Assembly: GCA_965178125.1 (NCBI GenBank)
Contig: OZ237772.1
Coordinates: forward strand, 62,001-126,000
Length of the DNA stretch: 64,000 bases
Source: Bilabrum cf. latius
Taxonomy: Eukaryota
Direction of reading: 5' to 3'
Shown: one piece after another, positions 1 to 64,000 of the stretch
Position numbering within the stretch: position 1 is the stretch's first letter
How the letters are laid out: each line of letters begins with the position of its first letter
Position numbers and translations under genes: made by a program
Notes under the pieces: model-generated
The model's database searches: none
What the model saw: only the letters and a program-made list of their open reading frames with translations
Told to the model about the DNA's origin: nothing

Positions 1-1139
1 TTGTATTCACAGTCCCACAATGGAGTCGGAACGCAGCTGATGTACTTACACCAATGGCAATACTCCGTCACATCATGCTCCAAAGCCAAGGCTATGCACA
101 TTCCACCCAGTAAGAAAAAGTACACTGCGAGGCTTCCCCATGCTGCACAAATCTAACAAGAGGACCGCTCCTTTCCTCTCACAAGGCAAAAGCACCCCAG
201 GAGAACGCCACCAACACAACCAAACGCATGTGCGAAATTATCAACGATTGGGACTAGACCCAATCCAAGGTTTACCACAGTTACGACAGCCAGCACAAAA
301 AAATCTTTGAAACACCCCCCGGCGCCATACTCATGATCTGGACTTGAAACGACAGTGTACCAGTTCTGGGCAAAATCTCCCCATTGTGAGCCGAGGATGC
401 CAAACATTGCCCCAGATGCACCGACCGTGATCTTGGTAGGTAGCAGCACCGCACTTGCCGCAATCGACAGGATCCCTGAAGCCAAATATATCGGGGCGAA
501 CCGCACCCAAGAGGCATTGCGCTCAAGCTAGAACCCATGCTTGCAAAGAATCCAGGAGTTGCATCCAAGGTGTACGACGCCAACGTGCAAGAATAATGGG
601 GTGATCAGTCTCCAATACTCCCTGTTGAGTACAATCAGTGGAGTGTCCTTCGCGCCCGCAGCGACAAGAACACCTATCGGTGGTCCTATCATGGCATTAT
701 CCACCAAGGGGGCAGCCTTGAAATCAGCCAGGTAGCACTGAAACGTGAAGCCAGCGAGCATCCCGACGAACATCACAATCCCGAACCACGGAATCGGCTG
801 AAGTACATGCTACTCGGCTGGGGGTGCCGTGGAGTCTGGACCAATCCTAGCTGGAGCAGCTGCGGGGGCTGTTGGACTTGGATTCCGGTGGACTTGGGAT
901 CCGTTCAACAAGTTGGCGCTCCGACTCTACACCTTGCCCAGGAGAGGTGCATTTTCACCCATACTGCCTCCTGGTACGTAAATGGGCTCATGGGGCTGCT
1001 AGTTTGCCCATAGAATAGTAGCACTCTGCGCAATTTGCTAGTTCTGCCTGTCTGACGTACTAAATATGGGTGGGGACAACTTGAAAGGCTCGTCATGATC
1101 ATCTGGATCGGGTCCCAGCCGCCACTGGCCCGCGTCCAT
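1..1139 (-). CDS. Rhomboid-family intramembrane serine protease (3' end runs off the window)
   Basis: One frame from ATG 1139 to base 1, broken only by six TAG (1038, 999, 927, 810, 528, 153). Motifs: WRLITPLFLHVGVVHLGCN, GF*LERN, catalytic GASG, DNFAHAFG, and the C-terminal CHWCKYISCVPTPLWDC typical of plant/protist rhomboids, which lies beyond the TAG at 153. Confidence 0.93.
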
Positions 1140-1387
1140 TGTTCTGGAGGCGCAGTCTGATTTCGAGGTTCCAGTGCTCAATACAACCTCACGACAAGGT
1201 TTATTTCGGTTAGACAAATACTATACCCCGTGTGCCTGCCCCGCTGTCGAGCTCAATCCAAGTTGATGGTCAGCCGAAATTAATCCGTGTATGCCCAGAC
1301 GCAAGTTTTGTCCAGTGCTCTGCTGAATTCGGAGCCGCAGCCAAAAAAATTTCTAGACCTCTACCCATGCTTACAAACACACAAATA

Positions 1388-3907
1388 TCAGTCCATGGAA
1401 GCCTGTCCAGCTCCCACGCTACTACCGCGGCCTTGCACCCATCCATTGGCTGGCAGGCCCTACTAAAAGGCCGAGCCCACCCCAGCTCCCTTCGCTCGAG
1501 GCGAGCCCAGCGATGATGACCCATTCCAACTCTCACTCCCACTCCCCACCATCCCACTCCTACCCCCGTCCCCATCCCACCCACCACGATGATCCCCGTC
1601 CATGGCAACCACCCGCTCCGCCGCTGCCCTAGCCAGTCCCTCGGGCAGATAGCTCCTCTCCCCCAGCGCGCTCCGGTCGAATGACCCCATGATGCTCAGG
1701 ATGGGGGCCTGCCCTCGCTGCTGTGCGACGACACGGGCCTGGGCGCCGGGCACGGCCAGCGACGATCCGGACCCGGAGCCGGAACCTGCCCCCACCGCCC
1801 CCATCGCAGCGGAAGGGACCCTGCCCTCTGCGTTCCAACGCCCCAGCATGCGGGCAAGTGAGGCCGGCTGGGCGTCCATTCGAGTCAGCCTGAGCCCGCC
1901 CTAGGCCAGGGTCCGCTGTGCCTGCCGCTGCACCTGCACCCTGTTGCGGGAGGCAGCCGGACTCAGCGCTGGGGAAGGTGGGCCGCCCGACGACGGCATG
2001 CCGCTGCCGCCGCCCCCTCCCCCTGTCCCGAGCAATGCGCTCCCAAGCGTAGCCGGGCCGCTGCTCGTTGCCGCGCCGTGACCAACCCCCTCCGCGTGTT
2101 CCCTGGCAGGCAGCATCGAGGAGAGCCCCGAGGACGTGGCCGCCTCCCCCCACAGTGGGGACGGACCCCTGGCACTCGCCACACCCCCTTCCCCCCTCAT
2201 GCGCTGCATCCTCTCTGCCCTCCTCCTCTCCGCCTCCCTGTGTTCCCTGCCCCGCTGCGCCTCCTCTGCCAGGAACCGGAGGAACACATGCACGCCGGGG
2301 GGCGCCCACGGCTGCACCCGCACGTAGTCGGGTTTCTTCTTCCTGGCGTGCACCAGCCTCTCCTCCGAGAACCGCATGGCCTGCCGCAGGGCTCCCCTGG
2401 CCACTTCCGGTTTGAGCAGCTCTGCGCATGATGGCAGCCAGTGCGGCGCATTGGGACCCTCCTGTGGCCCGGCCGTGCCCGTGCCCCCGATCCCCCCGCC
2501 CTGCCCCAACATGCGCTGCCTGGCGTGCCTCTGTCTGGCCAAGATCTCCCTGGATGCAGAGGGGGGCAGGGCGGCCACACCGGCGAACAGCACGCACCTG
2601 CTGAACTCGTCCTGCACCACAATGAGCTGCACCCCCAGGTGACCCGTCAGCGACGCATCCGCGTGCAGCGACCACACGGCCATGGGCCTGCCCCCCGCTG
2701 GCAGGGAAGAGTCAGCAAGCGACATCCCCCCAGTGCCCGCCCCGTGTCCTAGCCCCAACAGCCGCGCCAGCCCCCCGCCGCCGTGCCGCCTCGATTTGCG
2801 GGCCTGGAACTGCCCCGACTCCTCCTCGTCGTCCCCCTCGTCACCCCCCTGCATCCCCCACGCGCCCCCTCGGGCTCCTGTTCCCCAACCAGCGCCCCAG
2901 CCACCACTGTTCCCCTCCACCGGAGACCAGGTCGTGGACGAGGCCCCACTTCCCGAGCCCTAGCCAGGGGCAGATCCAGTGGCGGAGGCAGGGGCCCAGG
3001 CAAATCCCTGGCCCTGGCCCTGGGCGGGTCCCGGGGTGACCGCGCCGCCCCGTCCACCGGTGGACCGATCCGATCCCAGGGCCACGACAGTCTCGGTACT
3101 GGGTGCTCGCGCCCCCCACTCTCCATTTGTGCCCTGCGCACCCGTGCCCGCCCCCGCCCCCGCGCCCATGCCCACGCCCATGGTCGGGAACGGCTTCTTC
3201 CTGGCAGGTGCCCCCTGGGTGGGGGACGACCCCGCTGATGACCCCCGAGAGGGGGGGTTAGACCCGAATGTACCCCTGGGGGCGGTGGCCTTGCCCCACG
3301 GGTCCATCGCATCGGATCCGGAGCCCCAATTAGTGCCCTGGCTACCGGAGCGGTGTGCCAGTATCCCAGCCCGCGTCCGCTTTCGGCTGGGCCGGGAGGA
3401 TCCTGCACCACCACTCGCACGAGTGCCCGAGCCAGAGCCCGAGCCCCAAGGGGACGGCGGGCCACATCCCGCGCCCGCGCCCGATCCAGGTGCAGTGTGG
3501 GGCTGGGGCTGGGGCTGGGGCTCCTGAGCTGCCGGCGGTGTCCCCCATCCTGCGGAACCCACGGAGGTGCTTCCGCGCGGCGCCGCCTGTGGAAAGCCGC
3601 CCCACACTCCTGCTCCTGTAGTTGACATGCCTTGCTGCCCCGGTGATGGCTTGCCACCCTGTGCGGACGATGACGAGGAGGAGGAGGAGGACGAGGAGCT
3701 GCTGCTGCTGCCGGGCATCGTGGGAGCGCCCGTGTGTCCCGTGGGGGGTGTTATACCCCATCCTGAGACCATTTCGCCCCCGTGGCCTGTCCCTCTGGCG
3801 ATTTTGCCACCGGAGGGCCCGACGGCTCGCTGCGGCTGAGGTGCTCTCAGCTGGGACATGCCAGATCCGGGGCTAGATTGCCACGTGGAGCCCCAACTAT
3901 CGCCCAT
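1388..3907 (-). CDS. Hypothetical Gly/Ser-rich protein (~840 aa) with a central globular-looking segment
   Basis: ORFs 2960-3907, 1901-2920 and 1463-1879 share one frame, joined across TAG at 2960, 1901, 1463 and 1460. ATG 3907, TGA 1388-1390. No family recognised. Confidence 0.7.
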
Positions 3908-4431
3908 ACTATTATTCTTGTAAATATCACAGAAGTATTGCTGTAATGCAGACGCAATACTCCGGTGCGTCAGCGCTATCTCCCAACTGAGCTGGTCGAT
4001 TTACGCTCGATCGACGATTGCGTGCTGAGACACAATCTTCGGGTTCGGGGGCCTGGATACCAACACCTTTGCAACACCAATGTTATACTCCGCAGTCTGA
4101 CGCTAGAAAAGCGTCTGTCTCTTCTGCAATATAGTCTGATACTTGAAAGACCGAAACCTGTGCTCGCTCGCCACGACTTCTCAACCTGAGTTCAATTTAC
4201 CAGGTCGTTACTTCCGACGAAGCCTCAAGCTGCGACAAAGAAACAAATGCGGTGGTATCAAGGGCCTAGCAACAAGGTGCTATTGAGCTGCAATTCTGGA
4301 TTTGACCGTCCCGCGTCCCTCTGGCGCCGCGCGGGGCACTGTGGTTCCGTAAAGGGCGGGTTCCGGTAATCCGACGGTGCCGAAGTGAGCACGCGAGCAG
4401 TACGACCCATGTATACGTTGATTCCCTGTAA

Positions 4432-7400
4432 ATGAGCCCCACATTTGTACCGTTGTTAGTTGCACTCCTGATGGTGGCAGGGGTTCCGACGGTTGTAGGG
4501 GCAGTGAACGGAACGCAGCAGAGCATTGCGGAAGGCAGCCCGATTCCAATCCTGCGAAGCTAGCCCGAGGTCAGAGACAGCCTTGGGTACGCTCTAAGCC
4601 AAGTATCGTCCATGAGAATCGTTGCAGGTGCCCCCGATGGATCTGAGGAAGAAGCCCTCGTGCTCTCGAAGGTGGGGACGAGGTGGGAGATTGACGGACT
4701 CGTTGCTCCGAACGATACGGTGCCGCAGCAAAGCACGAGGCGATTCGGCCATGCAGTTGGCTTTGAGGACCCATTCGTTTTTGTTGGTGCGCCGGAAGAC
4801 GACGAGCAGGGGCAGAATGCCGTGAGAACTGCTCAACGCACTTGCTCATATTGCAGAATGCTCCACCAGCAGTAGCATCCAAACAGCTTCAAGCATGCCA
4901 AGGCACAAAACAAATTGCAACTTTCTGCAGATCGTTTCACTCTACCGCAGGGCGCTATGTACGTGTTCACCCGGCAGCAATCGGGAGGAGTATCCTCTCG
5001 GTCGACCTTCGAGCAAATCGGCCCGCCCACCCGACCCCTCCCAATGCTGAGGCACATGCTCGGCAACGGGATCGCAGAAGCAGGTCCAGCACAGTTCGGG
5101 CGCGTGATCGAGCCTGTGCCTCGAGAGAGCCTGGGCCTCCCCGTCTGGGACGACTCCAGGCAGGGAGTCGTGATCGGGGCTCCGTTCGCTCGACTGGGGA
5201 CGGGCTTGCAGGAGGCGGGGCTGGCCGTCTACTGCGAGGTGCAGGCCGCGGGTGCATCGCACGGTGGTGCGAGGGGCCAGCAGTCGGACGGTCGATCCGA
5301 CGGGACGTGCGCCAGCTGGCAGGTCCTGACCCATCCGGAGCCGCAACTGTCCGCCTCCTTCGGAGCCGCGGCGGGTGCACTGCACGATGGCGCCCACCTG
5401 GCAATCAGCGCCCCCGGCACATCCACCAGGGGACTGCAGGGAGAGGTCCTCCTCTTCAGCAGGCGGCTCGTGTCCAGCGCGCGGGGGGCTGGCCTCCGGG
5501 TTCGATGGGCCCTGGCGCAGCGAGTCCAGCTGGCGCGGGCCTCCATCCCGATCGGGGGCATCGGGGGCATTGGGGCTGGGGCAGGGCAGCAGGTGAGGTG
5601 GAGGGAGCTGGGGCATTCATTAGCCGCTGGGACCGAGAGGGTGGCGGCCGGCGTAAAGATATTCCGGGCCGGATCCGCGGTGCCTACCGGTGGAGTCGTG
5701 GTGATGCGGCTGGTCAGAGGCGCCACAGCCAGCGCGTCTGCACTCGTCACACAGGGTACCATCCTGCCACCCGGGCTGGCAGACTCAGCCACGAATATCA
5801 CGGCGCACCCGCAGGCATACGGAGCCGGGGCACTTCCCCTGAGCCCCGCGGGCGAGGCCTCGTTCGGCGACTCGCTGGCCCTGTCCGCGTCAGACCAGTA
5901 CGTGGCTGTGGGCGCGCCGGACGACGGGGCTCCCGCGGGATCCCCGTTGCGCGGCGCCGCCATCATGTTCCGCGCAGAGACCAACGCTGTCCAGGGTGTA
6001 TTGCACGGTCGCACCATCCTGCGGCCGCCGCCGTTACCAGGCGGCCGTCCAGGCGACACCGCGGGGGCGCGATTCGGCAGCTCCATTCGGGTGACTCCCA
6101 GCTTCGCTGTGGTGGGCGCGCCCGAAGGAACAGTGTCAAACGGAAGGCTCTTTGGGTTCTCCAGCTATCTGTTGTTCCCCATCCAGGCCCCCTCTCTTGT
6201 TCCCCGCGCCGGCTCTTTCTTCGTGCCTGTGGGGGCATCACTTAATGTGACTGCCCTCACCGCGCGGTCGGAGGAACGCGCCTTTGCGACACATGACGGG
6301 TCCGCGCCGGATCCGGCCGGTGCGTTCCTGCTTGGCAACGTGCCCACCACCCGACCCGATCTCCAAGGCAGCGGGGGCGGGGTGCTCCAGGTGCCTGCGC
6401 CCAGCCGGCTGACTGCCTTGGTGACCGTGCGTGCGATCTCGGGCAATGCTTTTGAGGCCGGATCCTTCGGTCCGGAGGCAGTGGGTACCTACAACGTATC
6501 TGTACCCACCATGGGGAGGCAATGGGACCCCATCAACCGCCTGCTAATCGACTGCGGCGCGGTGAACTTGTATTGCCCGGGTACTTTCAGGCCAATGGAC
6601 GCAGTCAGGGTGTCACCCGCCCACTACACCGTCCCCGAATCGGCCCCTCCCGCCCGCAGGGAGAACCAGACCATCTGTGAGCCCCCATTCCTATGCCAGG
6701 CAGGGGTGCGCTCCCCCTGCGGCAGGCCCGTGTGCTGGCCCAGGGTGAGTAGGATGGAGGTGCGGGGGGCGAGGCCGCTGGAATCGACCACGCTGACCCT
6801 GGCTGGTATGGTCGGTGTCACAGGAGCTGGGAGCGGGCGTGTGCGGTGGACTGGCACCGATGGTGCGAATGTCACGTGGTTGCAACCGCCCGCAGGCAGA
6901 CAGGGCACTGTCCACTGGCACGCGCGGCGGTCCCCCGGCCCCTCGGAGGGCGATGTGCTAGAGGCGTGGTTCGATGCTCCCACCAACCAGCCACCGATGG
7001 GCACTGCCATCGAGGTGCACCAGTTCCTGGGTCTATCCACCCCTGTCGCTGAGGCATTCGAGGGGCGCTGGGTCTCACCAGAGCACCTGGTCTTGAGGAT
7101 GATGGGGAGGACTGGGACGGAGCTGGGGCGGGCGCTGCTGGACAGGCAGGCGGGGCTGACACCGGGCGGACGAGGGGGCGGGCTGGGGCTCGGCGCATCC
7201 ACAGCGGTGGTGATGGATGCCAGTGGCAGGCCGTTGTTGCGACCAAATGCGACGGAGGGGCTGCAGGGGGGCAGCAGTGCGAGCGGTTAGAGGGGAAGCG
7301 GCTCTGTACCCGATGGGAAGGAGTGGCTGGACGCGATGCTGTCCGCCGGGATTGTTCCCCAGGATGCAAACAGGCTGGCAGAGGCATACACGCTCGGGCC

Positions 7401-10400
7401 GTTGCGGGTAGGTCAAGGCTAGGGTCAAGGTGGGACGCAGGCTGCGTTCAGCTGCACGCTGCAGCCGGACACAGGCGTGGGCCTCCGACGGGAGGGCAAC
7501 ACGACCAGAGTGGCGTCGGGACCGGAGGTGGTCGTCAACGGGACATGGGGCGACATGGAAGCGCCTGAAGTGGTGCGGGCCACTGCCATCGACTCAGGTA
7601 GGGGCGAGCAGCCCGGCTGGCTGCCGGGTGCTGGTGATGTTCTCGTGGTGGAATTCGCCGCACCTCCCCAGCAGCTCCCTGTGGACACAGAGGAGCAGCT
7701 GCTGTCACTCCTGGACTTTGGACCCGCTGAGCTGTAGGGCTCGATCGGTGGGGCCCGATGGACAGGGGCATACTGCCAGGCTGATGCACCTCTCGCTTGT
7801 CCCGTGGCCCTGGAGATTCAGTTTCACGGTTTCCCTTCGGCAATGGCGAGGCTCGCCCATGCACAGCTCGCCAGTCGATACGATGAGATGGATGGCCTCG
7901 CACTGGATGCAGCAGACGAGCACGTGCTCTCTGAGGTGATGGACCACGAGGCAGAGTACAGCCCATGGCTTGTTGATGATAGCAGGTCTTTGGCAAAGAG
8001 CGACGCGAGTGCCTGGGCGCTGCGAGCCGGGCGACTGCGGGCCGGCGTGCTGCAGGTGAGGGTGAGGCAGGGGTCGGGTCTGCGGACTGCAGATGGACGC
8101 AGCGATGAGGCTGGATTTGGGCCGCTCGTCACGGTTGGTGGCGCGTTTGGCCCGCCCCTAGCAGCTCCTTCCCTTGTCCGCACGTCGCCAGAGTGCGCCG
8201 ATCTCCGTGTGGGCGCAGTGCTGGACCAGCCAGGGTCTGCTCCTGGGCGGCTGCAGGACCCTGTGCCATTGGCTCTGCCTCTGCAGCGGGCGTACCCTCC
8301 TCTGTCCGCTCCTAGCCTGCTGCGAGTGGACTGCGATGTGCTGGATGCCAGCTCGCTTGCAGTCCTTGGGCCTGATGCCCGGTGGCGAGCGGTGAGTCAC
8401 ATCGACCGATGGGAGCTGGTGCGCAACAGCGGCAACTCGAGCGTGGCAGTGGATGCCAGCGTAGCTGGCACCCTAGCCAGTGCCATCGCACTGCTTCCAC
8501 AGGCACCGGGCGCAAAACCACCCGAGGTCGGCGGTCTTCGCGCGGGCTTGCCTCTGATTGCGTCAGTCTCGCTAGTGCCAGGGCATGACGATCTCCCAGT
8601 CAGCGAAGCTGGATCCGGTGCCGTAGGGCTGTTCCCCATCGAAGTCAGTAAACGCATATGCCGCGGTGGACTACTGGCCCGGGTGCCGGCAGTGCCTGCC
8701 ATTGCAGCGCGGTGCCGTGCAGTGACCGGCTCGAGCGCTCTACGGGCGATCGGCAGCACCGGCCCCGGATCTACCCAAATGTAGGTGCCTGCAGCGACTG
8801 ATCACGGCATGGTTCAGGGGTGGTGGGCTGTTGGACCTGCGCCTCTGCTGTTTAGCCCCCTTGATCTAGAGGGATTCGATCCCCGGGGCTCCCGGCTTCA
8901 CACGACCGGCCGGTCCCTGCGGCCCGATGGGTTGTCCGTGGCGAGAATCTCGCCTTCGATGGGACATGGCCGGCATGCCCGAAACCTGCCACTAGAGGTG
9001 ACCATCGGCCCACTCGCAGAGGCATGGCGAGACATCATTGATACAGGTTCCTTTGAGAGTGCAGGCGGTGATCTAGTGAGGCAGAGAAGGAGGCTGGCTG
9101 CAGGCACAGGCGAGTCCGTTGGCCTCGCTTTGTCCGGCGAGTCGCGTCCATCTGGTCTGTTTGCAGAATCTACTTATTTATCACCCCCAACATGCCTACT
9201 GCTCGGAGCAGGCACTGCAGTGCAGTGCTCCATGCCCCAGGGCGGTGGCGGTGCACTGTTCACCGCGATCACGCTGGCCGGCATGCCATCGATATCGGAT
9301 GGGCGCGGTTGCCACATGCCGGGTACGCCAGCCGAGGCGGCGCTCCGATCCGGCGAAGCATGCAGGGAGCAAACGGTCGGCTACGTTGCTCCTCAGGTGC
9401 TCTTGGTTGACTCTCTGGACGGGCCCTGCGCCCGTAGCTTGCTGCTGGCGAGATCGAGGTCGGCGCTGAGCGTCAACGGCTCAACACCTGGCGGCTCTGC
9501 TCTCATCTTGGAGTCACCAGCGGTGCAGGCTGCTTGCCCTACCTCTCTCCGGGACCTGTAGGGACGATCCATCGACGATGCCACCTTGGCTGCTCTGACT
9601 GGACCAGACCCCAGCCTGCGAGGAAATGCTAGCGCTAGCACAGACCCAGGCCCAGCCGCGGGCCTGCTCCTCATTGGCACAAACTTGGGGCATGACCCAG
9701 CGATGCTGAATGTGACTACCCAGGTGAATGGGGGGTCAGTTCCTTCCAACTGCTCCTATCTTGTGCCGCACACACACATCGCTTGCGTGCTGGATGGCCC
9801 CGCCGGCGGATAGGTGGATGTTTCTGTTGAATACGCAGGCCAAGCAGCGACGCCCTCCCAACTGCCTCCTGCCCCTCCAAGAATCGATTCCGTTGAGATA
9901 GTGCGCCTCCAAGCACTCGGCAATGCCTTTGCAGATGCGATGGAGCAGTTGGAAGTGGTGCAAGCTCCTAGGGCAACCAGCAACACATCATTTGAATCCG
10001 AATCGATGGTTGGCCGAGCTAGCAGCGCAACGTCTGCCTAGTAGCTCGGTGTGATGAAGGCTGCTGCTCGCAAGTTCGCACCTGTAGCCCCATTCCCTCG
10101 AGTTCGAGCATTGGTCTCGCTGTTGGAAGCCCTGGACCTGGAGGAAGGCAAGGTGCAGAGGACAGGGGAACCGCCGGGGTGGACGGGGCCTGCTGCCGGG
10201 CCGTGGACCCCTGTCGCAGTGCCAGAGGTGGGCATACCAGGAGGAGTCGCAGGGTCGTTGCTTATAGTCCGCGGGACAGGTTTGGGTCCACGCACGTCAA
10301 ATGCGGCTCGCAGTGACACCTTGGATGGCGAATCCTGGGTAGATCGGGTCTGGACAGACGGGCAGGTGCCGTCGTGGATGCCTCGGCTGCAGATGTTCCC

Positions 10401-13400
10401 GGCCGGTCTGCTGGCCAATGCCGTGGGTCCCCTTGGAGCTGATCGATACAGGGGCATGGTATTGGAGGCAACAGCGTGCGGGGTGACCAGCGGTGGCACT
10501 GTGATGGTGTGCCTGGGTGGGCCTACGCTCGGGCGGCAGCTGGCATTCAGAGTGGTCCTTGGCGCAGCACCGGTGCCCGGGTGTCAGTCAAACAACCAGC
10601 TGGGAACTTCGAGCGACGTCGCGTTCACGAGGATCGGGACTAGCCGGCCGATGCTTCTGCCGGTAGCAGGTGTGCAGCCCAGCGAGGACATCTTCGCCTC
10701 CCCGGCCCAGGTGAACGTGCTTCGGCCAATGAGCGAGTCTCGGGCCCTGACTGCGGCGCCAGGGGTGCGGCTGGAGCACAGGCGCGCACCATACCGCCGC
10801 GTGAGAGAACGGACCCGAGTGCCGACCGAGAGCAGGCCGATACTGGTGTCAGATTGCGAGCCAGCCGCGTCGCACGTGACCCTGCTGCGGGTAGCTGCTG
10901 CCAGCCTGGCCCAAGGCATGTCCGCAGACCAGCGGACCCTCCTGGATGCGATGAGTACGCAGGCTGCAACCAGCCCAGAATTGCACCCAGATGATCAGAC
11001 AGTGTTGTCAATGGGCAGTATCACAGCAATGACAAGTGTGTTCGAACCAGCTGCAGCTGTGGATGCACGGCACGCGCAGCTGGCTGCTAGTGCGAGTATT
11101 CCACATGGGGGGAATGGGGCAGGATCGCCGGCGAGGCGGTTTCCTGACGTGGCATGGGGCACGCAAGGATACTAGTCATCGTTGGCCTCCGGTGGTCGAC
11201 TCGTGAGTCTATCTACCGGTGGATTGGTGTTCGTGAACGGAAGCCAGGATCCGGCCGTTGCCTCCGCCCACTCCGGACCCATTGCCAGCATGGACGGGGT
11301 GGATGTGCACAGGCCGATCGCAATGCCAGTCTCCATGATACAAGGGGCTGGGCCAATGTAGGCGTCAGGTCGGGCCCACTGCTACCTGTGGCCCGAGCCG
11401 ATGGTGTTCGTGCCCACGAGCCGGCACTGGGTGCTGCTCGGTGCAAGCGGGCTGTCGTTGGACGCGGTCGAGGCGGTGATGGGCGGGCAGAGCAATGCGC
11501 TGCACCCAAGTCCAGGCCCCAGTAGAGATGTTTCACTCCTTATTGACGGCTAGGTCCAGCCCCCTGGCTCGTTGAGGCTGCTGGGGGACGGCCTGCTGGA
11601 GCTGCTTAGCCCGGGCGGGGTGGGGAGGAGGCGCGCGCAGCTGATTGTCGCCGGCCGGGCCACATTCGGGGCCGTGCTGGCGTCGGCTCCACCCAGGCTG
11701 CACGGCGTGGCATCGCTCGAGGCGGAACTTCCTGACCTGGCTGCTTCTCTGGATGCCTCATCCCGATCGGATCCGACGTACGAGGCATCTGCGCCAGAGT
11801 CGTGGGGCGGTCTCGGGGCCTGGGACCCTGCAATGCGATGCAGCCGTGTAGTGTTGCTCGGGTTCGATCTGGGGGAACAGTCAGACTATGACCAGGGCAG
11901 AGCATCGGCGCTGTCAGATGCAGATTCTGATGTAGCGTGCGAGTACGTGACACGCGCGGAGTCGTTCAGGCTCGTTTGCTGCACGCGTGCGCGCCAAGGG
12001 CGTATGCAGGTGCGTGCTGCGGGGCACGTTGGCGAACTGCCCTGGTCTTGGACGGAGCTGGTGCACCGCCCCAGAGTCACTGCGGCTGCGCCATCCCTGC
12101 TGAGCACTGCAGGCGGCCAGCGGCTGGCCATCGGTGGAGAGGGGCTGCGAGCCTCGAGCACTGGTGCCTACCGCGGCAATCGAAGCGTGCACTATCGCGG
12201 CTCACAGGCTATCGTCTTGGCTGGACCGCTTGGAACGGTAGCTGCAGGTGCATATAAATCCAATGACGATATTCGTGCCCAGATGCAACCCGGCAGAGTG
12301 ACTACCTTCGGAGCTAAAGACCCGCCAGTGCTGCCAATCCTGGGCAACCTCAGCCAGCTGCATAGGCCTCCATCATCTGTCCTTGGGGATATCAACGTGA
12401 CGGACGTTGACATTCTCACGGGTCCGGTGCTCTACCAACCTGTTCAGCTAGCCATGGATCCGTGGAGCCGAGCATCCTGGGAGCAGGTCAGTCGAGTGCA
12501 CCCGTCCAATGCCTCGACAGGCGCCTGGATGTGCGGACCTGGCGCAGACCAGCAGCCGTGCCCTGCCGCGAAATGGGAGGATGTACATGCCGGACAGAGG
12601 TCAGGGGTCGTTGAGCTGCATCCTGACCATGCCAGGGAACAATTGAGGCTGGAAGGGAGGGAAGGAGACATCACGGAGTGGCAGGGGCACGTGTCGGACG
12701 AGAGCGCCATGGGCCCCGCTGCCTTTGACGGGCCGGCCTCCACGTGGAATGGGCTGGTGGTGAGGGCGCCGGAGCAGCACGGGCCCGGTCTGGAGATGCA
12801 GGTGGCGGTTGCAATCATGGCATACAGGGGGTTCGTGCGTTCCAACGTGTTCTGGGTGCCAACAGAGCCACCGACTATCAGCGGCGTGGTGCCGTCAGAG
12901 CTGCCGGTGACGGGCGGGGTCATCACTGTGAAGGGATCGGGATTCGGGACTGGGGGGGAAGTGGTGGTGCTGCAGCGCATTGCGGTGCATGAGCCGAGGG
13001 CGGGCGTAGGAGCTAGAGCTGCAGTGGTGCCAGAGGTGCTGCGAGCAGCCCTGAATGGGTTGCATCCGGGCCCAAGCGAAACCGCAGGCATGTATGATCC
13101 CGGCTGGGCAGTTGGTGCAACAGATGGAAATATCAGTGGTGCAACTAGCCCCGAAATTGCGCAGCTTTTCTGGCCTGGCGCATTCAGCGTTGGGCCAGAC
13201 GATGACAATCCCCCGACTGGTATTGCTGTGGATGGATCGGGGCGACTCGTACGGCTGCATCCAGAAGGGTCCTCGCAGGCGGTGCATGGCCCCATCGATG
13301 ATTCAACCAGCATGCCGCACTCCATGCAGGTGCACACCAGGTGCAGGGTGCTGTCCTGGAGACATGACCGGATCGACTGCGTGGCTCCCGGGGGACTGGA

Positions 13401-14292
13401 CAAACAGGCACGGGTGCTAGTGTCGGTTGGATGGACTCAATCCAACGAGTTTGGCCACCTTGCATACGGCCCTCTTCGTGTGCCCGAGGTCACCCCGGCT
13501 CCCATCAGCGTCCTGGGCAGGTCGGTCACAGTCCAGACCCCTACCCTTGCCGAGCACCTGGGGATGGGGCTGTGGATCGGAGCACTGCTCGGCCTGCTTT
13601 TGATCCTGCTGCTGGGCGGGCTGGCCTATGCCCTTGGGTGCAGGGCACGGGCGAGGATCGGTGTCACTGTGCCCCTGCCTGCCAAGGAACAGGGCGATCC
13701 ACCGGTGGCTGCGGCCAAAGACGGGATGGCAGACACGGTCTAGCTCGAGAGCAAGCGGGTGGCTCCGATGGGCGGGCTCAGGACCAACCCGAGGATGATG
13801 GACGCAAGGTCGGTGGAGATTATGCACCTGGACAATGAGATATACCGGGGGGGGGTAGGCTTGAACCGGCACAGCGATAAAAGACGCGGGATGGTGCATG
13901 GCAGCAACAGGCTCCTGGAAGGGCCCCAGGAGCACAGATCTTCTTCAATCCGGCGCACTCGCAGGCGGGAGGGCAAGACCACGGTGGTGCTTCCGGGCGT
14001 GCCTGCCTCTGATCTGCGGGAGGCCATGCAGGCGGCTCTGGGGCCCACTCAGCTGCGGGAGTCGATCGAGGAGAGGGCGCCGCTGTCCCGGCCGGGGACT
14101 GGAGTGGGATCAGCTGCGGTGGCAGGCGGGGGTAACTCGGTGTACTTGCAGGATGCCTCGCTGATGGACCGGGAGGAGCGTGCAGCGAGGGCGGCGTGGG
14201 AGGCGGCGCTGCACCGAGCAGCAAGTAGGGTGAAAGGGGCTGGGGCAGAATCGTGGCTGGAGACAGTGGCAGAGAGAGCAATGCAGCCGTGA
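4432..14292 (+). CDS. Giant type-I membrane protein (~3,240 aa): signal peptide, FG-GAP repeats, IPT/TIG-like domains, C-terminal TM helix and cytoplasmic tail
   Basis: ATG 4432 directly follows an in-frame TAA. Signal peptide MSPTFVPLLVALLMVAGVPTVVG; FG-GAP motifs (FGHAVG..VGAPEDD..GAMYVF, FGDSLALS..VAVGAPDD); TIG-like PTISGVVPSELPVTGGVITVKGSGFG; TM LWIGALLGLLLILLLGGLAYALG. One frame with 13 exonic TAG (4561, 7288, 7420, 7735, 8782, 9559, 9811, 10039, 10042, 11173, 11359, 11551, 13741). TGA 14290. Probable intron 4822-4950. Confidence 0.85.
4822..4950 (+). other. Probable spliceosomal intron (129 nt, phase 0)
   Basis: GTGAGA...CCGCAG, lower GC than flanks; removal gives the FG-GAP motif VGAPEDDEQGQNA|GAMYVF. 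Confidence 0.75.
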
Positions 14293-14866
14293 CTTGAGAC
14301 CGATTAAAAGAGTGGATACATTCAACCAATCATAGTTCGCCGGTGGATTGTGAGCTGTTGCCATGCTTGCCCCAGGCCACGCTTGCCTCGTGCAGAACCT
14401 GTACTATTTTCGGTTTGCCAGGTCAAGGCATTGCATCAGATACGACTAAATATCAAATTGTATCTATCTCCATTGAGTAAATCCAGTGCTATTCAATACT
14501 ACTAGTAGGGACTTTTCGGCTTAAATATTCAGCTTTGTGGATCGACGTGAAAGTAGCGAAATCACACGCTTAATGATATTTTCCGAATGGAGATCGGTGA
14601 ATATAGTGTTTACTGTAGTGTCCTGTTTACTGTAGTGTCCGTTGCGTGGAACCTACAGGGTGTATTCGTGGGATAAACACAAGCATGTGCAGATCACGCT
14701 GCATGCAACTTGCAGAGCCATCCACGGTCGTTAGCCAAATGATAAAGTTGCTAACTCAAACATAAGACATATACTAGCAATCAAACAACACAAACGAAGC
14801 GTTCCATACGCCCGCACCTTGTCTAGCAGCCTGCTATTCCAACTGAAAGCAATTCGAATTCAAATC

Positions 14867-15130
14867 TCAGTTGCCTTTGCCGGACCCCTTGCCTCCAGAC
14901 GAAGAGGCGCCGGCAGCGTATCCGTACGAGTCTTTTGCAACAGTGCTATAGTATGCACCAGGGTCGCGGATTGCCGTCCCATGGCCATTTGTGTACCCAT
15001 CATTGTACCCACGCGCGTTGGAGGCCACCGCTGAGAAGTACGCTCCTGGGCTCCTGATTGCCTGCCCGTGGCCATTGGCAAAGCCACCGCTTCCAGTACG
15101 AGACCAGTTACTTCCATATGAGTAAGGCAT
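14867..15130 (-). CDS. Small 87-aa protein with two copies of a ~21-aa motif
   Basis: ATG to TGA; internal repeats GFANGHGQAIRSPGAYFSAVA and GYTNGHGTAIRDPGAYYSTVA. Confidence 0.7.
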   Translation of the reverse strand: MPYSYGSNWSRTGSGGFANGHGQAIRSPGAYFSAVASNARGYNDGYTNGHGTAIRDPGAYYSTVAKDSYGYAAGASSSGGKGSGKGN

Positions 15131-16036
15131 GACTTCCTTGTGAGGTGCAGTAATCTTCTAGTGCCAATACTTGCCAATCACTGAACGTGGCGTGAAGGAA
15201 CGTTCCCTACTCCGAACTTCCGAACTTCCTAACTTCCTAACCCCGGAACCCCGCGCGCTTAAGGCGCGGCAGAAATTCACAACAAATCTTGCACCCTAGC
15301 CGGTACTGCTCCGCCATCAGCTTCCACACCATACATGCCCGCGGCACCGATGGTACCCATGGGCCATGGCGCAAGCGCCGCTCGCCGCCATGTCAATGTG
15401 CCCTTCGCAGGGCTTCATACCACGGTGCACCACCTCGCTGGAACTGGCGCATTGCACCCCTTGCAGCACTCGCATTGCCTATAGAGCCAGCTGCTGTCCC
15501 TATTCCAGGCAGCACCCGTAAAGATCCTCTTGAGCATGATTGATTCAGATGCGTTGCCTGCTTGAATCGCACGCTGGGAGCAGTGCTTGGGCGAGTCGAT
15601 GAGTCCCGTGACGTGATGGAGATGAACGAGAAGGGCGATGGAAATGCAGGGAAAGGTGGACAAGGTGGACGATGACTGCACAGACAGGGCAGGAATGTGT
15701 GAAAACCGTGGTGAGACCCGGTGGTGTTTCTGAGGTTCTGATGCTTTCCTGCACCGACGAGATCTTATCTAAAGAATTGGCTGTCACATATACATCAGGC
15801 ACGACGCCGCGTTCGCACGGGACAAATGAACAAGGTGGGCGTCCCTACCTGGGGCACTATGATTGTGAGATCACACGTTGTACACAGCACCCTAATCTCG
15901 CAGACAGTCACACATGGTTGCAGTTGGTTTCCTCCGAGAGCCCATCCTCAAAGTTACCAAAAAAAGAAAACTGGCGAACGCTGCCCCTCAGCGCCCGAAT
16001 AGCACGCGGCTTGATTGCCGCTCGAGTCTAATTGTG

Positions 16037-16395
16037 ACCTCTCAACTTCCACATCCGCATGTGGTCGGTGATCCGATCCCCCTGATCCGAGTCACTCGTC
16101 ACACATGCCCAACCCACACCTGCCCGGCCTGTGCCTCCCCCTTCCTATCCGCCTCATCAACCTAATGACCCCACCGATCATCTTCTCTTCCACCATTTCC
16201 TCCCCCGTTCCGGTGAACCGTCGTTCCCCCCTCCCTTTGCTCTACCCTCCCCCCCCCTAGCTGCCCTCTCTCTCTCTCTCTCACTCCTCCGCATCGCTAC
16301 GTCGCATCTGAGCCTGCTCCTCGAGCGGGTCCTGCGCCCACCGAGCGACCTCAATCTCAGAGACCTTGCTGGCCTCACCAACTCGTACGACTGCA
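16037..16395 (+). repeat. Dispersed repeat copy A (inverted relative to 21981-22427)
   Basis: Core 16284-16382 matches the reverse complement of 21994-22092 at 86/99 nt without gaps; gapped similarity extends back to about 16037. Confidence 0.8.
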
Positions 16396-17375
16396 AGTGT
16401 GTTTTGTCGTCTTCGTTCGGGCAATAAGCAACGGTGCAGGAGTAGACTACGAGCCTCCGACATAGGAATAGCATCTCTCCTTATAATAATATCTCCCTTA
16501 TGCATATAATCCTGCAGTTTATCGCGGTATCTGACCGCGATGCCGCCAAACCGATCGTACAGTACAAATGTGAAAGACGAAGATTCAATACCAGGAACGC
16601 TAAAGCAGCAGGCAATCACGTATTGCACAAGCAGTTTTGTAGACCGCATAATTTGTGGTTTATCATTCGCTGCATAGCTAGGCATTTTAATGGACCGCAT
16701 ATACAATTACACGGCGTGAGGACTGATTGTACTCCTTGTGGTTTGGTGCGCTGAAACAAGAACAGCCATTCAACTCCAATATTTCGCCTGACTTTAGCGT
16801 CCAAGGGAAACCCCTTGCACCATAATAGTAACAATAGCTGCACACTACTAGAGATCTTTGATTAGTGCTCAACGAAGCTCTCAACGGAGAGGGCTTTCTG
16901 CCAGACCGTAGCTTGAGTCTAGTACCTGATTTTGCTCCGTATCATCGTTCCTGTTGACCACACAATTGCCCTACTTCACGTTGAACATAGTGATCAAATG
17001 GTTCTGGTTCTCGTGGGAACGCTGCAATGGTTAACGTCTAGATGAGCAGATATATGAGCTCTGCTTTGTGTTGGAGCGTTGAATTTTTTGTGCTCAAATG
17101 CTTGCTGGTCGCACCATTGGACCTTGGGCTATATTTGACCCACGAAAGGCTATTATCTGTATTTAATCAAGCCTGTTCTATTTCGCAGGAATATGCGCGG
17201 CAGAAATGATCTCATGGATGCATTCTGCAATACTAGCCCGGTTCTGCGGGGGTTTCCAAAGTCTTCAGCGGCCGCAATCACAACAACAAGTACCAAAGGC
17301 AAGATGGTGTGGATTGGCGACTCACACGGTTAGTTACGCTTACATTCAAGGGGCTTATGGCCGACGACCGCTTTC

Positions 17376-20300
17376 ATGCGGGCAATAGCTGCTGCCGCAG
17401 TCGCAGCAATACTGCTAGCCTCTGGTGGGAAGACACAGTCTCCGTCTCCCGCAGCCATTGGCACGTTCTCATCGGTTACAAAGATTGCCCAGAACATGAG
17501 CGGGATGCCGCATGATTTGCCTGGTGGTTTCGACCATTTCGGAGATGCTTCAGCCGTGGTGGGAGACGTGGACTAGGACGGCACCGAGGACCTGGCTGTG
17601 TACGCCCCGCGGCGCACCATCAGCGAGGACTCGCAAGGCGCGTTCGTTATGCTGTTCATGAAGCCCGATTCCACAGTGAAACGGGTGCAAGAGTACCATC
17701 TGGGCGCTGGAGGAGGCATTTCTAACTCGATTGCCGGACAGACCTCTGGGCACTTCGGTGCCGGGCTGACTAGATTCGACCAGCCGTTGGGACACCAGGC
17801 AGACGTGCTCCGTGTGTTTGTGGGTGAGCCTGGCTACATGAACAATCAGAGCTCTAGAGCAATCGGGCGCGGCTTCATCTTGCGCGTATTACCCAGCGGG
17901 AACGTGACTAACGTGGCTGTCGTAGACAACTCCGAGTTCAGCCAATACCCCGGTGGTCGTTTCGGGAGCTCATCGTGTTTTCTGGGTGACCTGAATGGAG
18001 ACGGGCTCGTAGATCTGGCGGTGGGCGCCCCAGGAGCAAGCACCAGCTTCACGGATGGCGGTGCAGTGCACGTGCTGTTCCTCGACTCGAATGACACGAC
18101 AAGGTGGACAAACATGCTGACGTAGGCAGACGACTTCGGGGTGATCTCGCCGATGCAGACTGGACTTGGCGTCTCTATGGCATCTTTATTGCCCCGGCTG
18201 GCTGGCAATCCTGTGGATCTTGTGGTGGGCGTGCCATCAGGCGATGTGGCGGTGTATGTGCGGCTGAACACGGTTGGTCGCGCAATTTCGGGGTCCGCAC
18301 GCTTGTTGAAGAACGGTCATTCTGGCATTCCAAACGGGACCATCTCATCCTAGTCGTACTTTGGGTATCGCATGACGAGTGTGAAGGATGCCAACGGGGA
18401 CGGCATCCAGGACCTAGCAGTGGCGGCTGTGCTGGACGACACGGAAGGGGCAAATGCTGGAAGAGGTTTCTTGCTGCTGATGGCCTGCAACTCAACGGAT
18501 CAATCGGACCCACTGGTCAAGGATGTGGTTGCAATATCAAGGAGCTCGGCTGGTTTTGAGTCCCATGTGCAAACTGGGGCGAGATTCAGCGTGCAGAGCG
18601 CTTTCAACGATCTCAACGGAGATGGGCGCGTAGATTTCGTGTTCGGCTTACCGTACGACCCCACAGGAGCAGTCCAAGCTGGCGCCATTCTGATTGGAAC
18701 AATGGAGGGACCTGCACCAGCGGCGTACCATTCAAACTGTGTTGCGCCCTCACCATCCAGCGTACCATCATCGACACCAAGTCCTTTTTCGAGTAACACA
18801 ACAAACGTCACTGCCTCAGCAACACCCAGCAGCGCCCCCACGGCATCAGGCACGCCCAACGCCACTGCCTCAGCAACACCCAGCAGCGCGCCCACGGCAT
18901 CAGGCACGCCCAACGCCACTGCCTCAGCAACACCCAGCAGCGCGCCCACGGCATCAGGCACGCCCAACGCCACTGCCTCAGCAACACCCAGCAGCGCGCC
19001 CACGGCATCAGGCACGCCCAACACCACTGCCTCAGCAACACCCAGCAGCGCGCCCACGGCATCAGGCACGCCCAACGCCACTGCCTCAGCAACACCCAGC
19101 AGCGCCCCCACGGCATCAGGCACGCCCAACGCCACTGCCTCAGCAACACCCAGCAGCGCGCCCACGGCATCAGGCACGCCCAACGCCACAGCCTCAGCAA
19201 CACCCAGCAGCGCGCCCACGGCATCAGGCACGCCCAACGCCACTGCCTCAGCAACACCCAGCAGCGCGCCCACGGCATCAGGCACGCCCAACACCACTGC
19301 CTCAGCAACACCCAGCAGCGCGCCCACGGCATCAGGCACGCCCAACGCCACTGCCTCAGCAACACCCAGCAGCGCCCCCACGGCATCAGGCACGCCCAAC
19401 GCCACTGCCTCAGCAACACCCAGCAGCGCGCCCACGGCATCAGGCACGCCCAACACCACTGCCTCAGCTACACCCAGCAGCGCGCCCACGGCATCAGGCA
19501 CGCCCAACGCCACTGCCTCAGCAACACCCAGCAGCGCGCCCACGGCATCAGGCACGCCCAACGCCACTGCCTCAGCAACACCCAGCAGCGCGCCCACGGC
19601 ATCAGGCACGCCCAACGCCACTGCCTCAGCAACACCCAGCAGCGCGCCCACGGCATCAGGCACGCCCAACGCCACTGCCTCAGCAACACCCAGCAGCGCC
19701 CCCACGGCATCAGGCACGCCCAACGCCACTGCCTCAGCAACACCCAGCAGCGCGCCCACGGCATCAGGCACGCCCAACGCCACTGCCTCAGCAACACCCA
19801 GCAGCGCCCCCACGGCATCAGGCACGCCCAACACCACTGCCTCAGCAACACCCAGCAGCGCCCCCACGGCATCAGGCACGCCCAACACCACTGCCTCAGC
19901 AACACCCAGCAGCGCGCCCACGGCATCAGGCACGCCCAACGCCACTGCCTCAGCAACACCCAGCAGCGCGCCCACGGCATCAGGCACGCCCAACACCACT
20001 GCCTCAGCTACACCCAGCAGCGCCCCCACGGCATCAGGCACGCCCAACACCACTGCCTCAGCAACACCCAGCAGCGCCCCCACGGCATCAGGCACGCCCA
20101 ACGCCACTGCCTCAGCAACACCCAGCAGCGCGCCCACGGCTTCAGGCACGCCCAACGCCACTGCCTCAGCAACCCCCAGCAGCGCGCCCACGGCATCAGG
20201 CACGCCCAACGCCACTGCCTCAGCAACACCCAGCAGCGCCCCCACGGCATCAGGCACGCCCAACGCCACTGCCTCAGCAACACCCAGCAGCGCGCCCACG

Positions 20301-21524
20301 GCTTCAGGCACGCCCAACGCCACTGCCTCAGCAACCCCCAGCAGCGCGCCCACGGCATCAGGCACGCCCAACGCCACTGCCTCAGCAACACCCAGCAGCG
20401 CGCCCACGGCATCAGGCACGCCCAACGCCACTGCCTCAGCAACCCCCAGCCTTGCGTTTATGCCGTCCTCGTCACCATAGATGTCTTCGTCTTTAATGCC
20501 AAGCTTCAGCTCTGCTCCCTCTGTTGCGGCAACGGGTGCAGCATCTATCAGCCCTGTACCTCAGTGCAGCGATGGGGTATTGAACGGTGATGAATCAGAT
20601 ATCGACTGTGGTGACATCTCCGTGGATACGTGTCCGAAGTGCGCGGAAGGGTGGCGTTGCTTGGATTCGCTGAGCTGTGAGGGAGACCTGGTCTGTGCGA
20701 AGAGTACCAAGCGGTGCGTGGAGCGTGTGCGTCCTGCAGGTCTCTGGATCAGGTTTCTGCTCCTCAGGATCCGTGGCAGTTACTTTGCGAGGTTCCTGCA
20801 AACACTCCTGCAAATTCTGCGACGTGACCTGATGAGGGTTTCCTCGTCCACGAGTGTTGTGACATTCCAGAGAGTACAGCGGCGTCGCTGGGGCAGGCGA
20901 TCTCGCACGTTGCAGGCGAACGGAAACGACGATCTCGTACCACTAGACGAGCCCAGTAACGCTGGGAATGCCACGGGAGTCGAAATAGACCTCTCTGTGA
21001 TGCTGCCTGGAGGCACGGAAGAGCAGGCAGCTCGCAGCCTGATCGTGGCATACATTGAAGGCGACGGCAGCGGCAGCGGAGCAGCAGATCGCCTGATGCG
21101 GTTGCTTCAGGAAGCCGTCAGTAGCGGTAATTATACTTCCCTCCTATCATCGCTGCGAGCCGAGGCACCTGCGGCAGAACTCACTGATTTATCGGTCGAG
21201 ACTACGGAGATGTAGGTGGAATCTGAGGTCCTGGATACACCTGAAGTTGTGGAGGAAGCTGCTACTGTCATTCGGCCTGGCAACGTTATTGACAGTGATG
21301 AGAACGAAGATACCCTCATTGGCTTGCCCTTGGCAGCAGCAGTTGCCGTGCTGTGCGTGGTTGGAGTGGCCTTTCTGGTTGGAATGTACGTGATGTATGT
21401 TTACTGCTCGCGTACCCACTCCAAGGTCTATGAGAGCAGGATCGTGGAAGAGGACAACACCACTTCGAGCTCGGGTGCGTATGACCAGAGTAGGGCTAAT
21501 GCCAACCAACTGGGGGTTGTGTGA
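17376..21524 (+). CDS. Type-I surface glycoprotein (~1,380 aa): signal peptide, FG-GAP repeats, mucin-like stalk, Cys-rich module, TM helix
   Basis: MRAIAAAAVAAILLASGG signal; Ca-binding loops GDVD*DGTEDLAV, GDLNGDGLVDLAVGAP, DANGDGIQDLAV, DLNGDGRVDFVFG; CSDGVLNGDESDIDCG module; TM LIGLPLAAAVAVLCVVGVAFLVGMYVMYVYC. Five in-frame TAG (17574, 18123, 18351, 20478, 21213); TGA 21522. Confidence 0.9.
18807..20450 (+). repeat. Coding tandem repeat, 54-bp unit x ~30.4 (ATASATPSSAPTASGTPN)
   Basis: Unit GCCACTGCCTCAGCAACACCCAGCAGCGCGCCCACGGCATCAGGCACGCCCAAC; near-identical copies with a few recurring variants (GCC/ACC, GCG/GCC, GCA/GCT). Confidence 0.97.
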
Positions 21525-21980
21525 GGTTTGACTACCCCTACGTAGCCTACTTCGATCCACCGCATCCTGTGATCCAGACTTGCGAATCGGATCGCCGACA
21601 CTGGATCTGGCACGATGGCAATGGGTGGGTTCGGCAACACGGATTTGGTAGGCTCCGTAGGCTTCGTAGGCCTATGGGAACTAGAAATGACTTGCTTTGC
21701 TTCTACAGCTGCTAACTTACTGTGTAGTACAGTGTGTACAAAAACTTTCATGGGAGCGAGCAATTGCGGCACATCTCCCTGATTAAGTGCTCAGAGAGGG
21801 AATACAGGACACCCAGTGCTGCCTTGACTTCCCTCCGAAGCTTTGACAGTTGCTATTGTGCTCTGCCTCATTTCGTACCTCAAGAGCATCAAGTCCGCCG
21901 TATCCCCCCCCGGATGCAGTGCTGCGCGTAAGTAGCCCGTGCCTCTCGTAATTCTTGCTCTGCAGTGCAGACCCAGCCTG

Positions 21981-22427
21981 GTGCAGACTTTGCGTTGGTG
22001 AGGCCAACGAGGTCTCTGGCATCGAGGTCGCGCGTTGGGCGCAGGAGCCGCTCGAGCTGCAGGCTCAGATCCGACGTAGCGACGCGGACGAGAGAAGGTG
22101 CAGTTAATGAGGCCATAGTGATGAACAGCAGGAGCGGCGGCCAGGGGTGGGCGAGGGGGGTGAGTGCGGAGTAGAGAGGGGTGACGGTTCACCAAGCGGG
22201 TCAGGGGGTACGGGAGGAGGAGATGATCCATGGATTGGTGTGGTCATCTGGTTGATACGTGGATACGGCAGGGGGAGGCGCAGACTGGGCAGGTGCGGAT
22301 GTATCCATGGATGGGGGACGAGTGACCAGTGACTTGGATCAGGGGATCGGATGATCAGTTCGCATCAATCGTTCGGATCCATCCGATCCAGGGATCCGGG
22401 GGATGCGGACGTTGAAGTTGGGAGCTG
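21981..22427 (-). repeat. Dispersed repeat copy B (inverted relative to 16037-16395); possible decayed retroelement fragment
   Basis: Reverse-complement similarity to copy A; minus strand reads IRTCPVCASP...QSMDHLLLPYP with an internal TGA. Confidence 0.75.
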
Positions 22428-22592
22428 GCGTCAAAAAGTCTTTCCCGAGCCGAAAATCCTGCTTGTGACTCCCTGTTATGACCTTATCTGACTAAAGTCC
22501 ACGAATATCATATACGATAAGTTTACGTGTAGCCACCGTGGAGACAGGCTTGGAATTAGCTGCACCAATGCCGTACAGGTGATCCGATTGTT

Positions 22593-25303
22593 TCAATCAC
22601 CGTTGGTATCCTCGTCTGCACCCCCGCCAGCCGCTTCCCCCTCATCACCGCCGTTTCCATCTCCTTCCGCGCCATCCTCCTCTTCTGATTCTTCCTGCGC
22701 TGCCACTTTTGCGATGAGCCCAGTGAGCCCTGCCTCCCCCGCCAGCTCCATCACCATGGCATCCATGGCCTTGACCGCGTCATCCATGCTCAGCTTGGGT
22801 CCCTCCCCCAGCCTCCTGCCGTGCACCTATTGCAGCCATAGGTCGCCGAAATACTCCGCCAGGTTCCTTTGCTTCGCAGCCCCTTTGGCCCCGTCGTGGT
22901 GCACCGTTATGGTGAAATCGCCGCCACAAGCGAATGCCTCCACGTGAGCATCGGGCACCTGGGCCGAGTTGCAGGATACCGGCATACAGGCTCCCTGGTA
23001 CTTGCCGTCGTGACACAGCTCCCCCTTCTGCCCCTGACCCCACGCTAGCATGTCACCGGCGCGAGTACCAGCCACTGTGTGCGCCTTTCCGCAGGACACT
23101 GCCACCACATCCTCCAGTGCCAGTCCCTGCACCCCCACCCAATCCTCGGATACGCACCACCCTGACTCGCTGGCCGCCTGATCTTCCTCTACGGCCCCTT
23201 CGGAGTTTGAATGCGCGATCACCTCGCTGTCTTTGGCCACTCCCAGTAGCCCCCTCCCCACAGTGTACACGGCGCCGTGCCCCGTCACGCAGCACGCGTG
23301 CACCCACCCCGCAGCCACGTCCACCACGTCTCTAAGCCCAAGGTCACCCCCCTTTGCCTGTGCCTCGGACAGGGACCGCTTGGAGGCACGCCGACTGACG
23401 CTCTGCCTTCGCTTCGCGGCCGTTGCTGCATCCCCCCCTTTGGCCGCTGCAATCTGTGACAGGATCGCTCTTTCTTGCGACCCCGGGGAGGAGCTGAGCG
23501 GGGAGAGCTGGCAGGCCCTCAGCTGCGTCTCGGTCCCTTCCAGCAGAGGAGCCACTTCCTCGCCCGGCGCCTGCAGGGCCGCTGTCACTTGCGGAACTGG
23601 CACCGCCCAGCAGTTCCCGCTGATGAACAGTTCCCTCCGCTCCCCCAGGACGAAGAGAGAAAACAGAGCCCCGAATGCCGCCTGCACCGTCCGCACAGAG
23701 CCGGCCTTCCCTTTGTTTACCTTGCGACGAACTGTGAGCGGGAACTACAGCTGCTGTGGGGTCTGCACCACTTTACCAGAGTGCGCCGCACCCACAGCCA
23801 GCTGGTTGCAGTTGTTCTGTCCCCACAGGAAGCACTCTCCCGTGGGGTACAAGGCGCACGACTGGGCCGGTCCCGCCTGCACCATTGGGGGCCCCAGCTT
23901 GGCCAGCGCGTCGGGAGATCCACCGGTGGATGAGGTGGGCAGACCCAAGACCTCCACCGGTGTATTGGTGTTGGCCATGCCTCCCTCCTGCCCCAGCTGT
24001 CCGAGCGTCCCATCCCCCGTGGCCATGACGCGGCCGTCCTTCAGACCAAACAGGGTGTGCGAACCCCCGCACGCGACAGACCGTACGACGTCTTTCCTCA
24101 GCGGTATGACGAGGTACGGCCGCAGGGACTCCATGATCCGATCCCCGCACCCCAGCTGACCGTCGGCGCCGTCACCCCACACGAACACCCTCCCATTCTT
24201 TGCCACAGAGGCCACGTGCCTGTCTCCGCAGGATATTGCCACTGGGGCGTTGGCCGATTTGAGGGCCTTGATCTGAGTGGCTGTGGCTCTGCCAGCTGCG
24301 TTCTTCTAACCTGTGCCCTCCTGCCCGTATGCGTTCCCTCCGAAAAAGAATGCCTTGGAGACTCGCTCTGCGGGATGAAATGTGGGAAAGGGGCATCGGC
24401 AGCAGCAGCAGTGAGATGGGAAATGGGCATCGACAGCAGCAGCAAGTCTGGGTGCGGTGTGCACGGGAGTGCTGGCGCTGGGGTGGGGGAGGGGTTGGAG
24501 GGCGGCGCTTGTATTTTTCCGCGTGACAAGTGCACACCACTCCTTAAAATCGATACACTTCCTATTCATTTCTCACTCTCGTACGCCTTGATGGTAGTAA
24601 CGAGGCTGGCGAAGGTCTTAATAGCCGCCTGCCTGCCCAGCTGCTTGATGCTTCCTCCCCCCCCGCCCGACCCCATCACCGTCTGCTCGATGTCCTCGGG
24701 CTCCTCCAGGGGAGCCACTCGGGAGGCGAAAGGATCGAATTTCTTCTTGGCGGGAGGAGGGCCCGTGGGGGGAGGCGCGGCGCCGCCGCTGCCGGAGGCT
24801 GCCGGTGCGACGGGAGGCGGAGCAGATGTTGAGGATCCCGCGCCTGCCGCAGGAACTGGGGGCGATCCAGCAGGCGCAGAGCCCGCAGACTTCGCGTCGC
24901 TTCCAGGGTCCGCGTGCTCGAGAGGAGCTCCGCCCCTGGAGATGCGCACCTGCTCCTTGATCACGGAGGTGATTGCGCTCGCCCAATCGTCGATGGTCTC
25001 CTCGGCGGACTTGCCCGGGAATTCGTCGCCCGGCTAGACGCAGGCTATGAAGGATTTGCCTCCCGCTAGATTCAATTCCAGTGCCGGCCCTTTCGCCGCG
25101 AAATCGCCGGTTGCGCGAGACACGCGACATGTCGTGTCGATCGCCAGGGGTGGTTTCTTGGGTGCCGTGGCGCTTTCAGATGGGTAGTAAGCGATCGTGG
25201 CAGCCTTCGGATCCAGCTTCACAAATCTCCTTGCCCAAACCATTTTGGTCCGAGATGACATCGCCTTCTTGACAAGCCAACCTTGCTTGCTTTCCGCCGC
25301 CAT
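22593..25303 (-). CDS. PH-domain plus RCC1-repeat protein
   Basis: N-terminal PH domain (KQGWLVKK..WARRFVKL..IAYY; terminal helix IDDWASAI lies beyond TAG 25034). RCC1 repeats (FGGNAYGQ, ISCGDRHV..VFVWGDGADGQLG, VACGGSHT, VSCGKAHT, FACGGDFT). TAG at 25034, 24306, 23745, 22827; probable intron 24368-24576; TGA 22593. Confidence 0.88.
24368..24576 (-). other. Probable intron (209 nt, phase 1)
   Basis: GTGAGA...CCCGCAG; removes the in-frame TGA at 24566 and joins YEK-RVSKAFFFGG. Confidence 0.7.
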
Positions 25304-25591
25304 GATCGACCCACTAGCTGATCAGGTTTTCTCCCAATCAACGCCACTGTGAGCAACCCAGCAGATATGCTGTTCTTTTGTTTAAATGCTACGTACAAAT
25401 CCAGCCGATTTCTCTCTCCAAAGCCTCTGTAATTTGCTCGAGTCGGCTGGGATCGTCGGTAGCTCAGGTTCCGCAACTTGTCGCGCGGCGTCGCAGCCTG
25501 AACGAATGCCACCTTGGTCGCTATTGCTATCCAAAAACAAGAAAACAACTCTTACCTGCACATGCAACACACGCATTTACCGCAGCACGCT

Positions 25592-27856
25592 TTAATCCCT
25601 ATACATCGCCACCCCCTCGCAGGCCCGCCGCACCTCGAGCCTCCACGCGGCCTCCTGGATCTCGATCTCGGCACTGCCATTTCCATTTCCACTGCAACTG
25701 GTACTACCGCAGGTGGCGCCATCACTCAATCCTACAGAATACCCCCCTTTTCCGAGCAGCTCCTTTGCGGCCTTCTCCTTCTCGCCGTTCCAACCGGGCA
25801 CCCAAGGCGCCGCCTCTTTGCCTTCGCCAATGTCCTTGCCACCTTTGGCCGACTCCCGCACCGCCACCAGCCCCGCGGCTGCCGCCCCAGCTGCCAGAGG
25901 ACCCGGAGCTGACAGACATCCCGCCTGCTTGCCCCCCCCGCACCGCCACATGAACCCAAGCGCGATCGCGTGGGGGGACGAAGCCCCGGCCGCGACACCC
26001 GCTCCCCACAGCACGCACAGGTGCTCCAGCTCAGGGAACACAAGCACACCCGCGTGCGCCGGCAGCTGGGACCGGAGCCTGGGCAGGTCAAGCACCGTGT
26101 CCCGCTCCCCTGTGAGGCACAATATCCTCGTGTCAGCTCCGATCGACTGGAAGGGGTAAGCGGGGGGTACGGAGTGCCCGGATGCCGGTGCGCTGTTCCC
26201 TGCCCCATCAAAGCACCGCAGCTGTCCCGACCGGATGGCCTGGAACCAGTGCTGCACTGTCCTGACGGACGCAAGAGAGAACACGTGCTGCATCAGACCC
26301 TCCATTCTGGCCCGAGGCACGGCCCACGACCCGCACTCCCACCCGAACAGGAACCGCATGCACACGAGGATCCAGTCTGCCCACGCCCCCACCGAGAGGA
26401 TCCGCTGCCACTGAGCCGCATAGGGCACCATGGCCATGCCGCCGAACAGCAGCCGGAACATTGTTCCCTGGTCCTCTGTCTCCAGCAGGGAGCTCACCAC
26501 GCTCCTCTGCAGGCCTCGCACGGCGATGGCGGGGGCCAGCGCCACGAAGCAGCGAACATTGTTCGCCAGAGAAGGGTTCGCTGCCAGGGAACAAAACGTC
26601 ACCGCCGTCCCCTAGCTGAACCCCACGATAGACACCTTCTCGGAATGCGCGGCGCCCAGTTTGGTTCCGCTACCGCCGATCCCCCCATTGCCCTCCTCGT
26701 CTTCCTCGCGTGGGTCGGCACCTCCTGTAGTGATGCAAGCCGTGCTCCCGTTCGACCCCTCGCTTTGCTTGCCCTCGTCCGCGCCCCCATCAGTATCCCC
26801 TACATGCCCGTCCAGCTGCCCCCCACTCGTCATCATTCTCACAGTAGCACCCGCCCCCCTCCTCGCCCCCCTGGCCCCCTGCATGGCCCGCACCATGGCA
26901 GGCACGTCCCTCCTTGCCACATCGTCCAGCCCGAACTTCCAGAACGACTCGGTGCCCTGGTGCCGCTCCGGGTCCGTGTGCTAGCCGGAATATCTATTTC
27001 CCCGGACGTTCCCCAGCCACACGTCGTACCCTGCCTCTGCCAGGAGGAAGCCCAACGACTCGTGCCCACCGCAGACGAACGTGTCGGAGCACTGCATCAG
27101 CCCGTGCAGGAGGAGCACAGGAGGGCCGAAGGTGGGGCTGTTCCGGTGTATAGAAGCGGTCGGGGGCTCGACGGGCTGTTGGTCGGGGTGGGTTGTACGT
27201 GTTCGTGATTGTGTTTGTGCGTGGCATGGCCCCGGCCCCGGCGGCACGCTGGTGCTGCTCGCCGCTTCCAGTGCCGCGGAGGCGGAGGCCTCGCTCCCCG
27301 CTGCTGTGCTCAAAGAAGGAGCGCTCCCAGAGATTGGCGCTGTGCTGCGATTGGCAGGTAATATGGGTGGGTCATGCTCCCCGGCGGGGTCAGTTGAGGT
27401 CGTTGTTTCCGAGGGCGGATGATGCACGGATTCTGCTCGGCTGCACTATGCTCCGTGCGCATTTCGGCCACTCGCTGCAACTCGAGCCAGCGGATCCAGT
27501 GACGGTGCGACAATTCTTTGCAAGCCGAGCACATATCCATCCGAAGTGATGGCCTGGTGCTCCTGGCAGCCCCAGCCGTGCTACCGGATCAAATCGGCAG
27601 CGGACGGGACAGCTGCCGCCCCGAGTTGTGTTGGTTGGCCAATGATGCCTTCGGCTCCATCGTAATCCTGCTGGAGACCTAGATGATACGCAAATATCCG
27701 ACGGAGCGAAGAGCTGTGCTGGTACAAAGTGTCCAAGACTGACGGAAATGGGAACGACTTGTACAGGAACGTCAGCAGCGCCTGGCCCGCTGCCGATACT
27801 ATCACCGTTGCAGCAACAAACAAGAGCCAGAAAGTTTTCCAAATCGCATGGATCAT
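25592..27856 (-). CDS. Acid lipase / steryl ester hydrolase (abhydro_lipase, gastric lipase/Tgl1-Yeh family)
   Basis: DLIR*HGWGCQEHQAITSDGYVLGLQRI; PVLLLHGLMQCS; LAEAGYDVWLGNVRGNRYS; FWKFGLDDVARRDVPA; nucleophile VGFS*GT; Asp in GERDTV; His in ELEHLCVLWG. TAG at 27581, 27446, 26981, 26612; ends TAA 25592. Confidence 0.92.
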
Positions 27857-28272
27857 ATCGATCTGCAGTTTGCCAGCAGCAACACGAATGGGGTCCGGAG
27901 AACCAGTTTTTGGTGGTGCTCCGAGTTGCCGCAACGGGTGCGAAGGGTTTCAGCCACAGGATTCAATCAAGGATGCGTAGGCGCTCACCAGTACAATCTG
28001 ATGAATTAATGTGAGAGGCAGTGCGTATCTGCGGCATAGTATTGTCAAGGCTGCACAGATAGTGTATATCCACCAACAAACTGTTGCTCCCTGCTGTCGC
28101 AGAGAAACATTTTGTGCGCGCCTAGTCAACAACATGGTCCGATGCGGCGCCGAGGGACAGGAATTAGGGATGTTACTCTCTGCGATGTCAAGATCGTACC
28201 CGCTAGAAAAGAGTAAGGGCATTCACTTCACGGTCATATTTGTTTCGCTCTTCTTTGGAAAATTTGCATGCC

Positions 28273-30144
28273 ATGGGGGCGCACAAAGCCAAAGCGGAGC
28301 CCTATGATCTGCTTAATAGCGCAGATTTATCTAAGAGCCGGAAAGCCGCAGAAGATAGCGACATCGATAGCGAAGACTCAAGCGATGCCGGCGACGGCCG
28401 CAGCCCCGGGACCGATCTGGCCCTTACGGCGCTTTCCAGAGGAGCCCCAGGCATGCTGGGGGATGCAGAGGTCCTCGAGAAGGCGCCTTTTTTGCGTTAG
28501 AGCCCGGCTGCCCTGCTTCGCGCGGCGGCTAGGAACTCCCGTGGTGGTGTCGGCGCCGCGCGCAAAGGTGCTGGTTCCGCAGCAGGCGCCATGCTGCGAC
28601 CAGCCCGCGTGCACGCGGTGCTTGCGACCATCTCCAACGGTGGTGTCCCTCGCCTGGCTACCCTCAGCAGCACAGAGGCCGCTGCAGTGGCGGTGGAATT
28701 CGCCTCGGCTGCCGTCGGTTGCAACCGCCTCGAGGGCCCAGCCAGCCTCGAGACAGCGGCGCACGCGTGCGGCAGCCTCCTCGAGTCTCTGGCGAGCTAG
28801 TCCTGGGGTGGGGGTACGGGGGGCAGGGGCAGCGCGGGGCGCGCGGAGGGGGGCAAGGCCGGCTGGGGGCTGCTGGGGGCCTGGCTGCCGTACGTGGGTG
28901 CGTGCGCGGCGCTGCACCACGCGGAGCTTGCGCTGGGGAACACGAGGAAGCAGGGTGCTGGTGCTGGTGCTGGTACTGGTGCTAGTGCTGGTGCTGGTAT
29001 GGAGAGTGATGGTCTTCTAGCATGGAATCGGCGGGATGCCGCCCTCAAGAATCGGATCAACGAGCTGATCCGATCCGCCGTGCTGGTCGCAGATGACGTG
29101 GTTCGTGAGGAGCCGTGCGCCCGGTGGGTTGGGGAACAAGCGGAGGAGGCGTCCGAGGGTGGTGAGGCATGGTTCATGGGGTCGATCGGAGCAGCGCTGG
29201 GGGCAGCGGGTGGGGTGGCATCGGGGTCGTCGATCGGAGCAGGAGCCCCGCCTCGGTCCTCGCTGCGGGGCGGCTGGCTGGGAGCAGACGCCATGGAGCA
29301 GCTGAGGTCTCTGTCCCTGGGCGACGCGGGGCGGGAGCGTGCCAGCGATGAAGATGAAGAAGGAAACCTGCGAGGGTTCGTCGTTGACAGCGAGGAGGAA
29401 GAAAGTGAAGATGAAGATGCGCAGGAGAGTGAGAAGGAGCACGATTGGGACAGCGATGAAGATGAAGATAGGCACCGTGGCAAGCGCAGGGGCCGGACCA
29501 GCGGCAATGGGAGCAAGCGACGCGGTGTGACGAGTGTGAGCAGGGGCAAGGGACGGCTTCGCCGCCGCAGGACCAGCGGCCGGGCACTGGTGGAGAGCCC
29601 GATGTCCGAGGGGGTCGGTGCTGGAACCAGCCCTTCCCTCTTCCCTGGTCCTGGTCCTGCAGGTGGCATGGCTGATGGAGGAAAGGCCACGCGGAAGGAA
29701 AAGAGTGCGAAGCAGAAGAAGAAAAAGAGAGGGAAGGACAAGGACAAGGACAAGGACAAGGACAAGGACAAGGACAAGGACAAGGACAAGGACAAGGACA
29801 AGGACAAGGACAAGAGCAAGGACAATGGGTCAAGAGCCGGCAGGGCATTCGGCTCCTTGCCAGTGGTGGACCTGACCACTCCGTCCCCTCAGAGCAAGAG
29901 CAAGGGCAAGAGCAAGGCATAGCCCGAATCTTCGGCAGCGATGGTCGCTGGCCGGAAGCGGGCGAGGGACGGTGCCATGCCGCCTGCAGCCGCAGAAGCA
30001 GAGAGCCCTGTTGCCGTCGGGTCCAAGAAGAGGAAGAAACACAAGAAAGACAGGAGAGTGAGAGGCCGAAAGAAGGGTGGCAAGCATGCAAAGGCAGTGG
30101 AGGATAGCAAGCAACCAGCCAAGAGACGAAGGATTGCTGATTGA
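28273..30144 (+). CDS. Hypothetical, probably nuclear, protein with acidic and Lys-rich tail
   Basis: One frame across TAG 28498, 28798 and 29920; TGA 30142; basic NLS-like clusters. Start codon uncertain. Confidence 0.65.
29734..29814 (+). repeat. (AAGGAC)13 coding microsatellite encoding (KD)13
   Basis: Perfect hexamer run visible in sequence. Confidence 0.95.
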
Positions 30145-30254
30145 TGCAGAGGTCAAGTAGAGCTGAGCCAACTGGATTCTCGGTAATTTCAACAAAGAAA
30201 CTGTGGATGCAGCGTGCTTAGTGCCAAAGTGTTGGGTGGCTAGCAGCGCACTCA

Positions 30255-31341
30255 TCACGCAAGCACAGCCAGGAGTGCATCTTTGTGGCTGCCTGCCCAC
30301 TCCTTTACGGTCTGCTTCTTCGGATTGAGCGCCTTCATATGCTCTAGGTCGCACACGTAGGCGGGAGGTCCTGCTGCGAAGACGGCAGCAAACATGCGGG
30401 CGAGGTCGTCCGCTCCTGGGAACCCGAAAGCCTCGTAGCCCTCCCGTGACACGGGGTAGAAGTTGATTTTCTTGCCAGTGACTTCGGAGAGGATGCTTGC
30501 AACGTCTGCTGCAGCTAGCTTCTCGTTGGCGAGGTCAAACGTACCGCCAATCTTCGATGCGTCATCGAAAATGGATGCGATTGCTGGGCCGCAATCTTCG
30601 ACAGCTACCCAAGCCAGCTTAGTATCGCCAGTTGGCATCGCAATGACGTACGAACCATCTTCCTGCTTCTGCGGCTGCATGGACATGAGGAAATTGTCCA
30701 AATAGCAGCCGAAGCGCACGAACGAACACGGGAGTTCAATTCTGCGCATGTACTCCTCGATATCAGCTTTCGCATCAAAGTGCGGCACAATGAAGTCACC
30801 ATTCTCGTTGGAGGTATTTTTTTGAAGAGGCTCGAAGGGAGCTCCAACCAGCTTGCCATCCTGCATGGAAGGGACCACATGGAATGGGCGAACAGGGCAT
30901 GAGCGAATATCAAGGGACAGAGGCAACCACGCAGGAAGCATATCTGGTTTGTCCCACCTTATTGCACTTCCGTGTATCAAACAAGGTTGAGAAGATGACG
31001 TGCTTCAGGCCAGCGGCTTTGCACGCATCTGCTATCGCCGTACCGTGAGCGATCTCCTTGTCCGCAGACATGAGTGTCCAGTATGATGTGACGACGTACG
31101 CGCCATAGCACCCGTCCAGTGCTTTGGCCAATGAATCTTTATCTTCGGCATCGGCTTTCACTACCTCAGCGCCGGCTTCAGCGATGGCCTTGGCCTTTGC
31201 GCCATCCGGGCTTCGAGTCACCACGCGTACCTTGTACTTGCCAGCACTCAGCAGAGCCGCAGCAACTGAGCCGCCTTGGCTGCCAGTTCCCCCAAACACT
31301 GCTATCACCTTATCAGTCGCTTCCTCACCGACGGCTGCCAT
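30255..31341 (-). CDS. NmrA-like (HSCARG/NMRAL1-type) atypical SDR
   Basis: Rossmann IAVFGGTGSQGGSV, VPHFDAK motif; intron 30861-30957 (GTGGGA...ATGCAG, phase 0) joins the two ORFs; TGA 30255; no TAG used. Confidence 0.93.
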
Positions 31342-32280
31342 TCTTCCAATTCGCAAGGGTTTTGTTGTGGTGTGCGGTAGCGCTCAGCTTGGCGCGGGCT
31401 TCTAGAAGCCTCTGTCCCCAACAGCTGGAGTGATACCCCCCAGTGGCGACCCCATTTCAGCCAGGGGCCCACTCTAGCGCCGACGTGACGCGTAGATCGC
31501 GTATAGATTGTCTACTACAAAGACTTCGCGAGCAATGGACCCGGCACGGGTACCAGCATCAGCTTCATCAACAGCAGTAGCTTGGGACGGCAATCCATGC
31601 TGCTCCCCAAGTACGCGGGTCCGTTCCTCAAGGGGCTGCAAGGTCCTATGAGGCTGCTGCTGAAGGGGTCGTGCTGGGCTCCTCCGAGGTACAAGTCTCT
31701 GCTGGAGTCTCTGCTGGAGTCAGTGCTTGAGCACGACGAAAGCAGGTCTCCCAACTCATGCTGTGGACCACACTGTGCCGGTGGTTCTGCTGCGGGGACA
31801 AATGAGCAGCTGTGTTTTCCTGCATGTGACCAGTATGCCGTGCAGCGAGCTCTACAGTCGGCCACCGCCGGTTGCTCAGCCTGAGACACGCTGACCTCCG
31901 CCGCCTGCAGTCCAGAGCAGAGTGACGGGGGTGCGATGGACACGACAGGGAAGCGAACGGGAATAAGGGGATGAATCCGTCGGCGCATGTCATGGAAATG
32001 GCGAAGGTGAGACAAGAGGCACAGCCCGGGAACATCACAGCCAGCCTCTCGCGACGTCAAACCCTCAGGCCGAGCAGAGCTGCAAGGCCTCGGAGCCTCC
32101 GAGCCACCGGTAGAGCAGGCCCTGGAAGGAGGAGAACGAGCAGGAGGCGCGTGGCTCCTGGGCCTGATGTTCTGTTACAAGGGTGCAATGTAATGCTCAT
32201 GCCATCCATACGTGCGGCATGCCAGTGGTTGCCGCTGGCGATGTCGAGGGGATGACGAGTGGCACCCCAGGCAAGAAGTG

Positions 32281-35200
32281 ATGATCGCGTGTTTGCGTCA
32301 CTCTGCCAGTTTTGCAAAAGAAAGCTTTGACCTCATATTATAGAATAGTCTAGACTCGACCCAGGGGTGCTCTGAGCGCATTCTACTTGCTACACTCGAC
32401 AATCTTGTTCAATCAGCGAGGCCAAACCAGAGCCTCTTGTTCAGCAGTATAGAATCGGACATTCTAACGGTACTATCAATGCAAGGTGATTGGGAAAGTG
32501 GGTATAGTCGTGTCAGCACGATCGTTGGTGCTTTGGAGCTAGGATAGGAACCCTCGGACCTTTCGAATGGGCAGTATACTCCATTGATCACAGCGATACT
32601 TAATCACAGGTTGGCGGATGCCCTTACACTTCTCATGCACGGAGCAGACCCTTTTAATGCGTGCATGGTTACATTTTCAACGGGCTCAATTGTTGATTTG
32701 GATGCGCTAGAGCTCACTGCAAGCATAGGCGACTACCCAACCTTTGTCGCCTTGGTCCACTGGGTGACGTCCGGAGGGCAGTACCCTGGTAGTTTATCCA
32801 TGCAGCAGTATTGGAATTATGTGAAAATAGCAGCAAAGCAGGGTTGGTGCCAAATGGCATCTCTGGTAGTCGCGATAATCGCTCACCCAGTGGGCGAGCA
32901 TCCACCAGTCGACAAAGCAGCTGCCCGGCCACCGGAGTAGCCAGCTTCGGACGAGGCTGGGCTGGAGCAAGCTCGCGAGCAACAAAATCTGTCAATCGTG
33001 GGATCAACAATCGAATCAATTGTGAGAACCTGTCGCGACGACGCTGCTGCGACCGTCCTGGAGGCCATGGGCGAGCACGGCATGCTCACGCTCGCCCTCC
33101 CCGGGCTCCATCGCTCGCTCAGGACGGCCGTGCAGCGACGCATGCCACGCACAGTGGAGCAGCTGCTTGCAGTGGGTCTGGATCCTGACTTGCAATTCGA
33201 GCACGATACCATGCTGTATGACGGCCGCCGAGTGGATGACCTGCGGCACACCGCCCTCACGCTCGCCTGTGCCACGGGCAGCCCATCCATGGTCAAGATT
33301 CTCCTCAATGCAGGCGCCAGCGCGACTCTCTGCACGCTGAGCACGAGGCCAGACGAGAAGGAGGAGCAATACTACCAGGAAGGGTCCCGCGAGGCCGAGT
33401 GCATGGACATGGTAAGGGGGCAGCGAGGCGCCACTTGGCTCCTGCACGCCCCCGTCCAAGCCAAGCAGCTGCCTCTGGAGGCCAAGAACAGCCCCTGGTT
33501 CCGGTTTGAGCACAGACTCAACTCTCCACTGCGAGCCAGCATGGCTGCCCCCGGGCTCGCGCAGCCCATGGAGGTGCAGCGCGCACTCGTCACGTGGGTC
33601 AAGAAGTGGCACTCGGACGGCGCGGGCGCCTTCGCGACACACGACCTCGGGGCCGTATACGACTGGGCGCTCGACCACTACTCGGAATCGGAACTGCAGC
33701 TCGTGCACCTGGCCGTCGACGAGAAAGAAAAAAGGGCACGCCAGAGGGACTTCAAGCGGTACTGGAACCTGCGCAAGGAGCTCTTCAAGCCCCTCAGGAA
33801 GCGAGGGTGGGCGGCCCCTTGGGCCAAAGCACCGGCCGCCGTGAACACGGAACCGCTGTTAATTGAGGCAAGCATCTGGGCGGGTGACTACGGTGGGGCG
33901 CTCTCCCTGATTCAGATGCTTTGGGGGTCCAGCGTGCACGTCTCAAGGCGGATGCCTCACCGGTTCGAGACCCAGTGCGAGGACGAGGAGGCGCCTTTGC
34001 AGCGACCCACGGGCCGGGCACACCGTGACCCGCTCCGGCACGCTCTGCTGCACTTTGGTTATCTCGCCATGCGTCCGGCAGAGAAGAAGGCCGAGTTCAT
34101 GAGGATTAGCGCGCGGCCTGGTGCCGAGTCTGCCTACAAGGTGTGGGAGCGCAGGCCTGTGCCGAGGGACAGGGGCAGGGTGGCGTTCGTGCGAGAGCTA
34201 TTGCGGCTGGGCCTGGATCCAGACGAGCCCATACTGGCCAAAGAGGACGCCGGCCCGAGCCAATCGCATGCAAAGCGCAAGGGGGGTCTGGTGGAGCATG
34301 CGCTGCGAGAGTCTGAGGGGACGGTGCTGAGGCTATTGCTGGAGCATGGCGGCAGCCTGCCTTTAATCCGTGTGACGAGGACCAGGTATGTGGAGGAAGG
34401 TGCAGCGGGTGGAGAGGAAGCGACAGGTCCGAGCTTTAGCTTTGCACCGAACGCGGGGCAGCAGGTCTCGGTGCAGGAGACTGTCGACCTCGACTCGGGC
34501 GACCCTTCCCGTGACTTCGAGAAGCTGGTCTGGCTCATGCTCACGAGGCGAGACAGCGATTTACCATTCCGGATGTATCGCGCACTGGCCGAGGTGATCG
34601 CACTCGGCATCGGTCGAGGGCAGTCTGCAGCGGCTACGATTGACGCCGCCTAGTCAGACTGGAGGACCAGCGCTAGCATGGTGCGATAGAGCCCGGTGTA
34701 TCGGCAGTGCGTGACTTTGGACACGCAGTGGAAGCTCTTCGAGACGGGCCTGATCTACAGGTGCAGGTGGATGCAGGCAGCATTTGAGCCAGAGGCGGTG
34801 CTGGAGCGGCATGTACCCCAGCTTTGCGGGCTGCTGGACGTGCGCAAGCTGTGGGATTGTTCCATGATGGAAAGGCTGCTCGGCCTGCTGGAGGCATGCG
34901 GCAACAAATCCGTGGGGGCTGAGGCGATCCCTTCTTCTGGATCTGGATCTGGTGCTTCTGGTTCCCTCGGCGAATCCGACCCGCCTGGTTCCCTCGGCGA
35001 ATCCGACCCGCAGCCGTCTTTTGCCTTGTCAGTGGAGTCCAGGTTGCGGTGTGCTAGGGGTCTACTGCAGAGCTTGCCCGCTCCTTGGATCGTGGTGACG
35101 AAGTGGAAGAATGGGAAGCAGACGCAGACCAGACGAAGGAGCCGGAGCATCATCTCCACTGACATGCTCGCGCTCGTCACACGGGGAATCACCCTGCTGT

Positions 35201-37043
35201 CGTCGGGGTGGCGATACTCCGAGCAAGGGGAGCAGCAGTGGTCAGCACCCGGTGACACGGGCTGCGGTTCGGTGCAGATTGCAGGGGCTGGAATGTGCCA
35301 TCAAGCCGGGCTAGAGTAGGGGCCCCCAACCCAAGTCATCAAGGAGGTAGAGCAATTGCAAAAGGACCACAGGAAGCACGCGGAAGAGGTCAGTCAGCAG
35401 CAGCACGTGGCTGACGCGCTGGAGGGTATGCAACGAGAGCACAGGAGGCAAGCGACACTAGGGGTCTAGCAGTAGATGCAACAGCAGCAGGAACAGCAGC
35501 AGCAGCAGCAGGAACAGCAGGAGGAACAGCAGACGCAGGTCAATCGCCATGCAGCAAATACCTCACATTCCGGACTAGATCGCATGGACGGCGAAGGGGG
35601 AGCAGGCCAAGTTGATGGTGATGCTGCAACCTAGCTGGGCCAGGTGGGTATGCTGCAGAACTGCTTGACGAAGGTTCTGCAGTTTCAAGAGAACGATGCA
35701 GAAGGAGCTAGCACTGTTCTCTCGCTGGGTGTCGACCCTGATGCTGGAAATGGCGGGAGCTTTGGTGCAAGCGATCGGCTGTGCGTGGTGGCGGGGGCCG
35801 GGACCGCGCAGCAGCTTGAGCAGATGCTCAAACACGGGGCAGATCCTAACAGGTCCAGCGAGACCTTTGGGTGCACTGCATTGCAGATATCGCTCATGCG
35901 GCCGCACCCATTGCCCTTTGTCGAAGTGTTGCTGCGGTACGGAGCAGATCGCCGCGTTGGTGTGACCTGCAGCGATCGCGACCTAGGGAAGGCTCAGTAG
36001 GGCGGCAGCGGCGGCAGTTCTGGCCACAGTGCGGCTGCTGCAGCCTTCCGCTGGCATGGGACCTTCCGGCCCGAGGCACCCTTCTCCATGTTTGCGCAGT
36101 TCGACACGTTTTTGGGGTCTGTGCTGCGTCCATGCGGGTACTTCAGCACTCCGCTGATGCTTGCTGCTGCCCGCAATGACGTCACGCTGATGGAGGCATT
36201 GCTGACCTGCGACCGTGACACCAAGCGCTCCATGTTTGCAGCTGGCCCTGACGACTTGAACAGAGACTCGGTCGTCACGCCGCTGCACCACAGCCTACTG
36301 CACGGTCTCACGTAGGCATCGCTGGTTCTGATGCGGTACGGTGCCAACATCTCAACCGATACAATCGAGGCGATCCGCCCCGCCGCACATGAGGCTGCAG
36401 GTGCGGCGGCTGTCACCCGTAGCGGCGCTACCGGGGCAGGTGCTCCTCCTGTTATCAGCGTACCTGACGTATTGATGATAGCCGCAGTTGAAGCATTCCG
36501 GCCAGATGTGGGACACGTGTCCAGCCTGGTCGTCCTAGAGACGATTTTCATGCACTGTCTCTGGGCACCCGAGGTGCAGGCAGTGCTGCGGAAGGATCCC
36601 AAACGGATGGTATGGTTGGCCAATTGGAGGAGGGGAGCGGAAAGCTGGGAGGGGCAGCCGATCCAGATGGGTAGGAGGGTTTGCCTGGCTCGGTGGAGGC
36701 GGGCGTGTGAGGTGCAAGCGCAGGCTGGGGCGAAGATGTGTGCTGCAATCGATGCATAGCAAGCCATGGAAACGGCTGCCAAGGAGGAACAGCAAGCCAT
36801 GGACGCGTTTGTGCAGCGACAGCAAGCCGTGAATGCGACCGAAGTCGAGCAAGGGCACGCAGTAGAAGCAGTGCAAGGAAGACCTGCTGGCAATGCTCCA
36901 TTTGGTGCGGCCTCCAGCAGTTCGTCAGCCGCTACGGCTCCCACTGATGGCCAATTGGAACCCAGCCAGCCGATCTACGTGAATGGCATGCTGCTTGGCT
37001 CACTCGGGCAGTCGCGGGCCTCAGTAGATCCGCAGTTACAGAT

Positions 37044-37076
<33 letters not shown>

Positions 37077-38079
37077 GCAGCCGCCAAAAAAGGGTTCAAT
37101 GGGTGGTGTCCCAGCTGAGCTGGCAGTACCAAGGGTGCTGCCTCAGGAGAACAACGATGGCCGAGCACCAGAGGGGAGCAGGAGGCTGAGGCTGATGGCC
37201 TGGAGGCGAGCAAGTGACGCGAAGGACCATGCCGGTCGCATATTCTAGGCGGCCTCGCACGGCCGATTGCTTGAGCTGCAGCGCCTGGCGGTGCTGGGCA
37301 CACTCGCCGGGGGTCTTCGCCGGGAGTGCGAGGTGAATGGCCGGTCGATGACTCCGCTCGAGGCAGCGGAGCGGGCGGGTCACGCTGACTGCGCCTTATT
37401 CCTCGAGGAGGCCATGCAGGAGGAGACCGCTCGCTTGATCCGGAGCCTAAATCGAGGACTGCAGGCAGGAATGCAGACAGGCAGAGGAAGAGGACGTGGC
37501 AGAGGAAGAGGCAGAGGAAGACGGCGAGAGAGGGTGCAGCACTCGCTGGCACGTGCTGGCGCAGGCAGCAAATCAGACGGTCGAGTGCCAGCAGCACCAT
37601 CATCAATTGGCTCGGCAGCGAAGACTGCCCCCGCGAATGAAGCGCGACCACCGCCAAATGCGTCCAACAGTAAGTCCAGCAAGTCCAGCAAAGCCCTCGG
37701 GAGGCAGTCGCAAGTGGGTGTGCCATAGAGCAGTGCCGAGTCGAGCCATCTGGCAGATAAGGGCCTGCCTCCTTCACGAATCGGCCGGAAGAGAGCACGG
37801 CCGGCGTGGATGGATTATGCGGAGGGGGTAGGATTAGACAGACGCAGTCAGCGAGGTAGAGGGCGAGGGCAGGGGCAGAGCTCGGGGCGAGGAAGAGGGG
37901 GAGGTAGAGGTAGAGGTATAGGAGTAGGACACGGGAGGGGCGGAGGGTTTGCGGTGAGTGCTGGAAGCAGGGGCGGCAAGGGTCGTGGTCGAGGGCTTGG
38001 CACTGCCAGGGGCCGGGGCCGGGGGCTTGGGCTAGGACGTGGACGAGGAGGAGGAAGAGGAAGAGGAAGAGAAAAGTAA
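32281..38079 (+). CDS. Large ankyrin-repeat protein (~1,930 aa) with poly-Gln tracts and an RG/RGG-rich C-terminus
   Basis: Ankyrin motifs YTPLITAI..LLMHGADP, HTALTLACATG..LLNAGA, CTALQISL..LLRYGAD, TPLHHSLLHGLT*ASLVLMRYGANI. One frame with 15 TAG (32341, 32545, 32938, 34651, 34687, 35317, 35467, 35473, 35632, 35998, 36313, 36757, 37054, 37246, 37726); ends TAA 38077. Start uncertain. Confidence 0.85.
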
Positions 38080-38471
38080 TATGGGTCGCATCCGGATGGT
38101 AGCATCCCGTATCCGGTGCATTTCCAAGATGCCATGTACAACAACGAAAATCCTCTGTGATTCCAGTTCCGATTATGGAGCAACTAGACTAAAGCAGTAG
38201 ATCTACGGCTCTGCTGCCTACACGTTGCCGGTCACGGATGCGTTGCCACCGTCAGGTTTGTTCCTGCCACCGTCAAGTGCATCCAAGGGGATTGATCGCT
38301 GAGAGCCTAGAGAGTTTACGTAACTTACTGAGATCCAAAATGGATCCGATTTGGATGTACCCTGTACATGTTGAACTGGCGGTAATGACAGCAACTTACA
38401 AGGAGTTGAGCATAGAAAACCACTACCTGCCAGCGCCTGTGACATTAAACACAGGAAGCAATCGCCACTCC

Positions 38472-41400
38472 TCACAGCAGCTTTGGTTTCTCGAGCAAGA
38501 AGGCCATTGTTCCTTTGCCTACATCCGCTCGCATTAGCCTGTCCATAACCTCTCTCCTCTCTGCGTCCTTCTACAGAGAAGCAGCCAGCCGCTCCCGCCT
38601 CGCCTCCTCCTTCCTCACCGCCTCGTCTGCCCTCACAGCCCCCTGCGACCGGTGCTTGAGCGACCTGTGCCCCAGCAGCGGCTCTTCCTCCTCCTCGACA
38701 TCGTAGGCACCGGTCTTGAGCCCGCCTCCGCCCAATCCACCCGTGGATTGCGATCCCTGCTGCAGGTGCTGCTGCCGCTGCTGCTGCGAACCAGCAGCAG
38801 CACTAGCCCCTGCCCTTTGAGCGCCCGACCCCAGCATGGGGGCAGTGGACCCCCCGGGGAAATCACCCCCCTCCCTGCCGTGACTCTTGCCACCGGGCTA
38901 CCTTAGACCGCCCGCACTCGTCACACGATTGCCGCCCTCTCTGTTCCCCCGCCTGGGTCCAGGCTAGGCGCTGGGCGGTGCAGCGATGAACGCGGGCCCC
39001 ACCCCCGGTAGCTTGGACCCGAGGGGCAGCTGGGAGGACCCCACGCGCACCGTGCTGTCCATGGGCTCTGTCCCCGGCTCGAAATCGTCCTCCTCCTATT
39101 CCAGCAAGGAGAGCATGCGGCTGATGCGCCTGTCCCTGCGCCTGGCCTCTTGGCGTGCGGCGGTGACTCCGCCTGCGCTGCTGTTGTTCCCCGGATCTTG
39201 ATCCGATCCTCCGTGCTCGTCCTTCTCGCCGGTTCCGTCCCTCGACCGCCCGCTGCCCGGCTCGACCCCATGCCCCGCCCCTGCCGCCGGCCCCGTGGCC
39301 GCACCCGCGCGGCGCCTACGCCTCGGCGGAACGTCCTCCATCGCGTCGTCCGAATCCTCGTCCGCGTCCACTATGCCACCGGCCCCTCGCGCACTCGTCA
39401 CACCGTCCAGGTCCCCCAGCAGGCCCGCCACGTCCCCCTCCCCATCGACCTCGTGCCCCCTCGAGGTCGCATTCCTGGTCTGCGGCCTGGGGTGCACCCT
39501 CACGTTGTTGGCGTGAGGCACGGGGTCGCTCGGGTGCGCGGTTGCAACCACCACGGCGGGGCCCCCCATTCCGATTCCGGATCCCTTGGATCCGGGCCTG
39601 GACGGCGTGGCCGCGTGGATGGTCGCAAGCGCCTCCGGTCCCACGGATGCCTCCACCAGCCTGACGAGTGCGCCCACCCTCCTGAGCGCCTTGGCTAGCA
39701 GGAGCCTCGCTTCCCTCCCCTGCCTGCTTACATCCACCATGGACACCACAGAGCCACCCCCTGCCCCTGCCACCCCGCCCCCGCCGCCCCCTTCCTCCTC
39801 CGCAGCCGCCTCCTCCCTCTCCAGCCGGTGCAGCAGGTCAACGGAACTCTCGCTGTATGCCACGCTCTCGTCATCATCGTCGTTGGCCTTGCCATCATGC
39901 TCAGTCTCACGTTCGTTTCCGTCCTTGCCCTCGCCGTCGCCTGCTCCAGCCCCGGCCCGCCGCCCCCTGCCATGCACACCCTCTTCCTCCTCCTCGGCCG
40001 GGCCTCCAGCACCCACCAGCTTGCGGCCGATCCCGAGATCAGCGGACGCTTCGCCACCGGGGAACACAAGGCCGGTCGCATCTTCATCTTCGTTTCCCGG
40101 ACCCTCATCACCCCCCTCGTGCTGCTCCCCTGACTTGCCCTCGCTACCCCATCTGGACCCCGGGGAATTCCCCTGGGCGGACCCCGCTCCCCCTTTGGGG
40201 GACAGCTTGCGACCCCTCGCCTCCTCCACCTGCATGGCTCTCTGCAGCAGCCCCTCAAACGGTTGCAACCGCTGCAGGATGCCCAGCGCCCCCTGCCGTA
40301 TGCCCACCACGGCCCCTTCGTACTTGGTCACCTCCGCCTTGAGCTTCCTCAGCCTAGAGGCGGCCGCGCTGGCCTGCCCCTTCGCCTCTTTGGCCCTCTT
40401 CTCCAGCTCCTCCACGTCGTCTGCGGAACCTCCGCTGCCGTACGCGGCGCCGCCCGCACCCGGTTCCGCGCCGGTGGCCTGCAGCACTTTGAGCCTCTCC
40501 TGGGCCGCCTGCAGCGCCGCTTTGGCCGCCCCCAGCCGCCTCTCGGCTTCCTGTCTCTCCCGCCGCACTGCCCGCCTCTGCTGCCCCTGACTCACGAAGC
40601 GCTGCACCATGTCCGTGAGTGACGTCACTCCCAGCAGCTGCCTGATCCGATCCAGGGTGTGCTGCAGCCCAGCCGCCTCGTCCTCGCGCTTCGTCCTCTC
40701 CTCTGACAGCTTGCCCAGCTCCTCCTCGATCTGCTTCTTTTGTTCCACCAGCTGGTCCTCCTGGTCCCGGGACAGATCTCCAGCTAATTTGGCCGCCATC
40801 TCCGCCCTCGCTCCCTCCCTCTTCTGCCTCCACTCCTCCGCGGACCGGATGTTCTGCGCCTCTCCCCGCTTGGCGGAGATCTTCGCGTGCCTCCTCGCCC
40901 TGGCATCCTTCGCCTGCTTCTGGCGCTTCTTGAGCTCCTCCCTTGCCTAGGCCCTGCCCGTCTCCATGACCCGCAGGCTGCGTCTCACGTCACCCAGCTC
41001 CCGCTTGGCCACCGCCAGCGCGTCATCCATGGACTTGACGTGGGACGTGAAGGTGACGTCGTTGGCAGCGAGCCGGTCTCGCATGTGGGTCAGCTGCCGC
41101 TTTCGGAACTCCTTCTCCCACATGCGCTCCGTGGCCTCCTGGATGTGCCCTTGCAGCTCCTGGATCTTGACCGATTCCGGCGTGGCGCCGGGCGCGAGCG
41201 AGGCGTTCTCCTTGCGGATCGACTCGATGTTCGACTGCGGCGTGTGACGAGTGATATGATGGGGATTGAGACCAGTGTGATTCGGGCAAGTTATGGTCCG
41301 GGCTACTCGGTGCGCTGTATGTTGAAATCAGTCTGGGTAGCCCCGGCGGCAGCAGTGCTTGCTCACTTGGACTTTCTCGATCTCTGCCTTTTTGGCAGTG

Positions 41401-41835
41401 CACGACGCTCGCACGTCGTTGCAGCGGGCTTTTCGCTCGGCTACCTGCTGCTCAAGGTCTGCAAGGGCGACTTCCAGCGCATCTGGGGGCGTGTCTGTAG
41501 GCTCCTCCGCAGCAAGCGACTGCCCCGTTTTGCTTTCCGAGACTAGACCTGCCTGCGCAGCGCGAGCAGCACGTTCTGCACGACGTCTTTCAACAGATGC
41601 AAGTACATCCAACAGGTCCTGCTTGCCTCTGATTCTCCTGTCCTCTGGAAGGGCAGCAGCTGCATCCGCGTACAAGTTGCGCTTGTGTTCGAGTGGCGCC
41701 AAACTGCGGCACCGTAAGCTATCAAGCAGTGACAAGCTTCATGATACGTAATATAACGCACGAAAATTATTGGCTGGGCTACAATCACCTAATCCTGGCG
41801 GGAATATCAACTACACGCCATCGCGTCACCAGCAT
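38472..41835 (-). CDS. Coiled-coil protein resembling outer dynein arm docking complex subunit (ODA-DC1/CCDC151 family)
   Basis: Long heptad region with HMRDRLAANDVTFTSHVKSMDDAL and AKLAGDLSRDQE, recalled as similar to this family. Intron 41235-41366 (GTGAGC...CCGCAG); TAG at 40947, 39096, 38964, 38898, 38571; TGA 38472. First exon (ATG 41835, intron ~41704-41788) is tentative. Confidence 0.65.
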
Positions 41836-42252
41836 GGTGTTGAATTGCAGTCAAGGTGCACTGCCACCGTAATTTCGCTTACCTTTTCTAGATGTTAGGC
41901 TTTATAGCCTTTGGTCGGTCCATCCTGCGGCCTCAAATAGGCTTCGTCCACTGCCCAGGACAGGGCTGTGTCTCGCAAAACGGATCGATTTTTTCTAGCC
42001 GGTAAGGTGTGGATACCTGTGCGAACGGAAACAAGATTGACCAAATATACCTGTTGCGAAGCCGTACTCAAGCTATCAAGCAATAAATAATAAGTATTGG
42101 GTCATCTATCGCAACACTGTACAATGTGAGCCGTGACACGACCCGACCCATATACTCGCGGGGAGCCTATCGCAAGCGTGCAATCTGGGGGTGCTCATCC
42201 GGCACCTCCCAGGTGCCTGATAGCATGCAAACTCCGGGCCTTACTCGTAACA

Positions 42253-45200
42253 TTACAAATCAGAGTCCTGCATCTCTGGCTGCACCCCATCCCCATGGTC
42301 ACCGTATCCGCCCCCGCCACCATCGCCACCACCACCTTCGCCCTCGCCGTCCCCGCTCGTCACACCCTCATCGCCCCCATCCCACTCCACTTCCTCCTCC
42401 TCCAGCACCATGCCCTCCGTGATGCCCGTCAGGTCACCCCCGCTCTCGTCACACCCACCATCACGGAAGGTTCGCTCCCGAGCGAACTCGTGCTCCAGGC
42501 TCCTCTGCTCGGGCACGCCGATCATGGATCCCCCGAAGCTGCTCCTGCCCCCGAACGACAGCCTCTCACTCTTCCTCCGGCTCGAAGGGGCGGACCCACT
42601 CCCCAATCCGATGGCGCCCGCGGGCCCCTGCCCCACCCCGGCCGTCGAGTCGCTGCCCCCCGCCAGACCAGGGGGCAGGAGCCCGCTGATGAGGCTGCGG
42701 CCCGCGGCCGAGTCGCTCGAGATGGACACGGCCGTGGAGGACCTGCCCCGCGTGTGAATCGAAGCGGTGTACTCGTCACCCGGATGATCCGATCCCAAGC
42801 GATCGGATCCTCCGGCCTCTGACAGGTGGTTAGAACCGGTCGTATCCCACTCGCGGTCCAGCTCAGGGTCTATGCCGTGCCCGTGCGATGCACTTGCATG
42901 TCCATCGGGGCTCCCAGCATGGCCGTGTCTCGAGGACGAACCAACCGATACGCGCCCCCCCTGGCTGCGGCCGCTCCCATACTGGCTCTGATCATGCCCC
43001 TGACGCTGTTCCCCAGCCCGGCTGAGACCAGCTGACGAGCTCACAGTCTCTGTGCGGATGCGCGCGACGGGTGACCCGTGCGGTGTCATGCCGTCGTACG
43101 CATGATTCGATCCATCGTACGGTTGCATCTCGCCCCAGCTGTCCGGGACAGCCGACGGGGCAGACCCGCTCCCGCTCCGCCCACCAGACCCGCGTCCCCC
43201 ACCGCGTCTGCCGCCCCGCGCACGCCCCGCTTTGCCCCTGTACGGGCCCCGGCGCGTGCCCAGCGACCCGGGTCCAACCGCCATCTCATCTCCCGGCGGT
43301 CCGCCATACGGGCTACCAGCAGAGGCACTGCCCCCCCAGCGGCTGGCCGACGACGACGGGTCCCCGACAATAGAGCCGTTGAGTGCAGCCATGCTGATCC
43401 CGCCCCCTCCTGCGTACTGCGATCCACCGGTGGACGCGAAACCGCTGTCCACACCGTCGCTGCTGCTGGTAGTTCCAGGTCCCCCGTAGCCGTGTGACGA
43501 GTGCGCGTATGGGCTGTCCACTGCCGCGTCGCTCGTGTGCTGCTGCATCTCCTTGGCCCGGGATCGAGCGGCCCGCAGCCCCCCTCCCTTCTGGCGCCTC
43601 GCGAGGCTAGACTCACCAGCCCGCCCGTGCCTGCCACTGCCACCGGTGCCCTATTGCCGCTGCTACAGCTGGTGCTGCTGCTGCTGGTAGTGGTACAGCC
43701 TCGAAGAAGAGGAAGCGGCTGCGGCGCTCCTCTCGCTGCCCCTGTCCCCGGTGATGCTGGCACCACCATCCCTCTCCCTCTCCGGGTGGCTCTCCTCCAG
43801 CAAAACTCGCCGCAGGGGGATGGAGGGCGCTGCAGTGCCGTGCACGCAGCAGTCCAGAACTTCTAGTTGCCTCGCGTAGCATGGGTGCGGGTTCGCCTCG
43901 GGTCTGGCTGTGCGGATGGCACGCCAGGCCGCCTGCAGCGACATGCCCCTCAGGGCGACCAGGAAAGCTACGATGGCGGACACGCTACGGCTAACGCCAA
44001 GCCTGCAATGCACCAGTGCCTTCCGGCCGGATGGATGCTCGATGTGCTCGCCTCTTCCTGCGCTCCACCCGCTACTGGCGGTGGCGGTGCCGGCGCTCGC
44101 TGGAAATCTCCCACCGCCGCTTCCAGCGCCAGCAAGAGCGCGCGGGTCAATCCCAGCCTCTCGTTGAGCTTCTCGGATGCACTGCTACACGGCTGGAGAG
44201 CCTTTTCCAATATCCCCCAGCTCCCCGAGCGCCGCCGCCAGGAAAAGCACGCAGCCCCGAAGCCCTGGGGAGAGAAACACGATCGATTCGGGCCAGGGTA
44301 CCGCGGCTCGCTAGTCTCGCCCACCAGAATAGCTACCACTTGACGCATGCCGTATTTTGATCGCGTCGGCCCAGTCGCGGTGCGATTCCTCTTCGTCGCC
44401 GCCATGTCCGACGGCGGCAATTCTCCATTTGGCTCGGTCTTCGTCTTGATGGCTGCCGTTGAGAGGACCAACAAGCTTGTCCCAGCGGTCCCTTCCCAAC
44501 ATACTCATGCAAGCTCCTAAACAAAGCAGCGAGGAGTGCCCGCTATCGCTCAAAGGGGAGTGGTGTCGCTGCACCTGGACGGCTGCATTTCCCCGACCAA
44601 TGCCCCCCGATCCGATTTCCTCGTCGGCGCAAGCATCATCGTCCATTGCCTGAGAGACGTGTGCATCGCTTAGAATTTGCATGGAACTAGCCACGCACAG
44701 CACGTGGGTCACTCCCAGCCGAGAGAGAACGGCAGTATCCGTCGCCTAACGCTTGCTGCCAAGCAGGAGCCCCGGCAATACCTGCCACGGCCGGAGCAGC
44801 TCCGCTCGCTTCGCTTCGTAGACCTCTTTGCTCATTACCTTGAACTCTGCAACAGGTGGATCGTTGCCGCCAACTGCATGTCCAGAGGCATCATTTGAGG
44901 AAGGAGAGAGCAAGCCACTGCCCTGCGACAGATCACCAGCGGCAAATGGACCCTGTTTCCCTCGGCCGGGTGCAGCCCCCAAGACACTCTCGCCAACAGC
45001 AGTGCCCTGGACCGGCGCTGAAGATGCCGCACTAGATCCGATTGAATCACTCTCGCCCTCTCTCGGTGATCTGCTGGTGACAAGCCCGGTGGAAGTGCTT
45101 GTGGCTGACGCCAGCCGCGGTGCAGTTTCACCCACATCGATCGATGCCTCCTACCACTATCCCCCAGGCTAGTTTGTAACAGCAGTTCCAATCTAAGCAG

Positions 45201-45708
45201 CCTTCGGCCTCATCCTAGTCGCTCCTTGGCGGTTCAAGCTTTGCAAGCGAGGCGCTGTCGAGGCTCCCAGAGTAGATTTGGTCAAGATGCTGGTTTCACG
45301 AGGTGGCCGCCGCCCAGAATCGATAGCACTAGCACCAAGCGAAAAATGCCCATCTGTATACCCGTACTGCATGCCTGCTTCGCCACTGCTACGCCTCCTA
45401 TGCCTTTTACTGCGAGAAAACTCCCGCTACAGTTCTGGTGAGGTGTCATCCCGCGAAGACTGCGTTCTGTCTCGATTACCAGGGGCAAGCAGCAGGCTTG
45501 GGTTGAAGATATGACGCTAATCTATCGCACGTGCAGGTCGCTCAACCGGTCCAGTCTCCGGTGACCGCCCAGCAGCTGAGAGAACTGGGCTGGGGTGCGG
45601 GAGTTGCTCTGCGTCTGCAGTCGATCTGTTGTCGGCAGCTTCTCGGGAACTCGCAGAAGATTGTGCGCGTATATTAAGAAGCTTATCTGTGGGCAAAACA
45701 TCGCTCAT
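42253..45708 (-). CDS. Dual-specificity protein phosphatase (~1,150 aa) with long low-complexity extensions
   Basis: PWQVLPGLLLGSKR*ATDTAVLSRLGVTHVLCVA; P-loop VHCRLGVSRS; IVAFLV..RPEANPH. One frame with 11 TAG (45517, 45427, 45193, 45169, 45157, 45151, 44746, 44311, 44185, 43663, 43651); ends TAA 42253. Confidence 0.88.
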
Positions 45709-46065
45709 TGAGGACCGGCCTAGCCAGATTGTGTGGGCGATTGGGGGTGAATTGCGACCAACTTGATGAATTGTCACCGCCACGCCGGCGCTGGCGTGTC
45801 CTCCCCGGCAGCAGACCGGCGGCGGCAGTGGGCGAACTCAAACGATGGACAGGATGCAACGGTAACCGACGGCGATCACAACTACGTGCAGAGAAGCACT
45901 TTTCTCAAACCGCAGTGCCAATCGACTAGTGCATGGTAGCTCTGTACGAGTGTTCGCGGTCTGATCACAGATTCGGTTTCGTGGACTGAAATATCACGCC
46001 ACAATCACTGTGGCATTCATAATGAGAATCATACATTTAATCTGGGACTGCCTTCTCACAGCGGC

Positions 46066-48427
46066 ATGGGGACCCATATATCATTATTTATAGTGATAGT
46101 ATTGGTAGGCTTGGGCTAGATTGCTAGCACCAGCGAAGTGTTGGAAATTCAACAAGATTCAGACCTTGGCGACGCAGTTGCTGAAGGTTACCCAGTTATC
46201 GCAATGTTTTACGCCCCAGTAAGGCCCACTAGTTGTTTGAATAACGCCAGTTTGGTGCATTTGTACGCAGCATATCGTCTATGATTTGGTATTTGTCAGC
46301 TTATGTTGTCCGCAGTGGTGCGGGCACTGCAAGGCTCTCAAGCCTGTATTTGCGAACGCCGCCGCAGACTCAGCGTGGGAGTCGCAAGCTTTAGATGATT
46401 TGTGGGCGAAAAAAAGCGAGCATGCTGTCGATAGCATTGGCCCGCACGCGTCTTTCATGCGTGTGAATTGCGAAGCGCACAAAGGATTGTGCGAACAGCA
46501 CGGAGTGAAAGGATACCCTAGCGTGCTGGCCGCCCGTCCCGCTGCACCATGCGCGTCCTCAGATACTAACGACGCGATGGGGCAGTCCAACTGCGGACCC
46601 TCCTCCTCCCCAGTGTTCCGCAAATTTCGCGGCGCCAGGGGCCGGGCCCAGCTCGTGGCCCTTGCGACAGCCCTCAGGAGGAGACCCGTCGCCGCGCTAT
46701 CCTCTGGAGATTCCCTAGCCGCCGTGGCAAGAGACGAGAGCGTCGCCGCTGCGCAGAGAGCCGCACACGTCCTCCGCAACCGAGCCAAAAAAGAAAAATC
46801 CAAGTCGGGCCAGGCCAAGCGGGAATCGAACCTGGCGGACCAGGCGTCTGCGGGGCAGGCACCCGCCGTAGTTGCACTCGTCACAGGGGACAGCGCCGCC
46901 CAGCTCGAGCAGGCTAGCGGAGGAAAGTTCCGCAGCGTGCGCGGCGCCGCGAGCCGGGCCCTGGTGGAAGCCCTCCGAGAGTGGACGAACTCCGACGAAG
47001 GTTCCTTCGGACTTGCGGCCGTGGTGGGAGCGAGACCTGCTGATGGACAAGGGGTTGCGCCGCCTCCTCCTCCCTCGGTGGAGCATGCCAGGGGCCTCCA
47101 CACCGAAGCCACTGCTGTGGACTGGGCCGCGGTGCACGAGGCGGTTGCAACCGCTGGGGCCATTCTGGTGAGGGCGTAGTGGGGTTCCGGTTTTCTGCCC
47201 AGGCGGTCCGGGGAGCTCGTCGGAAAGGTGGACGAGGATGCACTGCATGGTGGTGCTCGGCTTCGCCGGCCGGGCCGTGATATCCCCGCTGGCCGCGGAT
47301 AGTCGGTATCGATCCCGCGCCTCCCGCCGCAGGAATCCCCCGCGCTGCAGTGGACCGAAGTTGTGGTGGACGCGTTCGAGGTTCCGCAGGTCAACGGAAC
47401 GTTCGACGCTTCGTATGTTCCGCAAGCGGCTCCGCGCTGGCTCAAACGGGCGACGCTGCCCCTCGTGGTGCGAACCGACGCCCACTCGTTCAGTCCACTG
47501 GTGGGCACGGGGTCACTCCTGGCCATGGGGGTCGTTTCCACTGCCACCAAGCGCTCGGCAGCTGCCGCGGTGCGCGCCACCACGTGGCTGGCAAGCCTCG
47601 CGAGCCCTCACTCGTCACACCTCGAGGCCTCGGTCCGGGAGCGCTTCGCCTTTGGCATCCTAGACGCAGCCGAGTACGCGGATTTCGTATCCGAGTACAA
47701 CATTTCCGCTGGGGAGCTGGCCTCTGGCCTGTCCCCTCCCCGGCTGCTGGTCGTGGACCCGCAGTCCAAGGTGTTTTACGAGGACTCGACGGTTCGGGAG
47801 AGGGAGGATTTCGAGACTTTTTTGAAGGACGTGGCAGCGGGTCTCCATCCCGCGCAGAGGTCCGGAGTGTGGAGGCTGCCGCAGCGGGTCTGGAACGCCG
47901 TTTGGTTTGGGGGTCCCACGGAGCGTTGGGTCGCGATCGCAGTGGGTCTTGTGCTTGTGGCGGGGTGCATCGGCGTGGGCTGGGCGGTGTGCTGCCCCGG
48001 TGGGAAGGAGGGGACGGGGGCTGTCAATGACGGTAGGGCTGATGGAGGTGGTGAGACCGGGGAGTAGGGTGCATCGCATGGTGGTGAGGATCCGATGGAG
48101 GAGATGTGGAGGAGCGGTCGAGTGCCTCCCATGGACGAGTAGGACGAGGATTAGGAGGTAGGGGACGATGCGGTGGGAGGTGCGATTGGTGGAGAGGAAG
48201 AAGATAATTAGGGCGGGGTGGAGGATGAGCAGGAAGCGATGGGAGAAAGTGAAGGTGAGCAAGGGCACGGCAGCGAGCCAGTGGGCATGGCAGTGGCGGG
48301 CGACAGAGATGACCCCCAGCTGGCTAATGCCGAAATTGATGACCACATCAATTGCAACTAGGAGGACGGTGAGGAGGATGGATGGGTGGAGGCAGGCGGG
48401 GGGCTGAGGCAGAGAAGGGGGCAGTGA
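46066..48427 (+). CDS. Membrane-anchored protein disulfide isomerase (TMX3-like): signal peptide, CGHC thioredoxin domain, TM helix, acidic tail
   Basis: Intron 46219-46315 (GTAAGG...CCGCAG) joins MFYAP|WCGHCK; TM WVAIAVGLVLVAGCIGVGWAVCC; tail ends GLRQRRGQ-TGA (48425), reached only by reading through TAG. Eight TAG (46117, 47177, 47300, 48065, 48140, 48152, 48209, 48359). Confidence 0.88.
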
Positions 48428-48819
48428 AACCCTTTTCTTTGTCTTTGGCAAAGCTCCGATCCGATCCCGGATCACGCGATGCATGCCTGCCAACGCTGAT
48501 CCTGATCCTTCGGATCGGGTTCACATTTGCAAACTTTCACAGTTCAAGTATGCAGTAAGGATATTACATACGTCTGCACGAAAAGTAAGACTCGACCAGC
48601 AATCAGGCACATGCACACCAAACAAACACGCTGCAGAGCCGTGGCTCCTGCAGACGAGCAAGCTCGTACATCAGGCGCAATGGCTGCGTTGCCTCTCGCC
48701 GACCTCACACACTACACAAGTAGCATGCTTCATATCCTCACCATTGCACGTGCATGAGTCCAATTTCGATCGAGCCACTTGATCAGTACTGCAGTGAACT
48801 GCACCCGAAGCTGCACTCA

Positions 48820-49982
48820 TCACAGCTGCCCGTCCCCCACGGTGTCCCCCGCGGCGCCCAGCTGCACGTCAGACGCAGCAGCGCCGGAGAACATGGCATC
48901 GTCATCATGCCCCGCCCTCGCGGCGCGGTCCTCGAACCTCTCCGAGGAGGTCATGAGGCTCTGGTTGTTGGCCCCACTGTCGGCGGTGCCGGCCAAGTAG
49001 CATCCCAGGAGCGCCAGCCAGATGGGCTGCAGGATGAATCCCACGAAGGCGATGGAGATGCCGGAGATGACAGAGAATAGCCTCCAGTTGCCGAAGCGCG
49101 CGAGCTCCAGAGCAAAGTTGAGGAAGGCCAGGGCGCCCGCACCCGCCCCGATGTACCCGTGCCACGTGGGAAGCACGCCGAACCTGAAGGTCGCAGATGC
49201 AACCGCGATCAGCCCGATGGACAGGAGCAGCTCGTCCAGCGCGAAGAGCCACAGGGAGGACGACTGGGAGATGAAGTCGGCGATCCATAGCACGCGGAGG
49301 GCGGTGGAATCGAGCTACCAGTCGTCGCCCGACATCCAGTCAGCTGCGGTGCTGCGGCCCGCGCGGCCCACCAGCTCCAGCCCGGTGATGATGGCGGCAC
49401 CAGCGAACGCAGGGACGAAGACCGAGGTCTCCATCACGCGAGGCCCGAACATGGCACTCAGCGCCAGCAGGGGAGGGATGACGGCGAAGGCCGCGATTGC
49501 CTCCACCACGTCGAACGCGATCTGAGGGCCCAGGACCTTCCGGCGGATCTCGTAGTCGTTCTGGATGCAGATGGTGACGTCGGGGGCGGGCGCGTCGTCG
49601 TCCTTGGAGGGAAAGTTCGCCAGCTCATTGCGGAGGTCGTCAAAGTCGCACCCGTCCACCTCGTTGTTGCTGGCCTGCGGTGCCACAGTCGACGGTGCGT
49701 TTTATTGTACATGATATAAACAAATCAAATCGCATCGAAATGCCTTATTGTTGGCTCCACGGCAGGCGGGAGCGCAAGAGCGAAGGTTCTGGCATCTCCC
49801 GATTGCGCTCCATTGCCTGACTTCTGCTAGCACCCGTCAGCATCATGACCTATTTAGCCAGTATGTAGTCTCACAGTTATTGCGATTCCGATCACCAGTG
49901 CGGTAGACAGGAAAACAGCACCTGCTGCCGAGAATGCGCACACCTTGGGGACAGTTGCGTCGAATGGTGCCGCGTTCGACAT
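48820..49982 (-). CDS. Multi-pass (about 6 TM) membrane protein, ~320 aa
   Basis: Exon 1 MSNAAPFDATVPKVCAFSAAGAVFLSTALVIGIAIT; intron 49675-49874 (GTGAGA...CCGCAG, phase 0); one TAG at 49315; TGA 48820; several hydrophobic segments. Confidence 0.75.
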
Positions 49983-50683
49983 CTTAAACCAATACTGCGG
50001 GATCAAGCGAAGCTGTTAGCGCGGTCAAAGATCAATCAAATCATGCTGCGGAAGGGATCATGCAAAGACGGTGTGTATGGCCACAATCCGCCCAGATACA
50101 AGAATCACCTTTCCCCGCAGGTGCTCGCTCGTGCATGCTGATCAATGACTGTAGGCTGGCGGAGTACCAAAGTACTTCTTCTGTTTACATATTTAAGCAA
50201 GGTGCTATCGATTCCCTAAGGGAAAACGAATTGGCTATCAGTGGGTTCAGGGTGGAGGCAGTGTAGATGAATCAATACCAAATTTTCAACGCTTTTTGCC
50301 ACACATTCCTGCTGAATATCCAATCATATAGTCATGAACCCAATCATGGCAACATATTTGCAAGAGATACTCACAATAAGGAGGAAATGAGCATGTTGCA
50401 CTCCCAAAGGTTCGCATCATTCAAAATACAGACTAGGCTGTATACCAACACCTTATAAAAGCCTCCAAGCCGTTTCAAACTTATTTTAAACGTGCGGAGG
50501 ACCAGAGAGTCAGCCACAGTTATCTGTTAGATAATCCAATATTCAATGATGGTTGGATCCTTTGTTGCAAAATTTAAACATATTCTTGATTCGTGTGGCC
50601 TGCACCATGCTCCTGTTTCTTTCGTCATCGCAGCAACAGCAAGTGCAGCAATTTAGGCGTAGGCTTTGAGCACTCGCGGCATC

Positions 50684-53600
50684 ATGTCCGAATCACAAGA
50701 CGTCATATCACACCAAACTGCCATCCTTGGGTCCAGACTTGGCACGCAGCTTCCTCAAACATGTGTTGCTCCAGCCAGGAGGGCTCTTGTTGCCGGAACG
50801 TTGCCGTCCACGTCTGGCCAAACAGGTGCTGAAGCAGCCAGACTGATCCGTATTGGTGCATCGACACCGGCCAATGACTGGCTCACATTGGCTGTCCTAG
50901 CTCGACGATGGGCGGCGGCCGACGCGGAGCAGGAGGACGCGAGACGACGGGCTGCCAGCGGCAGCGGCGGCGGCAGCGGAATGGAACCCTCTGGTGGGGC
51001 TGCCGTCAGCGGCTTCTTCCGGTCGGTTGCAACCGCACCGGCCTCGTCGGGTACCGGCACGCCAGCCCTTCCCCCGTCGGTTGCAACCGCAGGTGTGAGC
51101 GGGCTGTGCGTGGCGCTGATGGCGGCCATGTGGCCCCTCCGGGCCGGATCCAAGAACCCCCTGGCCCGTGCATCGCACGACGGTGGGGCTGCCGCGGCCA
51201 TGCAGGACGATGGGGTCGATGCAGGCGATGCGGAATAGGATGCAGCGGAGGGGGCGGCAAGTGGGGGCAAGGGCAAGCGTGCCACTGCCAGCGGCGCCGC
51301 GCATGCGGAACCAGCTGCGGAAGAAGACATCCCGGCGGAGGCTCTGCCCCGTGCGCTGGCCGCGGCAGCCGCCGTCTTCTCCATCCTGCCGTTGCGCGGC
51401 GCCCGCGCTGCTTGCGGAACCTCGAAGTCTCTCCTCGATCGGGCCCTCAGGGGTCTACACGCGGCTGCTCACGCCGCGGTGGCCGACGACGGGCGCCGCG
51501 CAATCATCCCAGCGGTTGCGGCCAGCAGCACCATCGTGCCTTGCACCCTCAGCGGCTGGCTCCCGCTGCTCCTGCCGCTGGCAAGGGAGACGCTCCGAGG
51601 GGACGGGTGCTCCCCAGTGGCCCTGGCGGAGTCCAGCGCGGCCATCGAGAGACGGAGAGTCAGCGGCGCCGGGCAGCCAGGTTCCGCAAGCGGAGGGGAT
51701 TCGGAGCTTATTCATGGTGCGAGCGCGGCGCTTGCGGCGGCGCTGTCGTGCGCTGCACGCAGAGCAGCCGAATCGGAGGCGGTGGTCGGCGCCGCGCGAT
51801 CCAGCGGAACCAGTAAAGAGGCAGAGGGCTGGCGTGGGCTCGCGAGACTCGCCGCGGCTGCTTTGCTGGACTGCTCGCACTCGTCACACGGCGATCCCCT
51901 GGAGCTGGCCCGGAAGACGCTGCGCCAGCTGAGGCCGCTGGCAGTGTTCCTGTCCTCCGGCGCCGCGCAGACGGCCCTGTCTCGAGGTTCCGCCGCGGTG
52001 GGCTCGTCGGTCGCAAGCACGGCCCTGCCTTCATCGGTTGCAACCGCTGCCAGCGGGCGATCGATCGAGGCCTGGATGGGAGCCCCCTCGTGGGGCGGGG
52101 GGGGGGACGGTGCCGCGGGGGCAGGACGAGACGGTGGCGGTGATCAAAACGAAGATGAAGATGAAGACCAGAACGTGAGCAGCGGCGACTCCGACAGCGA
52201 AGATGAAGATGAAGAGGAACAAGGGAGAGCCCGTAGGTTTGGCCATCGCCACAGGGCAGCAGCAGCAGGCGCGTCGGGCAAGGGCAAGGGCAAGGGCGGA
52301 GGTGCTGGCGGTGCAGCGGGGAATCCACCGGTAGATCTGGCCGGTGCAGCTGCGGCCCGCCTGCAGCAGCTCTCACTCCGCTGCAAGAAGTAGCTGTCGG
52401 CGCAGACCGCCTCGCGGAAAGCCGCCCAGGCGGCCACCGCGGGGGCGCGGGCCGCCGCCGATGCCGCCATGGCGGTGGCCGGGGCGATCGGCAGGGGCAG
52501 GGGTCGGGACGGGCGGGGCTGTGGTGGCGGCTGCCGCGCGGGGGAGAGGGAGGAGGGCGGTGTGACGAGTGAGATGGGGGGGGAGGAAGAGGGGAGGTGG
52601 CTGCTGGCGGCGCAGGCCGCGGCTGGTTCCGCTGGCAAGGCGCAGGCCGCTGCCGTGCAGCAACTGCAGCGCACGGTGGTGCAGACGAGGGGAGCCGCTG
52701 CCGTTGCGGAACTTGCGTTGCTGGCGCCGCGCGCGGTACGCTGGGCCATCGCGGCCGACGGAACCGGGGCTCGGCTCGCGCGGCGCCCCGCCACCCTAGT
52801 GTTGCTGCAGCACTGCCTCCACGCCGGCGATGGCGCCGCGCCGGGAAGCGGAACCTCGGGGCGGGGTGGTGGTGTGCGCGCAGCGGCCGCCGCCGGTGCT
52901 GCCGGCGGCCCCGCCGCGGCCCGCGAAGCTGCCGCTTTGGCCACCCTGTCCCTCTTGCCATCCTTGCCGCACGCGTGCCGGCGGGCGGCCGTGGCTTTCC
53001 TTCGGCGCCTGAGCCGCTCGTCGAGGCAAGGCCACAGGGCGGCAGCTGCCTACACCGCCGGGGCTCTTCTGGCCGTGTCGGGGGCTGCCGGGACCGGGGC
53101 CCTGGGTAGCGTGCTGGGGGGCGCCGCGCAAAGCGGAACATCCACGGCCCTCCGACCCTACGCGATGGCGGAGTCTGACGGTTCCGTGGCGGGGGGCCGC
53201 GAGGTTCCGCAAGAAAGCGGCGCCGCGCGCGCTGGCCGCGCCCTCCGCTGGGACGAAGAGGAGGCGCCCGCGTCGGAAGCGGCTGCGGAAGCGGCTGCTT
53301 CCGTGGCTGCGGCAGCCGAGGAAGAGGAAGACGATGAGGAACAAGACAGCGACATGGAAGCAGGGTACGAGGAAGAGGCCAAGTCCACGCGGAGGGGTCG
53401 CAGCGGTGCAGCGGCCATGCAGGACAGCGAAGACGAAGACGAGGACGAGGAGGAGGAGGAGGAGCACGAGAGGGCTGGTGGGTCAGGCACGCCGTCCAAA
53501 CCGCCGCTGGTCGGTACTGCGGCACCCGCCACGGGTAGTCGCAAATCCACCCGTGGATCCAGGAAGCGCTCCAGTGGCAGAGGCCGGTCATCCTCCCGCG

Positions 53601-56600
53601 GCGGCCGGCGGCGTAGCAGCGGCACCGCGAGTGTATGTTCCGCAAGCTCCGGCAGGCTGTCCCTGGGCGGCGGCGCCGCGGCCCCCGAGGTGCTCGCCGC
53701 CGCTGCCGCCTCCCTTCGAGGCCGGCCCACGGTGCTGTGCCTTGGCATGGTGGTGGCGGGCGCAGCCACGGACAAGGGCTCCGCGGTGCGTGCCAGAGGT
53801 CTGGCTGCCATGGGTGAGGTGCTGGAGGCGTGCGCGGGAGCGGAGCACTGGGTCGCGGGGAGGCTGGCGGGTGCACTGCACGATAGCGCGGGGGACAGGG
53901 AGGCCAGGGTCAGGGCGGCGGAGGGCGCGGCCGCCGCGCGGCGTCGAGCAGCGGATGCCGCCTGCGCGCTGCTGCTAGCGCTGGCGCTGCGGGCGTCGGA
54001 TGGGGGCGGCGACGGTGACGAGGGCGAGGGCAGCGACGGAGCCGGGGAGGGCGGGGAACGCAATTCTGGCTCCGGATCCCTTCACGAAGGAACAAGCGGG
54101 GCGGTGGCCGCCCTCCTGATGCGGCTGGACGACGAGGCCGCGGCCGTGAGGAAATCGGCTTGCAGCGCGCTGGGCTGGCTGGGGGTGGCGTGCGCGGGGC
54201 AGGCCGGCTCGCTGGCGGCGCAGGCCGCGGCGTGCGGGACCAGGGCGGCGCGTGGCGCCGCGCGTCAGGGACGTTCCGCGGGCGGACTGCAGGGGCCCAA
54301 GGGGTCGGTGGCCGCGTGGGAGGCAGGGAAGCAGCGGATCTTTTTCGATTCCGAGTCGTCGCTGCGGAGCTCCATGGGTGGCGGCGGGGCGTCGTCGGGT
54401 GCGTCGGCGGGTCGAGTGGCCCGTCCGCTCGCCCTCAGTTGTTCCCTGGGGACCTACACTCTCGAGGTGCTGACGGTGCGGGCCACGGACGGCTCCACGT
54501 CGGTGCGGCGTGTCGTCGCGGAGGCGCTGACGTCCCTGCTGATGGGACCCCGGTCAATCGAGTCGCCGTCCGCCGCCACTGGATCCACCGGTGGATCGGC
54601 GGGCGGGGACGGCTGGTCGCACGCCGGTGCCAGGTGCAGCGGCGCGGTTCGCGCGTGGGTCTCTGCGGTGCTGCCGCTGGTGCGCGACGACGACGAGGGC
54701 GTGAGGGGGGCGGCGGGTGCCATGGTGGCCAAAGCGGTGTGGGGACCGCTGGTGCACTGCACGAGCACGCTCGGTGGAGGCGCAGCGCGGAGCGGTTCCG
54801 CAGGAAGTGGCACGGGCTCGTCACACCCCTGGCCCCTTCTGTTCGCGGTGACGCAGCACGGCGGCTTGCGGAACTGTTTGCGCGGCGCCGTGGCTGCCCT
54901 CATGGCCAAAGAGGCCGGAGACACCCAGGCTGTGGGTGGTTCCGCAAGCGCCGCGCATTCCATGAAGGCCATCGTCGCGGCTGCCGTGCGGGCCGCAGAG
55001 ACGGACGACGACGCCGGAGCCGGGGCGGGGCAGGGTGCCGGCGGTGCGAGCGGGGTGGCGGCGCCGCAGAGATCGGTTCCGCTGGAACGGCTCTGGAACG
55101 CGCGGCGCCGGGCCTCCGCCCTTGGCCTGCTGGCAGAGGCGGCGACCGCCGCAGCGGCGAGACCCAAGCCGGCCGAGGCGGCCCGCACTTCCGGTTTGCC
55201 GGACGCCGATTGGGCGCTGGCCCGGCTCCGAGCAAGTGCTCCGCTACTGGTCGCAAACGAGCCGCAGACGCGTGACGCTGCCGCAGCGGGATGCGCCGGG
55301 GCTCTGCGGCTTCTGGGGGAGGCTGCGGGAGCGGCGGCCGATGCCGCTGCGTCTGCCGCCGGCGATGGCGGAGACATGTCCGGGGCCTCCAGCGGCAAGA
55401 AGAAGTCGTCATCGTCGTCGTCATCAGGTGCCGCGGCACGGCTGCCCGCTCGTCACACCGCCGCGATCGCCTCCGCACCCGCTGCGCGACGGGCGGCGGA
55501 GCGCTGGCTCGTGAGCTGGCGACTCCCGGCCGATGCCGCCGCGGCCGCCGTCGGTGCACTGCGGAACCTGGCCGCGGCGGAGGCGGCGGGCGCCGCGCGA
55601 TCAGGTTCCGCAAGAGCCGGGATCCGGCCGTGGTGGCAGTCCGCCGCGGAGGCAGCCGAGGCGGGGTGCGGCGCCGCACTGGCCACGGCCGCCGGCGGTT
55701 CCGCAAGCGCGGCGCCGATGGTGAGCAGCTCCGGCGCCAGCACAGGCTCCAGCGAACCCGACGATGAGATCGCCCAGCCGCAGCCCGCCCCCTCCGCCCG
55801 CACACTGGCAGCCTGCCTCAGGTGCCTGGGCCACCTGGCCATTCAGGGCGTGGACGAGTCGGGGGAGTCGGCGCGGCGCCGCGCAGAGCGGAACCACGTG
55901 GCCGCGGCGGTGGAGGCCGCGCGGGCCCCCATGCCTTCGCGACCGGTTGCAACCGACGCCGCCATCGCCCTCCTCGCCCCCTCCGTGGGGGCAGGCCGAC
56001 CGGTTGCAACCGCGGTGCGGGCCGCAGCGGCAGCAACCCTCGGTGCACTGTGCCTTTCGGCTCCGGACGGCTCCCCGAAGGCCGCAGCTGTGCTCATCCG
56101 GGAGGCGGGGGCGGGGGCGAGGGCCGCGCACGCCTCCCTGGGGCACGCCGGTGTGACGAGTGCGGCGGCGCACGGCCGGTCCTTCTTCGTCGGACGAGGG
56201 CAAGGGCAGGGACAGGGGCAGGGGCCGGGCAAGTCCTCCTCGGCCCCTAGACCGGAACAACTGCCCCCCGCCGCTGTCCGCAGGAACGCCGTCGCGGCTG
56301 TATGCGACATCCTGCGGCGGCACGCGCAAGCCACGGCGGGCGGGGGTGGGGCCGCTGCACTGGAGACCGTGGCCGCCGCCGGGTCATGGGACCCGCACTG
56401 GGGCGTGCGGGCCGCAGCGCTGACGTCACTCGGGTCGTTGTGCTCCAGCGGACAGGCCAAGTGGAGGAGGCCGCTGCTGCTGCGGTGCGTCGCGGCTCTT
56501 GGTGACCCGCATCCTCAGGTGCGGGCCGCTGCCACGTCAGCGCTGGAGCAGCCCGCCGCGGCGTCTCTGTTGCCGTCTTTGCTGTCCCCCGCTGTGTACG

Positions 56601-58807
56601 AGCTGACCGGATGCACGGCGCACCCGGGCATGGCGGTGGGAGTGGAACCGCTCGACGCGAAAGCTGCAGCGGGTGCCATGCGGGACGATGACGATGAGGA
56701 TGAGGATGACGATGACGGAGATGATGATGATGACGGCGATTTTGGGGCGCGAGGGGCGCGGTCTGCTTCCGGCGCCGCGCGATCGGAAGCGGAACTACCC
56801 CCGCATACGGTGCTGGGCCGGCACAGCCGCGCCCGCCGCCTCGTGGCCTACCGCGCCCTGCTCCGATTGATGCCTCACGCGGGCGTGCTGTAGGCGGCCG
56901 CCAAGCTGTTCGCGGACTCGATCGGAGCCGCCGCCCAGGGAGCCCTGAGGATGCCTCAGCGACGATCGGAGCTGCTGGTTGCAACCGCACCGTCGGGCGG
57001 GCCCTCCACTCCTCAGGGCAGGGCAGGAGCAGGGGCAGGGGCCGATCGGTCGGGTCTCATGGGTGCCTCCTTTGTGCTGGGGAACAACGCGGGGGAGGTC
57101 GGTGGCGGGTGCGCGGCGCCCTGCAGGGTAAGTTCCGCTAGCCTGCTGGCTGAAATGCGCGGCGCCGCGTACGACGCCGCGTGCGGTGCGCTCGGCCCAC
57201 AGGCCGCAGGTGCCTACGGCAAGGAGGAAGAGGACCTTGGAAATGAAGATGAAGATGGAAGCCCCGAAGATGGGGCGGGTGGTTCCCGCGGGGAAGCCGA
57301 GGGGGCGAGGGCCCTGGGAGCCGTTGGACTGCGCGGCGCCGCGGGAGAGGCCGGTTCCGCAGGCGCGGAGGCCATGCTCTGGGAGGCCCTTCTGGTGCTG
57401 GGGCTGCCAGAGGCGAAGGGTGCTCTCCTGGACGGGGGGCGCCGCGCGGGGGGAGGAGCCGGTTCCGCAGGGGACGACGACGATGGGGCGGCGGCCGCGG
57501 CGGCCGCCGATGCCGCCGCGGGTGGAGTCGCAGCGGCGAAAGCAGCGCTCATGGAGGCAGCCGGTCGCCGCGTGCTGGGCCAGCTGGCGGGAAGGCAGCT
57601 GGAGGAGCAGCTTGTTCCCTGGGCCTGCCAGCTGCTGCCCGCCCTCAGGAGGCTGCGATCGGGACCCGTGTCAAGGGCACTCGTCCGCTGGCTGGCCGGC
57701 GCCGCGGGCCGACTCGGAGCCGAAACGTTCCGCAAGGCGGCGGGGCAGCGGAAGGAAGTCGCCGCGGAGGCGCTGGGCGTCCACGAGCGGGAGAAGAGGG
57801 CCGCGGGCAGAATGCAGAGGGAGAGGGCGAGGGCGATGGCGGCCGAGGCGGCGGGCAGGGAACAAAGGGAGCAGGAGGAGGCCGCGCAGGTTCGAACCCC
57901 GGCGCCGCGCATGCCTGCCGTCACGCCCACCGCTGGGGATGCCGGCGTGGGGGCGGCGTCGGCTGCCGGCGGGCGCGCTCGTCACACCGGTGGCGTGCGG
58001 TCGCTGGCGATGCTGGGGTCTGCCATGAGCAGGGGGCTGCAGAGCGGGCTGCCCGCTGGTGTGACGAGTGCAGCCTCGGGAGCTGCGGGCGAGGAGCCGC
58101 GCAGGGCGGCGCGGCGCGGCGCCGCACGGAGTTCCGTGAAAAAGGCGCCGCGCAACGGTGGTTCCGGAAGCGGCGGGTTCGGCGCGCTTGGCGCGTTGGG
58201 CAACCTGGGTGCGGCGGCGCCGCGCAACGGTAGTTCCGCTGCCGCGATGGAGCCGGTATCCCCCGGCACCCCGGGAGCCGGTGGGGTCCCCTCCTCGGGG
58301 TCTCCGGCCGGTTCCGCAGTTGCGCAGCGCCGCGGGGTCGCGATGTCGGCGCTCAAGAGCCCGCGGCTGCGAGGTTCCGCAGCGCGCGGCGCCTCCGAGA
58401 AGGGAAGGCCAGGGACGGGCATCTCTGCCATGCCGCATTCCGTGTCGGGCGGTCTCCTTGCGGCGCTGGGCCGAAGCAGCGCCAGCGGAACCACCGCCTT
58501 GGTGGACAGTGTCGGTCCATCCACGCGCGGCGCCGGTGGGTCAGGGGGCGCCGGTGACGAGGGTGGCGAAGGTTCGTCCCAAGTTCGCCTGAGCCTCGGG
58601 GGCCGGAGCGGCCGCGGCCTGGTGGAGGCAGGGGCAGGGGCAGGGGGCGATGGGGGCAAGTGGGCCGTGAGCCCCGATGACGTGGGCAATGATGGTGTGA
58701 CGAGTGATACGGGGGGGTCTTTGGCTGGGCTGCCGGCCGAGCAGGACGAGGCCGGGGAGGAGCAGGCTGTGGCGAGCGGCGGGGCAAGTGCTCCGATGCG
58801 GGCATGA
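50684..58807 (+). CDS. NCAPD3: Condensin II HEAT subunit CAP-D3-like protein, inflated to ~2,700 aa by Gly/Ala-rich insertions
   Basis: HEAT/Cnd1-type blocks DKGSAVRARGL, RLDDEAAAVRKSA, WVSAVLPLVRD, AVRRNAVAAVCDI, DPHWGVRAAALTSL..AKWRRPLLLRCVAALGDP, RVLGQLAGRQLEEQLVP in the order recalled for CAP-D3. TAG at 51236, 52391, 56891; TGA 58805. Confidence 0.8.
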
Positions 58808-59097
58808 TGGATTCGCTCGTTAGGGTTAGGGTTAGTGGGGGGGGGGGCATGTCTGGTTGCGAATGCGTGTTTTATGATTTGTTTGTCAGTCGATGATATT
58901 GGATGTTTTATCAGCTTTGAATGTGCCCGCTGGAGTGGAACGGGCGGTGTGCGGCCAGCCAGCTGGACGCACAGCCTGTCACTGCCAGCAGCCGCTCCCA
59001 GCAATCGTCATTATGCACGATTCTGGTTTGTGTTAGGAGGCAACGAACCGGCACACAAAGTCCATAGTTGTCTGAATCAGTTGCTGAGATCGTAACT

Positions 59098-60390
59098 ATG
59101 TCGTAGTCGGGGGGCTCTGTAACCTCATACGAAGAGTGGAAGCGATAGCAGCAATCGAACGCGCAACAGCAACAGGCAGCAGTTGGCCAACAGCAAAGTG
59201 GGCTGCAGTCTAACCACGGCCACGTGATGGGTACTACGCAATTTACCCAAAGTCGGCCATCCGCTGCGGGTGCCGGGCAATTTGCGGTAGGGTACGGAGG
59301 GGTTGGTCTTCAACCAGTTCAGCATGGTCGCGCCTTGGTAGCCCCTCAGTTGGCACATAGCACCGCCGGATAGCATCACGCGCCATATGGAACTGGACCT
59401 ACATTAATATCACAGTGGCAGCAAGGGACATCGATGCCACAGGGTTCGAGCACGACTGGGCCGTCATCATCCCAAACCGCTGCCAGTTTTTCACGCGGCG
59501 TTAGCAGCTCTACCGCACCCTCGTCCAGCGCGACTAGCGCCTCTGGGCATGCACTGCTAGGTGCATCAGCTATGGGAAGCTCGTCAGCTTCTTCTGAAGC
59601 AGCGTCTGCGGGGCCTCCACCGCAGGAGCCGATAGACAAGCGATGGCGAGTGCTCGTTTCGCCGGAAGGCAAGCCCTACTGGTTCAACATTAAGGCAAAC
59701 GCAACCCAATGGGAGCTTCCCTCCGAGCAGGAAGTCCCGAAGGAACAGGCGGAGCAGATGATCGCAGACGCTCTCAAAGCAGACGAGGAGGCGTGGGCCG
59801 GGGCGGAGGAGGTCGCCACCGGCGGTTCCGGAACTGGCGCCGCGCAATCTGATGGGCTGGCCGCCGTGGAGGAGGCTGGTCGGGCGAGGGAGAGGCTCCG
59901 GAGGCGGGCCGCAGAGGCCACGCGGGTGGCTCGGGATTTCCTGCGCATGTGTGACGAGCGAGGGATCCGGAGCCTGAAAGATCTCGCTACGGCGGAAGAG
60001 GCTGCCTCCGGTGATGATGGTGCTAGCGGTGTGATGGGCGACCCTCGTTTCCTGGCGGTAGGGTCTGCCGAGCGGCGGCGGCAGGTGCTCGGTGTCCTCC
60101 TGCAGCGGCGGCGCAGCAGTGGTGGAACTGGATTGGACGGGTCTGAAAGTGCACGCAACATCACTTCAGGGAATGGGGATCATCCAGTCGGGAGAGGTGG
60201 GAATGAGGTGGCTGGTACCAATGGGACACCAGCACCAGCTCCAGCACCAGCACCGGCGACTGCAGGGGCAGGGACAGGGGCAGGGGCAGGCACTGATGAT
60301 GGAGCTGTGAAGAGTTCTTCTAGTGCTACTGCTAGCGGCAGTGCAGCTGTTTCAGACAGCAAGGGTGCCAGCACAGTCCATTCATTCTAA
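59098..60390 (+). CDS. WW-domain protein with an FF-like domain and Gln-rich N-terminus (PRP40/TCERG1-like modules)
   Basis: WW: WRVLVSPEGKPYWFNIKANATQWELP; FF-like DFLRMCDE..GDPRFLAV..ERRRQV. TAG at 59104, 59146, 59371; ends TAA 60388. Alternative start at 58921 possible. Confidence 0.75.
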
Positions 60391-60512
60391 TTCAGTGTGG
60401 CAGGAAGACTCGAGCGAGTCGAGCCAAAGACAGAGAAAATAGAACAGAGATAGAGAGGCAATCCTTGATCTGCACGCTTGACACTCCATACCAATCAAAT
60501 CCGCCGCGCGCA

Positions 60513-62366
60513 TCACTCGCTGCTCTTGCTCTTCGCCTCTGCGAGTGGCCGAGGCGGCAGCGGCCGCTCCACCGTCCGGATCACGTGCCTCAACTCGATC
60601 GGAGCAATCGTCACACCAGCACCCACGCCGGGCAGGTCCCTCGGGTCTGTCGGTCTTCGGGCCGGCGGTGCCATCCGTTGTTCCCTGGCTTGTTCCTCCC
60701 GTGCCGCGGCCTCTGCCGCAAGCCACAGTCGGCCGCTTCGGAGCACCTGCTCGGTGATCAGCCGAGCGAGCAAGTCTGCCTCTTTGGGCGCGATCGGGAG
60801 CACCTGCTCCTTCGTTTGCTCGCTCTACCGCTCCTTGTCGTCTGGCGGTGCACTCTCCGGCTGGGTGCTTCCGTCTGTTGCAGGATGTGCCTCGGCAGCC
60901 GCATGTGCATCGGCATCGGCATCGGCTTCCCCCTTCGCTTGCTCCGCTTCCCTCGATGATCGGAGCAGCTCTGCCTCTCTCGATCGGAGCAGTGCTTCTA
61001 TCTGCTTCTCTTCCTCTTCTTGATCATCCTCTTCGTCGTCTTGGTATTTCTTCTCCGCCTTGCCATCGCCACCACGCCCCCCGGCACTGCCGCTGCCGCT
61101 GCCATCTGCCGACCCATCCTACCCACCAGCCCCGAAGGCCGAACTGCCGGAAGCTACGGCACCCGATCCGGCATCACTCGTCACACCAACCACGGCCAAA
61201 GAGGCCTCTTCGCCCGCCAGGCGAGCCGCCCTCACGCGCCTGGCTTGTTCCCTGGACCGCTGCACCCCGTGTAGAGCCAGGCGACGCGCAATTCTGTTCC
61301 GCATGGCCTCCCCGGCCCTCTGCACCGCCGCCGCAGCCTGTTCTCTGGTTCCGCAAGCGGGTTGCGCGGCGCCAATCAGGTCTTCGATGGCCGCCAGGGC
61401 CAGTCTCAGGCCCACCACGGCCACCTCTCGCCTGCACCCGGCCGCCTGGCTGGCCCGAATGACGGCAACCGCTGCGTCCGCGATGGAGTGTGTGACGAGT
61501 GCGCGCCTGGGGAGTGGCTGGCGAGAGTGGTCCTCGATCATGGTTCCGCTGGGAGCCACCGGTTGCGCGGCGCCGGACATCCATCCTGGATGTTCCGCAG
61601 CGCCCCAGCGCGCCCCTGCTGCGGGCAGGGTCGGGGGCATCGGCGCGGGCAGGGGCAGGGACGGCGCGGCTAGGCCAAGGGCAGCAGCAACGGCTGCCGT
61701 CTGTCGAGCCGCATCCGGAGCCAAAATGGCGTCCGCCCAGGGAACTCGGGTATCGCAGGCTGCAGTTGCAACCGCTTGCTCGCGCTCGGCTGCCTGCCGT
61801 GCTATCGCTTTCTCCCGCTCCTATGACTCTGCTTTTGCTTTTGCGTCTGCTTCTTCCGCGGCAGCAGCTGCAGCAGCCTCCGCTGCCTTGCCTCCTTTAC
61901 CTGCCTTTCCGCTCGGTTTGCCGCCTTTCCTCTCGATGGGCTCTCCGGCATCTGCACCTGAATCTTGGGCGGTTGTTGCAGAAGCTTCAGCTAGCTATGA
62001 CTAAGCTGAGTTGTAACTTGCGGCAATACTTGCTGCGTCTTCTGAGTGAGCTCCTGATAGCAAAAAATCCACGAGAGAAGCGTTGATCCTGCTGCTCCAT
62101 GGACCTGTGCAGTCAGAACAAGCGGCATGAGCCGGCGTGGCTTCGCGATCAGCTTCGGCCTACATAGAAGTAGCAATTGCAGCGCTTGCGTTGGCCGAAT
62201 CATCCTTGGACTCCTGTTCCGCATGTCTGGGCCCCTGCTCGATACCCGGATCGTTAACCTCGACCTTGATACCAGACGCGCTGGCATCTTGAATCATGGC
62301 GGATGCTTCTCCAGCCTACCAGCATTCTCGGATGATTCGAGTTAGTTCACTTGTGCTGCCTTCCAT
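60513..62366 (-). CDS. Hypothetical Ala/Glu-rich protein (~620 aa)
   Basis: One frame with seven TAG and no TAA/TGA from ATG 62366 (or 62429) to TGA 60513. No family recognised. Confidence 0.65.
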
Positions 62367-62576
62367 TCGCACTATCGTGTAGTCTTTGTGCCAGATACAA
62401 CGGAAAACTTCGCCGTCGCCGCGCATCATGACTGCGGAACCAAACACACCCAAGTGACGTGACGTCGTCATTGTTTTTCTTGCCCGAATACCTCTGCGTC
62501 AGCATATGGCTCCACAGTCTGGTTCGACTGCTTTAGTGATACCAGGATACGGCTATTGACCATCAGTGCGACCTGC

Positions 62577-64000
62577 ATGGAGTCGAGAAGACGACGTCGT
62601 GGTGCATCGTCATCACCACGCTTTCGAGCGGAGCAGCCGGCAGGAAGAGTCCAAGCGTTGCGTAGAAGTTCATTGACATATTGTCTGAGCGCATTAAAAT
62701 TCCGCGAGCCCCGCTTGATCCACCCGCATATTGTCACTGTCCTGCTATGCTGGATGATCGCATGTGCAACTGCCGCAAAACCGGTGTGGCGACGAGCAAA
62801 CACTGGTCTTCCCAGCAGCGGGAGTCAGTACTTTGCCGACGATGATACATCGGAAATTCAGCCACCTCCGGCAGGCATGGGATGGAGGTCTGGGCACGTC
62901 CTTGCGGGTGCGGTGACGTGCGGCGGACTCGAGAGCGGGACCACGGCTGGCAGTCGCAGACTGTCGGACCCACGCACTGACCCAAGAATAACACAAGATC
63001 AAGCATCGAATACCGATACAAATCGTGCACTCCAGTCTCCATCGAATCCACACGGAGACAGCCCAACCCTGTGGCTGCTCGCGTTCGGCGGCCAGGTGGG
63101 CGATGGCCCCCACGCCCTGCGATCAGACCTGCAGGTGGCCCGGTACTCGATCGGAGCAAGCGGTGAGGCATCACAGACAGAAAATGCCGATCGCACGGGC
63201 GATGCATCGCGCGGTGGCGCATCGCAGCTGGACTGGCTTGTCCCCGAAATAGTGGGGGATCCCGCAGCGTCGAGGGGGCTTTGCTCCCCTGGGAGCCCGC
63301 GAACCTTCGCCGAAGGTTCGTGCGAGCCGGTCCCATCTGCAAGGGCGTTCGCGGGCGGGGGCAGCAGGGGCAGCGAGATGGTCGTGTTCGGCGGGCTGGG
63401 TGCTGGCGGTGACCTGGGTGACCTGTGGAGTGCCAGAGTGCTAGAGCGAGAGGTGCAGGTGCAGGACGATGTCACGATGGCAGCAGCGTCAGCAGCAGCC
63501 GGAGGCAGGAATGGGGATGGTGGAAGCACGAGGCCCCCAGAAGAGGAAGAACATGGTGGTGCTCGCCGGTCCTCCACCACACCGCAGGGTGGTCAACGTG
63601 AGGGCAGCGGCAGTGTGCAGGTGGCCTGGACGCGACTTTGGCCACCGCAAGGAGCACTCGTCACACCACTGATGGATGCGTGCCAGGACGGACCAGCTGA
63701 CGCGAACCGAGCGGTTTCAAGGGGTCTTCTGCTCTGCCCTAGGCCTCGGCGGGAGGCTGTCGTGGCCGTGTGGGAGGGCATGGTGTTCGTGGCCGGCGGG
63801 GGCTGGTCCCTGGGAGCAGCGATCGGGCCAGTGCCTGGGAGCACCAGCACGTCCGGTCTTTGGGGTGAGCTGGGGGCAGGGGGTGGCGCGTTTGTTCCCC
63901 AGCCCACTCAGGTGGAGGCTGGGCCAGGGCTGTGGGTATGGACGGACGGTTGGTCTGCCGGATCGGGTGCATCGCACGATGGTGCTAGCGGCCAGTGGCA
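62577..64000 (+). CDS. Kelch-repeat protein (partial, runs off the window)
   Basis: Frame open from ATG 62577 to window end; Kelch-like WRSGH..LLAFGG, PSARAFAGG..MVVFGG..DLGDLW, PRPRREA..MVFVAGG. Confidence 0.7.
   Translation, partial: MESRRRRRGASSSPRFRAEQPAGRVQALRRSSLTYCLSALKFREPRLIHPHIVTVLLCWMIACATAAKPVWRRANTGLPSSGSQYFADDDTSEIQPPPAGMGWRSGHVLAGAVTCGGLESGTTAGSRRLSDPRTDPRITQDQASNTDTNRALQSPSNPHGDSPTLWLLAFGGQVGDGPHALRSDLQVARYSIGASGEASQTENADRTGDASRGGASQLDWLVPEIVGDPAASRGLCSPGSPRTFAEGSCEPVPSARAFAGGGSRGSEMVVFGGLGAGGDLGDLWSARVLEREVQVQDDVTMAAASAAAGGRNGDGGSTRPPEEEEHGGARRSSTTPQGGQREGSGSVQVAWTRLWPPQGALVTPLMDACQDGPADANRAVSRGLLLCPRPRREAVVAVWEGMVFVAGGGWSLGAAIGPVPGSTSTSGLWGELGAGGGAFVPQPTQVEAGPGLWVWTDGWSAGSGASHDGASGQW

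What the first reader, a model, noticed from the sequence alone, without database searches (positions are those of the whole stretch)
1..64000. Non-standard nuclear genetic code: UAG reads as glutamine while UAA and UGA remain stops
Seen: about 90 in-frame TAG codons (manual count) in 15 genes on both strands. The frame and recognisable domains continue straight through them, and no in-frame TAA/TGA occurs in the inferred exons. Established knowledge: nuclear UAG and UAA are usually reassigned together. Split meanings are rare, e.g. UAG=Gln in the fornicate Iotanema spirale and UAG=Leu in an uncultured rhizarian, plus some ciliates; the assignment equals NCBI table 15. Inference: this GC-rich flagellate resembles none of those, so it may be an independent, undescribed reassignment. 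It would need a tRNA-Gln(CUA) and an eRF1 that ignores UAG; neither gene is in this window.
Basis: partly seen in the sequence, partly recalled or inferred. Interest (0 to 1): 0.97.

Follow-up and report, generated by a model that had tools for sequence, protein, structure and literature searches.

The report
Nuclear genes reading UAG as glutamine
This GC-rich stretch of an unidentified eukaryote's nuclear genome uses the stop codon UAG as an ordinary amino-acid codon, most likely glutamine, while UAA and UGA still end genes, which is a rare but already described kind of genetic code.

Summary
Sixteen gene models on both strands hold 95 in-frame TAG codons in 14 genes. There is no internal TAA or TGA in 17,683 codons, and all 14 complete genes end in TGA (10) or TAA (4). 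Only TAG-as-sense opens long frames of 3286, 2782 and 1961 aa.

Contigs of three other runs, which I infer are RNA, remove five GT..AG introns that the DNA run keeps, and still carry the TAGs unchanged.

Glutamine is the best-supported meaning:
- One TAG lies on the Q of the acid-lipase GxSQG motif.
- Q scores best of 12 residues tried in Pfam for that gene.
- The sequence context of TAG sites looks like Gln, not Glu.
- In two related taxa, TAG or stop positions pair with Q at 7 sites and with E at 2-3 of 14.

Glutamate remains a weak rival.

The code itself (UAG=Gln, UAA/UGA=stop) is known from Iotanema and some ciliates. This genome (63% GC, UGA the main stop) differs sharply from both, so an independent origin is likely. 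I could not name the organism, and neither the tRNA nor eRF1 could be examined.

The parts
3..1139 (-). Rhomboid-family protease gene. It has 6 in-frame TAG and its 3' end runs off the window.
   Evidence: Pfam Rhomboid 1.8e-29; closest solved structures are iRhom1/2; TAG count.
1388..3907 (-). Low-complexity Gly/Ser/Ala-rich protein gene with 4 TAG. It ends in TGA.
   Evidence: Open frame only under TAG=sense; no Pfam family.
4432..14292 (+). Giant (3286 aa) FG-GAP / IPT-TIG membrane protein gene with 14 TAG. It ends in TGA.
   Evidence: One TAG sits inside a GQGxGQG repeat at aa 997.
17193..21524 (+). FG-GAP protein gene with a long mucin-like 16-residue tandem repeat. It has 6 TAG and ends in TGA.
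   Evidence: Pfam FG-GAP 3.4e-20; TAG count.
22593..25303 (-). RCC1-repeat (RPGR-like) gene of two exons, with an intron at 24368-24576. It has 4 TAG and ends in TGA.
   Evidence: Pfam WD40_RLD/RCC1. A joint skipping 209 bases (CT..AC) is seen in X5, X6 and X7 but not in X1. Splicing gives one 834-codon frame. A single spliced X5 contig covers all 4 TAG with no other letters.
25592..27856 (-). Acid-lipase-type alpha/beta hydrolase gene with 4 TAG. It ends in TAA. The TAG at 26612-26614 lies on the Q of the GxSQG nucleophile motif.
   Evidence: Pfam Abhydro_lipase and Abhydrolase_1. The alignment to gastric lipases 1k8q and 1hlg puts the TAG opposite the Q of GHSQGT.
27973..30144 (+). Gene of unknown family with three exons (introns 28011-28102 and 28213-28324). 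It has 3 TAG and ends in TGA.
   Evidence: GT..AG joints in X5 and X6; the spliced frame of 656 codons is open.
30255..31341 (-). NmrA/HSCARG-like gene of two exons (intron about 30860-30956). It has 0 TAG and ends in TGA at the same place where its relatives end.
   Evidence: Joint in X6. Splicing joins two frames into 329 aa. Pfam NmrA 1.2e-32. Homologues end at the same C-terminus.
32281..38079 (+). Ankyrin-repeat protein gene (1932 aa) with 15 TAG, some inside poly-Q runs. It ends in TAA.
   Evidence: Pfam Ank families; TAG contexts. Fragments of its orthologue in two related taxa are P0234-P0240, P0250 and P0251.
38472..41738 (-). Coiled-coil protein gene with an intron at 41235-41366. 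It has 5 TAG and ends in TGA. Its 5' end is not defined.
   Evidence: Joint skipping 132 bases (CT..AC) in X5, X6 and X7; spliced frame open.
42253..45708 (-). Dual-specificity phosphatase gene with 11 TAG. It ends in TAA.
   Evidence: Pfam DSPc 2.1e-11; TAG count.
46457..48427 (+). Thioredoxin-domain membrane protein gene with 7 TAG. It ends in TGA. A 5' exon is probably missing from this model.
   Evidence: The Pfam Thioredoxin match starts only at profile position 27; TAG count.
50546..58807 (+). Ala/Gly-rich HEAT-repeat protein gene (2753 aa) in a stretch of 69-74% GC. It has 5 TAG and ends in TGA.
58921..60390 (+). WW-domain protein gene with 4 TAG. It ends in TAA.
   Evidence: Pfam WW; TAG count.
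60513..62471 (-). Gene of unknown family with 7 TAG. It ends in TGA.
62577..63998 (+). Kelch-like gene with 0 TAG. It runs off the window end.
   Evidence: Weak Pfam Kelch match, below the curated cut-off.

Best explanation
The window is nuclear DNA of an unidentified, GC-rich, intron-poor eukaryote. Its cytoplasmic translation reads UAG as a sense codon, most likely glutamine. UAA and UGA remain the only terminators.

Shown here:
- UAG stands in frame about once per 186 codons and makes up 12% of putative Gln codons.
- It remains in the spliced contigs that I take to be mRNA.
- It lies inside conserved domains.

Inferred:
- Decoding by a cognate tRNA with anticodon CUA, charged with Gln. One anticodon change in a tRNA-Gln(CUG) would give it.
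- An eRF1 that no longer recognises UAG but still recognises UAA and UGA.
- That the trait is shared by at least two related taxa.
For: 1. Frame evidence.
- 95 in-frame TAG against 0 internal TAA/TGA in 17,683 codons of 16 gene models.
- Off-frames hold about 295 TAA/TGA.
- Only TAG-as-sense opens long frames; the TAA-as-sense control gives nothing.

2. These are real genes. Pfam domains are found in 12 of 16 models, and several matched stretches span TAG codons.

3. Nuclear, and TAG kept in the transcript.
- Contigs of runs X5, X6 and X7 (two studies) carry five joints that remove 92-209-base GT..AG stretches.
- The DNA run X1 keeps all five stretches.
- All four gene models built from these joints read open.
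- No 'other letters' were reported over the 19,901 bases laid.
- The listed pieces of these runs cover 19 of the 31 in-frame TAG in that stretch.
- Some of those TAG lie in contigs that themselves span a splice joint.

4. Meaning.
- The TAG at lipase residue 446 aligns to the Q of GHSQG in 2 of 2 alignments shown (1k8q, 1hlg).
- For the lipase segment, Q gives the highest summed Pfam score of 12 residues tried: Q 88.6, H 87.6, R 87.4, E 83.2, D 81.1 bits, with X as baseline at 84.5.
- Over five domain segments, Q beats E by about 4-5 bits.
- The residues flanking 94 TAG sites give LLR(Q-E) = +11.3 bits. Held-out true-Q sets give +32 +/- 15 and true-E sets -40 +/- 15.
- In orthologue fragments from two related taxa, 14 informative TAG/stop columns pair with Q at 7, E at 2-3 and other residues at 4. 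That gives a likelihood ratio Q:E of about 50 to 800 or more.
- All other amino acids are at least 15 bits worse on the window-TAG columns.

5. Terminators. 14 of 14 complete genes end in TGA or TAA. The NmrA gene ends in TGA at the C-terminus shared with its homologues.
Against: - No tRNA(CUA), no eRF1 and no peptide evidence could be examined. The amino acid is inferred statistically from few conserved columns.
- Taken alone, the eight window-TAG columns in the relatives (Q4, E3, M1) do not separate Q from E. With all eight, E is 3-5 bits ahead. Without the poorly aligned one, Q is 0.5-1.6 bits ahead.
- Two well-aligned TAG sites (aa 118 and 1374 of the ankyrin gene) face E in the relatives.
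- Pfam slightly prefers E in the RCC1 and Ank segments.
- A 20-way context classifier did not return Q: its best was M, with Q 12.5 bits behind.
- The runs with spliced contigs are not on record as RNA, and the tool guesses X5 to be 'probably DNA'. The no-editing argument therefore rests on my inference from the splice joints.
- Three relatives' ORF ends face G/W, P/L and S rather than Q. Their stop codons were not seen as DNA.
- Whether UAG also terminates some genes cannot be excluded. In 3 genes the last TAG lies only 21-32 codons before the TGA.
Confidence: 0.87

Rival explanations
1. UAG is a sense codon but is read as glutamate, as UAR is in Blastocrithidia or UAG in the ciliate PL0344, through a tRNA-Glu-derived CUA tRNA.
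For: - In the related taxa, window TAG sites face E at aa 118 and aa 1374 (both well aligned) and at aa 1269 (poorly aligned).
- With all eight window-TAG columns, E is 3-5 bits ahead of Q.
- Pfam prefers E over Q by 0.3-1.0 bit in the RCC1 segment and 1.6 bits in the Ank segment.
- In the rhomboid alignment the TAG faces D.
Against: - E is the second-worst of 12 residues in the lipase segment: 83.2 bits against 88.6 for Q. The GxSQG column faces Q.
- The context LLR of TAG sites lies 3.6 SD above true-E sets and 1.4 SD below true-Q sets.
- The relatives' ORF ends face window CAG (Q) at 3 sites and never face E. The overall tally is Q 7: E 2-3, while ordinary E codons keep E in 47 of 68 columns and become Q in only 3 of 68.
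Confidence: 0.06
2. UAG has a dual, context-dependent meaning. It is sense inside genes and also a terminator at some gene ends, as in Condylostoma, karyorelicts, or UAA in Blastocrithidia.
For: - My models cannot detect a terminating TAG, because frames were extended through every TAG.
- In 3 genes the last TAG lies only 21-32 codons before the TGA/TAA. The chance distance to the next TAA/TGA is about 60 codons.
Against: - 14 of 14 complete genes reach a TGA or TAA.
- The one gene whose C-terminus can be checked against homologues (NmrA) ends in TGA.
- TAG in frame is as frequent as in the off-frames. That does not suggest a codon kept rare because it is ambiguous.
Confidence: 0.05
3. UAG is not translated at all. 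On this reading the TAG codons are sequencing errors, pseudogene lesions, RNA-edited sites or unrecognised introns.
For: The runs that show spliced forms are not on record as RNA, so editing is excluded only by inference.
Against: - Runs from three studies show the same letters, with no 'other letters' in any.
- Decay would not give 95 TAG and 0 TAA/TGA.
- TAG codons lie inside contigs that are contiguous on both sides and that cross real splice joints.
- The relatives' orthologue is also broken into same-order, same-frame ORF pieces.
Confidence: 0.01
4. The window belongs to an already described UAG=Gln organism (Iotanema spirale, Protocruzia or a phyllopharyngean ciliate), so nothing about it is new.
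For: - The code variant is the same.
- The organism's name is hidden from me.
- The runs date from 2025, so the organism is clearly under study.
Against: - Stop usage is TGA 10 / TAA 4, against UGA 15 / UAA 104 in Iotanema (p = 6e-6).
- The window is 63% GC, and UGA is the main stop. [quoted passage not shown]
- A 64-kb contiguous stretch with 16 genes and 92-209-base introns is unlike ciliate macronuclear DNA as I recall it; that last point is recalled, not tested.
Confidence: 0.07

Closest known systems
Iotanema spirale (Fornicata, Metamonada) nuclear code: UAG=Gln, UAA/UGA=stop (Panek et al. 2017, PMC5304391; abstract, section 7 and passages read)
   Same: - The same assignment is inferred here: UAG sense (Gln), with UAA and UGA kept as terminators.
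- UAG is a minority Gln codon in both: about 8% there and 12% here.
- UAG is not seen as a terminator in either.
   Different: - Iotanema ends 104 of 119 genes with UAA. This window ends 10 of 14 with TGA.
- This genome is 63% GC.
- The eRF1 change reported for Iotanema (GTS to GGS) could not be looked for.
- Relatedness was not tested.
Ciliates with UAG-only reassignment: Protocruzia tuzeti and two phyllopharyngean lineages (UAG=Gln), another phyllopharyngean lineage (UAG=Leu) (McGowan et al. 2024, PMC11687900; passages read)
   Same: UAG is decoupled from UAA. Cognate CUA suppressor tRNAs are the proposed mechanism.
   Different: - Those genomes are 27-54% GC, with UAA as the main stop and UGA as the rarest.
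- Here UGA is the main stop and GC is 63%.
- Gene and intron architecture here is not ciliate-like; this point is recalled, not tested.
Rhizarian exLh (UAG=Leu) and Scotinosphaera (UAG=Ser)
   Same: UAG alone is reassigned in a non-ciliate nuclear genome.
   Different: Leu and Ser are at least 15 bits worse than Q/E on the relatives' columns. In the lipase Pfam test they score 83.9 and 85.1 bits against 88.6 for Q.
Blastocrithidia (UAR=Glu, UGA=Trp, UAA also stop) (PMC12153298; passages read)
   Same: A flagellate nuclear code with UAG read by a cognate tRNA(CUA). Glu is the only serious rival meaning here.
   Different: - There is no in-frame TAA or TGA here.
- Cis-spliced GT..AG introns occur in 4 of 16 genes, and the coding strand switches often.
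- This window is 63% GC, against 39-46% in Blastocrithidia ORFs.
Phage 'genetic code 15' (TAG=Gln in crAss-like and Lak phages)
   Same: The same codon and the same amino acid (search listings only).
   Different: Those are phages of bacteria. Here the genes carry spliceosomal-type introns and eukaryotic domain families.

Membership tests
Nuclear code with UAG=Gln and UAA/UGA=stop (NCBI table 15 assignment; Iotanema type) | UAG occurs in frame inside genuine protein-coding sequence. | tested here: met
   95 TAG in 14 of 16 gene models, and Pfam domains run across them. Frames open only under TAG=sense.
Nuclear code with UAG=Gln and UAA/UGA=stop (NCBI table 15 assignment; Iotanema type) | UAG is present in the mature mRNA, neither edited nor spliced out. 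| tested here: met
   Spliced contigs of X5, X6 and X7 carry TAG with no other letters. The listed pieces cover 19 of 31 TAG. Caveat: the RNA nature of these runs is inferred from their splice joints, not recorded.
Nuclear code with UAG=Gln and UAA/UGA=stop (NCBI table 15 assignment; Iotanema type) | UAG columns correspond to glutamine in homologues. | tested here: met
   GxSQG column. Q is best of 12 residues in Pfam for the lipase, and +4-5 bits over E across five segments. Context LLR. Relatives tally Q 7: E 2-3 of 14. This is statistical evidence from few columns. There is no proteomics.
Nuclear code with UAG=Gln and UAA/UGA=stop (NCBI table 15 assignment; Iotanema type) | UAA and UGA are never in frame and do terminate genes. 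| tested here: met
   0 internal TAA/TGA in 17,683 codons, and 14 of 14 complete genes end in TGA (10) or TAA (4). The off-frame expectation is about 295.
Nuclear code with UAG=Gln and UAA/UGA=stop (NCBI table 15 assignment; Iotanema type) | UAG is never used as a terminator. | tested here: inconclusive
   Only one C-terminus could be checked against homologues (NmrA, which ends in TGA). My models read through every TAG by construction.
Nuclear code with UAG=Gln and UAA/UGA=stop (NCBI table 15 assignment; Iotanema type) | A cognate tRNA-Gln with anticodon CUA. | not testable with these tools
   No tRNA in the window (ARAGORN; Rfam), and no genome is held.
Nuclear code with UAG=Gln and UAA/UGA=stop (NCBI table 15 assignment; Iotanema type) | An eRF1 N-domain altered so that UAG is not recognised. 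| not testable with these tools
   No eRF1 family among the Pfam hits of the frames scanned, and no genome is held.
Iotanema spirale / Caviomonadidae lineage | UAA is the predominant terminator (104 of 119 genes). | tested here: not met
   TAA ends 4 of 14 genes here. Fisher p = 6e-6.
Ciliate UAG reassignments (Phyllopharyngea, Protocruzia) | GC of 27-54%, with UAA the most used stop and UGA the least used. | tested here: not met
   The window is 62.9% GC and TGA ends 10 of 14 genes.
Blastocrithidia-type code (UAR=Glu, UGA=Trp) | In-frame UAA and UGA as sense codons. | tested here: not met
   None in 17,683 codons.

The most novel reading that the evidence does not exclude
This is an independent, not yet described origin of the UAG-to-Gln reassignment, in a GC-rich lineage that is neither a ciliate nor a fornicate. 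It is shared by a small clade of at least three taxa or strains, in which UAG positions turn over like synonymous sites. It arose in a genome where UGA is the main terminator and G+C is high. That is a setting in which AT-pressure 'codon capture' cannot explain the loss of UAG as a stop, which points instead to a tRNA-Gln(CUG-to-CUA) ambiguous-intermediate route.
Probability: 0.5. Interest if true: 0.8.

Novelty: new member of a known kind. Interest (0 to 1): 0.7.

Why it matters
Nuclear codes in which UAG and UAA have different meanings are few. In the papers I read they are Iotanema, a rhizarian, Scotinosphaera and a handful of ciliates. Each one bears on how eRF1 can be made to tell UAG from UAA.

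A further case in a 63% GC genome that ends most genes with UGA would be a useful contrast:
- High G+C is the opposite of the AT pressure that PMC12153298 invokes for Blastocrithidia.
- McGowan et al. (PMC11687900) note that low GC does not by itself explain ciliate reassignments.
- The case would also provide a new eRF1 and suppressor-tRNA pair to compare with the GTS-to-GGS change reported for Iotanema.

There is a practical point too. Standard-code gene callers shred this organism's genes. Its relatives' orthologue appears in public protein collections as pieces of 65-569 residues.

Tried and rejected
- Whole genome: none is held. A tRNA(CUA), eRF1 and 18S could therefore not be sought.
- tRNA and RNA-family scans of the window found nothing.
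- Earlier notes of this scan held nothing by place, by relatives or by words.
- The look-up of sequencing runs listed no RNA holder. I treat X5-X7 as RNA-derived only because of their splice joints.
- Two scans of metagenome contigs, with NmrA exon 2 and with an alignment of an ankyrin-gene segment, found no relative.
The family of that gene stays unknown.
- The 20-way neighbour-context classifier was inconclusive: its best was M. This is probably because ordinary Q sites are inflated by CAG-repeat slippage. Only the pairwise Q-versus-E form was informative, and with Q, E, D, K and R neighbours removed it has no power (ratio 1.4).
- The window-TAG columns in the relatives cannot by themselves separate Q from E.
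- RCC1 and NmrA homologue searches gave no taxonomic placement. The best named hits are animals and oomycetes at 30-37% identity, and bacteria at 35-39%.
- Literature searches for a described GC-rich, non-ciliate UAG=Gln organism found none beyond Iotanema. The library holds open-licence papers only, and supplements were not read.
- A Fisher test used 11 TGA by miscount. It was redone with 10.
Full report
**What is in the window.**

The 64-kb window is 62.9% G+C, rising to 69-74% between 52 and 60 kb. Under the standard code the longest stop-free frame is 1499 aa. Reading TAG as sense gives frames of 3286, 2782, 1961, 1461 and 1194 aa. The control with TAA as sense gives no gain. TGA-as-sense only inflates noise, because TGA is the commonest stop triplet here.

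The long TAG-containing frames carry eukaryotic domain families: rhomboid, FG-GAP and IPT/TIG, RCC1, acid lipase, ankyrin, dual-specificity phosphatase, thioredoxin, HEAT and WW. An NmrA-like gene appears once an intron is removed.

My models take the first ATG of each frame plus five exon junctions. They give:
- 16 genes on both strands;
- 95 in-frame TAG in 14 of them;
- no internal TAA or TGA in 17,683 codons;
- TGA (10) or TAA (4) at the end of all 14 complete genes.

In the two off-frames of the same DNA, TAG occurs 103 and 99 times, TAA 34 and 43 times, and TGA 254 and 260 times. In frame, therefore, TAG is as common as by chance, while about 295 expected TAA/TGA are absent.

**Nuclear, spliced, and TAG kept in the transcript.**

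One DNA sample (X1-X4) holds all sampled words of the stretch I searched with (22500-32400). Three further runs from two other studies (X5, X6, X7) hold part of them.

I laid four runs (X1, X5, X6, X7) on 22000-41900. The X5-X7 contigs carry joints that skip 209, 92, 112, 97 and 132 bases. Each skipped stretch has GT..AG ends, or CT..AC on the minus strand. X1 runs through all five.

The skipped stretches begin GTGAG, GTAAG or GTGGG. All end in GCAG. All four spliced gene models read open: an 834-codon RCC1 gene, the 329-residue NmrA gene, a 656-codon gene and a 1045-codon coiled-coil gene.

I therefore read these contigs as spliced mRNA. The runs are not on record as RNA, and the tool guesses X5 to be DNA, so this step is an inference.

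No differing letters were reported anywhere on the 19,901 bases. The listed pieces of X5-X7 cover 19 of the 31 in-frame TAG of that stretch. These include TAG codons in contigs that themselves cross a splice joint: all 4 of the RCC1 gene, 1 of the coiled-coil gene in three runs, and 1 of the 28-kb gene in two runs. Editing, splicing-out, sequencing error and pseudogene decay are thus very unlikely.

**Which amino acid.** This needed care, because glutamate turned out to be a real rival.

(a) The TAG at lipase residue 446 faces the Q of the GHSQGT nucleophile motif in both gastric-lipase alignments shown.

(b) I ran a Codetta-like test, scoring the same domain segments in Pfam with TAG read as X, Q or E. 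Scores in bits:

| Pfam family | X | Q | E |
|---|---|---|---|
| Abhydro_lipase | 50.7 | 51.9 | 51.3 |
| Abhydrolase_1 | 33.8 | 36.7 | 31.9 |
| Rhomboid | 105.6 | 107.3 | 107.1 |
| FG-GAP | 77.9 | 80.1 | 78.9 |
| WD40_RLD | 113.6 | 114.0 | 114.3 |
| Ank_2 | 35.4 | 36.0 | 37.6 |

Taking these families, Q is ahead of E by about 4-5 bits. Nearly all of that comes from the lipase. For the lipase segment, Q has the best summed score of the 12 residues tried: Q 88.6, H 87.6, R 87.4, M and Y 86.5, K and A 85.3, W 85.2, S 85.1, L 83.9, E 83.2, D 81.1.

(c) Context. The residues within three positions of 94 TAG sites give a Q-versus-E log-likelihood ratio of +11.3 bits. Held-out sets of 94 true Q sites give +32 +/- 15, and true E sets give -40 +/- 15. 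Without Q and E neighbours the figures are +10.3 against +12 +/- 10 and -21 +/- 11. A 20-way version of this classifier was inconclusive.

(d) Relatives. Protein searches found ORF fragments of the ankyrin-gene orthologue, and a 96%-identical NmrA fragment, from two related taxa or strains. One lies on an 18,723-nt contig. The other lies on contigs of 2,291 and 2,279 nt. Over 1,201 aligned columns of the ankyrin gene the fragments are 77% identical to the window. The two relatives are 94-99% identical to each other.

Window TAG sites face the following residues in the relatives:
- Q at aa 249, 832, 1147 and 1522;
- E at aa 118 and 1374, and at aa 1269, which is poorly aligned;
- M at aa 820;
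- a gap at aa 1621;
- an ORF end at aa 1685.

Conversely, the relatives' ORF ends face:
- window CAG at three sites, one of which is also Q in the other relative;
- window TAG at one site;
- G/W, P/L and S at three sites.

Ordinary Q codons keep Q in 40 of 67 columns and become E in 1. Ordinary E codons keep E in 47 of 68 and become Q in 3. The window-TAG columns alone do not separate Q from E. The full tally of Q 7 against E 2-3 among 14 columns gives a likelihood ratio of about 50 to 800 or more for Q. Every other amino acid is at least 15 bits worse.

Taken together, I put Gln at about 0.9 given that UAG is sense, Glu at about 0.06, and anything else at about 0.02 or less.

**A clade, not a single genome.** The relatives' orthologue is cut into same-order fragments: 65-569 residues in one set, 83-569 in the other. 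The break points differ between the two relatives and from the window's TAG sites, apart from one shared site at aa 1685.

This is what in-frame TAG codons look like to a standard-code gene caller. It suggests that the code is shared and that TAG positions turn over quickly. The relatives' DNA was not seen, so the identity of their in-frame stops is inferred.

**Comparison with what is known.** UAG-only reassignments in nuclear genomes are in print for the following (passages of PMC11687900 and PMC5304391):
- Iotanema spirale (Gln);
- a rhizarian from Lygus (Leu);
- Scotinosphaera (Ser);
- Protocruzia tuzeti and two phyllopharyngean lineages (Gln);
- another phyllopharyngean lineage (Leu);
- the ciliate PL0344 (UAA=Lys, UAG=Glu).

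The assignment found here equals that of Iotanema, so the kind of code is known. The genome differs from the described carriers in three ways:
- Iotanema ends 104 of 119 genes with UAA and 15 with UGA (section 7 of PMC5304391). Here the figures are 4 TAA and 10 TGA of 14 (p = 6e-6).
- Phyllopharyngean ciliates are 27-54% GC, with UAA the commonest stop and UGA the rarest.
- Blastocrithidia also reads UAA and UGA as sense and has AT-shifted ORFs. There are none in frame here.

An independent origin is therefore likely but not shown. No marker gene lies in the window, no genome is held, and names are coded. Homologue searches gave no placement. 'Flagellate' is unverified.

Seven full-text searches found no description of a GC-rich, non-ciliate organism with this code other than Iotanema. 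The library covers only open-licence papers and preprints, and supplements were closed.

**Mechanism.**
- Shown: UAG is in frame, frequent (12% of putative Gln codons), kept in spliced transcripts, and compatible with Gln. UAA and UGA terminate.
- Inferred from the established biology of such codes: a cognate tRNA with anticodon CUA, most simply a tRNA-Gln(CUG) with one anticodon change. Such a tRNA reads UAG but not UAA. The second inferred part is an eRF1 that has lost UAG recognition.
- Neither gene lies in the window.
- Whether UAG still terminates some genes is open.

**Verdict.** The claim of an undescribed, independent reassignment is plausible but untested. I file this as a new member of a known kind of genetic code, of real interest to specialists mainly because of its GC-rich, UGA-terminating setting.

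Noticed in passing
window 18700-20500 (inside the gene at 17193-21524, + strand): There is a long, near-perfect tandem array of a 16-residue Ser/Thr/Pro/Ala-rich unit, several dozen copies by eye. It sits between the FG-GAP head and a Cys-rich stalk, a transmembrane segment and a short tail. The layout looks like an integrin-alpha-like or mucin-like surface protein (translation).
   Followed up: no
window 28640-29303: Summed contig depth jumps to about 5000 in X1 and X5, about 2200 in X6 and about 780 in X7. The neighbouring bins are at 10-30. Many contigs fit two places and leave loose ends here. The segment is a simple-repeat, low-complexity coding stretch shared with many other loci of the genome.
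   Followed up: no
window 14293-17138: This 2.8-kb stretch has no long open frame under either code: the best is 169 aa, with 8 TAG. Its G+C is lower (about 59%). It lies between two FG-GAP genes on the same strand. It may be a promoter or untranslated region, or a non-coding gene.
   Followed up: partly
window 30163-32343: One X5 contig runs unspliced through the NmrA intron, while an X6 contig removes it. Either an intron is retained or DNA is carried over in X5. The same contig continues into the 5' end of the ankyrin gene on the other strand.
   Followed up: no
window 30255-31341 (NmrA-like gene): This gene has no TAG among its 330 codons. After the two close relatives and two unnamed sequences at 45-47% identity, its nearest named homologues are bacterial NmrA/HSCARG proteins at 35-39% identity. 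That hints at a gene of bacterial origin. It was not tested by a tree.
   Followed up: no
all five introns: 24368-24576, 28011-28102, 28213-28324, ~30860-30956, 41235-41366: The introns are few (in 4 of 16 genes), short (92-209 bases) and sit in the 5' part of their genes. They start GTGAG, GTAAG or GTGGG, and all end in GCAG.
   Followed up: partly
relatives' proteins P0239 / P0250 and P0238 / P0251 (orthologues of window 32281-38079): At two places one relative has an ORF end where the other has W or L, and the window has G or P. If these stops are TAG, the sites are simply fast-evolving. If they are TGA or TAA, one copy is damaged or misassembled.
   Followed up: partly
runs X1-X8: The same sequence, letter for letter, stands in runs filed under three different coded organism labels from three studies of the same year. 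The organism may live with, in, or as a contaminant of others. I did not pursue this.
   Followed up: no
window 52000-58000: The HEAT-repeat gene is extremely Ala/Gly-rich and reaches 74% G+C. Many long antisense and off-frame ORFs arise there by composition alone, so ORF length is not evidence of a gene in this stretch.
   Followed up: no

Follow-up and report, generated by a model that had tools for sequence, protein, structure and literature searches.

The 64,000-nt stretch of DNA analysed here (the window) carries a small set of exact DNA words, of which the 12-mer CACTCGTCACAC, with its core CTCGTCACAC (the main word), is the sharpest non-palindromic member. These words overlie coding DNA in any frame and orientation, dictate the encoded residues and stay exact, and they are common to unlinked DNA of the same lineage. 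The window belongs to a GC-rich eukaryote with introns and a nuclear-type genetic code in which TAG encodes Gln; TAA is probably read as Gln as well, and TGA is the sole stop. With TAG read as Gln, nearly all word copies fall in very long coding frames. Pfam matches within the window include RCC1, ankyrin and FG-GAP repeats, the RCC1 frame having mostly eukaryotic nearest clusters, while Rfam and tRNA scans of the window gave no match. Two introns were located (Table 1). The evidence for splicing is the joint 49673/49874, present in runs X5 to X7 (depth 0 in X1), which were taken to be RNA by guess, X5 being "probably DNA".

An exact count returned all 24 copies of CTCGTCACAC listed in the original prediction, 14 on the forward and 10 on the reverse strand (Table 1), and the extension suggested for about 16 of them corresponds to 16 exact copies of CACTCGTCACAC, against 0.01 expected. 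Well under one copy had been anticipated by chance, in agreement with dinucleotide shuffles of the window (n = 100; mean 0.23, maximum 2); a Markov order-5 simulation gave 1.54 copies. Five more copies read CGCTCGTCACAC, which fits the proposed C(A/G)C, and 24 of the 25 occurrences of CGTCACAC in the window lie within the main word. The codon-preserving shuffle that had been put forward as a check was run on the window and gave at most 4 copies in each null vs. 24 observed: synonymous-codon shuffles had a mean of 1.56 (maximum 4), codon-order shuffles 1.06 (maximum 3) and shuffles inside 30-codon blocks 1.10 (maximum 3; n = 300 each), where the intergenic copy, left unshuffled, accounts for approximately 1 of each mean. 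Only 6 one-mismatch copies of the main word were found, against the 24 exact ones.

Neither a single repeat family nor an assembly artefact, the two sources considered from the outset, accounts for these copies. The flanks (±40 nt) differ for every copy, the information content is at background outside positions -4 to +1 around the word, with fixed boundaries, and a search for target-site duplications and microhomology at the word copies found none. A repeat family or transposon remnant was rejected on these grounds and for the lack of terminal repeats. Dispersed repeats such as MITEs, SINEs and introner elements are likewise spread in many copies through genes and introns, but the copies here have no similarity beyond about 14 nt. 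An assembly artefact was rejected since run contigs from other studies cover 8 word copies with 0 differences, and since an independent metagenome contains the words too.

Table 1. Word copies, word-dense region and introns in the window (12-mer, CACTCGTCACAC; orientation and peptide refer to the gene or frame named).
Feature	Position	Strand	Details
CTCGTCACAC copy	5743..5752	+	12-mer from 5741; sense, frame 4306-14292(+), LVTQ
CTCGTCACAC copy	16095..16104	+	12-mer from 16093; not in any gene model; GC about 0.53
CTCGTCACAC copy	29525..29534	-	12-mer to 29536; antisense, frame 28015-30144(+), GVTS
CTCGTCACAC copy	34370..34379	-	10-mer only; antisense, ankyrin gene 32011-38160(+), RVTR
CTCGTCACAC copy	35173..35182	+	CGC variant; sense, ankyrin gene 32011-38160(+), LVTR
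CTCGTCACAC copy	38917..38926	+	12-mer; antisense, gene 38472-41327(-), RVTS; peptide kept in ortholog P0002
CTCGTCACAC copy	39394..39403	+	12-mer; antisense, gene 38472-41327(-), GVTS; peptide kept in P0002, flanks differ
CTCGTCACAC copy	41242..41251	-	12-mer to 41253; in intron 41235-41366(-), 5 nt before 3' AG
CTCGTCACAC copy	42356..42365	+	CGC variant; antisense, phosphatase gene 42076-45837(-), GVTS
CTCGTCACAC copy	42445..42454	+	CTC variant; antisense, phosphatase gene 42076-45837(-), GCDE
CTCGTCACAC copy	43492..43501	-	12-mer; sense, phosphatase gene 42076-45837(-), HSSH; run contig 42551-45757, 0 differences
CTCGTCACAC copy	47611..47620	+	12-mer; sense, thioredoxin-domain gene 46241-48427(+), HSSH; peptide kept in ortholog P0001
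CTCGTCACAC copy	51880..51889	+	12-mer; sense, giant frame 49715-58807(+), HSSH
CTCGTCACAC copy	52560..52569	-	12-mer; antisense, giant frame 49715-58807(+), GVTS
CTCGTCACAC copy	54817..54826	+	10-mer only; sense, giant frame 49715-58807(+), GSSH
CTCGTCACAC copy	55449..55458	+	CGC variant; sense, giant frame 49715-58807(+), ARHT
CTCGTCACAC copy	56151..56160	-	12-mer; antisense, giant frame 49715-58807(+), GVTS
CTCGTCACAC copy	57978..57987	+	CGC variant; sense, giant frame 49715-58807(+), ARHT
CTCGTCACAC copy	58059..58068	-	12-mer; antisense, giant frame 49715-58807(+), GVTS
CTCGTCACAC copy	58695..58704	-	12-mer; antisense, giant frame 49715-58807(+), GVTS
CTCGTCACAC copy	59949..59958	-	CGC variant; antisense, frame 58921-60468(+), MCDE
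CTCGTCACAC copy	61177..61186	+	12-mer; antisense, frame 60513-62462(-), GVTS
CTCGTCACAC copy	61490..61499	-	12-mer; sense, frame 60513-62462(-), LVTH
CTCGTCACAC copy	63657..63666	+	12-mer; sense, frame 62463-63998(+), LVTP
Palindromic GGTTGCAACC, 11 copies, 8 extended to CGGTTGCAACCG	6878..56986		exact match; starts 6878, 28717, 39540, 40261, 47143, 51025, 51079, 52036, 55945, 56002, 56977
Densest stretch of word set	50900..58807		word density about 8 per kb, frame 49715-58807
Intron, 132 nt, one word copy	41235..41366	-	GT..AG ends; X7 contig piece ends exactly at 41367
Second intron, no word copy	49674-49873		GT..AG joint 49673/49874 in run contigs

Of the 24 copies, 23 fall inside the coordinates of gene models, counting the intronic one. 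Together they occupy all five frame and orientation classes without a stop, and none of the 23 uses the frame that contains TGA; 11 are sense and 12 antisense, both often in one gene. The predicted readings LVT, VTS, HSSH, RHT and CDE were recovered from the gene models ((G)VTS 10, LVT 4, HSSH 4, RHT 3 and CDE 2), as were the intronic copy at 41242, on the minus strand, and the intergenic copy at 16095, which lies beyond all long frames. Coding frames hold 22 of the 24 copies, the 2 non-coding ones representing no significant shortage. Among the VTS tripeptides, 8 of 14 are written GTGACGAGT, vs. 1.6% predicted from codon usage; rare codons are used, and the tripeptide excess roughly matches the word-copy count. 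The large excess of the word in every frame and on either strand points to an action at the level of the DNA, and the original claim of a DNA-level signal independent of strand and frame stands, given the five frame classes, the rare codons, the tripeptide excess and the codon-aware nulls. The original interpretation as a whole is supported in part. It overlooked the word set, TAG as Gln and the unequal use of the frame classes, of which (G)VTS takes 10 of 23, so that protein-level selection also plays a role.

Alongside CACTCGTCACAC, the set comprises CGGTTGCAACCG, GCGCGGCGCC with its partner GTTCCGC, CCACCGGTGG and some weaker words. When five words were subjected to the three codon-preserving nulls, four were well above the largest shuffled count, with CCACCGGTGG being marginal (5 copies vs. 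a maximum of 2–3); three more, weaker words come from the block-shuffle screen alone. Each word uses 2 to 6 frame classes. Like the main word, GGTTGCAACC has more exact than one-mismatch copies (11 vs. 4). The densities of the main word and of the other words covary (Spearman 0.62), and both rise with GC content (Spearman 0.40 for the main word and 0.62 for the others); frames rich in Ala, Gly, Ser and Arg carry the words at the highest density. Outside the gene models, which leave 16% of the window uncovered, lie 3 of the 165 word copies of the whole set. The giant frame 49715-58807 contains 28 copies of GCGCGGCGCC, 29 of GTTCCGC, 6 of GGTTGCAACC, 1 of CCACCGGTGG and 8 of the main word, with no periodicity beyond codon-scale lags at 50.9–58.8 kb. 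A search with this frame found no ortholog of near its length, and a representative search returned four weak matches only, all at the C-terminal end, where a HEAT-repeat match is located. Blastp among the word-carrying genes found no paralogy.

Five contigs of one metagenome (20.45 kb), without similarity to the window, contain its principal words: 18 copies of the main word, 3 of GGTTGCAACC and 2 of GCGCGGCGCC, vs. 0.05, 0.03 and 0.06 in shuffles. These contigs were chosen because the word is present, and the genome-wide spread is represented by one window and 20 kb of such contigs. TGA is absent over the whole length of two of the five. Other matches, 653 kb together, contain GGTTGCAACC once. 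In the orthologs P0001 and P0002, scored at the protein level for 20 word sites in 2 genes, word-coded residues are identical in 69 of 70 cases, vs. 932 of 1040 (90%) elsewhere (Fisher p = 0.011); between relatives, they are better conserved than the remaining protein sequence.

Our favoured explanation, held tentatively and at somewhat less than an even chance, is that sequence-specific DNA readers together with biased repair keep a genome-wide set of exact words in a eukaryote with TAG and probably TAA as Gln. Each word would be recognised by putative sequence-specific DNA-binding or DNA-modifying proteins, and a bias of repair or gene conversion linked to this recognition would keep the words exact, as proposed for cyanobacterial HIP1. 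Such molecular drive may write words where the residues they encode do no harm, namely as small residues within low-complexity protein segments. More doubtful is the further-reaching form, in which a cellular eukaryote would write on its own genome through a multi-word system of readers and biased repair or conversion, which would create and keep at least five exact words inside genes, overriding protein sequence. Such a system would parallel bacterial DUS or HIP1 in a nucleus and might have a role in self-recognition or in the control of recombination, or might be pure meiotic drive. Against the favoured explanation, uniform drive does not predict density differences of about tenfold or more between genes and the correlation with GC content, and the (GVTSD)n tandem in a related contig and the unequal frame use count against it as well. 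For a methyltransferase, a non-palindromic site of 12 bases is long, and no methyltransferase was found by Pfam within the 64-kb window. Bacteria offer precedents for genome-wide exact words maintained in spite of coding needs, namely uptake sequences, Chi and HIP1, which revealed DNA-reading machines or transmission biases. If a nuclear genome holds an entire set of such words, conserved across species and able to impose amino acids, a sequence-specific process would shape its genes and help to build low-complexity proteins; candidates are a family of DNA-binding proteins, a repair bias linked to modification, and meiotic drive. Pull-down, methylation calling and transmission tests could start directly from the exact words.

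Possible, but on balance rather unlikely, is that the words are functional binding sites kept by ordinary selection, with no drive, for one or more abundant architectural or chromatin proteins in gene bodies (folding, replication or recombination control). Exact copies and conserved word-coded residues would be expected of such sites. Word sites avoid spacings below 45 nt (2 observed vs. 11.3 expected), and this minimum distance of about 45–55 nt fits steric exclusion of bound proteins. GTTCCGC lies within 9–28 nt of GCGCGGCGCC in 30 of 39 cases (16% in the null), regardless of orientation, which resembles a composite site. Three companion words have palindromic cores as in dimer sites (GGTTGCAACC, CCACCGGTGG and GGCGCC inside GCGCGGCGCC), with no palindrome in CACTCGTCACAC. 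Up to 8 sites per kb in one coding frame, overriding protein, would nevertheless be a heavy cost, the density changes about tenfold or more between genes, even neighbouring ones, and the copies are exonic rather than intergenic.

We consider it quite unlikely that short DNA was inserted at breaks from a fixed template (by a reverse transcriptase carrying its own template, or as filler DNA copied from an abundant element) and later amplified by slippage, so that the words would build low-complexity coding DNA. The match between tripeptide excess and copy number looks as if residues had been added, and the 12-mer keeps the frame. Related contigs contain 2 to 4 tandem 15-nt units, one with the word as a pentapeptide, (GVTSD)n; two GTTCCGC and one GGCGCC lie within a segment absent from the distant homolog P0003; and the strand carrying the main word is the locally C-rich one. 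The lack of target duplication or microhomology and the fixed boundaries, instead of a variable register, are in conflict with insertion. In addition, at least one word copy arose by substitution: a GGTTGCAACC copy inside a conserved block reads RLQPF here and RLAPF in P0003. The three main-word copies tested are all present in relatives that are 85–91% identical and are still exact here, so that copying alone does not explain their preservation.

A role of the words in RNA, as sites for an RNA-binding protein or small RNA in sense and antisense transcripts, is very improbable. Most copies lie in regions covered gap-free by run contigs and one is near a 3' splice site, but the near-equal use of sense and antisense, often within one gene, the intergenic copy, the three palindromic companions and the single intronic copy among 24 all speak against it. 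The position of the copy at 41242, 5 nt before the AG, had raised the idea of a splice signal, and the copy at 5743 reads CACAG; a branch-point or 3' splice signal was rejected because most copies lie in the gap-free regions and 12 are antisense. That the words are a by-product of amino-acid or codon composition in low-complexity proteins, or encode a peptide motif such as GVTS, is hardly credible: the share of (G)VTS, the (GVTSD)n repeats and the Ala/Gly/Ser/Arg-rich frames would suit it, but not the outcome of the three codon-preserving nulls, the copies in intron and intergenic DNA, or the five frame classes and one fixed codon set, for which a short linear peptide motif was also rejected.

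The analogy with uptake sequences and Chi sites drawn in the original prediction holds for the former in statistics only and fails for Chi on polarity. Like the DUS of Neisseriaceae (10–12 nt) and the USS of Pasteurellaceae, the main word is an exact, lineage-specific, non-palindromic word of 10–12 nt, orders of magnitude too frequent, on both strands and in any frame within genes. DUS accumulate by drive and are frequent as inverted pairs in intergenic terminators, whereas the copies here are mostly coding, with only one close inverted pair (57978(+) and 58059(-)) and no terminator pairs. The host also differs, being a eukaryotic nuclear genome with introns and not a competent bacterium, and several different words co-occur; we know of no DNA uptake or ComP-type receptor in such a host. 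DUS accumulation has been ascribed to transmission bias, not coding needs (PMC3630211). Chi resembles the main word in being short, asymmetric and over-represented, and is recognised on DNA by repair machinery. Chi sites are co-oriented with replication, and this strong strand polarity is absent here, where + and - copies are interleaved (++--+++-++-++-++-+---+-+); to our knowledge, eukaryotes are without RecBCD/AddAB.

HIP1 (GCGATCGC) and the alternate HIPs of cyanobacteria, associated with orphan methyltransferases, are also hyper-abundant exact words over genes with several alternatives, and share palindromic cores with the three companion words; the main word differs in being 12 nt long and non-palindromic, and in its eukaryotic host. 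According to Elhai, one-base deviations from HIP1 concentrate at the word edge, and a methylation-dependent repair model exists for HIP1 (PMC4390886). Outer positions are similarly affected here, in small numbers: position 2 differs in 6 of 9 one-mismatch 12-mers of CACTCGTCACAC, and in one-mismatch copies of CGGTTGCAACCG the outermost position differs in 3 of 4 and the next position inward in 1 of 4. Interstitial telomere-like repeats would show a variable register and, at chromosome ends, long arrays; in the window the word boundaries are fixed, and short 15-nt tandems occur in one relative. Searching the literature for the exact strings of the main word and of four companion words (other than CCACCGGTGG and the three weaker block-shuffle words) yielded primers and unrelated sequences only, and nothing relevant came from a search by concept; we know of no such word system in a cellular eukaryote.

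A giant-virus origin was rejected, as a protein search of viral contigs gave no relative and the window holds introns as well as genes of cellular type. Scanning viral contigs for a 14-mer matched at least 117 loci, each with a single copy among the matches listed, whereas in the window several words coexist and impose residues in a cellular genome.

The exact count of the word (the 10-mer CTCGTCACAC, both strands) returned the same 24 copies, at the same coordinates, as the original prediction (14 on the plus and 10 on the minus strand). In 100 dinucleotide-preserving shuffles of the window the word had a mean of 0.23 copies (maximum 2), and its 12-mer form CACTCGTCACAC, put at about 16 copies beforehand, was found 16 times with 0.01 expected, in line with the claim that well under one copy should occur by chance. 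Up to two mismatches to the 12-mer gave 39 matches where 5.3 were expected: 16 were exact, 9 had one mismatch and 14 had two. Five of the one-mismatch copies are CGCTCGTCACAC, and position 2 is the differing base in six of the nine. For the 10-mer, the 24 exact copies compare with six one-mismatch copies, though 30 single variants are possible, and the octamer CGTCACAC lies within the word in 24 of its 25 occurrences in the window. The flanks (40 nt on each side) are different at every copy, the information content of the consensus C(G/T)C(A/G)-CTCGTCACAC-(C>G>A) equals background beyond positions -4 to +1, and no target-site duplication or microhomology was found beside the copies in the window. 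The copies therefore represent a short dispersed word and do not form a repeat family. An origin as an assembly artefact was excluded as well, so that neither of the two origins that the prediction had held against itself applies.

Coding-like GC3 frames in the window are broken by single TAG codons, never by TGA, and translation table 6 opens frames of 3328, 3030, 2049, 1461 and 1253 codons; sixteen TGA-delimited frames contain about 109 TAG and 14 TAA codons in frame. One TAG lies inside gap-free contig cover from three public sequencing runs (48577-49673). The nucleophile elbow of the lipase in the window reads G-F-S-TAG-G, which places TAG at the Q of the family motif, G-x-S-Q-G, and two TAG codons of the window correspond to Q in the orthologous protein P0001 (88% identical). 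Together, these observations show that TAG is read as Gln, with TGA as the sole stop; TAA, which is rarer, is probably read as Gln too. Codes of this kind (table 6) are already known. In contigs of the public runs over 41000-60999, a joint at 49673/49874 skips 200 nt with CT..AC ends, equivalent to GT..AG on the minus strand; it is present in three runs from two studies (X5, X6, and X7; X1 has depth 0 there), which are classed as RNA by software guess only, X5 being marked 'probably DNA'. At a second intron, a piece of X7 record 24 stops exactly at 41367, and neither the reading frame nor the similarity to a distant homolog, P0003, is interrupted by it. Spliced introns identify the source organism as a eukaryote. 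Pfam matches in the window comprise RCC1, ankyrin, FG-GAP/TIG, HEAT, dual-specificity phosphatase, acid-lipase fold and thioredoxin, and Rfam and tRNA scans of the window gave no matches. The FG-GAP protein (1461 codons, with a C-terminal membrane span) looks mucin-like, a 54-bp tandem array encoding its 18-residue Thr/Ser/Pro/Ala-rich repeats. An acidic stretch rich in GAT/GAC/GAG is a dispersed low-complexity coding repeat, since short pieces of many different X1 contigs match it, with several mismatches.

The table-6 frames served as the basis of gene models spanning 84% of the window, and three codon-aware nulls were run on them with 300 shuffles each; the intergenic copy of the word was left unshuffled and contributes about 1 to each null mean. 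Against the 24 copies observed, no shuffle exceeded 4, and Markov simulations gave 0.2 (order 3) and 1.5 (order 5), so the enrichment persists under the codon-preserving and Markov nulls that had been proposed as a check. Frame classes were scored for the 23 copies inside gene-model coordinates, and the readings LVT, VTS, HSSH, RHT and CDE were each recovered there. With five classes and 11 sense to 12 antisense copies, the predicted independence of strand and frame is borne out; the giant frame (49715-58807, plus strand) alone holds four sense and four antisense copies in three phases. The analogy to Chi sites fared worse: plus and minus copies are interleaved across the window, which excludes a Chi-like polarity. 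The word does favor the locally C-rich strand (mean (C-G)/(C+G) of 0.17 over +-60 nt, Wilcoxon p 0.005).

Rare codons make up part of the word (AGT, 9% of Ser codons; CGT, 8% of Arg codons), VTS tripeptides are encoded as GTGACGAGT in 8 of 14 cases vs. 1.6% predicted by codon usage, and each of the five tripeptides exceeds its amino-acid expectation by roughly as many occurrences as there are copies of the word. The residues are therefore imposed by the DNA word, which is neither a silent re-coding of pre-existing peptides nor a peptide motif; the five frame classes and the VTS codon set rule out the latter as its source. A splice signal was rejected as the identity of the word, given 12 antisense copies and one intronic copy in 24. 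The unequal use of the frame classes shows that tolerance of the word at a given place is filtered by the protein. The word is real and exact, a signal acting in the DNA, as first proposed, independently of frame and strand.

Word classes, null models, companion words and located features (window positions unless a contig is named).
Feature	Location	Copies	Null counts	Remark
Word, antisense		10		(G)VTS
Word, sense		4		LVT
Word, sense		4		HSSH
Word, sense		3		xRHT; 1 intronic
Word, antisense		2		CDE
Word, antisense		0		frame giving TGA
Word, synonymous codons shuffled inside genes			mean 1.56, max 4	
Word, codon order shuffled			mean 1.06, max 3	
Word, codon order shuffled in 30-codon blocks			mean 1.10, max 3	
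GGTTGCAACC		11	mean 0.04-0.17, codon-aware	8 extend to CGGTTGCAACCG
GCGCGGCGCC		39	mean 2.0-2.8, codon-aware	
GGTTCCGC		30	mean 3.3-4.2, codon-aware	
CCACCGGTGG		5	mean about 0.2	marginal; largest shuffled count 2-3
Contig-covered TAG	49315-49317(-)			
Further sense TAG/TAA	40947-40949(-), 26612(-), 23745(-)			
Second intron	41235-41366(-)			ends GTGAGC...CAG
54-bp tandem array	18804-20450	30.5		97% alike
Acidic stretch	56680-56735			
Word tandems	L008:870-920, 1650-1710; L010:625-650			15-nt units, (GVTSD)n
Duplication	L010:1-460, 3814-4270			~460 nt, about 97% identical
Exact 12-mers	L109:475, 3723	2		unique flanks, within 4.4 kb
GTCACAC-type satellite	L025:1900-2450			~14-15-nt units

Markov and codon-shuffle screens of the window yielded companion words, to which GTTCCGC (49 copies) also belongs; the weaker words TGTTCCC(Y), GCTCCGATC and GGTGCAGCG come from the block-shuffle screen only. 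Each word occupies two to six frame and orientation classes, and the preferred class encodes small residues (GAAR, GSA, SGT, VAT, STGG). GTTCCGC lies 9-28 nt from GCGCGGCGCC in 30 of 39 cases vs. 16% in the null, in either orientation and on the GCGC side, a pairing seen in 50900-58807 and elsewhere. Gaps between word sites in 50.9-58.8 kb were below 45 nt in 2 cases (11.3 expected) and 45-120 nt in 25 (13 expected), and no sequence periodicity was found there; the minimum distance between sites is about 45-55 nt. Genes vary in word density by a factor of about ten or more: five frames have 0-1 per kb, the giant frame 7.9 per kb. The density of the word tracks that of the other words (Spearman 0.62), and correlates with GC content at 0.40, the other words at 0.62. 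Outside gene models (16% of the window) lie 3 of 165 word copies; the word itself, with 2 of its 24 copies non-coding, shows no significant shortage. The word thus belongs to a set whose members are distributed together and impose residues.

Conservation at orthologous sites, another proposed check, was assessed by comparing proteins with two orthologs from public assemblies, P0001 (88% identical) and P0002 (85-91% identical). The peptide is kept at all three copies of the word in the aligned parts (HSSH at 47611, GVTS at 39394, and RVTS at 38917), and the flanks of the latter two differ from the ortholog despite the kept peptides. Word-coded residues are identical at 69 of 70 positions (20 word sites) vs. 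932 of 1040 at all other positions (Fisher p 0.011), so that the main words are better conserved than their surroundings at the level of encoded residues. The copies predate the split of these relatives, yet are exact at synonymous positions in the window, which in protein alignments suggests a constraint on the DNA itself. One GGTTGCAACC copy lies inside a block that reads RLQPF here and RLAPF in P0003 (36% identical); as the block is conserved, this copy arose by substitution. P0003 lacks a segment that carries two GTTCCGC copies here.

When metagenomes were scanned with a 14-mer taken from the window, at least 118 loci matched. Among the matches listed, five contigs (L005, L008, L010, L026, and L099; 20.45 kb in all) come from one metagenome, and no nucleotide or translated similarity between them and the window was found. 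In L008 and L099 one frame is TGA-free over the entire length; the remaining three each have a longest TGA-free frame roughly double their longest standard frame. The five contigs contain 18 copies of the word, of which 5 are due to ascertainment (0.05 in triplet shuffles), 3 of GGTTGCAACC (0.03) and 2 of GCGCGGCGCC with GTTCCGC adjacent (0.06). The 113 remaining loci listed (653 kb) contain a single GGTTGCAACC. Within the 20.45 kb, CCACCGGTGG and two weaker words are absent. Across the window and these unrelated contigs, the main words thus belong to the genome of a lineage and not to the window locus alone. In this related metagenome organism, L008 and L010 also carry the word in tandems of two to four units, placed in a frame that TGA does not interrupt anywhere on the contig. 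A duplication in L010 includes two word copies, each of them unchanged in either duplicate; one substitution falls immediately next to a word.

The build-up of uptake sequences has been explained by a drive argument. For the present words we tentatively favor a comparable origin, in which sequence-specific proteins would recognize the words in double-stranded DNA, a repair or conversion bias would make and preserve them, and selection on protein would then set where they survive. It is modeled on Elhai's proposal of this kind for HIP1 (PMC4390886), and parallels the transmission bias described behind uptake sequences (PMC3630211). That the words are plain functional binding sites is a lesser but real prospect. 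Templated short insertions seem improbable, and an RNA-level motif, with sense and antisense copies nearly equal, very improbable. A by-product of composition or peptide is hardly credible beside the nulls and frame classes. Exact-string literature searches covered the word in both orientations and four of its companions, and returned only primers and unrelated sequences; a genome paper on the organism could still describe them. A search by concept gave nothing relevant. We rate genome-wide DNA words as already known as a kind, and their presence in a cellular eukaryote, as a set of several words, as what is new.

A scan of viral contigs matched at least 117 loci, and among the matches listed each had a single copy of the word. 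L109, from a different metagenome, has two exact 12-mers and may be a second carrier, although its stop-codon pattern is unlike that of the window. Three 14-mer matches fall in the satellite of an unrelated contig (L025, GC 0.48) and are taken as coincidence. A further chance match of the 14-mer scan, L013 (13.5 kb, GC 0.42), stays free of TGA for 4258 codons in one frame vs. 263 codons under the standard code, and probably represents another organism with reassigned TAA/TAG.

Follow-up and report, generated by a model that had tools for sequence, protein, structure and literature searches.

The window analysed here is a 64-kb stretch of DNA carrying 16 complete genes, of which four end in TAA. 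Each TAA closes a long frame in which TAG is read as glutamine. The acid-lipase-like gene (PF04083/PF00561; 25592..27856, minus strand) contains four in-frame TAG and ends at a TAA at 25592-25594. Its nucleophile motif is spelled GFS-TAG-G and aligns with GxSQG of gastric lipase 1k8q; lipase homology ends at residue 619 of 754, and contig X6 spans the TAA and stops 60 nt beyond it. The ankyrin-repeat gene (32281..38079, plus strand; TAA at 38077-38079) has 15 in-frame TAG, six of them within the single unbroken contig X5. The dual-specificity phosphatase gene (42253..45708, minus strand; TAA at 42253-42255) and the WW-domain gene (58921..60390, plus strand; TAA at 60388-60390) contain 11 and four TAG, respectively.

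The other 12 genes end in TGA. On the plus strand these are a 3,286-codon gene for an FG-GAP/TIG membrane protein (4432..14292, 14 TAG, TGA at 14290), a gene for an FG-GAP and tandem-repeat protein (17193..21524, six TAG, TGA at 21522), a spliced gene with GT..AG joints at 28010-28103 and 28212-28325 (28015..30144, three TAG in the last exon, TGA at 30142), a thioredoxin-domain gene (46241..48427, seven TAG, TGA at 48425) and a 2,753-codon HEAT-repeat gene (50546..58807, five TAG, TGA at 58805). On the minus strand, where the first coordinate marks the TGA, we find a low-complexity ORF (1388..3907, four TAG), an RCC1-repeat gene (22593..24569, three TAG), a 245-codon ORF that has no Pfam match and looks PH-like by eye (24566..25303, one TAG), an NmrA-like gene with an intron at 30859-30957 (30255..31383), a spliced coiled-coil gene (38472..41883) with five TAG in its last exon, all under RNA-type contigs, a membrane protein ORF (48820..49701, one TAG) and a further ORF (60513..62471, seven TAG).

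The 16 frames add up to 16,832 codons, among them 90 TAG, 147 CAA and 492 CAG. The codon score over the 30 codons past the stop is negative at all 16 gene ends; of the 90 internal TAG, 15 are followed by a negative score, similar to CAG (79 of 492). The sequence-only reading had counted four TAA and twelve TGA ends with none needing TAG, and had described the DNA behind the TAA ends as non-coding in appearance; we recover the same counts, and the codon score agrees with the description. Inside the window, its statement that no internal TAA occurs is circular, since TAA and TGA are what delimits the frames; genome-wide, it holds in the aligned dynein codons below. Taken alone, each of the four TAA ends is weak evidence, because none of these genes has a conserved C-terminus and because the codon score upstream of the TAA at 38077 and 60388 is already near zero. 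Beyond the four TAA, a TGA follows 25-89 codons later. The claim of a split code rests on genome-wide tests. No tRNA gene is found in the 64-kb window.

About 1 Mb of the 48.6-Mb genome was examined. Nineteen dynein genes were aligned with stops masked, which yields 51,329 confident codons. All 61 sense codons keep their standard meaning, and 194 TAG decode as glutamine, 64.5 log units above the next residue. Readings of UAG as Tyr, Glu, Leu or Trp were tested and rejected. TAA and TGA are both absent from the confident set; one TGA, aligned with less confidence, borders an intron. Outside the dyneins, TAG occupies the conserved glutamine of DTAGQE at eight Ras loci and that of Arf GGQ and NKQD. 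Overall, TAG makes up ~8-12% of Gln codons. Two TAA within Pfam matches were considered as internal sense codons and rejected: both are at the margins of their matches, one within a GT..AG intron and the other within an inferred one.

For 60 genes the C-terminus is fixed by homology or by a motif, and these end in TGA (47) or TAA (13), never in TAG (upper 95% bound ~5%). TAA follows immediately after the prenylation motifs of four Ras genes, after three dynein ends and after the end of eRF1. Twin Arf genes stop at the same position with TGA in L171 and TAA in L172. Thus the decoupling of UAG and UAA proposed by the sequence-only reading is borne out genome-wide, by the dynein columns and by the fixed C-termini; the two observations that could have spoken against it, internal TAA at aligned columns and TAG at true C-termini, are made 0 times in 51,329 codons (against 194 TAG) and 0 times in 60 ends. 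Very probably, then, the nuclear code of this Cafeteria-related stramenopile has UAG fully reassigned to glutamine and uses UAA and UGA as stops, which is NCBI table 15.

A single tRNA gene with a CUA anticodon was detected (G000:C23:907607-907679). Searches for a UUA anticodon, which were not exhaustive, found none; 63 of 780 candidates were scored, and the patterns used miss intron-bearing genes. Five further nuclear sequences match the CUA/UUA anticodon pattern, but ARAGORN does not accept them as tRNAs. The CUA tRNA aligns with a score of 50 to tRNA-Tyr and with 43 and 42 to two tRNA-Gln. Its acceptor stem is Tyr-like and it keeps the Tyr determinant C1:G72, while its D arm and anticodon loop are Glu-like, the loop being one base off tRNA-Glu(CUC). 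Of the E. coli Gln set (PMC9976931), U1:A72, G3:C70, G36 and U38 are missing. We infer glutamine charging from the presence of G73, G2:C71, G10, U35 and A37 and the loss of the Tyr determinants A73 and G34. This tRNA would read UAG. As C34 is unable to wobble to A, UAA is left unread by it, and UAA probably remains a stop since no tRNA with a UUA anticodon appears to exist.

The eRF1 gene itself contains two in-frame TAG. Its product keeps GTS, E55, NIKS and S70, and T32 is intact. The N domain carries the substitutions L69Q, S60V, I35V, F117P, N129S and K130H; L69Q also occurs in four of 85 homologues, which may or may not share this code. In database entries the N domain of this eRF1 is missing. 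A second eRF1_1 match (C20) is Pelota-like in sequence, and a single eRF1 was found. The altered N domain most likely recognises UAA and UGA, with A at the third position, and UAG poorly.

One rival is the table 6 code, with both UAA and UAG read as glutamine, TAA merely rare in a GC-rich genome and the apparent TAA ends read through to a later TGA. The genome is indeed GC-rich, and the four TAA genes of the window, with no conserved C-terminus and a TGA not far downstream, would fit. From the CAA:CAG ratio, such a code predicts ~28 TAA in the dynein set, and the zero observed refutes it, as the sequence-only reading had maintained in setting this code apart from UAR = Gln. The placement of TAA directly behind prenylation motifs, dynein ends and the eRF1 end is equally against it. 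So is an AT-rich element with 77 CAA and 17 CAG, which has 29 internal TAG but uses TAA to end ORFs (five of eight stops seen). With no UUA tRNA found either, we give this reading practically no weight. A leaky or context-dependent UAG, meaning glutamine inside genes and stop at some ends as in Condylostoma, or competing with eRF1, is very improbable. In its favour are the low share of TAG among Gln codons, the one tRNA gene found, the retained T32 of eRF1 and a TAG share that is slightly but not significantly higher in the last 30 codons (13/97 Gln codons versus 99/1,115; p 0.14). Against these stand the 0 of 60 fixed ends, TAG codons that precede conserved dynein ends by 16-20 codons or stand ahead of a CaaX motif, and a base at +4 that is distributed as for CAG (p 0.23), with no context bias. 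A Condylostoma- or Blastocrithidia-type code was rejected on the same ends, with TAG undepleted in the last 30 codons and TAA never internal.

The mixed character of the tRNA raises the question of ambiguous decoding as Gln/Glu, or Tyr. TAG stands at 10 Glu columns against 17 Gln columns, compared with 51 against 254 for CAG and CAA, an over-representation at Glu with p 0.017; the anticodon loop close to that of tRNA-Glu(CUC) and the retained C1:G72 point in the same direction. The log-likelihoods for TAG are 104.9 for Q, 40.4 for E and -110.9 for Y, and any Tyr share worsens the fit. The best-fitting Glu share is 3.5%, gains just 0.13 log units and falls to 0 in high-GC3 genes, which leaves ambiguity with only a slim chance. 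Finally, the code could be standard and the TAGs removed by RNA editing (UAG to CAG) or as small introns, a reading in whose favour nothing was found. None of the runs is recorded as RNA; three were guessed to be, a status supported by splicing at GT..AG joints that the DNA run lacks. Their spliced contigs run colinear across 16 of the 31 in-frame TAG of five genes and show no other letter there, a test limited by the fact that contigs drop rare variants. TAG is unedited in these spliced contigs and a CUA tRNA exists, so that we consider this explanation next to impossible. Full reassignment of UAG to glutamine thus remains our strongly favoured reading.

In a dynein tree (one gene, quick search) the organism is sister to Cafeteria plus one JGI protein with an SH-aLRT of 99, and both this tree and the best named matches group it with Cafeteria inside the stramenopiles; by inference, it is a bicosoecid. 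Cafeteria roenbergensis is the best named match for eRF1 (69%) and dynein (68%). Its eRF1 keeps TASNIKS, L69 and N129, in contrast to L69Q and N129S here, and its dynein of 4,812 residues is annotated whole. The ordinary eRF1 and the whole dynein suggest that its code is standard. A metagenome scan returned 70 loci with L179 as the sole close relative; at 82% nucleotide identity, L179 has TAG at a site where this genome has CAG. The code change probably took place after the split from Cafeteria and would be common to at least one sister species. For the AT-rich element, viral scans returned no relatives of its ATPase-like and integrase ORFs. Its methylase has two relatives in a viral scan; L255 (52%), the one that was looked at, carries genes free of TAG. 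A search for an NCLDV capsid gave no match, and neither did its controls.

UAA and UAG are nearly always reassigned jointly. The UAG-only split itself is not new, as NCBI already lists a table in which UAG is Gln and UAA a stop, a match on which the sequence-only reading was silent. Table 15 was described earlier for Iotanema spirale, Hartmannula sinica, Trochilia petrani and Protocruzia tuzeti (PMC5304391, PMC11687900). As here, UAG is glutamine and UAA a stop in Iotanema spirale (Pánek et al. 2017, PMC5304391), a fornicate known from its transcriptome only. There, a CUA tRNA was predicted, to derive from tRNA-Gln(CUG), and not seen, and eRF1 has T32G; in our genome the CUA tRNA gene is found and is nearer tRNA-Tyr, and eRF1 has T32 intact and L69Q. 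The codon table and the lack of context-dependent UAG are shared by three ciliates, the phyllopharyngeans Hartmannula sinica and Trochilia petrani as well as Protocruzia tuzeti (McGowan et al. 2024, PMC11687900). In the two phyllopharyngeans UAA dominates, UGA accounts for 8-13% and the suppressor tRNA was undetected, whereas here UGA dominates (47/60) and the tRNA gene is present. The rhizarian exLh and phyllopharyngean TARA MAGs have also reassigned UAG alone, but to leucine and with tRNAs from tRNA-Leu; eRF1 of exLh is altered at the same position, L69A versus L69Q here (PMC5304391, PMC11687900). Users of table 6, among them Tetrahymena, hexamitins, ulvophytes and Amoeboaphelidium, read UAG as here, but also UAA as glutamine, through a UUA tRNA (PMC11687900), while here UAA stops. 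For nuclear codes outside ciliates, these papers give Iotanema and exLh, both transcriptome-only, as the sole cases of UAG by itself turned into a sense codon, and the alga Scotinosphaera is mentioned in addition (PMC5304391, PMC11687900).

What looks new is the lineage, the GC-rich and UGA-dominant setting and the tRNA. The literature searched, with subscription journals largely outside its coverage, contains no stramenopile case of UAG = Gln with UAA as stop, and a term search of a Symbiomonas paper gave no mention of the genetic code. Here a contiguous genome with spliced RNA-type data shows the CUA tRNA and eRF1 together, and Cafeteria, a close relative, has an ordinary eRF1. Two questions thereby become open to direct test: by which changes an eRF1 loses UAG but retains UAA and UGA, and what the source of a Gln-inserting CUA tRNA is. 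The reassignment is shown in a genome of ~60% GC whose main stop is UGA rather than UAA. In practice, standard gene calling truncates most genes of the lineage and its viruses.

A wider scenario is conceivable, and we put it forward as speculation that is less likely than not. This would be the first non-standard nuclear code in stramenopiles, and it would have arisen in a GC-rich, UGA-dominant genome, contrary to AT-driven codon capture. A tRNA-Tyr gene might have turned into an amber suppressor (GUA to CUA) before acquiring glutamine identity (A73 to G, U2:A71 to G:C and a D arm of the Gln/Glu type), alongside an eRF1 in which the altered L69 is itself spelled UAG. Integrated DNA viruses of the lineage might already use the code, which would make it a candidate host group for TAG = Gln giant viruses without a known host. 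The mitochondrial contig, for its part, follows table 4, as has been reported for the bicosoecid Cafileria (PMC6723347).

The window (G000:C38:62001-126000) belongs to a eukaryotic assembly of 48.6 Mb in 111 contigs. Long frames appear in it once TAG is read as sense, for example 3,286 codons with 14 TAG at 4432-14292. An FG-GAP gene contains at 18700-20500 a long, mucin-like tandem repeat with a unit of about 20 codons rich in Ala, Ser, Thr and Pro. Two stretches of lower GC, 14300-17100 and 21500-22600, show no clear gene; each holds one of two alike readings (near 16200 and 22000), which may represent a dispersed repeat. Twelve TGA and four TAA ends, as counted in the sequence-only reading, are confirmed across the 16 complete window genes. 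The TAA lie where that reading placed them, at 25592 (-), 38077 (+), 42253 (-) and 60388 (+), and close genes for a lipase, an ankyrin protein, a phosphatase and a WW protein, respectively. The 16 genes comprise 16,832 codons (TAG 90, CAA 147, CAG 492). A codon score trained on sequence outside the window is negative downstream of 16/16 stops but of only 15/90 internal TAG, much as for CAG (79/492). This evidence alone is weak, because the absence of internal TAA is circular, the frames being cut at TAA, and because all four TAA-ending genes lack conserved ends. About 1 Mb of the genome was therefore used to test the claim.

To read internal codons, 19 dynein heavy-chain genes were translated in six frames, with TAA, TAG and TGA all masked, and aligned to a profile built on 46 out of 120 homologues. 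The 51,329 codons placed with high confidence include 194 TAG, 292 CAA and 2,056 CAG, and neither TAA nor TGA; a single TGA of lower confidence falls at the edge of an intron. A TAA:TAG ratio equal to that of CAA:CAG would predict about 28 TAA; the internal TAA at conserved Gln columns that would contradict a UAA stop does not occur in this alignment. The log-likelihood of TAG assigns it to Gln (104.9, compared to 40.4 for Glu and -110.9 for Tyr), and all 61 sense codons show standard decoding. TAG also encodes the conserved Gln in DTAGQE of eight Ras-family loci, in GGQ and NKQD of Arf and in GxSQG of the lipase. Counting against a pure Gln meaning, TAG falls at 10 Glu versus 17 Gln columns, with CAG and CAA together at 51 versus 254 (p 0.017), but a Gln/Glu mixture fit gains only 0.13 log units over pure Gln. 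Three paralogues (L106, L111, L128) share a TAG in one Glu-dominated column (profile column 1192), which contributes to this mild excess. TAG use per dynein gene (L100-L137) ranges from 3 in about 4,700 to 60 in about 4,600 codons and climbs with falling third-position GC, parallel to CAA.

C-termini were counted only where homology or a motif fixes them. The 60 fixed ends comprise 47 TGA, 13 TAA and no TAG. Dyneins contribute 15 TGA and 3 TAA (18 of 19 ends, the remaining one lying beyond the retrieved DNA), Ras loci with a terminal Cys motif 16 and 4 (20 of 30; the other 10 have no motif or are upstream exons), Arf loci 6 and 3 (9 of 9), ubiquitin-conjugating loci with tails of at most 25 residues 10 and 2 (12 of 30; 18 were excluded for long tails, upstream exons or duplication), and eRF1 a single TAA. 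L171 and L172, twin Arf genes, terminate at a shared position but with different codons, TGA in one and TAA in the other. The proposed decoupling of UAG from UAA, as opposed to the UAR = Gln code of table 6, thus stands on Gln-encoding TAG, on TAA at gene ends and on the absence of internal TAA, and the frequent terminal TAG that would speak against it is not seen. We find no sign of a context-dependent UAG stop in these ends or in TAG placement: across 84 scored ORFs, TAG accounts for 13/97 Gln codons within 30 codons of the end and for 99/1,115 farther upstream (p 0.14), and the base at +4 agrees with that after CAG (p 0.23). Removal of TAG by RNA editing or hidden introns is unlikely, because spliced contigs cross TAG colinearly with no other letter, although contigs drop rare variants. 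These come from three runs that we guess to be RNA, given GT..AG joints that a DNA run is missing; among the contigs listed, they cross 16 of 31 in-frame TAG in five genes.

A tRNA gene with anticodon CUA is present at C23:907607-907679 (69.8 bits), besides tRNA-Gln genes with CUG (two) and UUG (one). No UUA-anticodon tRNA was found by two pattern searches or by an Rfam search that scored 63 of 780 candidates, so that its absence is not proven. By alignment score the CUA tRNA is closer to tRNA-Tyr(GUA) (50) than to Glu(CUC) (44) or the Gln genes (43 and 42), and judged by sequence it is no recent copy of tRNA-Gln. With Tyr it shares 6/7 acceptor and 4/5 anticodon-stem pairs, while 29 other parsed tRNAs share at most three of each. 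The overall CUA-Tyr score is unexceptional, fifth of 199 different-isotype pairs (mean 37.9, SD 5.7); the D arm is similar to those of Gln(UUG) and Glu(CUC), and a single base separates the anticodon loop from that of Glu(CUC). We give derivation from tRNA-Tyr slightly less than an even chance. Of the Tyr identity elements tabulated in PMC9976931, A73 and G34 are lost and C1:G72 is kept; five of nine E. coli Gln entries are present (G73, G2:C71, G10, U35, A37), eukaryotic Gln elements being blank in that table. C34 agrees with a pyrimidine-34 element described in PMC1483225, where E. coli GlnRS slightly glutaminylates a yeast amber tRNA-Tyr mutant.

The single eRF1 found (C35, L005) ends in TAA and contains two TAG (L005:3898-3903 and 4068-4070), one of them at position 69. 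Numbered as human by offset and compared with 85 homologues, it keeps GTS, E55, NIKS and S70. It carries S60V (seen in 1/85), L69Q (4/85, here encoded by TAG), N129S (2/85) and I35V, F117P and K130H (0/85 each). Each of these is a candidate causal change, alongside numerous further ones in the N domain. Homologue P0083 likewise combines V60 with Q69, and P0007 Q69 with S129. UAG read-through has been tied to L69A in the rhizarian exLh, a different change at the same position, and to T32G in Iotanema (PMC5304391). Since full-length eRF1 depends on decoding both of its UAG as Gln, residual UAG termination would truncate its own synthesis, a possible feedback.

The code used here corresponds to NCBI table 15, which is reported for Iotanema, Hartmannula, Trochilia and Protocruzia tuzeti (PMC5304391; PMC11687900; PMC10553269). 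For the first three, these sources describe UAA as dominant stop and no CUA tRNA found; here, in contrast, TGA dominates and a CUA tRNA gene is present. A predicted decoding tRNA and the release factor are both identified here for this code. The literature searched, mostly outside subscription journals and supplements, yielded no stramenopile case, and this is a known code in a seemingly new lineage. Giant-virus isolates all come from standard-code hosts, as stated in PMC13524828.

The best named match is Cafeteria roenbergensis, and a quick dynein tree places the organism as sister to Cafeteria and one further protein (SH-aLRT 99) within stramenopiles. Cafeteria eRF1 is ordinary at the sites changed here, and the Cafeteria code is probably standard. 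In a close relative's metagenome contig (L179, 82% nucleotide identity), TAG stands at one Gln spelled CAG here, which suggests a code common to a clade. The mitochondrial contig (G000:C111, L050-L053; 38,401 bases, 21-27% GC) uses table 4, with TGA as Trp, a UCA tRNA and TAA gene ends; table 4 is reported for the mitochondrion of the bicosoecid Cafileria (PMC6723347). The organism's own 18S (L007, L008), in a tandem array at G000:C12:948771-1031308, is short, at 1,700 nt, and its sequence diverges even at the usually conserved 5' end. A second 18S gene on G000:C95 (L006, L069) is unlike it; it looks dinoflagellate-like and probably represents a co-cultured organism.

An AT-rich island spanning 13 kb or more (C5:270586-283656 or wider; 33-40% GC; L271, L254, L030) carries genes for an rve integrase, a GIY-YIG nuclease, a C5 methylase, a P-loop ATPase and tRNA-Met(CAU). 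It resembles a Polinton-like or virophage-type insertion, with no capsid gene identified. Its nine ORFs total 2,256 codons and are by construction closed at any TAA. Although CAA outnumbers CAG in them (77 to 17), TAG occurs 29 times, more often than CAG, and of the eight stops observed five are TAA and three TGA. The methylase domain is complete (profile positions 17-322 of 324); at L255, the locus of the nearest viral methylase among those examined, the genes are free of TAG. On C5, C7, C3, C9 and C25 lie several tRNA-Met(CAU) genes, atypical and nearly identical to one another, together with a tRNA-Pro(UGG) that resembles them; their D arm is of Gln/Glu type (L030, L258, L261, L262, L267-L269). 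They may be carried by elements, because one sits inside the island.

Follow-up and report, generated by a model that had tools for sequence, protein, structure and literature searches.

Genetic codes that separate UAG from UAA are rare. In the fornicate Iotanema spirale, UAG is read as glutamine, and UAA and UGA remain stops, as described by Panek et al. 2017 (PMC5304391). The assignment there was inferred from in-frame UAG at conserved Gln positions in 126-730 transcripts, and most transcripts (104 of 119) terminate with UAA. UAG is also read as Gln, with UAA as the preferred stop, in two phyllopharyngean ciliates, Hartmannula sinica and Trochilia petrani, for which McGowan et al. 2024 (PMC11687900) propose a suppressor tRNA with a CUA anticodon. 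Glutamine is likewise the meaning of TAG in two broader codes. NCBI table 6, which is used by ciliates, dasycladaceans and Hexamita, assigns both UAA and UAG to Gln. Code 15 belongs to crAss-like and other gut phages, in whose genomes the recoding is tied to phage gene expression (PMC9523058).

We analyzed a 64-kb stretch of DNA (64,000 positions, hereafter the window) in which a lipase gene carries TAG in its active-site motif. As in I. spirale, only UAG is reassigned, to Gln, UAG would be dispensable as a terminator, and the inference comes from in-frame UAG at conserved Gln positions. Many genes of the window contain in-frame TAG, TAG falls on Gln positions, and neither TAA nor TGA is a sense codon. 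The two systems differ in the use of stops, since of the 14 frames whose 3' end the window includes, TGA closes 10 and TAA closes 4. They also differ in the GC content of the window (62%) and in the kind of evidence, which here comes from 64 kb of DNA with 7+6 comparative sites rather than from transcripts. A UAG-only change to Gln with UAA kept as a stop is also common to the window and the two ciliates as so far described, although their preferred stop is UAA, unlike that of the window. The table 6 code shares TAG as Gln and was rejected for the window. With CAA and CAG at 164:512, about 30 internal TAA codons would be expected if TAA also encoded Gln; 0 are seen against 95-102 TAG, and four frames, including the lipase, end in TAA. 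Code 15 is a phage code, whereas the window contains eukaryotic gene families. UAG-only reassignment to Gln is thus a known rare kind of code, found here in a GC-rich genome whose genes are mostly terminated by TGA.

The TAG at 26614..26612 is very probably an ordinary sense codon read as Gln, the conserved Gln that follows the catalytic Ser in an intact hydrolase of the acid lipase family. The features of the gene, in window coordinates, are as follows.

25592..27856, minus strand: putative acid-lipase-family alpha/beta hydrolase gene, one 754-codon frame from ATG (27856..27854) to TAA (25594..25592) with four in-frame TAG codons
27581..27583, minus strand: in-frame TAG no. 1, residue 92, on a variable column of the Abhydro_lipase N-terminal region
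27446..27448, minus strand: in-frame TAG no. 2, residue 137, in a lineage-specific disordered insert
26981..26983, minus strand: in-frame TAG no. 3, residue 292, on a Lys-dominated column (R-G-N-x-Y-S-x-K-H)
26609..26623, minus strand: nucleophile elbow G-F-S-(TAG)-G, with the Ser codon AGC at 26617..26615
26612..26614, minus strand: the elbow TAG, residue 415 counted from the ATG and 441 in P0001 numbering, read as Gln
26099..26101, minus strand: putative catalytic Asp codon GAC, residue 586 from the ATG, aligned to the Asp of gastric-lipase G-G-N-D / G-G-K-D
26021..26023, minus strand: putative catalytic His codon CAC, residue 612 from the ATG, aligned to the His of Y-N-H-L-D / W-E-H-L-D
25592..25594, minus strand: TAA terminator of the lipase, marked by the end of the frame and a GC drop downstream

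With TAG as a sense codon, no stop interrupts the lipase frame between 27934 and the TAA at 25592..25594. The lipase start is Met27 of this stop-to-stop frame and coincides with the start of P0054, a protein fragment from a relative. GC at codon positions 1/2/3 falls from 0.65/0.55/0.72 in the gene to 0.56/0.44/0.50 downstream of the TAA. The standard code breaks the frame at the TAG at 26612, where the open reading frame 26612..26920 ends in '...VSIVGFS' and the next one begins a few codons on. Two open reading frames on the plus strand cover the site (25970..27208 and 26430..27422); neither matches a Pfam family, and we regard them as shadow frames of a GC-rich gene.

The family assignment is consistent across profiles, sequence searches and structure prediction. 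A check against lipase and hydrolase profiles, which the sequence-only reading had suggested, matched both families above cut-off: Abhydro_lipase (PF04083; E 3e-13, 49.5 bits against a cut-off of 27, residues 113-145 of P0001) and Abhydrolase_1 (32.4 bits, cut-off 25.8). A PDB sequence search returned dog gastric lipase (1k8q, 3.2e-32), human gastric lipase (1hlg) and human lysosomal acid lipase (LAL, 6v7n). The AF2 model has a pTM of 0.74, with 341 residues at pLDDT >=90 and a core above 90. The same three enzymes occupy Foldseek ranks 1-4 (1k8q, two chains of 6v7n, and 1hlg), with E values from 1.5e-20 to 4.7e-18 and TM scores on the target of 0.76-0.81, and the matches after rank 4 are generic hydrolases with E ~1e-5. 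By homology and predicted fold, the 754-codon frame encodes a putative acid-lipase-family alpha/beta hydrolase.

The protein shares with the gastric and lysosomal acid lipases (1HLG, 1K8Q, 6V7N) the Abhydro_lipase N-terminal region, the alpha/beta hydrolase core, the G-x-S-Q-G elbow, and a Ser-Asp-His triad together with its order. The structural alignment shows 18% identity. In contrast to the mammalian enzymes, Phe rather than His precedes the Ser, as in most non-mammalian homologues. The window protein also differs from these three enzymes in having a hydrophobic helix at the N terminus, three long inserts predicted to be disordered (residues 132-238, 337-398 and 658-724) and a C-terminal extension of about 130 residues, which is common to a relative.

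The elbow reads ATC GTG GGG TTC AGC TAG GGG ACG at 26629..26606 on the minus strand, and this 24-base string occurs once in the window. These are the letters, including the TAG, that the sequence-only reading had quoted from within 26600-26635. Its further claim, that the Asp and His of the triad lie intact downstream of the TAG, was borne out. Behind the elbow TAG are 339 further codons, and both catalytic codons are among the features downstream, aligned to the catalytic residues of gastric and lysosomal lipases. The residues S414, D586 and H612 occupy the acid-lipase positions of dog and human gastric lipase and human lysosomal acid lipase. Among 106 homologues, the S414 column holds S in 105, the D586 column D in 100, and the H612 column H in 98, the other 8 being gaps. 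In the AF2 model, a strand at 408-413 is followed by a helix from 415, which is the strand-turn-helix elbow usual in the predicted alpha/beta fold.

The column under the TAG is dominated by Gln. Among the 148 homologues that cover it (of the best 150), it holds Gln in 132, Asn in 11, Met in 2, and Glu, Leu and Ala in 1 each. Because Asn occurs in these 11, the column is not invariant. The motif expected in this family, G-[HF]-S-Q-G, was found in the slightly wider form G-[FHY]-S-Q-G, with GFSQG by far the commonest and GHSQG in the mammalian enzymes. The same column in the 106-homologue alignment has Q 94, N 9, E 1, M 1 and one gap, and its neighbors are S in 105 of 105 occupied cells, G in 105 and F in 97. 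The TAG aligns to the Q of GHSQGT in all three solved acid lipases found by the PDB sequence search. The relative P0027, which is 60% identical, reads ISIVGFSQGTAVTF at the elbow. The G-x-S-Q-G pattern is complete only when TAG is Gln, the G, F, S and G being ordinary codons.

The placement of this TAG can be compared with chance. A MAFFT alignment of the query with the 106 homologues has 371 query positions in well-occupied columns, of which only 2 are at least 80% Gln: column 415 (90% Gln), which is the TAG, and column 539 (93% Gln), which is CAG in the window. The lipase has three alignable TAGs, and the chance that one of them falls on such a column is about 3 x 2/371 = 1.6%, so that by this count of aligned columns chance does not account for the placement. 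With Gln at the elbow, the majority residue is matched at 59 of 63 conserved columns. Single-column odds favor Gln about 63-fold over Glu and at least 190-fold over Leu, Tyr, Trp and Lys, the latter figure being bounded by pseudocounts. The elbow had been put forward as the best single-site evidence for Gln over Leu, Glu, Tyr or Trp, and it indeed proved to be the most informative TAG found in the window. In gastric lipase, Gln154, the residue after the nucleophile, and Leu67 provide main-chain NH groups to the oxyanion hole, as stated in PMC6268779. A Gln inserted at the TAG would be the equivalent residue after the nucleophile and may contribute its main-chain NH to the oxyanion hole in the same way.

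The lipase is one of many genes in which TAG is read through. TAG is a codon throughout the window, and TAA and TGA still end genes. The 16 long frames comprise 17,769 codons with 102 in-frame TAGs, 7 of which precede the first ATG and are perhaps non-coding; the remaining 95 are distributed over 15 of the 16 frames. These codon counts exclude the frames 48589..49719 (+) and 38193..40133 (+), in which Pfam found no family. Several TAG-bearing frames have Pfam domains on both sides of their TAGs. Freeing TAG extends the three longest stop-free frames from 1499, 804 and 733 codons to 3286, 2782 and 1961, whereas freeing TAA gives 1499, 804 and 749, and freeing TGA gives 1512, 1499 and 1050. No internal TAA or TGA occurs in the 16 frames, which run up to 3286 codons, a result that is partly circular because the frames are delimited by these codons. 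GC drops after the TAA terminators. Some TAGs are embedded in poly-Gln runs, such as QQQ-TAG-QQQQQQQQ. Next to TAG, Q is 1.68-fold enriched and a second TAG 5.1-fold, which as a sign of Gln is suggestive only. Eukaryotic gene families identified by Pfam include RCC1, ankyrin, WW, an iRhom-like rhomboid and a dual-specificity phosphatase. The 16 long genes lie on both strands and contain few or no introns, and the source is a eukaryote of high GC content (62%) and high gene density. A 64-kb GC-rich stretch of this kind seems unlike a ciliate macronuclear genome. A separate lead is the TAG-free frame 62463..63998, which looks kelch-like, with ESM Atlas scores of 0.88-0.90.

A code of the karyorelict, Condylostoma or Blastocrithidia type, in which TAG is Gln within genes and a stop at some gene ends depending on context, would be partly hidden by our procedure, which reads through a true TAG terminator to the next TGA or TAA. 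The tails after the last TAG are short in three frames (21, 23 and 32 codons), one of them following a TAG-TAG pair located 23 codons before a TGA. However, such a pair also occurs midway through the 3286-codon gene, and each of the 14 frames whose 3' end falls inside the window runs on to TGA or TAA, with coding-like GC3 in most tails. TAG density in the frames (5.5-5.7 per 1000) is close to the trinucleotide frequency (383 in 64,000 positions) as would suit a sense codon used without restriction. UAG never serves as a terminator in the UAG-only codes described so far (PMC5304391). We consider a dual meaning of TAG improbable.

The amino acid itself needs more than the lipase. TAG no. 1 is on a column with S 20, L 10, A 9, E 9, Y 8 and, among rarer residues, Q 2 in the 106 homologues. 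The column of TAG no. 2 is a gap in 104 of the 106, and the surrounding residues 132-238 have pLDDT <50. At TAG no. 3 the homologues mostly have Lys (64%) and very rarely Gln (1%), with K 67, R 8, G 6, S 4 and, among the rest, Q 1 of 104 occupied cells. Over the three alignable lipase TAGs, the log-likelihoods are Q -8.26, K -9.11, N -9.46 and E -10.56. Gln is thus favored only about 2.3-fold over Lys, and data from relatives are therefore needed to exclude Lys. A Gln codon on a Lys column is normal for this gene, because its 17 ordinary CAG/CAA codons also fall mostly on non-Gln columns, some of them dominated by E (77%), L (75%), H (73%) or V (69%). In I. spirale, Gln-dominated columns underlie only 44% of canonical Gln codons, according to Panek 2017 (PMC5304391).

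The relatives' sequences supply this evidence. Fragments that are 60-88% identical span seven window TAGs, and the residues at these sites are Q, Q, Q, Q, Q, E and G. With substitution rates taken from the same relatives' alignments, a small sample, the log-likelihoods over the seven sites are Q -11.9, E -18.9, R -24.2, N -25.4, K -28.1, Y -29.7, W -31.8 and L -35.4. Gln is ahead of the next candidate by 7 log units over these orthologous sites. The mirror image of this test uses six relatives' fragments that end inside window genes, where the next window codon is TAG in 2, CAG in 3 and CGG in 1; the sample is small, and the TAG at the fragment ends is itself deduced from protein fragments. 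For scale, Gln codons make up 3.8% of all codons in the 16 frames. The CAG and TAG codons in question are Q565, Q2672, Q517, TAG118 and TAG1685 of the window frames. One of these CAG codons is the other conserved Gln of the lipase family (HWFQ). The fragment P0054 (93% identical) has its last residue directly before TAG no. 1. Because it terminates exactly there, this relative probably has a stop-like codon at the same position. At some window TAGs the relatives probably retain a stop-like codon (P0054, P0161), and at others they carry Gln. The public protein fragments P0152, P0153 and P0155 are 99-100% identical to the 3286-codon gene of the window, and P0152 and P0153 end exactly at TAGs. 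The alignments with close relatives independently support Gln as the residue.

Some TAGs point away from Gln or are uninformative. In the ankyrin gene, a well-aligned TAG (codon 1374) corresponds to Glu in a relative, and the TAG at codon 1269 corresponds to Gly in low-complexity sequence. Opposite the TAGs of the rhomboid and phosphatase domains, solved structures have Asp, and both positions are variable. Three sibling repeats of the FG-GAP gene carry Gly where a TAG is found; in the alignment of this gene, one TAG is opposite Ile in a weak stretch and the loop TAG is unaligned. The RCC1 gene has no TAG within the alignments shown. The rhomboid, phosphatase, RCC1 and FG-GAP TAGs, being at variable positions or unaligned, were set aside as diagnostic sites. 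A likelihood based on neighbor composition ranked H, M, Y, I, G and V above Q, all near background, with Lys the worst and the only residue clearly disfavored; its calibration is too optimistic, as the test sites were drawn from the training data. Scans of the 64-kb window gave no tRNA gene and no Rfam match, and Pfam found no eRF1 among its genes.

Several of these observations would suit a residue other than Gln. Lys, Glu or Asn would be the least bad choices, and known reassignments also include Leu, Tyr and Trp. The Lys column at 26983..26981 and the nearness of Lys to Gln on the lipase TAGs point this way, as do the Glu of the ankyrin relative, the two domain TAGs aligned to Asp and the Asn in some homologues at the elbow. 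Yet Lys, Tyr and Trp each occur in 0, and Leu and Glu in 1 each, of the 148 homologues (of the best 150) at the elbow, and Glu, Asn and Lys fall well behind Gln over the seven orthologous sites. The relatives' fragments end on a window CAG in 3 of the 4 cases where the codon is not TAG, and a Gln codon on a non-Gln column is usual, as shown by the ordinary CAG/CAA of the lipase and by the 44% figure cited above. Another residue is quite unlikely.

Gln at every site would also result if the DNA TAG became CAG in the mRNA by U-to-C editing, with translation under the standard code, and DNA alone cannot separate this from a tRNA-based change. In some plant organelles, stop codons are known to be removed by U-to-C editing. 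However, the genes of the window are of nuclear type (RCC1, ankyrin, WW, dual-specificity phosphatase), and we know of no nuclear U-to-C editing system of the stop-removing kind. Editing would equally rescue TAA as CAA and TGA as CGA, yet 0 of these are in frame in ~17,000 codons against 95-102 TAG, and we give editing very little credence. That TAG is a real stop in a pseudogene or a split gene, or a CAG misread in sequencing or assembly, has almost no probability: the standard code does cut the lipase frame into pieces of 91 to 336 codons, and public protein sets do hold the genome's genes as pieces (P0152, P0153, P0155), but the 102 TAGs in 16 frames are accompanied by no TAA, TGA or frameshift, the 63 conserved columns all stay in frame across the four lipase TAGs, the triad residues are kept, relatives share the stop-like codons at some places and have Gln at others, and a single codon inside G-F-S-x-G cannot be removed by an intron.

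The reading of TAG as an ordinary Gln codon implies a change in the translation machinery. A tRNA-Gln with the anticodon CUA would decode UAG, since it pairs with UAG but not with UAA, and eRF1 would no longer act on UAG. The same combination of a CUA tRNA and eRF1 is the route proposed for other UAG-only codes in McGowan 2024 (PMC11687900). The change would be clade-wide rather than confined to a single species, because it is common to relatives that are 60-93% identical. In the literature searched, nuclear UAG-only reassignment to Gln was found for one fornicate and two ciliates, none of them both GC-rich and mostly UGA-terminated. It is possible, though we hold this only tentatively, that the window comes from an undescribed code-deviant eukaryotic lineage, GC-rich and with UGA as its main stop, in which UAG alone became Gln across the clade as an independent origin of the UAG-only code.

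Annotation and homology searches are degraded for this lineage until the code is set right, because gene calling under the standard code fragments its genes. The lipase elbow is a convenient site at which a single peptide could be sought by mass spectrometry. The code bears on how changes in release factor and tRNA part UAG from UAA, and on whether codon reassignment is driven by base composition. If the lineage is as proposed, the UAG-only code would have originated independently in a genome whose composition is opposite to that of the described cases, in which UAA is the main stop.

The window has a GC content of 62%, and its gene types are eukaryotic (RCC1, ankyrin, WW, iRhom-like rhomboid, dual-specificity phosphatase, FG-GAP/TIG, thioredoxin and HEAT).

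Longest stop-free frames in the window, in codons
Standard code, no stop freed: 1499, 804, 733
TAG freed: 3286, 2782, 1961
TAA freed: 1499, 804, 749
TGA freed: 1512, 1499, 1050

Sixteen long frames contain 102 in-frame TAGs in 17,769 codons, 95 of them past the first ATG. Internal TAA is absent from these frames; about 30 would be expected from the CAA:CAG ratio of 164:512 if TAA were Gln too. The 14 frames ending within the window terminate in TGA (10/14) or TAA (4/14, including the lipase gene), and GC drops downstream of the TAA terminators. The absence of TAA and TGA is partly circular since these codons delimit the frames, but uninterrupted frames of 2000-3000 codons are not due to chance. 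U-to-C RNA editing that restores Gln would yield an identical protein, but it leaves this in-frame absence of TAA and TGA unexplained and is very improbable. Judged from sequence comparison, TAG is translated in this genome, as Gln, and TAA and TGA terminate. Two tandem in-frame TAG-TAG pairs are present, one at 1460-1465 (-), 23 codons ahead of a TGA terminator, and one at 10039-10044 (+), in the middle of the 3286-codon gene. The sole long frame without TAG (62463-63998, +; 512 codons) runs past the window edge and lacks a Pfam match; in the ESM Atlas it neighbours kelch/beta-propeller clusters (scores 0.88-0.90), which is only a lead.

The most informative TAG lies in an acid-lipase-family gene. 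The sequence-only reading placed it in the nucleophile elbow, G-F-S-(TAG)-G, on the minus strand, and its position is confirmed:

26629..26606, minus strand: ATC GTG GGG TTC AGC TAG GGG ACG, the only occurrence of this string in the window
26614..26612, minus strand: the elbow TAG, located by sequence match

Read with the standard code, the frame breaks here and at three other TAGs. With TAG read through, it stays open from 27934 as far as the TAA at 25594..25592 (-). The gene is taken as 25592..27856 (754 codons), starting at the first ATG (27856), since P0054, a relative's protein fragment, begins at the same Met. The profile check proposed earlier matched Abhydrolase_1 as well as the Abhydro_lipase N-terminal region (3e-13; 49.5 bits, where 27 is the cut-off). 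A PDB sequence search matched only dog gastric lipase (3.2e-32), human gastric lipase and human lysosomal acid lipase. An AlphaFold2 model built with 106 homologues as input has a pTM of 0.74, with pLDDT of at least 90 at 341 residues. The same three lipases rank at the top in Foldseek (E 1.5e-20 to 4.7e-18, TM on target 0.76-0.81), followed by generic hydrolases with E near 1e-5. Three inserts are predicted to be disordered (residues 132-238, 337-398 and 658-724). They are long, low-confidence and low-complexity, and one directly precedes the nucleophile strand; a relative carries an insert of different sequence at this location. No family was assigned to plus-strand ORFs overlapping the elbow.

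TAG was translated as X in the searches to keep the residue unprejudged. The elbow X aligned with Q (G-H-S-Q-G-T) in each of the three solved lipase structures. Among 1.84 billion representative proteins, 5061 matched at E <= 0.001; of the best 150, 148 cover the site, with Q in 132, N in 11, M in 2 and E, L and A in one each, as expected from the earlier claim that Gln follows the catalytic Ser. A MAFFT alignment of 106 homologues, hand-picked without looking at the residue (mostly long multi-domain matches, fragments and lower ranks were omitted), gave Q 94, N 9, E 1, M 1 and one gap. The flanking columns are S 105, G 105 and F 97, and the triad Asp (D 100) and His (H 98) are intact downstream, as that reading had stated. 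Only 2 of 371 well-occupied lipase columns are at least 80% Gln, and the window has TAG at one and CAG at the other. In gastric lipase, the main-chain NH of the residue after the nucleophile contributes to the oxyanion hole (PMC6268779).

Some observations count against Gln. The TAG at 26983..26981 (-) in the lipase gene falls on a column with K in 67/104 homologues (64%; R-G-N-x-Y-S-x-K-H) and Q in 1/104; Lys is likewise the residue in three closer relatives. Reading TAG as Gln would make this site a Lys-to-Gln replacement. Over the lipase's three alignable TAGs, Q has a log-likelihood of -8.26, ahead of K (-9.11), N (-9.46), E (-10.56), L (-11.56), Y (-12.28) and W (-16.21). Thus the lipase alone rejects the four alternatives weighed in the sequence-only reading (Leu, Glu, Tyr and Trp), but not Lys, which that reading did not name. 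The Lys column is no cause for alarm, as ordinary Gln codons behave alike: the lipase's 17 CAG/CAA codons in alignable columns lie mostly where other residues dominate (up to 77%), as do canonical Gln codons in Panek et al. (PMC5304391). In the rhomboid and phosphatase domains, TAGs fall at variable positions where Asp is the aligned residue. A calcium-loop-like motif of the FG-GAP gene reads D-V-D-TAG-D-G, with the TAG at 17574-17576 (+), outside every search alignment, whereas three sibling repeats in that protein have D-x-N-G-D-G. A neighbour-composition test of window TAGs did not single out Gln.

Protein fragments of relatives, present in public protein sets, provide further evidence. In a forward test, residues were read where relatives' fragments cross seven window TAGs:

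P0154, 88% identity, two TAG sites crossed: Q, Q
P0161, 74% identity, four TAG sites crossed: Q, Q, E, G (G within low-complexity sequence)
P0027, 60% identity, elbow TAG crossed: Q

With substitution frequencies from the same alignments, Q has the highest log-likelihood (-11.9), followed by E (-18.9), R (-24.2), K (-28.1), Y (-29.7), W (-31.8) and L (-35.4). In the mirror test, the window codon was read just past the ends of six relatives' fragments that stop inside window genes. It is TAG in two (P0054, P0161), CAG in three (P0154, P0162, P0157) and CGG in one (P0027); the relatives are known from protein only, and their terminating codons are presumably stop-like. CAG at three of the four non-TAG ends is far above chance because Gln codons make up 3.8% of codons. 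P0157 (88% identical) ends exactly before the conserved Gln of HWFQ, where the window has CAG at 26240-26242 (-). This column is 93% Gln, the family's only other column of at least 80% besides the elbow. Because the fragment ends there, its source seems to encode this Gln by a stop-like codon, mirroring the elbow. As proposed, the elbow is a reliable diagnostic site, better than any other in the window; a firm Gln assignment depends on it and the relatives' data jointly.

Two fragments in public protein sets, P0152 and P0153, are 100% identical to the window and each ends exactly before a TAG codon; the proteins of this genome are evidently fragmented by standard-code gene calling. The 3286-codon FG-GAP/TIG gene (4432-14292, +) is split there into pieces that match the window at 99-100% identity, and two of these pieces end exactly at TAG.

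Other features were also observed. The thioredoxin-like frame (46241..48427, +) has its W-C-G-H-C active site (46316-46330) upstream of the first in-frame ATG (46457). For this gene, an upstream exon or non-ATG start is probable, so introns may not be wholly absent from the genome. At 18804-20450 (+), inside the FG-GAP gene, a 54-base unit is repeated 30.5 times with 97% matches; the encoded 18-residue repeat is rich in Ser, Thr, Pro and Ala and looks mucin-like, and no TAG falls within it. An (AAGGAC)x15 microsatellite at 29734-29825 gives a K-D repeat when read in the plus frame 28015..30144, and L-S repeats on the opposite strand. The most GC-rich part (52001-60000, 0.69-0.74) belongs to a 2782-codon frame that is rich in Ala and Gly and matches HEAT weakly; numerous long shadow ORFs occur there on both strands.

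UAG-only reassignment to Gln is documented for Iotanema spirale (PMC5304391) and two phyllopharyngean ciliates (PMC11687900). Their main terminator is UAA, in contrast to TGA in this GC-rich window. The code itself is therefore already known; for a UAG-only Gln code with mainly TGA stops in a GC-rich genome, we found no match in the full-text literature searched, subscription journals being outside its scope. Scans of the 64-kb window turned up neither tRNA genes nor Rfam matches, and eRF1 is not among its genes. In this organism, UAG would be decoded by a tRNA-Gln(CUA) reading UAG and not UAA, and eRF1 would have lost UAG recognition, the mechanism put forward for other UAG-only codes (PMC11687900).
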